DNA from: a virus | Length of the DNA: 23,015 nt | Reading direction: 5' to 3' (one strand) | Virus record (IMG/VR): IMGVR_UViG_3300010350_001258 | In this document: positions 1 through 23,015 of the stretch, in pieces | Position numbering within the stretch: position 1 is the stretch's first letter | Layout: the number at the start of each line of letters is the position of its first letter | Position numbers and translations under genes: made by a program | The notes under the pieces: generated by a model | Seen by the model: only the letters and a program-made list of their open reading frames with translations | What the model was told of the DNA's origin: nothing | Databases searched by the model: none

Positions 1-63
1 CCTGCTCCTGTTCCTGTTGATCCAGTAAAAATACAGGATAAAAAAGGCTTTGAACAACAATAA
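1..63 (+). CDS. 3' end of an upstream gene (partial; ...PAPVPVDPVKIQDKKGFEQQ*)
   Basis: Frame 1 is open from base 1 to TAA at 61-63, 19 nt before the next ATG. Too short to assign a product. Confidence 0.4.
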   Translation, partial: PAPVPVDPVKIQDKKGFEQQ

Positions 64-82
64 ATAAAAAAATAACCAGATA

Positions 83-2206
83 ATGCCAACTTTAGCTGAA
101 AATATCTTTAAGTCTTTTAGAACTCCTGGTTCAGTCTTGAATAGTGGAGTAATTGCTGGTGGAAAAATATCGAAAACTTTTGATGAACCAACCTATTTGA
201 CTTTTAGACTGGGATTTAGACCTGCAAATACAAATCTTGAGTTAACAAATTACGATAAAATGCCTCATCCATTATTTGAAAGAGTAGAGCCTCAAGATGA
301 TATTAATGCGAGAAATTTTTATTCTACAAGGCAATTCTTAAGGGATGCTAATGAATTTGTTAGAGAAAAAATGCTCTTAGAATTTATTGATAAATGGAAT
401 GTTGTTCAAAATAATTATCAATGGTATTTCCAAAGTATCTCAGGAATTGATTCCTTATTAAAAATAGATCCAAAAAGAGGTATCAGGGTTTCTAAAGATG
501 GCAAAGTTACAATTAAGATGTTTGAAGGACTTGATTGGAAAATTATTCATCTCCTAAATCTTTATCGCAAAATTGCATGGGATGATGTTTATCAAAGATG
601 GATACTTCCCGATATGATGCGTTATTTTATGATGGATATTTACATTACAGAATTCAGAACATTTCATCAATCTACATTAACTACAAATCCTTCAGAACAA
701 AAACCGAAAACTTTTCCAGGTTCTGAAGTTCCCAATATGGTTTTAACGGCTATTGACGATTTAATGCCTACTTATGTTATTCATTGCGAAAGATGCGAAT
801 TTGACATTACATCATTTAATTCTCAATTCAATGATCTTAATGTAACAGATCCTCAAATGGCTGAAATATCTTTTGATATTAAAGTTGGAACTATAACAGA
901 GGAATATAGAAATTCTATTCTTGATTATTACTATACAGATCGAATTATCAATGGATTAGAAAGAAGCGTAGAATTTTCAATGCTTAAAGGAGAATCTATT
1001 CCAGTTAATCTAGGAGGTGTGAGTGTTCCTATTATCATGCAAGAGGATATTCCTTATAATCCTTTAAAAATCTCAGCTAATACTGAAGCAAGAGCATATA
1101 TAAATCCTGATATGGATTATGGGGAAAAAGCTTCTCATACATCCGGACAGCCTTTTGTTGAAACAGGTGGATCTGGTGAATCTAATCTTTCCAACGCATC
1201 TCAGGCCATTCAACCGCCAACATGGATAGGAAATACTATCAAATTCGGAAAAGCATTTGCAGAAAATCTTTTAGATACTGCAGTTGGAAAAGCTAAGATG
1301 ACTAAAATACCTGGGTTAGGAGTTTCCTTTAACGAAGCCCTTGCAGCTGCACAAAGTAAAAATATATTTGTAGTTTTTGGTCTTGTTCGTCAAGCGATGA
1401 CTCAAGATTTAGCACCTACTATGCCTTCTCAAGAACTTTCGAATAAGCTTATAGATACTTCTTTCAGAGAATTTGTTTCAAAAATTGCTAAATCAGAAGC
1501 AACAAATGGAACGGAGAATCTAGTAAGGGCTGCAAATAAAATTTTAAATGATCAAGGAATTTGGGAAGAAATAAAGGATATGTCAAAAGCTACAGATCTT
1601 ATTTCCCAAATCTATAATGAAGTGAATATAGGGAAGCCTATTGAGAATCCCGAGGGATTAAAATCCCAAGTAAATATTTTAACTTCTAATGATAGATCAA
1701 AAGCAACAGATTTAGATGGAGATCCGACTATTACAGGACAATCCCTAGTTTATAAAGGAATTCCGTTAAGTACTTCTACTTCTGGTTCAATTGAAGGAAA
1801 AACCCTGTCTAAAGTAAAAATAGGATCTACAGATGGAAATATTCAAAAAGATGAAGGACAAGAAACTAATCCTAGTGTTGCAACCTCTGTAGGTTATATT
1901 GAAAAATCTAGCTTTTCTGAAATTAAACCTAATTTGGGGATTGAAGAAGGCGGTTTGGAAAGTGCTGCTCCAAGTTTAGCAACTTCCAAAAGGGACGAAT
2001 TACAAAAACCCAGTTTTAAAGGAAGCAAACCTAATTCAGAAATTCAGGGGGGCGAAATCGAGGATACAGAAGTAAGCAAAGCTACAAAAAGTGATATTGA
2101 AAATGGAAAATATTTCTTTGGAGGCATTTCAAAAAATGAATTAGTAAAAGAAAAAATTCCAAGACCAAAGCCAAGTGAAGATTTAAGCGAACCTATAAAA
2201 AAATAA
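83..2206 (+). CDS. Virion structural protein, possibly tail-tube-fold (T4 gp19/gp48/gp54-like) N-terminal domain with a long low-complexity C-terminal extension
   Basis: 707-aa ORF directly upstream of the spike gene. The pattern VTIKMFEGLDWKIIHLLNLYRKIAWD...MDIYITE...YVIHCERCEF...EISFDIKV resembles the strand/helix order of tube-fold proteins (recognised by eye only). The C-terminal ~200 aa are S/T/K/E/G-rich. Confidence 0.5.
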   Translation: MPTLAENIFKSFRTPGSVLNSGVIAGGKISKTFDEPTYLTFRLGFRPANTNLELTNYDKMPHPLFERVEPQDDINARNFYSTRQFLRDANEFVREKMLLEFIDKWNVVQNNYQWYFQSISGIDSLLKIDPKRGIRVSKDGKVTIKMFEGLDWKIIHLLNLYRKIAWDDVYQRWILPDMMRYFMMDIYITEFRTFHQSTLTTNPSEQKPKTFPGSEVPNMVLTAIDDLMPTYVIHCERCEFDITSFNSQFNDLNVTDPQMAEISFDIKVGTITEEYRNSILDYYYTDRIINGLERSVEFSMLKGESIPVNLGGVSVPIIMQEDIPYNPLKISANTEARAYINPDMDYGEKASHTSGQPFVETGGSGESNLSNASQAIQPPTWIGNTIKFGKAFAENLLDTAVGKAKMTKIPGLGVSFNEALAAAQSKNIFVVFGLVRQAMTQDLAPTMPSQELSNKLIDTSFREFVSKIAKSEATNGTENLVRAANKILNDQGIWEEIKDMSKATDLISQIYNEVNIGKPIENPEGLKSQVNILTSNDRSKATDLDGDPTITGQSLVYKGIPLSTSTSGSIEGKTLSKVKIGSTDGNIQKDEGQETNPSVATSVGYIEKSSFSEIKPNLGIEEGGLESAAPSLATSKRDELQKPSFKGSKPNSEIQGGEIEDTEVSKATKSDIENGKYFFGGISKNELVKEKIPRPKPSEDLSEPIKK

Positions 2207-2211
2207 AAATT

Positions 2212-2991
2212 ATGCAATTATCAGACGGTTTACACTTGTCATTTAAGGATCTTCATGATAACGACTGGCTAGGAGTTATCTCGAATAATATCGATCCCAC
2301 TTTTTCGGGGAGGTGCCAAGTTCGTGTTTATAGGTTAATGGATCATTTAAATGCAAAGGATCTTCCATGGGCAGTTCCGATAAATTCCACAATATTTGCT
2401 GGTGATGGTGCTGGATCCTTATCTGTTCCTAAAATCGGTCAAATAGTTCGCATTCAGTTTAATAATGGGGATATTTATTCCCCTGAATATACTACTATTC
2501 AAAATATTGATACTCAATTAATTGAAAGAATTAAAAATGACTATGATGGAACTCATGTCATGCTTTATGATCCGGATGAAGAACTTACAGTAATTTATCA
2601 AAGAAATAGCGGGCTTCAAATGTTCTACAGGGGGAGTTTTATTCAGATTTCCCCAGACAGTATGATTACGATAGAACATGCCAACCAGGAATCTTTAATA
2701 CAGTTAGATGGGGATAAGCTTAATATCGTTACTAAAAATGAAGTTAATGTTTCTGCTGCAGCTAAAGTTAGTATAAATGCTGATGAAGTTGTAGCAAGTG
2801 GTAACCAGGCAACTAAGTTAGGGAATCCCCCCTATTATCATGCTGTTTTAGGAGAAGTTTTATTTCCATTATTACAAACTATGGCCACTGCTTTGGATGC
2901 TAAGATGCCAGCAACGCCGGGGGTAAATGTAGGATTAGTTCAGCAAGCTAAACAAGCAGCTATTTCCAATAATGTATTAATTGGCAAGTAA
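2212..2991 (+). CDS. Baseplate central spike/hub protein, T4 gp5 OB-fold / P2 gpV-like, no lysozyme domain
   Basis: WLGVISNNIDPTFSGRCQVRV...LPWAVP...GSLSVPKIGQIVRIQFNNGD...PEY matches the gp5/VgrG/gpV OB-fold signature. It is followed by short beta-strand repeats (SFIQISPDSMITIEH, SLIQLDGDKLNIVTK) typical of the spike beta-helix. Confidence 0.85.
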   Translation: MQLSDGLHLSFKDLHDNDWLGVISNNIDPTFSGRCQVRVYRLMDHLNAKDLPWAVPINSTIFAGDGAGSLSVPKIGQIVRIQFNNGDIYSPEYTTIQNIDTQLIERIKNDYDGTHVMLYDPDEELTVIYQRNSGLQMFYRGSFIQISPDSMITIEHANQESLIQLDGDKLNIVTKNEVNVSAAAKVSINADEVVASGNQATKLGNPPYYHAVLGEVLFPLLQTMATALDAKMPATPGVNVGLVQQAKQAAISNNVLIGK

Positions 2992-3120
2992 TTTTTTCCC
3001 TTTATTCCATGGAATTCTTCCTTTTAATTTTTTTCCTATTTTTTCTCTAGTTTCCTCGGATGGGCTTAAACCTATATGAGCTTTTCCAATATTTATGTGT
3101 CTCGGAAAGGGAATTCCTTT
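2977..3120 (-). pseudogene. Decayed NUMOD3 (homing endonuclease DNA-binding) remnant
   Basis: The minus strand encodes NIGKAHIGLSPSEETREKIGKKLKGRIPWNKGK, with LSETHK just upstream in a shifted frame. These resemble the C-terminal motifs of the intact endonuclease at 10942-11550 (LSDSHKKNIG, SKETKDKMG, IPWNK). No nuclease domain or credible start. Confidence 0.7.
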
Positions 3121-3125
3121 TATTA

Positions 3126-3136
3126 GATAAATATAA
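3126..3136 (+). promoter_or_regulatory. Putative T4-like late promoter GATAAATATAA
   Basis: 14 nt upstream of ATG 3151. The identical 11-mer occurs at 10130-10140 (+) and 22608-22618 (-). Contains the ATAAATA core of T4-type late promoters. Confidence 0.65.
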
Positions 3137-3150
3137 AAAGAAGTTTCTGG

Positions 3151-5739
3151 ATGATAATAAGGGAAAATATAAATTTTGAAAGAGGACAGGATCCAAAAAA
3201 GAGCCTTCGTATTGGAGTTCATCATTTAATTCCTCAAATAATTGAAAAATTCGAGGAATCTCCATTTGAACTTACTCGAAGAGGAGAAGTTTTAGATCTT
3301 GAACAGAAGTATGAAGTGTCTCCAGAAAATTTTCATAATCCTGCAGGGCATCCAAAATATGATTGGGAATTTGTAGATATTATGGAAGATTTTGAAGTTT
3401 CCATTCTTTATATGATCGATTTGAACAATGGCGAAATTTTAAGAAAAATGAAAGTTTCAAATCCTCGTATTGATGCAGAATATATTGATAATGAGAATTG
3501 GAAAATTACTTCTTTAAACCCCGATAAGATTTATGAAGAAATAGATCAAGATTATGCTTTAATTGATATTGCCGATGCTGCAGAATATTTATGGGATATG
3601 TATCAAAAGCAAATAGAGGAAGAAGAATTTGAGGATGAAGAGATTGATGAAAGCTTAGATTTTGAAAGAGGAAAAACACCAGAGCAAATTAAAAGAGATT
3701 TAAGAGGACATTTTCGTCCTGGCGAAATTTTGCTCCGTCCCGATAATGGATACAGTCCTCATCAAACAATTATGGTATTTAAAAGAATAACTCCGCCGGA
3801 TTATGCTGGAGAACAATATTATGAAGTAGCTACTTTAGGATATATCAATACTAAGGGAGAGATAAAAACCTACGGATCATCTCGCTTTGCAATGGATGAT
3901 TATAATACGAAAAATATGGTTTCCATCGATACTAAAACAAGATTCCCGAATAAAGAAGAAGAGCTACTTATAAAAAAATTCTTAAATAAAAGCAAAATTT
4001 GGAAAATAAAAGAAGCTATTGGAATTTATCCTATTCTTAATGGTAAATCTTTATCCTTAACGGAATCCGTTGATTTTGTCCGCGGTCAAGAAAATCCATT
4101 GGATTCTTTAGAGATAGGACGCGTTTTGGAAAGAATAAAAGAGCAAGTTATGGAAATAGGTCCTGATATAGCTCAAAAAACTTCTCTAGGATGGTTAGTT
4201 ACTCAAGTAAAATTTGTTGAAGGAATTCCAGAGGGTCAAGTTATCTGGAATTCTAAATCTTTAAAGGATCTTACCGAATCCGGATGGAAAAAACTTTTCA
4301 GAGAAATGAAAGAAATTAAATCAAAAATGTTTCCAAATATGAAGGAAGGATTAGAATTTAATAGGGGGATGGACCCAAGGGATTCTATGGAAATAGGAAG
4401 GATCGAGGAAAGAAGAGAGGCTTTAATAGATTGGATTATAGAGCAAGATCCTATAAAATGGACGGGAAGCTCTGTATTAGCTCCTTTTATTACTCGGAGA
4501 CATCCTCATCCATGGGGTTGGGATATGAAAAAATTTGAAGATGCTTCCCTTATGGAACTAAATCATATAAAAGAATATATTGAAAAATGGGAAGCCGTTG
4601 ATAAGAAATATAATGTCTTTGATGGACCAGCTTCAAAGGTTCATGAAAGATTAGATTTTGAAAGGGGAATGGATCCTAAACAATCTATGGATATTGGACG
4701 CTTTGCTAAGATCCATAAGATTACTAGCAGCGACTTAGAATTTTTAAAAATATACACTAATGATGGAGATGGGAAGGGCCATGTAAATGAAAAATTTTTC
4801 GAAGAAGTTTATCAGGATTCATCGGGATTTCCAAAATACTTAGAAAGAGTAAGGGAAGTTTATCAAATATTAGAGCCTTATGAATATCTTTTTGGGGATC
4901 GTTTTCCTTCAGATATGAAAAAAGAAATGAAGGAATATGTAAAAAGTTACTTAAAAAATCCTAAATATAATTACGCTTATAATTGTGATATTATGGGGGA
5001 TGGTGATGTTGATGTGTTCTTTTCAGAAATAAAGTTACCTTCTGCAGAACTTCTTGGAAAAAAACCTGGGTTAAAGGAATCCATTAATTTTGAAAGAGGC
5101 ATTGATCCTAAGAAATCTATGGGTATCGGCCTTAAAGCAAAAGTCTTGAAGGGATTATCTCGATTAGTTCAAGAATTACATATAGGTTCTATAAATTTAA
5201 GTGGAAACGGAACGGATCTTTGGCTAGAAGTTAGCGATTATGGAATAGCTAATTTTGAAGATTATTTTTTCTCGCTTTTAAATAAAGAATTTTTCAAACA
5301 ATATTATATAGAAGCAAAACCTCGAAAATATAAGAATTCATGGAAAAATGATTGGGTATTTATTATAAAACCGGAATACAAGTCTTCTTTTCGGGCTTGT
5401 TTTGATCGAAATGGATATTTATTAGCAGTCGACGAACTCGGAGAATCTCTTAATTTTGAAAGAGGATTGGATAAGGAAAAATTAAGAATTGGAAATATTC
5501 GTCCGGTTGAAAAACTTAAAAATGACTACAATGAAATTGTAAAATTCGTACAAACATCCAATGGAATAAAATTTCAGTATCCTTTTTCAAAAGAATCCAT
5601 GGAATATGTTTCAGATAAGAAGCATTTTGGATGGGGAAATATTCACGTCAATTTCAAGAATATGAGTAGGGAGGAACTTTTTCCCTTTGAATTAATTGTT
5701 CGCAAATATAAAAAGCTAATGGGATTAGATGAGTCTTAA
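3151..5739 (+). CDS. Modular hypothetical protein with seven 'FERG-DPK' tag repeats (putative polyprotein)
   Basis: 862-aa ORF. Tags start at aa 3, 165, 303, 397, 497, 641 and 763, separated by dissimilar ~95-160 aa domains. Confidence 0.85.
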   Translation: MIIRENINFERGQDPKKSLRIGVHHLIPQIIEKFEESPFELTRRGEVLDLEQKYEVSPENFHNPAGHPKYDWEFVDIMEDFEVSILYMIDLNNGEILRKMKVSNPRIDAEYIDNENWKITSLNPDKIYEEIDQDYALIDIADAAEYLWDMYQKQIEEEEFEDEEIDESLDFERGKTPEQIKRDLRGHFRPGEILLRPDNGYSPHQTIMVFKRITPPDYAGEQYYEVATLGYINTKGEIKTYGSSRFAMDDYNTKNMVSIDTKTRFPNKEEELLIKKFLNKSKIWKIKEAIGIYPILNGKSLSLTESVDFVRGQENPLDSLEIGRVLERIKEQVMEIGPDIAQKTSLGWLVTQVKFVEGIPEGQVIWNSKSLKDLTESGWKKLFREMKEIKSKMFPNMKEGLEFNRGMDPRDSMEIGRIEERREALIDWIIEQDPIKWTGSSVLAPFITRRHPHPWGWDMKKFEDASLMELNHIKEYIEKWEAVDKKYNVFDGPASKVHERLDFERGMDPKQSMDIGRFAKIHKITSSDLEFLKIYTNDGDGKGHVNEKFFEEVYQDSSGFPKYLERVREVYQILEPYEYLFGDRFPSDMKKEMKEYVKSYLKNPKYNYAYNCDIMGDGDVDVFFSEIKLPSAELLGKKPGLKESINFERGIDPKKSMGIGLKAKVLKGLSRLVQELHIGSINLSGNGTDLWLEVSDYGIANFEDYFFSLLNKEFFKQYYIEAKPRKYKNSWKNDWVFIIKPEYKSSFRACFDRNGYLLAVDELGESLNFERGLDKEKLRIGNIRPVEKLKNDYNEIVKFVQTSNGIKFQYPFSKESMEYVSDKKHFGWGNIHVNFKNMSREELFPFELIVRKYKKLMGLDES

Positions 5740-8700
5740 AGATAAATTAATAAAAGTTGCCTTTGGAAAATTAACTTCAGAAATCGAGAAATATAAGGGG
5801 TTCCTTAAAAAACCTGCTACGCTTCTCGCTTTAAAAACTGCTGCTTTTTCTTTGCTAAATATTCTACTTTCCCAATTAAAAGGTGTTATAGGTAAAAAAT
5901 TCACTGATGATGAAGCTTTATCCTATGTAAAAAATAATAGGGATCTCCAAAAGCTATGGGGTTTAATTGGGCAGGATGTAGAAGAATCCTATCTTAATGA
6001 AATACTTCTATTATGCGAAAATCCAAATTATTATGAACAAGATTTTGAAAATTTCCTAAAATCCTTGGATGGAAAAAATTTATCTGGAGAAGATTATATA
6101 AACTTGTTCAATAATTCTGATGAATTTGACAGAAAAACTTCTAATTATAAAAAGAGCACAGAAATGGCAAATGCTATTTCAAAAATAACTGAGGTAGCTC
6201 CCTGGGCATTTATGGTTTATGTAATTGGATTAAAGATAAAAGAATTTTTGTCTCAAAATGAAGATCCTTCACCATATAGAGGAAAATATCTTCAAAGACT
6301 TATTCGCACTATTTCATCTATATTAAAACAGAGAATCCAAGATGAAAAAAATGCTGTTAAGGGAGTAAAAGATGCTGCAAAAGCTATTTCGGAAAAAGAA
6401 AGAAAACAAATTGAAGCTATTCTAAAATCTTTAAAATCTTTAGATGCAATTATAGTTGGAAGCTTATTAGCTTCAGCAGTTTATCTAAGAAACCGAAAGC
6501 TTTTACAAAGTAAATCCATTGAATCATTCCAGGAAATACACTCTGCTCAATTATGCGAAATGATAACAGAACCGGAAATACCTGAAATTGTTCCAGTTCC
6601 GTTAGATGAAAATTTGGCCCTCTGCCCTGTTGATTTAGATGATAATTTAGTGCCTCATATTCCAATTGAATTATCAGATCTTTCCTGCGAAATACCTTTA
6701 GGACAGGATTCTTCAATTATGGAAGGATCCCAACCAGATATTGCGGCTAAAGCTCTTTATGAAAATACTTCTTCGGTTAACTTTAATATTTTAGTTAAAG
6801 CCGGGGATACCCTTAGAGTAAATGTTCCGATGGCTACTTATGATGGCGATAAAGTTTATCCTACTGTGAATGGAGTTGTAGAAAAAATAGAGTCTAATAA
6901 AATTTATGTTGAAAATATTTCAGACCCGGATCAAACATATTTAGAAGAAGTGGTCACTAAAATGAATGATGCTTATAAAGAATTGAATGATACTAAATTC
7001 TTTTTAGTTGATTTTTATATTCCTTCTTGGTATCCTGTAATGTTAAAATTTTCTCCTCTTATCGATGGAAGCCTTTCTATTCAAGAATCATTATTACTTT
7101 TCTATAAAACAGGAGGGGTAAAGAAAAGGTGGGATGGAATACAAAGTGATTTCGAAAAACAGAAGAAAGATTGGGATAAAAGAAATAAAGATATAGCCAA
7201 AGACAGTAAAGTAAAAGCCAAAGCCGAGGCTGAAAAGATGGACGATATTCGAGTTGAAATGAATCAAAGTGAAGAAGTTCTTTTTAAACAATTAAAGGCC
7301 GATGCTGTACAAGGGGTAAATGAATCCAAAGTAACTAAACCGGATGAAAAAGAATTCGAGCTTATAGAATATTACTTTTGGCTATCCCAAAAATTAATGG
7401 CTTATTTTGATAAGAATACTATTGCAACCACTATGATTAATAAAATATCTGAATTCCTAAGAGAAAGGTATTTTACCGACAAATATAGTGTAGATAAAAT
7501 AAAATCAAAAATCAATAACTATTGTAAGGATCTTTCTCAGGGAACTTTCTTTTCAGTTACCCCGGATTTTTATAAAATATTAAGACAAAAGTGGGACGAA
7601 TCTAATGCCCAAATAGGACAGCGTTTTACAGCTGCTGAGGACTATTTAAAGGATTTACAGAAAAATAACAAAAAACTAAATGACACTGAAAAAACCTCAT
7701 TACGTGAATTTATTTTATTCCTATTTAATTTTAGCATTGAGATCGATAAACTTATCGAAACAAAATACTCAACGGAAAAAACAAAATGGACTGAAACAGA
7801 ATTAGAAGGAATATGGATTGAACAATTCTTCGCTTCTCTTTGGAAAAGATATGATGCTCTTCCCGGGGAAATTGAAGGTTACCAAAAGGAATTAGATGAT
7901 ATTGCTCGTACTTTTACTACGTATTCGATTATAGTTATAAATGACGAACAATATAGATATTATTCAATTGGAGAAGCTGCATGTGAACCACCAGAAGAAG
8001 ATGACCCATATCTTTCTCCTAAAAGTAAAAAAGGATATGGTGATATTTCTTATTGGTTAAGATATTGTTCATTTGCTACTCTTGCAAGTGTTGCTAATCC
8101 GGCAACAAGTTGGTCAACAGGGGTTCCCCCTCCAATAGGTCCTATTCCTTTTCCAACCGTTTATATTCCAATAAAAGCTTTTGAAGTAAACTGGGGATTT
8201 ATTGTTGTTGGACTTACAATTACAGGTATTTATCCTTTCCCCTGGGCTCTGTTTGTTAACTGGTCTACCGAACATCATGTTCCTTTAGCAGATCCGGCAA
8301 CTTTAGTTAAAAAAGAAGTGGAAGCTTTAAAAAAAGAACTTTCTAATCAATTAAAGGAATTTAAAAAGGAAAGATTAAAAACTTATTTGGATAAAGCAAA
8401 AGAAGACATAAAATTTCTTCAAGAACAATTATCTGATTTGCAAAATCAAAAAAGAATTCTTAGGGAGCAAAAGCCCCGAAGAGATTATTCGGAAGAAAGA
8501 AAAGTCGATATTCCTAGATATACAACAGATCTAACAAAATGGACTGAAAAAATGCTAGTCTTAGACGAATTGATTTTAACCTCTAAGAAAGATAAAATGC
8601 AAGCGGAGATTAAATATAAGATCATTAAGGATGCTTATGATGGATCTCCTATTGCAAAAAATCAGGATGCTAAAATACAAGCTTTGCAAAACACAGAAGA

Positions 8701-9151
8701 AAAAATATTATCTCAATTTGATAAGCTAGATTTATTAATAGCTGGAATTGATAAGTTTTTAGCTCCACTTCCTATTGCAACAAAACCGGAGACAGCTAAT
8801 TTTGCATTTACTGTTAAAAATCCAAAACCTATTATTAATATGGCTACGAATATTGACCAGAATATAAATTATGGTCCTTTAAATAAAATTATAGAAAAAT
8901 TCGAGCCTAAAAATGAGGACTTAATGAAAACCAATTATGGTTCTATTTTATCCAAAACATTTAATAATTTCAAAGGATATAAAACAGCTTTGAAAGCAGC
9001 TATGCCTACTATAATTAAAAGCGATCCTTTTCCAAAATATGAGAATTTAAAACCTAGTAATCTACCATGGATGTCTTTCCTATTAAAGGAATGGGCTCCA
9101 ACAGGAGCAAAAACTTATGGATTTCCAGGATTTCCTCCGCTGCCTCTTTAA
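5729..9151 (+). CDS. Large hypothetical protein, probably virion/tail associated (coiled coils, lipoyl-like hairpin, hydrophobic Pro-rich domain)
   Basis: 1140-aa ORF overlapping the previous stop by 11 nt. Contains ILVKAGDTL...VYPTVNGVVEKI, a YWLRYC...PIGPIPFPTVYIP...GFIVVGLTITGIYPFPWALFVN segment and long K/E/L-rich helical stretches. Confidence 0.6.
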   Translation: MSLKDKLIKVAFGKLTSEIEKYKGFLKKPATLLALKTAAFSLLNILLSQLKGVIGKKFTDDEALSYVKNNRDLQKLWGLIGQDVEESYLNEILLLCENPNYYEQDFENFLKSLDGKNLSGEDYINLFNNSDEFDRKTSNYKKSTEMANAISKITEVAPWAFMVYVIGLKIKEFLSQNEDPSPYRGKYLQRLIRTISSILKQRIQDEKNAVKGVKDAAKAISEKERKQIEAILKSLKSLDAIIVGSLLASAVYLRNRKLLQSKSIESFQEIHSAQLCEMITEPEIPEIVPVPLDENLALCPVDLDDNLVPHIPIELSDLSCEIPLGQDSSIMEGSQPDIAAKALYENTSSVNFNILVKAGDTLRVNVPMATYDGDKVYPTVNGVVEKIESNKIYVENISDPDQTYLEEVVTKMNDAYKELNDTKFFLVDFYIPSWYPVMLKFSPLIDGSLSIQESLLLFYKTGGVKKRWDGIQSDFEKQKKDWDKRNKDIAKDSKVKAKAEAEKMDDIRVEMNQSEEVLFKQLKADAVQGVNESKVTKPDEKEFELIEYYFWLSQKLMAYFDKNTIATTMINKISEFLRERYFTDKYSVDKIKSKINNYCKDLSQGTFFSVTPDFYKILRQKWDESNAQIGQRFTAAEDYLKDLQKNNKKLNDTEKTSLREFILFLFNFSIEIDKLIETKYSTEKTKWTETELEGIWIEQFFASLWKRYDALPGEIEGYQKELDDIARTFTTYSIIVINDEQYRYYSIGEAACEPPEEDDPYLSPKSKKGYGDISYWLRYCSFATLASVANPATSWSTGVPPPIGPIPFPTVYIPIKAFEVNWGFIVVGLTITGIYPFPWALFVNWSTEHHVPLADPATLVKKEVEALKKELSNQLKEFKKERLKTYLDKAKEDIKFLQEQLSDLQNQKRILREQKPRRDYSEERKVDIPRYTTDLTKWTEKMLVLDELILTSKKDKMQAEIKYKIIKDAYDGSPIAKNQDAKIQALQNTEEKILSQFDKLDLLIAGIDKFLAPLPIATKPETANFAFTVKNPKPIINMATNIDQNINYGPLNKIIEKFEPKNEDLMKTNYGSILSKTFNNFKGYKTALKAAMPTIIKSDPFPKYENLKPSNLPWMSFLLKEWAPTGAKTYGFPGFPPLPL

Positions 9152-10098
9152 TCGTATGCTTTTTGAATCCTATTGGATAATTCAATTACTTTTTGATATT
9201 CTTCCGGAGTTAAACTTCCAAAAAGATAATAAATGGGATCCACTTTTTTATTATCTTTAATAACTTCGTAATGTAAATGGGGGCCTGTTGATAATCCAGT
9301 ACTTCCAACATAAGCAATAATTTCGCCTCTTGTTACTTTTTCGCCAGGCTTGGATTTAAATTTTTGAAGATGGGAATATAAAGTTTTGTAACCGTATCCG
9401 TGATCAATTATAATTAAGTTACCATACCCCTGAGATCTTTTATCCGAATCCTTAATGATTATTTGGACAACGCCATCCCCTGTAGCATATACTGGGGTTC
9501 CGAGGGGAGCTGTAAAATCCAATCCATAATGAAATTTGGGTATTCCATAAATAGGATGAGTTCTCATACCCCATCCAGACGCAATTCTTTTTAAGTTTTT
9601 ATTTTCGATTGGCTGAATAGCTGGGATGTGCAAAAGCATCTCTTGATGAGAATGTGCTAAATCTACAAGTCCATCAAGCTGGTATAATTCCTTGGCCATC
9701 TTGTCGTTTAATATACTTATTCTATTATTAGTTTCCTGAACGACAGACATATAAAAATTTGGACTTATATCATCAAATTCCAGCCCCATTTGTTTTCGCG
9801 GTTCCTGATTTATATCAAAGATAGATTGATAAATTATACTATCATGTTCTTTTATCATTCCAAGAGTCGTTTCAGCTTCTATAATTCTTTTATTTATATT
9901 ATTAAATTCCTCAACCAGATATACCAAATCTTTCCTTAATTTTTTCTCATCTGGAGTATCATAATAAGTAGAAATAATAAAAACAAAAATAGATGAAATA
10001 ACAACTTGTATTAGAAAAAAAGGAATTAGAAACTTTCCTCTAAAAAACCTAAATCTTTTATAGGAGATGGAATTTTTCTCAAATGTATAAAACTTCAT
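9148..10098 (-). CDS. Peptidase M23 family murein endopeptidase with N-terminal transmembrane helix and coiled coil
   Basis: Zn motifs HYGLD (HxxxD) and HLHYEV (HxH), plus GTPVYATGDG and YGNLIIIDHGYGYKTLYSHL. Hydrophobic N-terminal segment FLIPFFLIQVVISSIFVFII. Confidence 0.95.
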   Translation of the reverse strand: MKFYTFEKNSISYKRFRFFRGKFLIPFFLIQVVISSIFVFIISTYYDTPDEKKLRKDLVYLVEEFNNINKRIIEAETTLGMIKEHDSIIYQSIFDINQEPRKQMGLEFDDISPNFYMSVVQETNNRISILNDKMAKELYQLDGLVDLAHSHQEMLLHIPAIQPIENKNLKRIASGWGMRTHPIYGIPKFHYGLDFTAPLGTPVYATGDGVVQIIIKDSDKRSQGYGNLIIIDHGYGYKTLYSHLQKFKSKPGEKVTRGEIIAYVGSTGLSTGPHLHYEVIKDNKKVDPIYYLFGSLTPEEYQKVIELSNRIQKAYD

Positions 10099-10110
10099 CC
10101 ATTGGAATTT

Positions 10111-10140
10111 TTATTATATATTTTTAGTAGATAAATATAA
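10111..10140. promoter_or_regulatory. Divergent late-promoter-like motifs (GATAAATATAA on + at 10130-10140; AATATATAA on - at 10114-10122)
   Basis: 54-nt intergenic gap between divergent genes. Each motif lies 12-15 nt upstream of its ATG. Confidence 0.55.
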
Positions 10141-10152
10141 TAAAATTGTTCC

Positions 10153-10887
10153 ATGAAACTTGTTTGCGAATCATTAGAAGAATTATACGGAATTGATATA
10201 GAAGCTCCTGAATATTCCGCTGGAGAAAAAGCTGCTATAACAAAAGGACAGGATGTTTTAACTAAACAACAATTAGCTGCAATGTATTTAGCTGCTAAAG
10301 ATGCTATGGGAAGATCCGAGGATACCCGTGGCAGGGGGGATACTGCTCTGACACGTAATGCTATAAAAATTAATAAGGAAGAAAGCACAGATTTTAAAAA
10401 ATTATCTATTCCAAGATTAGGAGATGTATTGGATCTTAAACCCCGAACAGTGAGTTATACAATATCAAAATTTAGACTTTTAATGCAAGGAAATCGTGAA
10501 GGAATTCATGGGAATGATTTATATGAAAAAATAATAAACGCATTTGATGAATTTGATAAAATGGAAAAAGAAGGCAGATCAGGGGAAGTACATGCATTAG
10601 CCGCAGAAGCTGTAAATATGAATGCAGGAACAGAAAGATCTACAAAATATGAGGAAGAATTAGCAGGCCAATACAAAAAAACAAAAGAAAGAATAGAAAG
10701 AAGAAACAGGAAAATAATGCAAGATACCTATGATTTATATAATCAGCTTAGAGGGCCTTTTGGAGAAAGAGCACCAAAAAAGATTATTGATAAACTTTCA
10801 TTAGAATATGGTTTGTCTCCAGAAGATATTCGCACAATAATTAAGACAAATCTTAAAAACGATCCCAATCTAGCAAGAAAATTTTAA
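10153..10887 (+). CDS. Hypothetical protein (helical), N-terminal leader MKLVCE-SLEE
   Basis: 244-aa ORF behind a late-promoter motif. No recognisable catalytic motif. Confidence 0.8.
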   Translation: MKLVCESLEELYGIDIEAPEYSAGEKAAITKGQDVLTKQQLAAMYLAAKDAMGRSEDTRGRGDTALTRNAIKINKEESTDFKKLSIPRLGDVLDLKPRTVSYTISKFRLLMQGNREGIHGNDLYEKIINAFDEFDKMEKEGRSGEVHALAAEAVNMNAGTERSTKYEEELAGQYKKTKERIERRNRKIMQDTYDLYNQLRGPFGERAPKKIIDKLSLEYGLSPEDIRTIIKTNLKNDPNLARKF

Positions 10888-10894
10888 AAAAAAT

Positions 10895-10914
10895 ATGAGA
10901 GCACAATTTGTTAA
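10895..10914 (+). repeat. Direct repeat, left copy (ATGAGAGCACAATTTGTTAA); right copy at 11531-11550
   Basis: 19 of 20 nt identical to 11531-11550. The two copies bracket the GIY-YIG gene. Confidence 0.85.
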
Positions 10915-10920
10915 AATGGA

Positions 10921-10930
10921 AATAAATATT
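10921..10930 (+). promoter_or_regulatory. Putative late promoter of the homing endonuclease (AATAAATATT)
   Basis: ATAAATA core at 10922-10928, 13 nt upstream of ATG 10942. Confidence 0.45.
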
Positions 10931-10941
10931 AAAACAACGAA

Positions 10942-11550
10942 ATGGTTTCGGGGATAATATATTGTGCTACTTTACCATCTAATAAAAAATATTATGGGTT
11001 TTCTTTAAATTTGGAAAACCGAAAAAGAACCCATAAATGCCATGTAAATGCAGGAACCAAGAATAAGTTTTATAATGCTATTAGAAAATATGGATGGAAT
11101 AATATTATATGGGAGATAATTGAAAAACATGATGCAGAATGTAAAAAGGATTTAAAAGAAATCCTATGCAATCGAGAAATGTATTGGATTGCAAAATCAA
11201 ATACTTTTTTGGATGGATATAATATGACCGAAGGAGGGGATGGGGCGTTAGGATTATTATGGAAGGAAAATTCCAAAGAAAAATTAAGTGAAACTCAAAG
11301 GGGAAGAAAATTATCGGACAGTCATAAGAAAAATATTGGATTGGGATTGATCGGGAAATCCAATGGTATGAAAGATAAACATCATGATGAAAAAACAAAA
11401 CATAACATAAGTAAAAAATTAGAAGGAATAAAAAGATCAAAAGAAACTAAAGATAAAATGGGAAAATCTAAAATAGGAAAAAATAATCCTATGTATGGGA
11501 AAATCCCGTGGAATAAAAAAATCGATAAAAATGAGAGCAAAATTTGTTAA
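10942..11550 (+). mobile_element. Free-standing GIY-YIG homing endonuclease with NUMOD3 repeats (Seg-like)
   Basis: GIIY...KYYG motif, conserved Arg (NRKRTH), Glu (NREMYWI) and GYNMTEGG. C-terminal NUMOD3-type repeats (SDSHKKNIG, HDEKTKHNIS, RSKETKDKMG, NPMYGK, IPWNK). Confidence 0.92.
11531..11550 (+). repeat. Direct repeat, right copy (ATGAGAGCAAAATTTGTTAA)
   Basis: Holds both the start of the downstream gene and the endonuclease stop codon (TAA 11548-11550). Confidence 0.85.
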
Positions 11551-12325
11551 TGAGGGATACGGGCAGAAAGATTATGTGAGAATGGAGGATATAAAAACCA
11601 AGGCTAATGGTGATCATGATAAGGAAATTTCCTTAGCTACAACACAAGCTAAAATTATTCAAGATGCTGGTAAAGCACAGGCACGAGCTGAAGCAGCAGA
11701 AAAAGTATTTGGCGCTGGGAGCGATATTTCTCAGATATTCCATGATCGAGCTGTCGAATTAGGGGGATCTCATGTTGTTGGAAAAGCTTCTAAACAAGTT
11801 CTTGCTCCCGTTACAGGTCCGGTAGAAAAGGGACAAAAAATCGAAAGAAAATTTAAAACCCAATATCTTCTTCCATCTGAAAGATTAGGGGCGGCAGCTC
11901 CCGAAATAGGGCAAGCTAAAACAGGCGGTGGTGGTTTTACAAGAGATCGTGGAGATGTTTTTAAATCTATGGGTATTGGAAGATTTTCTACTCCTCCAGA
12001 AGTTGGGGGAAAAAGACTTTCAGATGCTTCTATTCTGCCGCTGGGGAGAGTTAACTTTGGAACCGGGGAATCCCCATATTTTAACGTTTATGACACTTAT
12101 GACGGAACTGCAGAAATATGGAAAGATCATAGTGGAAATTTCAAAGTTGTATTTACCTCGGGGGATAAACCCCTCGCAAAATTAAAAGACTATAGGGATT
12201 TTAGACACGATCAAACCTGGCAAAAAATGGGCCAATGGATTATGGTAGACTATGTTCCTGTAAAAGAAATGAAAGAACTTATCCGTGTTTATGGCGGAAG
12301 TTTACCAGGATATACATATAAGTAA
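11531..12325 (+). CDS. Hypothetical protein, N-terminal leader MRAKFVNE (start moved from 11495 to 11531; 264 aa)
   Basis: The MRAKFV start matches the neighbouring MRAQFI (12331) and MRAQFV (10895) starts. The 11495 start would lie deeper inside the endonuclease gene. Confidence 0.8.
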   Translation: MRAKFVNEGYGQKDYVRMEDIKTKANGDHDKEISLATTQAKIIQDAGKAQARAEAAEKVFGAGSDISQIFHDRAVELGGSHVVGKASKQVLAPVTGPVEKGQKIERKFKTQYLLPSERLGAAAPEIGQAKTGGGGFTRDRGDVFKSMGIGRFSTPPEVGGKRLSDASILPLGRVNFGTGESPYFNVYDTYDGTAEIWKDHSGNFKVVFTSGDKPLAKLKDYRDFRHDQTWQKMGQWIMVDYVPVKEMKELIRVYGGSLPGYTYK

Positions 12326-12330
12326 GATTC

Positions 12331-12693
12331 ATGAGGGCACAATTTATAAGAGGAGCAGAATCCAAAAAAGAAATCCTTGATAAAATTCTGAATAGAATTA
12401 TTACTCTTGAAATGATGTGTGCTAATGTCGAATTAAATTCAAAAGGTAATTTAGATCAAACAGATAAGGATACTAGATATTTTGTTAATTATCTAAAGAA
12501 AGTAAACGTAGATTTTAAAGTTACCGGGAAAGACAAAAATGGAATGGTATATGTAACTATTTCCGGGCCAAAGGAAAATATAGTTAAAGCTTTAGTTCAA
12601 TGGGATGCTCACGGAAGAAACCAAAAACAATTAGCAAAAGCTCTAGAAGATTGGAATGGTGATGAAGAAGATTTATGGGATATAATAGGATAA
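12331..12693 (+). CDS. Hypothetical protein, N-terminus MRAQFIRG
   Basis: 120-aa ORF packed 5 nt after the previous stop. The N-terminus combines the MRAxF leader with an FxRG element. Confidence 0.8.
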   Translation: MRAQFIRGAESKKEILDKILNRIITLEMMCANVELNSKGNLDQTDKDTRYFVNYLKKVNVDFKVTGKDKNGMVYVTISGPKENIVKALVQWDAHGRNQKQLAKALEDWNGDEEDLWDIIG

Positions 12694-12694
12694 T

Positions 12695-13003
12695 ATGGGA
12701 ATTGTTAAAGAATATATTGATTTTGAAAGAGGACAGGATCCTAAGAGGTCTATGAGAATCGGAAAAGCTTCAAGATCTTTTGAAGATAGTCTAGAAGCTG
12801 GGGAATATGTTAGAGATAACTTATTTGAAATTACAGGATTTGAAGAAATTATTACAGATCCCGAAAATGAAGATCAAATCGTTCCTGAATTAGCAGATAA
12901 ACTATATAAATGGTATAAGGAAAATGAATATCGTATCAAAGATAAAAATGAAGAAGATTTTTGGGAAGCATTTATTGATTGGGAAAATTTAAGATATAGA
13001 TGA
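12695..13003 (+). CDS. FERG-tag protein (single module)
   Basis: Starts MGIVKEYIDFERGQDPKRSMRIG; 102 aa with an acidic cargo domain. Confidence 0.85.
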   Translation: MGIVKEYIDFERGQDPKRSMRIGKASRSFEDSLEAGEYVRDNLFEITGFEEIITDPENEDQIVPELADKLYKWYKENEYRIKDKNEEDFWEAFIDWENLRYR

Positions 13004-14034
13004 GGGTAGTTAGAGAAAATATAAATTTTCATATAGGAAAGGATCCTTTGAAGAACTTGAATATCGGTCTTACCGGTAAATGGATGGGTCTTCAAAAAGG
13101 GGATTTTCTAAAAGTAAAAAGGGATTTTACTGTTGACCACGGAAACCATTTTAATGATAATTCTAAATATCGAGAATTTACAAATTCCGATCAATCCGAG
13201 ATTTATTTACAAATAGAAACCCCGCCCCAGGCTTATCCCGATGGGTGTATTGGAATAACAGCTTATGCTGCTCATCTCCCATCAAATTCATTTAAGTGGA
13301 GATCCAGTAACGATTATTTTATATGGGGAACTCCAAAAGAATTTGAAGAAAGATTGAGCATTCTTAATGATATAGATGAAGCACAGCATTTTCAGAGAGG
13401 AAGGAATCCAAAGGATTCCATGAGAATCGGAAGATATGGGGAGAGAAATATCCGAAAAGCTTTAGATAAATTAGCCGAATTAAGGGGCGGGAAATACCAG
13501 ATTCATTTTAATAAAAATCAAAAGTATATTGAGGGAAAATATACTATCAGTAATCAATATAAAAATTTTAGAACAGATTATTTTTTCATACGTTTTTATC
13601 AAGATCCCCAGGAATATTTTACTTATGGTTATTTAATTAATGGAGTAGTTGCAAAAGAAAGAATTATTCAAACAGAAGATGAAGGGGTTCAAGAAATACT
13701 AAAGCATTTGCATCCTTTACCCAAAATGGAATCTATTAACTTCGAAAGAGGGATGGATCCAAAGAGAGCTATGAAAATAGGAAAAATTATTCGTCCATTA
13801 AAAAAGGGGGATAAGATAAAGGTATGGGTCCCCACTGAAGAAAGAACTCTAGAAGTTAGAGTTACAGAGGATGAAAAAATAAAATCAGATGGAACTCCTC
13901 ATATAGAAAAATTCTTTTCTAATTCAAAACCCACTAGGGAAGTTAGAAGGGTTTGGGTTAGATATTTAGGGGATATAAGAACTGCTAATATGGATATTAA
14001 TTCAGATAACCCAATATGGGTTTTACATGTTTAA
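13000..14034 (+). CDS. FERG-tag protein (three modules)
   Basis: Tags at aa 1 (VRENINFHIGKDPLKNLNIG), aa 125 (IDEAQHFQRGRNPKDSMRIG) and aa 243 (MESINFERGMDPKRAMKIG). ATGA overlap with the previous gene. Confidence 0.85.
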   Translation: MRVVRENINFHIGKDPLKNLNIGLTGKWMGLQKGDFLKVKRDFTVDHGNHFNDNSKYREFTNSDQSEIYLQIETPPQAYPDGCIGITAYAAHLPSNSFKWRSSNDYFIWGTPKEFEERLSILNDIDEAQHFQRGRNPKDSMRIGRYGERNIRKALDKLAELRGGKYQIHFNKNQKYIEGKYTISNQYKNFRTDYFFIRFYQDPQEYFTYGYLINGVVAKERIIQTEDEGVQEILKHLHPLPKMESINFERGMDPKRAMKIGKIIRPLKKGDKIKVWVPTEERTLEVRVTEDEKIKSDGTPHIEKFFSNSKPTREVRRVWVRYLGDIRTANMDINSDNPIWVLHV

Positions 14035-14370
14035 TTACCAAATAGAAAGAGGCAATCTTTTCCATCTTTTAGATTGGGGAACCCACACATAAAGATAATT
14101 TTCATCAACACATATATGAGTTTGAGGATTAACCATTAAAGAATCCGGGGGTAGTTCCGGCATTTCATCCTGGTTCGAAAAAGCAACGGCAGTTACATTT
14201 TTCTTTAGTATATCTTCATCAATCCGAATCTGAAAAACATTTCCTAATTTTTCAATAGATATAATTCCAGGCTTTCTCCAGGCTTTAGAATCTATTAATA
14301 AAAAAGTATTTAAGGGATCAACTGATTGAGGGGAAATTTCTTTATTTTCCTTATGAAATCTATCTTCCAT
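14035..14370 (-). CDS. Small hypothetical protein ending in a tail-fibre-type C-terminal motif (ATG start at 14370; 111 aa)
   Basis: Ends ICVDENYLYVWVPQSKRWKRLPLSIW, resembling the D-x-x-Y-h-Y-V...W-K-R-x-x-L-x-x-W terminus I recall from phage fibre/virion proteins. The ORF track start at 14376 is TTG. Confidence 0.6.
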   Translation of the reverse strand: MEDRFHKENKEISPQSVDPLNTFLLIDSKAWRKPGIISIEKLGNVFQIRIDEDILKKNVTAVAFSNQDEMPELPPDSLMVNPQTHICVDENYLYVWVPQSKRWKRLPLSIW

Positions 14371-14692
14371 CTCCAAGGTATTTAACTTCTAAATCAAATT
14401 CGTTTTGTAATATAGTTTGGATTAAGTCTATTTGGTCAACAGTACAATTCATCTTTCGGCAATATTCGGTAAAAGCTTTTGATGGATCCTCCTTATCAAA
14501 ATAAATTTTCATAAGAATTCCTTTTAATGCAAAGGCAGCATTTTCTTCAGATCTCCCAAATAAATGCCACATAGAAGATTCAAATCTGTTATGAAGATCC
14601 TTGATCATTTGGAGCATTTTAGATCCTAACCCCATTGCTTGCTTTGGATCTAATCCTCTTTCAAAATTTATACTTTCTCTAACTATAGACAT
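14360..14692 (-). CDS. FERG-tag protein (single module)
   Basis: Starts MSIVRESINFERGLDPKQAMGLG; 110 aa with a helical cargo. Confidence 0.85.
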   Translation of the reverse strand: MSIVRESINFERGLDPKQAMGLGSKMLQMIKDLHNRFESSMWHLFGRSEENAAFALKGILMKIYFDKEDPSKAFTEYCRKMNCTVDQIDLIQTILQNEFDLEVKYLGDGR

Positions 14693-15203
14693 GAGTTCCT
14701 AATATTGTTGAATCTAATCCTACTGCATCAGTAAGAACTTCTATATCATATAAACATTCCATTCTCGCTCCTCCGCATAATATAGCTCTTTTGCCTTCCA
14801 ATTTTAGTTTTTCAAAAAGACCAAATAGTTTTTCTTCAAATATAAACCATGGATGATTTCCATCCACAAATAAAAACCATTGACGTTTTGGTTCTTTTCC
14901 AGCTACAAATAAATCTCCTCTCTGAAAATCTTCTTCTTCAAATGCCTTTTTTAAACGATCTCTTTCCTTATCTGAAAAATCATAATGATCCACATCGTCC
15001 TCGTCTAAAACCCCACCGTATTCCTTTCGGATTGCATCCTTCTGATTAGGAAATTTAAAATCCGGAGTATTGACATCTACTGCATCCCATATTTGATAAA
15101 CCTCATCGAATGTTTCGCACAATTCAAATATTCCATCTACATATTCATCTGTAACGGATTTAAAATGAACTTGAACATCAACGACTATTAAAACTTCTTT
15201 CAT
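14679..15203 (-). CDS. Isochorismatase-like cysteine hydrolase (start moved to 15203; 174 aa)
   Basis: LIVVDVQ (Asp), IRKEYG (possible Lys) and CGGARMECLYD (Cys) fit the Asp-Lys-Cys triad layout. The ATG at 15203 forms an ATGA overlap with the upstream stop. Confidence 0.65.
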   Translation of the reverse strand: MKEVLIVVDVQVHFKSVTDEYVDGIFELCETFDEVYQIWDAVDVNTPDFKFPNQKDAIRKEYGGVLDEDDVDHYDFSDKERDRLKKAFEEEDFQRGDLFVAGKEPKRQWFLFVDGNHPWFIFEEKLFGLFEKLKLEGKRAILCGGARMECLYDIEVLTDAVGLDSTILGTHVYS

Positions 15204-18200
15204 ACAACCGTTACCAAACCTTCCCAAACCTGGGTTTTTAAGTTTCCGTATTTATCATACGATTCTACTTGAATATCATAGGTTCCTATTTGATCAAATA
15301 TAAATGGAACGCTTTCATTAAATACCCTAAAAAGAATATTAGATTCATTATGTTCTTTTACAGTCCAAATATTTTTTTGATCAAGCATATAATTGCTAGG
15401 ATCATAAACAGCTTTAAATATGACTAAAGTGCTTGAATCTACTTCTATTGGTTTACAATGATAATAGAATTCTGAATTGATTAGGTTATCAGAAGCATTA
15501 TACCATTGCTGATTTACATAATCCTGATCAAAAAGAATATTAATTACTACAAATGTGTTGTCTAGAAAATATTCCTGACAATATGAATCCTTTAAATATA
15601 ATTTAAAAGTATTAAATTGTTCTACAGCATAATCTGTAGGAATTGTCATATCAGAATATGAGGAAAATGCATGTTTTACTTTGATTGAATATTTCCCAGG
15701 ATTATTTATAAAGAACTGAGGAATAGTTTGATCAAAAGTATGAGTAGATCCATCGACATTTGTAACTCTATATGATGAACCCCAAGAATATCCGGTGCTA
15801 CCATCAAAAACAATTACTCCAGTTAGCTGGCCAACTTCAAATTGGTATCCGCTTACATCAAGCACAAGATTATCTCCTATATTAGCAGCATTTACAGTCG
15901 TTCTGTATGTGTCATTTAAAACATATACTTCTGCAGAACCACTAATGGAAATATCAATAGGCCAAGGAGAAATGGTTAAATCATTTCCCGAAATAGAATC
16001 TATATGAGCGCTAACCTCTCTTATTAAAGAATATTTTCCTTTATCAAATTGAACTATTCTTATATCGTCTTCGTCATAAAATTTTTGATAATCTGGATCT
16101 ACTGTAATTATTGGATTATTCATAGAGACGACTCTCTCTGTTAAATTAAAGAATCTATTGAGAGAATCTGGTTCCATGACATCCTGGAAATATGTGATAG
16201 AAGGAATTTCAATATAAGGGGATCCCGAGGCATCAAATTGCAATGAAATCCCCTGAAGAGGAATATACCTATCGAATAAAGGATAAGGATTTTCTGATAT
16301 AAGTGTGCTAACTTCTAAAACAGACATGCTACTAACATCTGGAGCAGAATATAAGGAATTATCCGTAATAACATAAATTCTTGGGAACTTAGTCCATACA
16401 GGATAAAGAGTTTCCATTTTATTAGAATATATGTTATTAAATCCATCCCATGCAAATACTTCAATATAAAAATCCCCAGTATGATTGACAGTCATAATAT
16501 AAATACTGTTATCTATTACTCTTGCAGGATAAGGATCCGAGCCATAGATGGAATAGTAAATTGATGGATCATAAACCGCTAAGGGCATTCTTGAAGAATT
16601 ATAAACAACATTTACAGTGATCATTTGTTCATCTAAACTAGTATCATAATTCCAATTTAGATTATATTCAACAGAAATAATATTTCCAGAGCTTGGGTCG
16701 GAAACCCAAGGTTTTGATCCCTGTATACTAGAATCCATTACTATTTTTCCATCAAGAATATCTAAGAAATATTTCTTTGGAATAGAAGTAATAATTCCGG
16801 AGGCATCTGTAAATTTATAATTTTGAAAGCTTAAAAGAGGAACTCTATAATTTGAATCAAATTCATAAAGAAGAACCGAGCCTGTATCCGGAATTAAATT
16901 AACATAGGAATTAAACTTAAATAAATCTAAGCCCGAGGAGCTTTCCATCCAATAATATCCTAATCCAGATGGATCTGGATAAATTTCATAAGCTTTAGAA
17001 GAAGCCCAATCATCATTCGAAGGATCTCTTAAAATAGCATTTTCAAGAAGTATATTTAAATTCGATGAAACGTCATAAAATTGAGAAGAGGAATCCAAAA
17101 TATTATAAAAACGAAGATCATTTTCATAAACGAATAATGGTTTTGTTACTAATTTGTCTATAATAGTTCCTGCATCAGTTTTTTCTACAGAAGCTCTCCA
17201 TTGAATATCAAATAAATCAATAAAAGGAAATTGGAATGTCGATCCTACGAGAACTGTAGATGGGTCATACCAATATAAAGACGCATCCACCAAAGAAAAT
17301 TGCCCATTTGAAGGATCCCAACAATATTTCAATAAATCTTTGAATCTTACTTGTAGTGCCTCGATTGGCATTTTTTTCAATTCCTCCAAAGTTAATCTAA
17401 TACTTGCATCTCCTCGGATTAATTCTGAACTTTCATCTAGGGTGTCTGGAGAAATAGATTGCTCAAAAATAGCTTCAGACCCTATTGTATTAGTTCCATA
17501 AACAAGATTTCTAAATCTTTCAAAATAAACCCCCTCGCCTGTAATATCTGTAATCCTGGCATTTACTCCAATAATCCATCTTTCAAGCCACTGTTTAAGA
17601 GCATATAATTTGATAAAAATTTCATTAATATTATAATTATAGCATTCCTCAACAATAGGATTACCCCATTGATCAATTTGCCCAGTTTCCCTAGTTAAAC
17701 AGTAAACAAGTGACAATTGATTTAATTTCTTTAAATTTCTTCTTTCATCTGGGGAAAAATAAAGAAGGGTTTTTGTTCTATCAGCAGCATCATAAGGAAC
17801 TGTAAGAGAAAGTTTTTGTCCATCTTTAACATTTTTAAACCACTCTTTAACCTGAATATCTTCATATCCAAGCCATTTTATTGCATTGATAAGACCTTTA
17901 TAAGTTCCAATATAAGGCATGATTTTATCATGTTCCAGGATAATGTGTTTTGCTTTATAATTCAAAAGCTTCCAGTCAGGAAGATCCTCATTTATATCTG
18001 CTTCTTTAAAAAGAGTATGATTAGCTTTAGGACTTGGTAATCCAAAATTAGTTATAAGGGTATCAAATCTTTCATCGGGTCCAACCGATTCAGCATTAAC
18101 CAATATTTCATAAATAAGGTATTCTGTATTTCCTACTTTATGGAATACTCTAAGTCTTCTTTCAAAAACCCCTTCTGTTTCTGCACGGAATCCAACATTA

Positions 18201-18841
18201 ATCATTAATCCTGTTTTTTCCGCATATTCAGTTGTATCAATTATGATCTCATCAGCCCATTCCACAAGCTGATTTTCTTCATCAATTTCAAATAATTTAA
18301 TTTCAGGATCTCCATCAGTAAATCTAAAGATTAAATAGGGGTTAATAGGATCATAAGGCCTAATTAAAGCTCCTGTTGAAGATTCTTCGATAATCGTTAA
18401 GTGCTCAGTTTCGACAAGCCCTTGAGAAATAGGATTGAGGAATATCGCTGAACTAAAAGAAACAGCTGGATAAAGAAATGATGGATCCGGCAAAGTAATG
18501 GTTACGCTCTCTATTGCTGGAGAGGGATGTAAACTTGGATCTGCAATAAGAACACTCTTAAATCCAATAGAAACTTCGGAGGGGCTTAAGGTTTTGGGAT
18601 AAGTATTCGTATCAAATGAAAAAGAATAGTTTAATTTTACTTGTGTATCATCTGGATATTCCCATCCGCTATCTGTAACTTTAACTCCTACAATATAATT
18701 ACTTGGATCTGTTATAGCATAAGCGGCAGCTCCCGTTGCATCTGTATTCGTAGCAACAAAAGTAAGAGGCAAATATGAATCTGCAAATAAATTTAGAGGG
18801 CTTCCCGCTTTATCAAATATTTTCCAATTTTGATGATTCAT
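15200..18841 (-). CDS. Baseplate wedge protein, T4 gp7 / P2 gpI-like, with extended beta-rich C-terminal region
   Basis: Downstream of gp25-like and gp6-like genes. YIGTYKGLINAIKWLGY resembles the gpI/gp7 motif, and GAAAYA...IVGVKVTDSGWEY resembles T4-like wedge repeats. Two PKD/Ig-like ends: GDFYIEVFAWDGFNN and GTYDIQVESYDKYGN. Confidence 0.6.
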   Translation of the reverse strand: MNHQNWKIFDKAGSPLNLFADSYLPLTFVATNTDATGAAAYAITDPSNYIVGVKVTDSGWEYPDDTQVKLNYSFSFDTNTYPKTLSPSEVSIGFKSVLIADPSLHPSPAIESVTITLPDPSFLYPAVSFSSAIFLNPISQGLVETEHLTIIEESSTGALIRPYDPINPYLIFRFTDGDPEIKLFEIDEENQLVEWADEIIIDTTEYAEKTGLMINVGFRAETEGVFERRLRVFHKVGNTEYLIYEILVNAESVGPDERFDTLITNFGLPSPKANHTLFKEADINEDLPDWKLLNYKAKHIILEHDKIMPYIGTYKGLINAIKWLGYEDIQVKEWFKNVKDGQKLSLTVPYDAADRTKTLLYFSPDERRNLKKLNQLSLVYCLTRETGQIDQWGNPIVEECYNYNINEIFIKLYALKQWLERWIIGVNARITDITGEGVYFERFRNLVYGTNTIGSEAIFEQSISPDTLDESSELIRGDASIRLTLEELKKMPIEALQVRFKDLLKYCWDPSNGQFSLVDASLYWYDPSTVLVGSTFQFPFIDLFDIQWRASVEKTDAGTIIDKLVTKPLFVYENDLRFYNILDSSSQFYDVSSNLNILLENAILRDPSNDDWASSKAYEIYPDPSGLGYYWMESSSGLDLFKFNSYVNLIPDTGSVLLYEFDSNYRVPLLSFQNYKFTDASGIITSIPKKYFLDILDGKIVMDSSIQGSKPWVSDPSSGNIISVEYNLNWNYDTSLDEQMITVNVVYNSSRMPLAVYDPSIYYSIYGSDPYPARVIDNSIYIMTVNHTGDFYIEVFAWDGFNNIYSNKMETLYPVWTKFPRIYVITDNSLYSAPDVSSMSVLEVSTLISENPYPLFDRYIPLQGISLQFDASGSPYIEIPSITYFQDVMEPDSLNRFFNLTERVVSMNNPIITVDPDYQKFYDEDDIRIVQFDKGKYSLIREVSAHIDSISGNDLTISPWPIDISISGSAEVYVLNDTYRTTVNAANIGDNLVLDVSGYQFEVGQLTGVIVFDGSTGYSWGSSYRVTNVDGSTHTFDQTIPQFFINNPGKYSIKVKHAFSSYSDMTIPTDYAVEQFNTFKLYLKDSYCQEYFLDNTFVVINILFDQDYVNQQWYNASDNLINSEFYYHCKPIEVDSSTLVIFKAVYDPSNYMLDQKNIWTVKEHNESNILFRVFNESVPFIFDQIGTYDIQVESYDKYGNLKTQVWEGLVTVV

Positions 18842-18847
18842 GGATAA

Positions 18848-19144
18848 TTAATTAATGTTTATACTTTCTTTATCGTGTGCTATAGAAAAAGTCTTTTTGA
18901 TGTATTTTACTTGTTCCAGTATAAATTCTAGCATTCCCTCAAGTTGGGCAAAAAGAGGCTTTTGCCTTGGGTTTGACCAAAGTTCGGGGGAAGTCATCTT
19001 TTGTAAAATTTTACCTTGATAACCGTATCCAAGATTTAAAAAATTATCTGAAAGATGTTTAGCAGAATTAAGATAAGAGGGTCTAACTCTAAATCTTTGG
19101 CTCTTACTGCTTACTGCGTTTTGTTTTTGAGTTGCTGTTGCCAT
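18848..19144 (-). CDS. Small hypothetical protein in the baseplate operon
   Basis: 98-aa ORF coupled to the gp6-like stop (TAATG) and ending 6 nt before the gp7-like start. Confidence 0.75.
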   Translation of the reverse strand: MATATQKQNAVSSKSQRFRVRPSYLNSAKHLSDNFLNLGYGYQGKILQKMTSPELWSNPRQKPLFAQLEGMLEFILEQVKYIKKTFSIAHDKESININ

Positions 19145-21039
19145 TATAAGTTAGAAACAATAGTTTTATTTTGATTGGAATTAAAGTTAACTGGGGTAAT
19201 TCCCCTCAATTGAATATTTACTGTTGAAAGTCTATCCTTTGCAACTGAATCATCATAGGTAATCCCGAGTTGACTTTCGAATCCCCCTCTAATGAGAGGA
19301 TAAATATCCTTAACAGTTACTCTATTTCCAAATGCGTCTAATACAAATCTCTCAAGAATAATATCTCCGTAATCATCAAGTCCATATCCATTTCCATAAA
19401 TTTGGAAATTATTTTTATCTGCATCGAACCAGACAGAGACAGAGTCTACTCCATCGATGCCTTCAATTATTCTGACTAAATCTGATTGAGGAATTCTATC
19501 CCTTCTAGTATTTTTCAAGAAATAATCAGATGTTTTAGAGATAATTTGCTCCCTAATGTTGTTAAGATCGTAACCTTCATAGATAACTAAAGCAACATTA
19601 AGAACAAACTTAGGATAACGAAGGGTCATAATAGCATTATCTACAGTTAATATTCTTTGACCGCTTTCTTCAATTAGATCCAAAATTCCTTTCTTTTCAA
19701 GATCTGTTAATTGAAAAGAATCAAGCCCGCAAGTAAAATAATTCTGATTTGCAGGAATTCTTTGATTGACATCAGGAACTAAATAAAGATAAACGGTATT
19801 ATCGTCTTTCTTTTGTTCTTCAACTTGAGCCTGCCAATAATAAAGCTGATTCTGAGCATTATCTAATTCTGTTTTCTTAGCAAGAGATTGAGAAGCTGAA
19901 GCACCAACGGTTGCTAATAAAGTCCTGTATTGTTCGCTTATATTCTCATAAGTGGTTTTAGCTACATTATATTTGTCCACTGCATATCTGTCTTCAAAGG
20001 TTGAAAATCCAGGAATGGCATCAACAATCGTGAACATATTAAGCTTACGTAAAAAATAGATGTAGTTATCGGTATTAGCTAAAACAAAACTTCTTGACAT
20101 GTGAGGAGCAAGTAATCTTGTTAAGTAGACTGGCTCTTCATTAGCTCCAAATAAAACATCCTTCTGGATGGAAACCCTAAGAATTTTATTAAGATCTATT
20201 TCTTGGCTATTAATTGAATAACCCTTTCCTTCAAATTTCCAATTTGTTGTGGTTTTAGCTTCAGCAGTTCTAATATTTCCTGCATCCCCATCAGTTAACA
20301 AATATTCTACAAGGATCGTTGAACCAAGTGGGGGAACAGCACCATTATATCCATTTCCAAAGAATACGTCGATGCCGCCAGTTTGTCCTGTTTTAACTAT
20401 AACAGATTCTTCATTGAAATTCATATCAAGAATGGATTCTCTCTTTGCCCATTTTTTACCATTCACATAAATGTTAACAAAGAAATTATCTATGATGGAT
20501 CCTTTTTTAGCTTGAAAATTAAATGATTGTAAAGGATCCCCTGTTCCTGTTGACTGCTGATATTCTAATTTGCCTTGAACAATATTTACATCAACATAAT
20601 TGGTTACAGACCCAAGATCTAATCGAACCTCATTCCCAGGTAAAACTACTGTATATGTAAGTCCATTATAAGTTGATGTCAATCTTGTATAATTAGGAAT
20701 AACTGCGGTGTTTCCATAAATATCTAATTTCTGCCCATTATAGAATAATCTTAGAGTTCCCCTAGCAGCTACACCTCTGGATGAATTATGACCCGTTAAG
20801 CTTGCAAGTCCTTTTACACTTTGGGAACGAGAAGCTGTATTGATGTTTAATTCAGTAATGGAGTCTTCAATATAATATAGGATTGTCCTACCAATATTAA
20901 GAACAACCTGAAGAAGCTGACCCATAGGAGATGCCATGGTAAAATATTGTCCGGCATCTTCATACGTTTGTTTTATAAAGTTAATTGAATCCTGATATAA
21001 TTCAGATAATCGGATTCGGGCAGTTTTAATTATACTCAT
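19144..21039 (-). CDS. Baseplate wedge protein, T4 gp6 / baseplate J-like
   Basis: N-terminal helical region with ARS..SVKGLASLTGHN..RGVAARGTL. Central STGTGDPLQSF and VFFGNGYNGAVPPLGSTILVEYLLTDGDAGN motifs, followed by GANEEP and DNTVYLYLVP. Confidence 0.88.
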   Translation of the reverse strand: MSIIKTARIRLSELYQDSINFIKQTYEDAGQYFTMASPMGQLLQVVLNIGRTILYYIEDSITELNINTASRSQSVKGLASLTGHNSSRGVAARGTLRLFYNGQKLDIYGNTAVIPNYTRLTSTYNGLTYTVVLPGNEVRLDLGSVTNYVDVNIVQGKLEYQQSTGTGDPLQSFNFQAKKGSIIDNFFVNIYVNGKKWAKRESILDMNFNEESVIVKTGQTGGIDVFFGNGYNGAVPPLGSTILVEYLLTDGDAGNIRTAEAKTTTNWKFEGKGYSINSQEIDLNKILRVSIQKDVLFGANEEPVYLTRLLAPHMSRSFVLANTDNYIYFLRKLNMFTIVDAIPGFSTFEDRYAVDKYNVAKTTYENISEQYRTLLATVGASASQSLAKKTELDNAQNQLYYWQAQVEEQKKDDNTVYLYLVPDVNQRIPANQNYFTCGLDSFQLTDLEKKGILDLIEESGQRILTVDNAIMTLRYPKFVLNVALVIYEGYDLNNIREQIISKTSDYFLKNTRRDRIPQSDLVRIIEGIDGVDSVSVWFDADKNNFQIYGNGYGLDDYGDIILERFVLDAFGNRVTVKDIYPLIRGGFESQLGITYDDSVAKDRLSTVNIQLRGITPVNFNSNQNKTIVSNL

Positions 21040-21497
21040 AGTATTTTACTATATTTTTCTCGATTCTTTTTTAAATTTTTTAGCCAGTCCTGAATATCAT
21101 CAGTATAAACTAATTTTGTATCCCAGGATAAATGCCATTGGGGTCTATTTTCAATAGCTAAATCTGTTAAAACCTGAATAAGTTTTTTCCCATCATCTTC
21201 AGATAGACATTCAAATTTAACGGCATTACCCTCTAATACCCTAACAACCCTAACATAAAAATGGTTCCATTTAGATATTGAAATATCTTCCGGATTTACT
21301 CCTGCATTCATAAGTAATTCTACAGTTTTTGCTATATTTTCAATATGCAAATTTACTTTTTTATCTTCCTCCCCTGATTTATCCCAGGTGGTATCAAATT
21401 CGACCCCCTTTTGTTCAAGGGATTTTCGAATACCTATCTCAAGAGCATCCTTTGGATTTTTTCCTCTCTCAAAGTTAATATTTTCTCTAACTAACAT
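21036..21497 (-). CDS. FERG-tag protein (single module) inserted between gp25-like and gp6-like genes
   Basis: Starts MLVRENINFERGKNPKDALEIG. Overlaps both neighbours (TAATG and ATGA). Confidence 0.85.
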   Translation of the reverse strand: MLVRENINFERGKNPKDALEIGIRKSLEQKGVEFDTTWDKSGEEDKKVNLHIENIAKTVELLMNAGVNPEDISISKWNHFYVRVVRVLEGNAVKFECLSEDDGKKLIQVLTDLAIENRPQWHLSWDTKLVYTDDIQDWLKNLKKNREKYSKIL

Positions 21498-21859
21498 TAC
21501 TTAACTAATACTCCTATTGCTTTTTCATCATTGATATAAAAATCGATAACGCAGAAATCAAATCCATCTGCTTTACCAAATGAAACCGAAGGCTCTATTT
21601 TAAATTTGCTGGATTCAGAAATATATTGTTGTACTTGTTTCTTAATTTTTTCTTCCAGCTCAAGTTTGTTTATTCTTGTTTCAAAAATAAGGTCCTCAAT
21701 GCCCACTCCAAAATTAAGATCCCCTAAGACCTGTCCCTGAGTGGTTCCTAGAATCATTCTTATCTTTGAAATAATACTTTCTATTGGATCAGAATGTTCA
21801 AAAACCCCATAACGATAATTTGGGTCCTCGGGGTTTCTGATGTATATTTCTTTAACCAT
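21497..21859 (-). CDS. Baseplate wedge / sheath initiator, T4 gp25-like (GPW_gp25)
   Basis: IISKIRMILGTTQGQVLGDLNFGVGIEDLIFE...IKKQVQQYI matches the gp25 signature (L.T..GE....P.FG..l..llFE). 120 aa. Confidence 0.88.
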   Translation of the reverse strand: MVKEIYIRNPEDPNYRYGVFEHSDPIESIISKIRMILGTTQGQVLGDLNFGVGIEDLIFETRINKLELEEKIKKQVQQYISESSKFKIEPSVSFGKADGFDFCVIDFYINDEKAIGVLVK

Positions 21860-21868
21860 TCTAGTTTT

Positions 21869-21880
21869 TATTTATATATC
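21869..21880 (-). promoter_or_regulatory. T4-like late promoter GATATATAAATA (contains exact TATAAATA)
   Basis: 9 nt upstream of the gp25-like ATG, heading the baseplate operon. Confidence 0.7.
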
Positions 21881-21901
21881 TTTACCCTACGAAAAGACCA
21901 C

Positions 21902-21923
21902 AAAAAAAGCCCCCGAAGGGGCT
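21902..21923 (-). terminator. Intrinsic terminator with C(UUCG)G tetraloop
   Basis: The minus strand reads AGCCCC-TTCG-GGGGCT followed by a T-run, 21 nt after the stop at 21945. Confidence 0.92.
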
Positions 21924-21944
21924 GAGACAAGAAAAAATCGTATT

Positions 21945-22556
21945 TTATAAATTATTTACCATAAAATGCTTTCCTTCATAGACATTATGAATAAGTGAAG
22001 GAATATTGCTATTCTCTTTAAGATCCGCAAATTTCATCCCTACAAGTTTGTCCTGAAGATTAAGGCCTGGATTCTTCTTCTTAGCGTTATTGATATAAGC
22101 AGAATAATAAGGAATAAGCTTGTCATAATCGTTTTTGTCATAAAGGAGACGATTACTTTCTCCAATGCAAATATTATCGGTATCCTTATATCTTTGAACC
22201 GTAACAAATCCAGTTTCTGCAGGAAGCTGTTTACTCCATTTTTTGGAAAATTCGCCTTTTAGAATACCTTTAGAAAATAGGATCTTAAGAATGTCATGAT
22301 GAATTTTTTCAGAGAAATTTTCCATATAAATGTCACCATCTTTGGAAATAACTCCTCTGATATTAGGACCTAAAGAAGAAATAGAAGCAGGGTTTTTAAT
22401 GAGAGCCCATTTACCATCCCTTGCAATAATATCTTCAGATGAAATGGATGCTTGCTTTTCGCTTCTATCGGTTTCATCGGGGATGCCAAACATTCTTTCG
22501 GCTGCTTTATCAGCTACACCTTCTTGAATAACATCTATGACTTTTTTAGCTTTCAT
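21945..22556 (-). CDS. Hypothetical protein, N-terminal leader MKAKKVIDVIQE
   Basis: 203-aa ORF with its own promoter motif and terminator. Confidence 0.8.
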   Translation of the reverse strand: MKAKKVIDVIQEGVADKAAERMFGIPDETDRSEKQASISSEDIIARDGKWALIKNPASISSLGPNIRGVISKDGDIYMENFSEKIHHDILKILFSKGILKGEFSKKWSKQLPAETGFVTVQRYKDTDNICIGESNRLLYDKNDYDKLIPYYSAYINNAKKKNPGLNLQDKLVGMKFADLKENSNIPSLIHNVYEGKHFMVNNL

Positions 22557-22607
22557 GGAGTAAATGTACTAATTTTTTCCTTAGAAAAAAAATTTCCTAA
22601 GTTATTT

Positions 22608-22618
22608 TTATATTTATC
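22608..22618 (-). promoter_or_regulatory. Putative late promoter GATAAATATAA
   Basis: Exact copy of the motif at 3126 and 10130, directly after the Hsp20 terminator. Confidence 0.6.
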
Positions 22619-22620
22619 AC

Positions 22621-22647
22621 AAAAAAAGAGCCATTAGGCTCTTTTTT
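22621..22647 (-). terminator. Intrinsic terminator (potentially bidirectional)
   Basis: AAAAAAAGAGCC-ATTA-GGCTCTTTTTT, overlapping the Hsp20 stop codon. Confidence 0.88.
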
Positions 22648-23015
22648 ATTGAATTGCTATTCTTTTTTGTGTTTTAGATTCCTGAGATTTAAATTTAATT
22701 TCCAAAATTCCATCTTGTAATTTAGCTTCGACCGATTTAGAATCTATTCCAAATTTTCTCATTTTATAAGAGAATTTCTTTTCACCGATCCTTTTCTTTA
22801 GCTCCTCATTTTTGAGCTCCCCTTCTATAGTTATTCCCGTTGCATCAATATCTATTTGGATATCCTCTTTGGAAAAACCTGGAGCTTGAACAGTAATTAC
22901 CATTTGCTTATTTTCTTCATCGAAAAAATAATGAGCAGGCTCTGCGGAATAATCCCAGTCAATTTTTTTCAGCCAATTATTATTAAAAAAATCATTAAAG
23001 AAAAAATCATCAAAT
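22646..23015 (-). CDS. Small heat shock protein Hsp20 / alpha-crystallin family (5' partial)
   Basis: APGFSKEDIQI...ITIEG...VEAKLQDGILEI motifs. The frame stays open upstream of 22903 to the window edge (FDDFFFNDFFNNNW...), which is the Phe-rich N-terminus typical of sHSPs. Confidence 0.92.
   Translation of the reverse strand, partial: FDDFFFNDFFNNNWLKKIDWDYSAEPAHYFFDEENKQMVITVQAPGFSKEDIQIDIDATGITIEGELKNEELKKRIGEKKFSYKMRKFGIDSKSVEAKLQDGILEIKFKSQESKTQKRIAIQ

Follow-up and report, generated by a model that had tools for sequence, protein, structure and literature searches.

Why does one short peptide recur thirteen times, in five open reading frames, within a single stretch of viral DNA, each time at the head of a different domain? 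We analysed the whole stretch (23,015 nucleotides, 32.5% GC, from IMG/VR record IMGVR_UViG_3300010350_001258), called the window below. A sequence-only reading had taken the peptide for an address label on a swappable library of cargo. According to our analysis, the explanation to which we give somewhat better than even chances is a two-part label on virion cargo, which would be cut in the prohead and leave a retained tag to dock on a putative receptor.

The label consists of a [LIVM]-x-Glu site followed by a 14-residue tag, F-x4-D-P-x3-M-x-I-G, whose core begins 2 or 4 residues past the Glu. All 13 copies reported by the sequence-only reading in 5 ORFs were found at the positions it gave, with the Phe codons at 3175, 3661, 4075, 4357, 4657, 5089 and 5455, at 12722, at 13027, 13390 and 13741, and on the minus strand at 14665 and 21473. 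The consensus that it proposed describes most copies, but three depart from it (polyprotein copies 2 and 7, and the first copy in 13000-14034). The first copy of each ORF, said to lie within about 6 residues of the start, does so for its Glu (residue 5-6) but not for its Phe (residue 9-10), and a 14th tag, a variant without the Glu that starts ORF 12331-12693, had been overlooked. The Phe and the following Gly are invariant across the 13 window tags, and the Glu is exactly 4 residues ahead of the Phe in 13/13. The pattern E-x3-F-x-[RI]-G is found 14 times in the six frames of the window, whereas 300 shuffles averaged 0.74 occurrences and never exceeded 4; one of the 14, near 14927, is an apparent chance match.

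Other parts of that reading stand as they were. The tag codons differ synonymously among the window copies and follow genome-wide usage, as checked in a relative, in agreement with conservation at the peptide level. The cargo, described as about 95-160 aa long and mutually dissimilar, has predicted products of 94-162 aa that belong to 13 different families, with no BLAST similarity to each other. The motif was not recognised as a named family, and indeed Pfam and PHROG gave no family match for the tagged proteins of the window, nor did the PDB hold anything for the tag profile. The features are as follows.

3126..3135, plus strand: late-promoter-like AT motif before the polyprotein gene; a similar motif precedes the protease and baseplate-region genes of the relative G002
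3151..5739, plus strand: seven-module polyprotein, 862 aa; orthologues gain or lose whole modules
3166, 3652, 4066, 4348, 4648, 5080 and 5446, plus strand: predicted starts of the polyprotein products, of 162, 138, 94, 100, 144, 122 and 97 aa
3157..3216, plus strand: predicted cut site and tag 1
3643..3702, plus strand: predicted cut site and tag 2, with a variant second half
4057..4119, plus strand: predicted cut site and tag 3; module 3 is deleted in L229
4339..4398, plus strand: predicted cut site and tag 4
4639..4698, plus strand: predicted cut site and tag 5
5071..5130, plus strand: predicted cut site and tag 6
5437..5493, plus strand: predicted cut site and tag 7, shorter by one residue; its cargo family is a stand-alone gene in L229 and G002
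10130..10139, plus strand: late-promoter-like motif, heading the gene run 10153-14034
10153..10887, plus strand: untagged protein whose leader ends Val-x-Glu (a leader without tag)
11534..12325, plus strand: protein without tag, its leader of the M-R-A-K type and with a Glu site; the G010 homologue bears a dialect-B tag
12331..12693, plus strand: Glu-less 14th variant, N-terminus M-x3-F-x-R-G with a variant second half
12695..13003, plus strand: single-module tagged protein, 102 aa; site and tag at 12704-12763
13000..14034, plus strand: three-module protein, 344 aa; sites and tags at 13009-13068, 13372-13431 and 13723-13782
14360..14692, minus strand: single-module tagged protein, 110 aa; site and tag at 14624-14683; in relatives its cargo is the last module of fusions
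21036..21497, minus strand: single-module tagged protein, 153 aa; site and tag at 21432-21491; flanked by two baseplate wedge genes
21871..21880, minus strand: late-promoter-like motif at the head of the baseplate run on this strand, to which 21036-21497 and 14360-14692 belong

All five tagged ORFs of the window sit in runs behind a late-type motif, and their neighbours match T4-like baseplate families, an M23 peptidase, a GIY-YIG endonuclease and Hsp20. Judged by its proteins, the source of the window is a Lak-related T4-like jumbo phage, with 42% identity to Lak megaphages in the baseplate wedge protein of the window and 48% in the capsid protein as read in relatives. Its host is probably one of the Bacteroidota, because the nearest matches of the M23 peptidase are proteins of Bacteroidota (41-43% identity) and the relatives carry promoter motifs whose consensus we take to be Bacteroidota-type. 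Head genes were read in G002 and G010, standing in for the window's own. G002 is syntenic with the window, with baseplate proteins 84-88% identical, and encodes an S77/gp21-type protease fused to the scaffold as well as a gp23 capsid protein, while G010 is a complete 405-kb genome whose capsid is 79% identical to that of G002. A gp21-type prohead protease and a gp23-type capsid are encoded in G002, G010, G011 and G024.

The first part of the label resembles a head-protease site. T4 gp21 cleaves after L/I-X-E (PMC9026906), and a [LIVM]-x-Glu site is found ahead of 97-99% of internal tags. Among 497 internal tags, the Glu is at -4 in 97%, L/I/V/M at -6 in 84% and Ser at -3 in 78%. The tag occurs in genome-specific forms, here called dialects. 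For dialect A the Glu is at the fixed position in 379/389 internal tags, a count that is not circular because the search pattern had no Glu at that position; for dialect B it is there in 99% of the internal tags of database proteins (n=331), and in G010 it is at -2 in 85/86 tags. The same kind of site marks the head proteins of the relatives. Two L-N-E sites at the capsid N-terminus, in the propeptide and within the first 45 residues, are kept across relatives, and hydrophobic-N-E sites are enriched 7-10 times in the scaffold (12 vs 1.2 expected and 8 vs 1.1 expected). Together with the gp21-type protease encoded alongside, these sites support the link to head maturation that the sequence-only reading had proposed.

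The N-terminal tags are preceded by a short basic leader. The leader is also present on untagged proteins (a MoxR ATPase, a peptidase-vWA protein, a lysozyme), some of them conserved, and in partial genomes of relatives where no tag was seen; a short N-terminal leader ending L/I-x-Glu on unrelated proteins, a T4-type feature, is found here as well. By analogy with T4, this leader would bring the protein or polyprotein into the prohead. There, as the sites strongly suggest, the gp21-type protease would cleave after each Glu, removing the leader and converting the polyprotein into soluble modules of about 120 aa. In the AlphaFold model of 13000-14034 the three domains have a pLDDT of about 70-90 and the tags one below 50 (pTM 0.31), and because the low-confidence stretches fall exactly over the tags the cut sites should be accessible. 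We consider it very likely that the prohead protease cuts at the tag-junction Glu sites, and likely, with slightly less assurance, that the tagged modules are packaged in the head.

If the cut is made as predicted, each module would start with 1-3 residues and then the 14-residue tag, since a cut at the Glu would leave the tag downstream, on the product. Internal tags match the first ones in conservation (42.5 vs 42.3 bits, p=0.2), and third codon positions show the variation that is average for the genome, whereas the residues F, D, P, I and G are nearly fixed. Internal tags that are conserved like first ones, in the codon usage of the genome, therefore point to selection on the peptide in every module.

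One dialect predominates in each genome, and three were seen. Dialect A is near neutral (+0.4) and B acidic (-3.4), values with which we dropped the description of a charge inversion between them. G010 carries dialect B, with the same spacing, in 86 copies on 63 of about 473 ORFs, and G017 has a third form, ending I-G-I-G, on five ORFs. The dialects retain the spacing and the hydrophobic pattern despite their differing DNA. No protein with mixed dialects was found among the database proteins tagged with A or B, and 12 cargo families occur under both. One dialect per genome, none mixed, and cargo common to both suggest a receptor that co-varies with the tag. The tag might then be a post-cut docking handle for this one receptor, which would serve head retention, ejection or placement in the infected cell. 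The MoxR/peptidase-vWA pair, already known in jumbo phages (PMC7824862), sits among tagged genes and has Glu-site leaders; as a receptor it goes no further than a candidate, given its weaker homologues in the tag-free Lak-B5 and LR756500.

A docking role is also suggested by the genes that use the tag without the cut site. About 44-48 genes start directly with the tag, and 48 proteins begin Met-x-Phe, nearly all of them single small modules whose cargo families are largely their own, with some shared with the Glu-site class. With promoter motifs defined post hoc on the same genomes and operon calls that are rough, 9/44 Met-start tags vs 2/93 Glu-site tags have a host-type motif directly upstream (p=6e-4), the counts at the operon level being 8/16 vs 6/63, while a late-type motif precedes 41/63 Glu-site tag units vs 142/449 untagged units. 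This class and its host-type promoters are our main reason for proposing that the tag has its role once the head is loaded, or independently of loading, for which they are suggestive only; genes of this kind would use the same handle and bypass the head. T4 internal-protein genes are expressed early yet their products are packaged, so early promoters are compatible with packaging of the Met-start class as well.

Packaging of that class belongs to the alternative that survives best, which we nevertheless regard as unlikely, namely that the retained tag is itself the head-loading signal, binding the scaffold, the inner face of the capsid or the portal, with the Glu site merely separating modules. 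Most leader-bearing ORFs of the complete G010 genome are tagged (63 tagged ORFs, few leader-only), as this alternative would have it, a single dialect per genome suits a phage structural receptor, and repeated tags would bring avidity. However, leader-only proteins exist, some conserved, the partial genomes of relatives show leaders and no tag, and Met-start tags are enriched behind host-type promoters. A polyprotein, moreover, needs just one loading signal, yet its internal tags are fully conserved.

The docking tag could be extended to a second sorting layer, an idea that we hold only tentatively. Cutting would unmask a genome-specific N-terminal handle on about 60-100 modules, early genes would make the handle directly, and effectors, whether injected or newly made, would share one docking place, either a phage machine (candidate: the leader-bearing MoxR ATPase/peptidase-vWA pair) or a host site. 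The polyproteins would be cassette arrays recombining at the tag.

What the tag carries is diverse. The 1,398 modules form 423 families, 257 of them singletons, with a median length of 121 aa, and a membrane-like segment was found in 0/1374 cargos vs 65/677 of all ORFs. Known cargo domains, all in relatives, are ankyrin, LRR and GNAT. A scan of 94 polyproteins gave these and otherwise single weak matches, with no embedded peptidase and no MPTase, ART, MTase or MuF domain in these 94. The largest cluster, 174 modules joined by single linkage and not homogeneous, is mostly LRR-like solenoids, and the fold search with the commonest cargo gave only weak LRR matches (E above 0.3). The same search with the three-domain protein of the window gave nothing meaningful. 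No known domain, family or fold match was obtained for the window cargos, and the description as effectors therefore rests on the cargos of relatives. Some chains have an untagged enzyme first, for example an Acb1-like 2H domain or a HAD hydrolase, and then tagged modules. PADLOC matches were weak.

The likeliest role of the cargo, which comprises ankyrin, LRR-like and small novel folds with some GNAT, would be to bind proteins of the host at an early stage of infection. Folded modules that reach 120 aa or more, some of which have long repeats, may not fit through the portal. It is improbable, in our judgement, that the modules are packaged and cut but remain in the particle as inner-body or assembly parts. 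Late-type motifs do precede the tagged genes, whose neighbours encode baseplate, neck, portal and head proteins, and jumbo phages have processed inner-body proteins (PMC9026906, PMC13282480). However, so many families and singletons, turning over so fast, suit conflict better than structure, as do the ankyrin, LRR and GNAT domains and the Acb1-like domain in one chain.

The library is swappable, as had been claimed, with modules that are shuffled whole. Orthologues of the window polyprotein have 4, 6 or 7 modules, and distant chains have the same modules reordered. In L229 module 3 is deleted, the crossover falling among the codons for F-x-R-G in tags 3 and 4. Of the two breakpoints in L031, one is inside a tag and the other outside; another breakpoint lies just past tag 6. 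We counted 31 X-Y-Z vs X-Z module patterns, and cargo turnover at orthologous sites is rapid. Tag DNA would be the crossover point at which modules are added, lost or reordered whole, as seen in the one case of L229 and likely in general. A tag that binds nothing and serves mainly as a cassette for DNA recombination, or arose as a by-product when leaders were duplicated, we consider more improbable still, even with the clean loss of module 3, the breakpoint after tag 6 and the repeat-mediated modular shuffling of T4-type phages reported in PMC2839356. A DNA cassette does not account for third positions that vary at the genome average around nearly fixed residues, nor for dialects that share spacing and hydrophobic pattern but not DNA.

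A tag on exchangeable cargo is found well beyond the window. The tag profile matches 1,762 protein clusters (50% identity), with up to 12 tags per chain, in 1,511 aa, and exact DNA patterns matched dozens of IMG/VR loci. G002 has 37 tags in 133 kb and G033 has 58 copies in 84 kb. The informative contexts that we fetched are all phage-like, including a contig from an archaeal bin with a T4 portal gene. The 596 Gb of GTDB gave one exact-pattern match, on a phage-like contig, and a pattern in GC-type codons, run over metagenome sequence, matched 29 phage-type loci and, by chance, 3 GC-rich ones; with strict patterns, host copies of the tag were found in neither. The Atlas search gave no usable match, tblastn of the polyproteins against catalogued phages and plasmids gave no match, and a description of the motif was not found in the literature searched, outside which most subscription papers lie. 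The idea that all modules share a folded domain beginning with the motif, or that the motif is common in cells, is largely refuted and very improbable, since the tag precedes unrelated folds, Pfam, PHROG and PDB are without match, GTDB gave one exact-pattern match, on the phage-like contig, and confidence is low in both models, although in one of them (40-row alignment; first half a low-confidence coil) the D-P half begins a helix that runs into the cargo.

If the docking-tag explanation is true, sequence would give access to the packaged and injected proteome of an uncultured group of ~400-kb phages, which in one complete genome amounts to 63 of about 473 ORFs. Over 400 cargo families, nearly all without an assigned function, would form a library for anti-defence and host-takeover proteins, and a tailed phage would have cassette polyproteins cut in trans. 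It would also become testable how head proteins stay in the capsid after scaffold removal and how they then reach either the ejection route or a place inside the cell.

Lak megaphages are the closest catalogued genomes by capsid and baseplate wedge, but neither dialect was found in Lak-B5, in a further two huge phages, LR756500 and LR756502, or in PTm1. In phiKZ, 201phi2-1 and SPN3US, which belong to a different phage lineage, dozens of head proteins are likewise cut after Glu by a gp21 homologue; the accessible text of PMC9026906 has these cuts removing propeptides and describes no retained common tag or cassette polyproteins. Many unrelated shuffled domains per chain are likewise a feature of the polyvalent proteins known from phages and conjugative elements, for which packaging and liberation by proteolysis have been proposed (Iyer et al. 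2017, PMC5512222, accessible part). As described there, they are mostly enzymes with embedded zincin-like peptidases, and no repeated junction tag is mentioned, whereas a tagged module is ~120 aa long and in most cases not recognisable as an enzyme, and cutting would fall to a protease acting in trans.

The T4 internal proteins are the nearest comparison, and the likeness to T4 capsid targeting drawn by the sequence-only reading holds in part. The three proteins IPI-III of T4 are anti-restriction proteins, unrelated and sharing only the leader (PMC12373910). As with IPI-III and Alt, we see unrelated small proteins with only a short N-terminal peptide in common, a repertoire that varies between relatives, and a leader with a predicted cut after hydrophobic-x-Glu by a gp21-type (S77) protease (PMC9026906). 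However, the T4 targeting sequence is about 10 residues, N-terminal and removed, whereas here the best-conserved part, the FERG portion included, follows the predicted cut, and the cargo would keep it. The tag also recurs internally, while the T4 signal is N-terminal with one protein per gene; it reaches 86 copies in one 405-kb genome, has genome-specific dialects and heads genes without a cut site. Judged on these sequence comparisons, the loading-and-cutting half of the proposed system has a clear precedent in T4, and the retained and internally recurring tag is its departure from T4.

Throughout this phage group, the prohead protease and the scaffold are fused in one gene of ~780-980 aa, and the protease/scaffold junction carries Glu sites. 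Features of the relatives are as follows.

G002 (syntenic relative) 60768-63299 and G010 (complete 405-kb genome) 306661-309003: single gene for prohead protease and scaffold
G002 120665-125700 (L043:7665-12700): MoxR AAA ATPase and DUF2201 peptidase-vWA genes, set among tagged genes
G017 12283-19473 and 54851-55570 (L241, L243): five ORFs with the third tag form, ending I-G-I-G

The MoxR ATPase of G002 may itself be a processed head protein, because a conserved hydrophobic-x-Glu site lies immediately N-terminal to its AAA domain. By eye, the cargo of one third-form ORF of G017 is similar to the LRR-like cargo. Tagged genes make up nearly all of a 22-kb run in G033, the genome with 58 tag copies in 84 kb (positions 1-22400; L250, L251). 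By eye too, an ORF of G002 (35275-35652, L038) resembles ribosomal protein L7/L12, and collagen-like Gln-Gly-x repeats number in the hundreds in the G010 proteome (L127-L147). Contigs of the group (L052, L223, L227) were placed in archaeal (Diapherotrites, Methanofastidiosum) and Paceibacterota bins, and are probably wrongly binned phage DNA.

Four further genes were annotated in the window.

5729-9151, + strand: 1140-aa protein without a family match
9148-10098, - strand: M23 peptidase whose N-terminus bears a hydrophobic segment
10942-11550, + strand: GIY-YIG endonuclease, directly ahead of the leader-bearing gene at 11534
22646-23014, - strand: Hsp20, the gene truncated by the window end

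Each of the five relatives checked has the 1140-aa protein conserved (26-68%) beside its baseplate hub gene, and it is probably an unrecognised structural protein. Immediately 5' of the endonuclease is a short copy of an M-R-A-Q-F leader start (10890-11550, + strand), an arrangement that looks as if the endonuclease had been inserted into the 5' end of the leader-bearing gene. Compared with Bacteroidota chromosomal-type M23 proteins, the M23 peptidase has 41-43% identity; it is a clue to the host's identity, and its gene was probably acquired from the host.

Follow-up and report, generated by a model that had tools for sequence, protein, structure and literature searches.

Does a viral reading frame in which one short peptide recurs at intervals encode a single protein, or a chain of proteins that become separated? 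The question is raised by a 23,015-nucleotide stretch of viral DNA (IMG/VR virus record IMGVR_UViG_3300010350_001258), hereafter the window, in which a sequence-only reading had described an 862-aa ORF as seven tag-headed modules and as a candidate phage polyprotein.

The seven-tag gene and its surroundings

Translation and a six-frame motif scan located seven tags at amino acids 3, 165, 303, 397, 497, 641 and 763 of the ORF. The corresponding tag starts, at nucleotides 3157, 3643, 4057, 4339, 4639, 5071 and 5437, match the earlier description exactly, and the module lengths given there (162, 138, 94, 100, 144, 122 and 100 aa) were recovered as well. The acidic stretch reported before tag 2 indeed lies directly in front of it, its final I-D-E being at the same time the first three tag-2 residues. 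Matches to the strict pattern F-x-R-G...[LMIV]-x-[ILV]-G number six in the ORF as compared to 0.003 expected (2000 residue shuffles), and 11 in the six frames of the window versus 0.027 expected (300 shuffles). Five tags of the ORF are canonical or near-canonical. The features of the chain are as follows.

3151..5739, + strand: 862-aa ORF with seven tag-headed modules (translation; 101 kDa, pI 5.4)
3157..3216, + strand: tag 1 (aa 3-22), canonical, preceded by a 5-residue leader ending in Glu
3613..3651, + strand: acidic stretch (aa 155-167), end of module 1 running into tag 2, conserved in orthologs
3643..3702, + strand: tag 2 (aa 165-184), diverging in its second half; module-2 homologs elsewhere begin with this variant as well
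3694..4026, + strand: folded core of module 2 (aa 182-292), pLDDT 71-82; stand-alone as P0013
4057..4119, + strand: tag 3 (aa 303-323), one-residue insertion, pLDDT <50
4339..4398, + strand: tag 4 (aa 397-416), from the six-frame motif scan
4639..4698, + strand: tag 5 (aa 497-516), contributing the left side of the tag5/tag6 hybrid in locus L006
4690..5073, + strand: folded core of module 5 (aa 514-641), pLDDT 84-93; family stand-alone as P0007 and P0011
5071..5130, + strand: tag 6 (aa 641-660), pLDDT <50, flanked by two confident domains
5128..5433, + strand: folded core of module 6 (aa 660-761), alpha/beta, pLDDT 62-82; family stand-alone as P0100 and P0118
5437..5493, + strand: tag 7 (aa 763-781), lacking the Pro through a one-residue deletion, pLDDT <50
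5485..5730, + strand: folded core of module 7 (aa 779-860), helical, pLDDT 82-94; stand-alone as P0012

The 862-aa ORF is a real gene; its orthologs in IMG/VR contigs are 72-95% identical. It appears to be a late gene of an uncultured giant phage of the T4 type, late expression being suggested by a single observation, namely the overlap with baseplate genes: in relatives, the gp5-like spike gene runs into the beginning of the chain. Matches to the T4 late promoter TATAAATA were not enriched (4 versus 5.1 expected), and just one lies upstream of the gp25-like gene. The estimated completeness of related contigs points to a genome of ~400 kb, and the nearest named relatives of the phage are the Lak megaphages at 42% identity. 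Lak-A2 contains no F-x-R-G-x-D-P-K coding pattern, even at one mismatch, and the tag is therefore not general to Lak-type megaphages. Searches of 50,697 phage records (INPHARED) by tblastn with the 862-aa ORF and the 102-aa tag gene gave no match. Chains of this kind were not found described in the literature on phage polyproteins, prohead proteases and ejection proteins, and a full-text search for the motif string returned unrelated words only.

Besides the chain, the window contains the stand-alone tag genes of 102, 110 and 153 aa already noted in the sequence-only reading, and also an ORF of 344 aa with three tags.

2212..2991, + strand: gp5-like baseplate spike gene upstream of the chain, with a Phage_base_V OB domain
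5729..9151, + strand: 1140-aa gene downstream, overlapping the stop of the chain; no family match
12695..13003, + strand: stand-alone tag gene, 102 aa (translation, motif scan)
13000..14034, + strand: three-tag chain, 344 aa (translation, motif scan)
14360..14692, - strand: stand-alone tag gene, 110 aa (translation, motif scan)
21036..21497, - strand: stand-alone tag gene, 153 aa, with the baseplate genes for gp25-like and gp6-like proteins on either side

The tag as a conserved peptide and as a site of exchange

The tag follows the consensus [VIL]-x-E-S-[ILV]-N-F-E-R-G-x-D-P-K-x-[SA]-M-x-I-G. In 532 strict-pattern tags, collected from 166 of 176 related proteins, the Glu at position -4 relative to the Phe is present in 97%, a Gly in 98% and the Pro in 95%, Phe, Arg and one Gly being fixed in this set by the search pattern. 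The pattern holds over all these tags although the proteins are otherwise only 20-25% identical, and internal tags carry as much information (55.7 bits) as N-terminal ones (56.2 bits). At the DNA level, the 13 tag copies of the window differ at synonymous sites, including codons for Arg, Gly, Pro and Ser, and their nucleotide identity amounts to 54%, with a 12-nt core common to most. To judge from these comparisons, the tag is kept by selection at the protein level.

The modules between the tags are of a different nature. They are mutually unrelated, 95-160 aa each, so that disparate domains are united within one phage polypeptide. AlphaFold bears out the view of the chain as a series of independent units: modules 2, 3, 5, 6 and 7 fold separately with block-mean pLDDT values of 60-94, the tags appear as low-confidence linkers (<50), and no fold was resolved for modules 1 and 4. 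The tag is thus predicted to be an intrinsically disordered linker of ~20 residues. Pfam and PHROGs yielded no credible match for any tag ORF at the thresholds used, a PDB sequence search gave a single match at chance level and the ESM Atlas nothing usable. Foldseek found no match in the PDB at E<=0.001, and a wide structure search with VIA-align returned generic alpha/beta and helical matches only (Z<=6.8), from which no function was inferred. Hence, none of the modules has a function recognisable by family, PDB, Foldseek or VIA-align searches. Among 44 long chains of relatives, seven contain ankyrin repeats and three GNAT domains, both of a kind that would suit a payload, and a peptidase domain was found in none of them.

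Comparison of orthologous loci revealed that the number of modules varies (7, 5 or 4 units) and that their order is not invariant, the same modules occurring in other orders and as separate tag-headed genes elsewhere. G002, a close relative to judge by its gp6-like protein (88% identity), has a different four-module chain in the same slot, with only M4- and M6-like modules in common. Each of the seven modules was encountered in at least four neighbour contexts, and the M2, M5, M6 and M7 families also occur as stand-alone genes (families defined by strict clustering; looser clustering over-merged them). Up to 10 units per ORF are present among related proteins. The other tag genes of the window vary likewise: the counterpart of the three-tag chain in L002 and L004 has two modules, and that of the 110-aa gene in L001, L002 and L004 is a two-module gene of 255-412 aa.

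The proposal that the tag serves as a recombination anchor gained support from hybrid tags at deletion junctions and from co-variation of the tag halves with their neighbours. Locus L006 carries tag2/tag3 and tag5/tag6 hybrids, both in register; the left half of the tag co-varies with the upstream module (0.43 versus 0.35) and the right half with the downstream module (0.48 versus 0.36). On the evidence of these junctions, relatives reshuffle the units through in-frame crossovers in the invariant F-E-R-G core. Separate genes and chains interconvert, fusion and splitting both fitting as the direction.

The glutamate before the tag and the fate of the chain

All seven boundaries of the 862-aa ORF present a hydrophobic residue, any residue and Glu in front of the tag. 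The Glu at -4 is found in 363/372 internal as compared to 111/125 N-terminal tags (p=2e-4) and, when counted in loci, in 101/110 versus 61/99 (p=1.4e-7). It is present in 97% of 438 internal tags of relatives, and many N-terminal tags begin at M-N-F or M-R-A-Q-F and lack an upstream site. In a set of 141 N-terminal tags, the Glu occurs in 89%, V, I or L dominate at -6, and the proteins with the Glu mostly have a leader of 5, 6 or 8 residues. By these counts, the Glu is near-obligatory only where something lies upstream.

A candidate enzyme exists in the clade. In G002, a Peptidase_S77 domain (55.5 bits) heads an 844-aa ORF at L090:10768-13302, adjoining the capsid gene, and the capsid protein of this phage as well as 23 of 25 other full-length close relatives keep the site L-N-E|A-[AE]-M-G-G, with L-Y-E in two and L-T-E in one as variants at the same place. 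We take this site to resemble the maturation site of T4 gp23. No Glu-specific protease other than this prohead enzyme, which acts inside proheads, was identified in the clade.

We therefore propose, from the exchange of units at the tags and the likeness of the tag's first half to a head-protease site, that the chain is probably a swappable payload that is cut into separate proteins. On this view, [VIL]-x-E before each tag would be where the phage's prohead protease, of the T4 type (S77), cuts: once loaded into the prohead, the chain would yield seven small products whose N-termini lie about three residues ahead of the tag's Phe. The part of the tag left on each product would be an address, or a docking peptide, shared by all units and used for loading into capsid or core or for a later common step, and the pieces, a variable payload, would be delivered together with the DNA. 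For this model as a whole, combining cutting at Glu, capsid loading and payload delivery, we see the chances as evenly divided. Counting against it, the hydrophobic-x-Glu triplet is a low-information motif, the S77 protease was seen in the close relative G002 only, the conserved part of the tag would stay on the product instead of being discarded as in T4, no fold was obtained for modules 1 and 4, and none of the modules has a function that the searches recognised.

Of the rival explanations, the one that survives best supposes that the protein stays uncut and that its tags are flexible linkers docking the same partner, such as a component of virion or host, for multivalent binding. Disordered linkers between folded domains, as modelled here, would suit such a protein, and internal tags conserved like terminal ones are expected if each copy binds. 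However, it leaves unexplained why the Glu is near-obligatory internally and often absent at the N-terminus, and the same modules are found singly as genes and combined in whatever order and number, so that linkage itself seems unimportant. We regard an uncut protein as unlikely, if still a serious candidate.

Alternatively, the units may be cut outside the head, either as cargo of tail or baseplate or as cytoplasmic effectors freed by another Glu-specific protease. Tail or baseplate cargo is conceivable because of the coupling to the spike gene: the chain's gene is located between the gp5-like gene and the 1140-aa gene, both overlapped in relatives, and G002 has an additional tag gene between its gp27-like and gp5-like genes. 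Furthermore, a tag gene within 4 kb is missing from 30/32 capsid-gene loci. However, tag genes occur genome-wide, the DNA pattern of the tag being matched 14 times along 133 kb of G002 and tag genes adjoining gp32 in L007, and in L115 the capsid gene is followed by three of them. This scatter, over baseplate genes here, gp32 in L007 and only rarely capsid genes, means that location gives no pointer to the head either. The one protease of Glu specificity identified in these phages is active in proheads, and we consider cutting elsewhere improbable. Conservation of the tag purely as a recombination or regulatory site in the DNA, with a functionless peptide, would fit the crossovers in the tag core and the shared 12-nt core, but is already disfavoured, and in our estimate very improbable, in view of the free synonymous variation and of an amino-acid pattern upheld in otherwise divergent proteins.

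Relation to known systems and implications

The cut-payload model has its closest parallel in the internal head proteins of T4, which are diverse, have only a capsid-targeting sequence in common and lose it through gp21 (PMC3012670, PMC5694885). As in IPI, IPII, IPIII and Alt, unrelated small proteins share a short N-terminal peptide alone, and a hydrophobic-x-Glu site precedes the mature part, represented in the 862-aa ORF by the 5-residue leader ending in Glu. Further points of likeness within the clade are the S77 protease of T4 type, seen in G002, and the T4-like site of capsid maturation, seen in G002 and close relatives. In contrast, the T4 proteins are single units, and their targeting sequence precedes the cut and is discarded, whereas the conserved tag follows the putative cut and would be retained. 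Sequence homology to IPI-III or Alt was not detected by Pfam and PHROG at the thresholds used or by tblastn against the 50,697 phage records.

Polyvalent proteins of phages and conjugative elements (Iyer et al. 2017, PMC5512222) likewise combine many disparate domains in one polypeptide, for which processing and delivery alongside the DNA are predicted; the likeness is increased by GNAT modules in relatives of the tag chain. They consist of known enzymatic, DNA-binding and conflict-related domains, often with a zincin-like peptidase of their own (PMC5512222). In the tag chain, in contrast, the modules are small and match no family, an embedded peptidase is absent, and each joint bears the same tag. 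With viral polyproteins it would share a conserved putative cleavage motif at each unit boundary.

T-even tail-fibre genes recombine between short conserved motifs, so that short peptide-coding sequences serve there, too, as in-frame crossover points for swapping modules. In the fibres, segments of one adhesin are exchanged, whereas the tag chains acquire, lose and rearrange entire domains that are unrelated to one another. Finally, encapsulin cargo-loading peptides are, like the tag, short and disordered with a small-hydrophobic-Gly pattern, and mark unrelated cargo for an HK97-fold shell. They differ in being mostly C-terminal and in having no association with cutting or module chains, and the parallel is offered as a lead.

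If the units are cut and packaged, these phages would possess a large, fast-reshuffled set of small proteins entering the cell along with the DNA, and the units, mostly of no known family, would be a rich source of candidate anti-defence and host-takeover factors. The tag would then provide a handle for finding cargo by sequence and perhaps for loading foreign proteins into large capsids, as the T4 targeting sequence has already been used for foreign proteins. More tentatively, and with the chances somewhat against it, a single 20-residue peptide may combine head-loading address, protease cut mark and in-frame crossover site in a candidate cassette system. In that case, a clade of ~400-kb phages would assemble, reorder and exchange dozens of injected effector domains in an integron-like manner. 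With the tag, one has a clear case of a peptide motif serving at the same time as the joint at which recombination shuffles domains.

The tag chain among its neighbours

The tag chain lies among the following genes of the window:

3151-5739 (+): tag-chain ORF, 862 aa, stop-free on translation
2212-2991: gp5-like spike gene with a Phage_base_V OB domain
10942-11550 (+): GIY-YIG homing endonuclease gene (PHROG 314, E=2e-22)
15200-18841: gp7-like giant gene
19144-21039: gp6-like gene
21497-21859: gp25-like gene
22646-23014 (-): Hsp20 gene, truncated by the window's right end

The neighbours, among which an M23 peptidase is also encoded, are T4-type baseplate genes. The tag chain overlaps the upstream spike gene in relatives and the downstream 1140-aa gene in the window, and is therefore part of a structural operon. 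In L001, a 95%-identical relative, spike gene and tag chain overlap directly and the 160-nt gap present in the window is absent; in the window this gap carries an 82-aa ORF (2977-3225, -) with a NUMOD3 motif (E=5e-5, above the cut-off), which looks like a homing endonuclease remnant. The same relative has a 214-aa ORF (L001:12580-13224) that separates tag chain and 1140-aa gene; this ORF has no family match and is missing from the window. The 1140-aa gene itself (5729-9151, +) has no Pfam or PHROG match, and its product contains coiled-coil-like regions and a Pro/Gly/hydrophobic stretch near residues 760-820; given where it lies, behind the spike genes, it may be a tape-measure or ejection protein.

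The gp6-like protein shares 42% identity with its counterpart in Prevotella Lak megaphages and matches 31 records, including Tenacibaculum, Sphingomonas, Chryseobacterium and Flavobacterium phages. Related IMG/VR contigs measure 133-137 kb at an estimated completeness of about one third, which suggests a genome size of ~400 kb for the group. The tag is absent from Lak-A2 and therefore marks this clade, not megaphages generally.

The tag and its conservation

The sequence-only reading had placed seven tags in the ORF, starting at nt 3157, 3643, 4057, 4339, 4639, 5071 and 5437, and a six-frame scan recovered all of them; the module lengths and an acidic stretch (aa 155-167) were likewise as described. 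Tag 2, whose second half is off consensus, was identified by eye. The consensus reads hydrophobic-x-Glu, three residues, then Phe-Glu-Arg-Gly-x-Asp-Pro-Lys-x-Ser/Ala-Met/Leu-x-Ile-Gly. The strict pattern is found six times in the tag-chain ORF and 11 times in the whole window, where shuffles give 0.003 and 0.027, respectively. Further ORFs of 102, 110 and 153 aa carry the tag N-terminally, and a 344-aa ORF has three copies. Across the 13 copies in the window, DNA identity is 54%, with varying Arg, Gly, Pro and Ser codons; the tag is a protein-level signal.

A phmmer search against 1.84 billion representatives (E<=0.001) returned 276 clusters, with proteins of 75-1511 aa, up to 10 tags each and a median tag spacing of 118 aa. 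Among 532 strict-pattern tags, Glu at position -4 relative to the tag's Phe is conserved in 97%, Pro in 95% and the last Gly in 98%, whereas the search pattern itself prescribes Phe, Arg and the first Gly. Internal tags (438) are as informative as N-terminal ones (141), that is 55.7 vs 56.2 bits, and are therefore maintained copies rather than decaying relics. Neither the tag nor any module of the tag chain has a match in Pfam, PHROG, PDB or Atlas.

Untagged neighbours in the window (11495-12325, 10153-10887 and 12331-12693, all +; 21945-22556, -) start with similar short Glu-ending leaders of the type Met-Arg-Ala-Lys-Phe-Val-Asn-Glu. Among them, a 276-aa ORF contains an isolated tag second half, and in a 120-aa ORF the leader is fused straight to Phe-x-Arg-Gly. 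The relatives' capsid protein likewise starts Met-Lys-Gln-Leu-Asn-Glu.

Modules as exchangeable units

Structure prediction, proposed in the sequence-only reading as a test for independent domains, yielded separate folds for five modules. From the full-length sequence and an alignment of 34 relatives, AlphaFold folded modules 5 (aa 514-641, pLDDT 84-93), 6 (aa 660-761, 62-82) and 7 (aa 779-860, 82-94), and gave values below 50 for tag 6 (aa 642-659) and tag 7 (aa 762-778). When aa 1-399 were modelled separately, modules 2 (182-292, 71-82) and 3 (324-395, 60-84) folded, and here too the tag-3 region fell below 50. Modules 1 and 4 gave no resolved fold in these models, most likely due to too few diverse relatives. 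Fold searches with the predicted structures returned generic matches only. Among 44 long chains of the family, ankyrin repeats were found in seven and GNAT acetyltransferase modules in three, no other module being assigned; these would fit a host-directed payload, which they do not prove.

A comparison of relatives, the check that the sequence-only reading had proposed, shows that unit number and order differ. Three of the IMG/VR orthologs have seven units; the L005 ortholog is 557 aa long, and that of L006 spans 419 aa as a stop-to-stop frame (product P0002, 411 aa). Three junctions are seen in the nucleotide sequence of L006. One is a tag2/tag3 hybrid; in another, tag5 and tag6 are joined exactly in register, having crossed over around the Asp-Pro-Lys codons common to both; the third is a further deletion without a tag at its end. 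The close relative G002 (88% identity to the window in the gp6-like protein) carries in the same slot a 469-aa four-module chain sharing only M4- and M6-like modules with the window, and an additional 103-aa tag gene before the spike gene. In strict clusters of module bodies (E<=1e-8, >=70% coverage), each of the seven modules has 4-11 distinct neighbour contexts, and four of them (M2, M5, M6 and M7) are also found as tag-headed genes on their own. Two other tag genes of the window differ in unit number from relatives at 86-95% identity. One such gene for module 2, located in a 376-kb NCBI contig (L007:10001-10459, P0013), has at its end six residues from the start of another tag, followed by a stop; these may be the remnant of a downstream module since lost.

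Among internal tags, similarity of the left flank (-8 to -1) is higher with a shared upstream module (0.43 vs 0.35), and that of the right part (+4 to +17) with a shared downstream module (0.48 vs 0.36). Exchanges therefore usually lie within the invariant Phe-Glu-Arg-Gly core, L006 being an example. The earlier suggestion that the tag acts as a recombination anchor is thus backed by single cases and by half-tag statistics, and the tag chain is very probably a shuffled string of independent tag-headed units.

A putative cut after Glu

Glu at -4 is present in 363/372 internal vs 111/125 N-terminal tags (Fisher p=2e-4), and in the fetched loci in 101/110 vs 61/99 (p=1.4e-7). Many genes begin right at the tag, with Met-Asn-Phe or Met-Arg-Ala-Gln-Phe, and where internal tags lack Glu at -4, it mostly lies one or two positions away. 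It is therefore only with something upstream that the site is required, as a cut site, and not a mere linker, would predict. With a cut after Glu, Phe would lie three to four residues behind a free N-terminus in every form.

A candidate enzyme is encoded in the clade: in G002, a Peptidase_S77 (T4 gp21-type) domain heads a protease-scaffold ORF of 844 aa that immediately precedes the capsid gene. This arrangement is kept in the clade, the domain being N-terminal in ORFs of 781-844 aa (L090:10768-13302 of G002, L099:1566-3911, L115:1526-3895), the rest of which, long and rich in repeats, resembles a scaffold. In G002 and 23/25 other full-length close relatives, the capsid protein keeps Leu-Asn-Glu|Ala-(Ala/Glu)-Met-Gly-Gly; the site reads Leu-Tyr-Glu in two, Leu-Thr-Glu in one and Ile-Asn-Glu in a distant branch. 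It resembles the T4 gp23 maturation site, and it fits the accepted rule that gp21 cleaves after Glu in Leu/Ile-x-Glu. The Glu asymmetry, the S77 enzyme and the capsid site thus point, indirectly, to a cut after Glu. Two points call for caution: hydrophobic-x-Glu is a short motif, and tag genes are dispersed over the genome, within 4 kb of the capsid gene in only 2/32 loci. In one relative, a run of three tag genes (256, 163 and 130 aa; L115:6582-8235) follows the capsid gene directly, behind a reverse-strand endonuclease-like ORF. We consider it about as likely as not that the chain is a substrate of the prohead protease and enters the head. The conserved tag part would stay on each product after the cut and could serve in loading or a later step.

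Among known systems, two come nearest: T4 internal proteins, with their targeting sequence, and polyvalent proteins as described by Iyer et al. (PMC5512222). T4 internal proteins, which provide the precedent, are a diverse set whose only common part is the capsid-targeting sequence removed by gp21 (PMC3012670, PMC5694885). The tag-chain ORF has no homology to either group, and it lacks the known domains and embedded peptidase of polyvalent proteins. In T4 the address precedes the cut and is lost, whereas here the conserved part follows the putative cut and would be kept on the product. We would give an even chance to the tag chain being an extension of head-protease targeting and cutting to strings of swappable units, with one retained tag at the joints.
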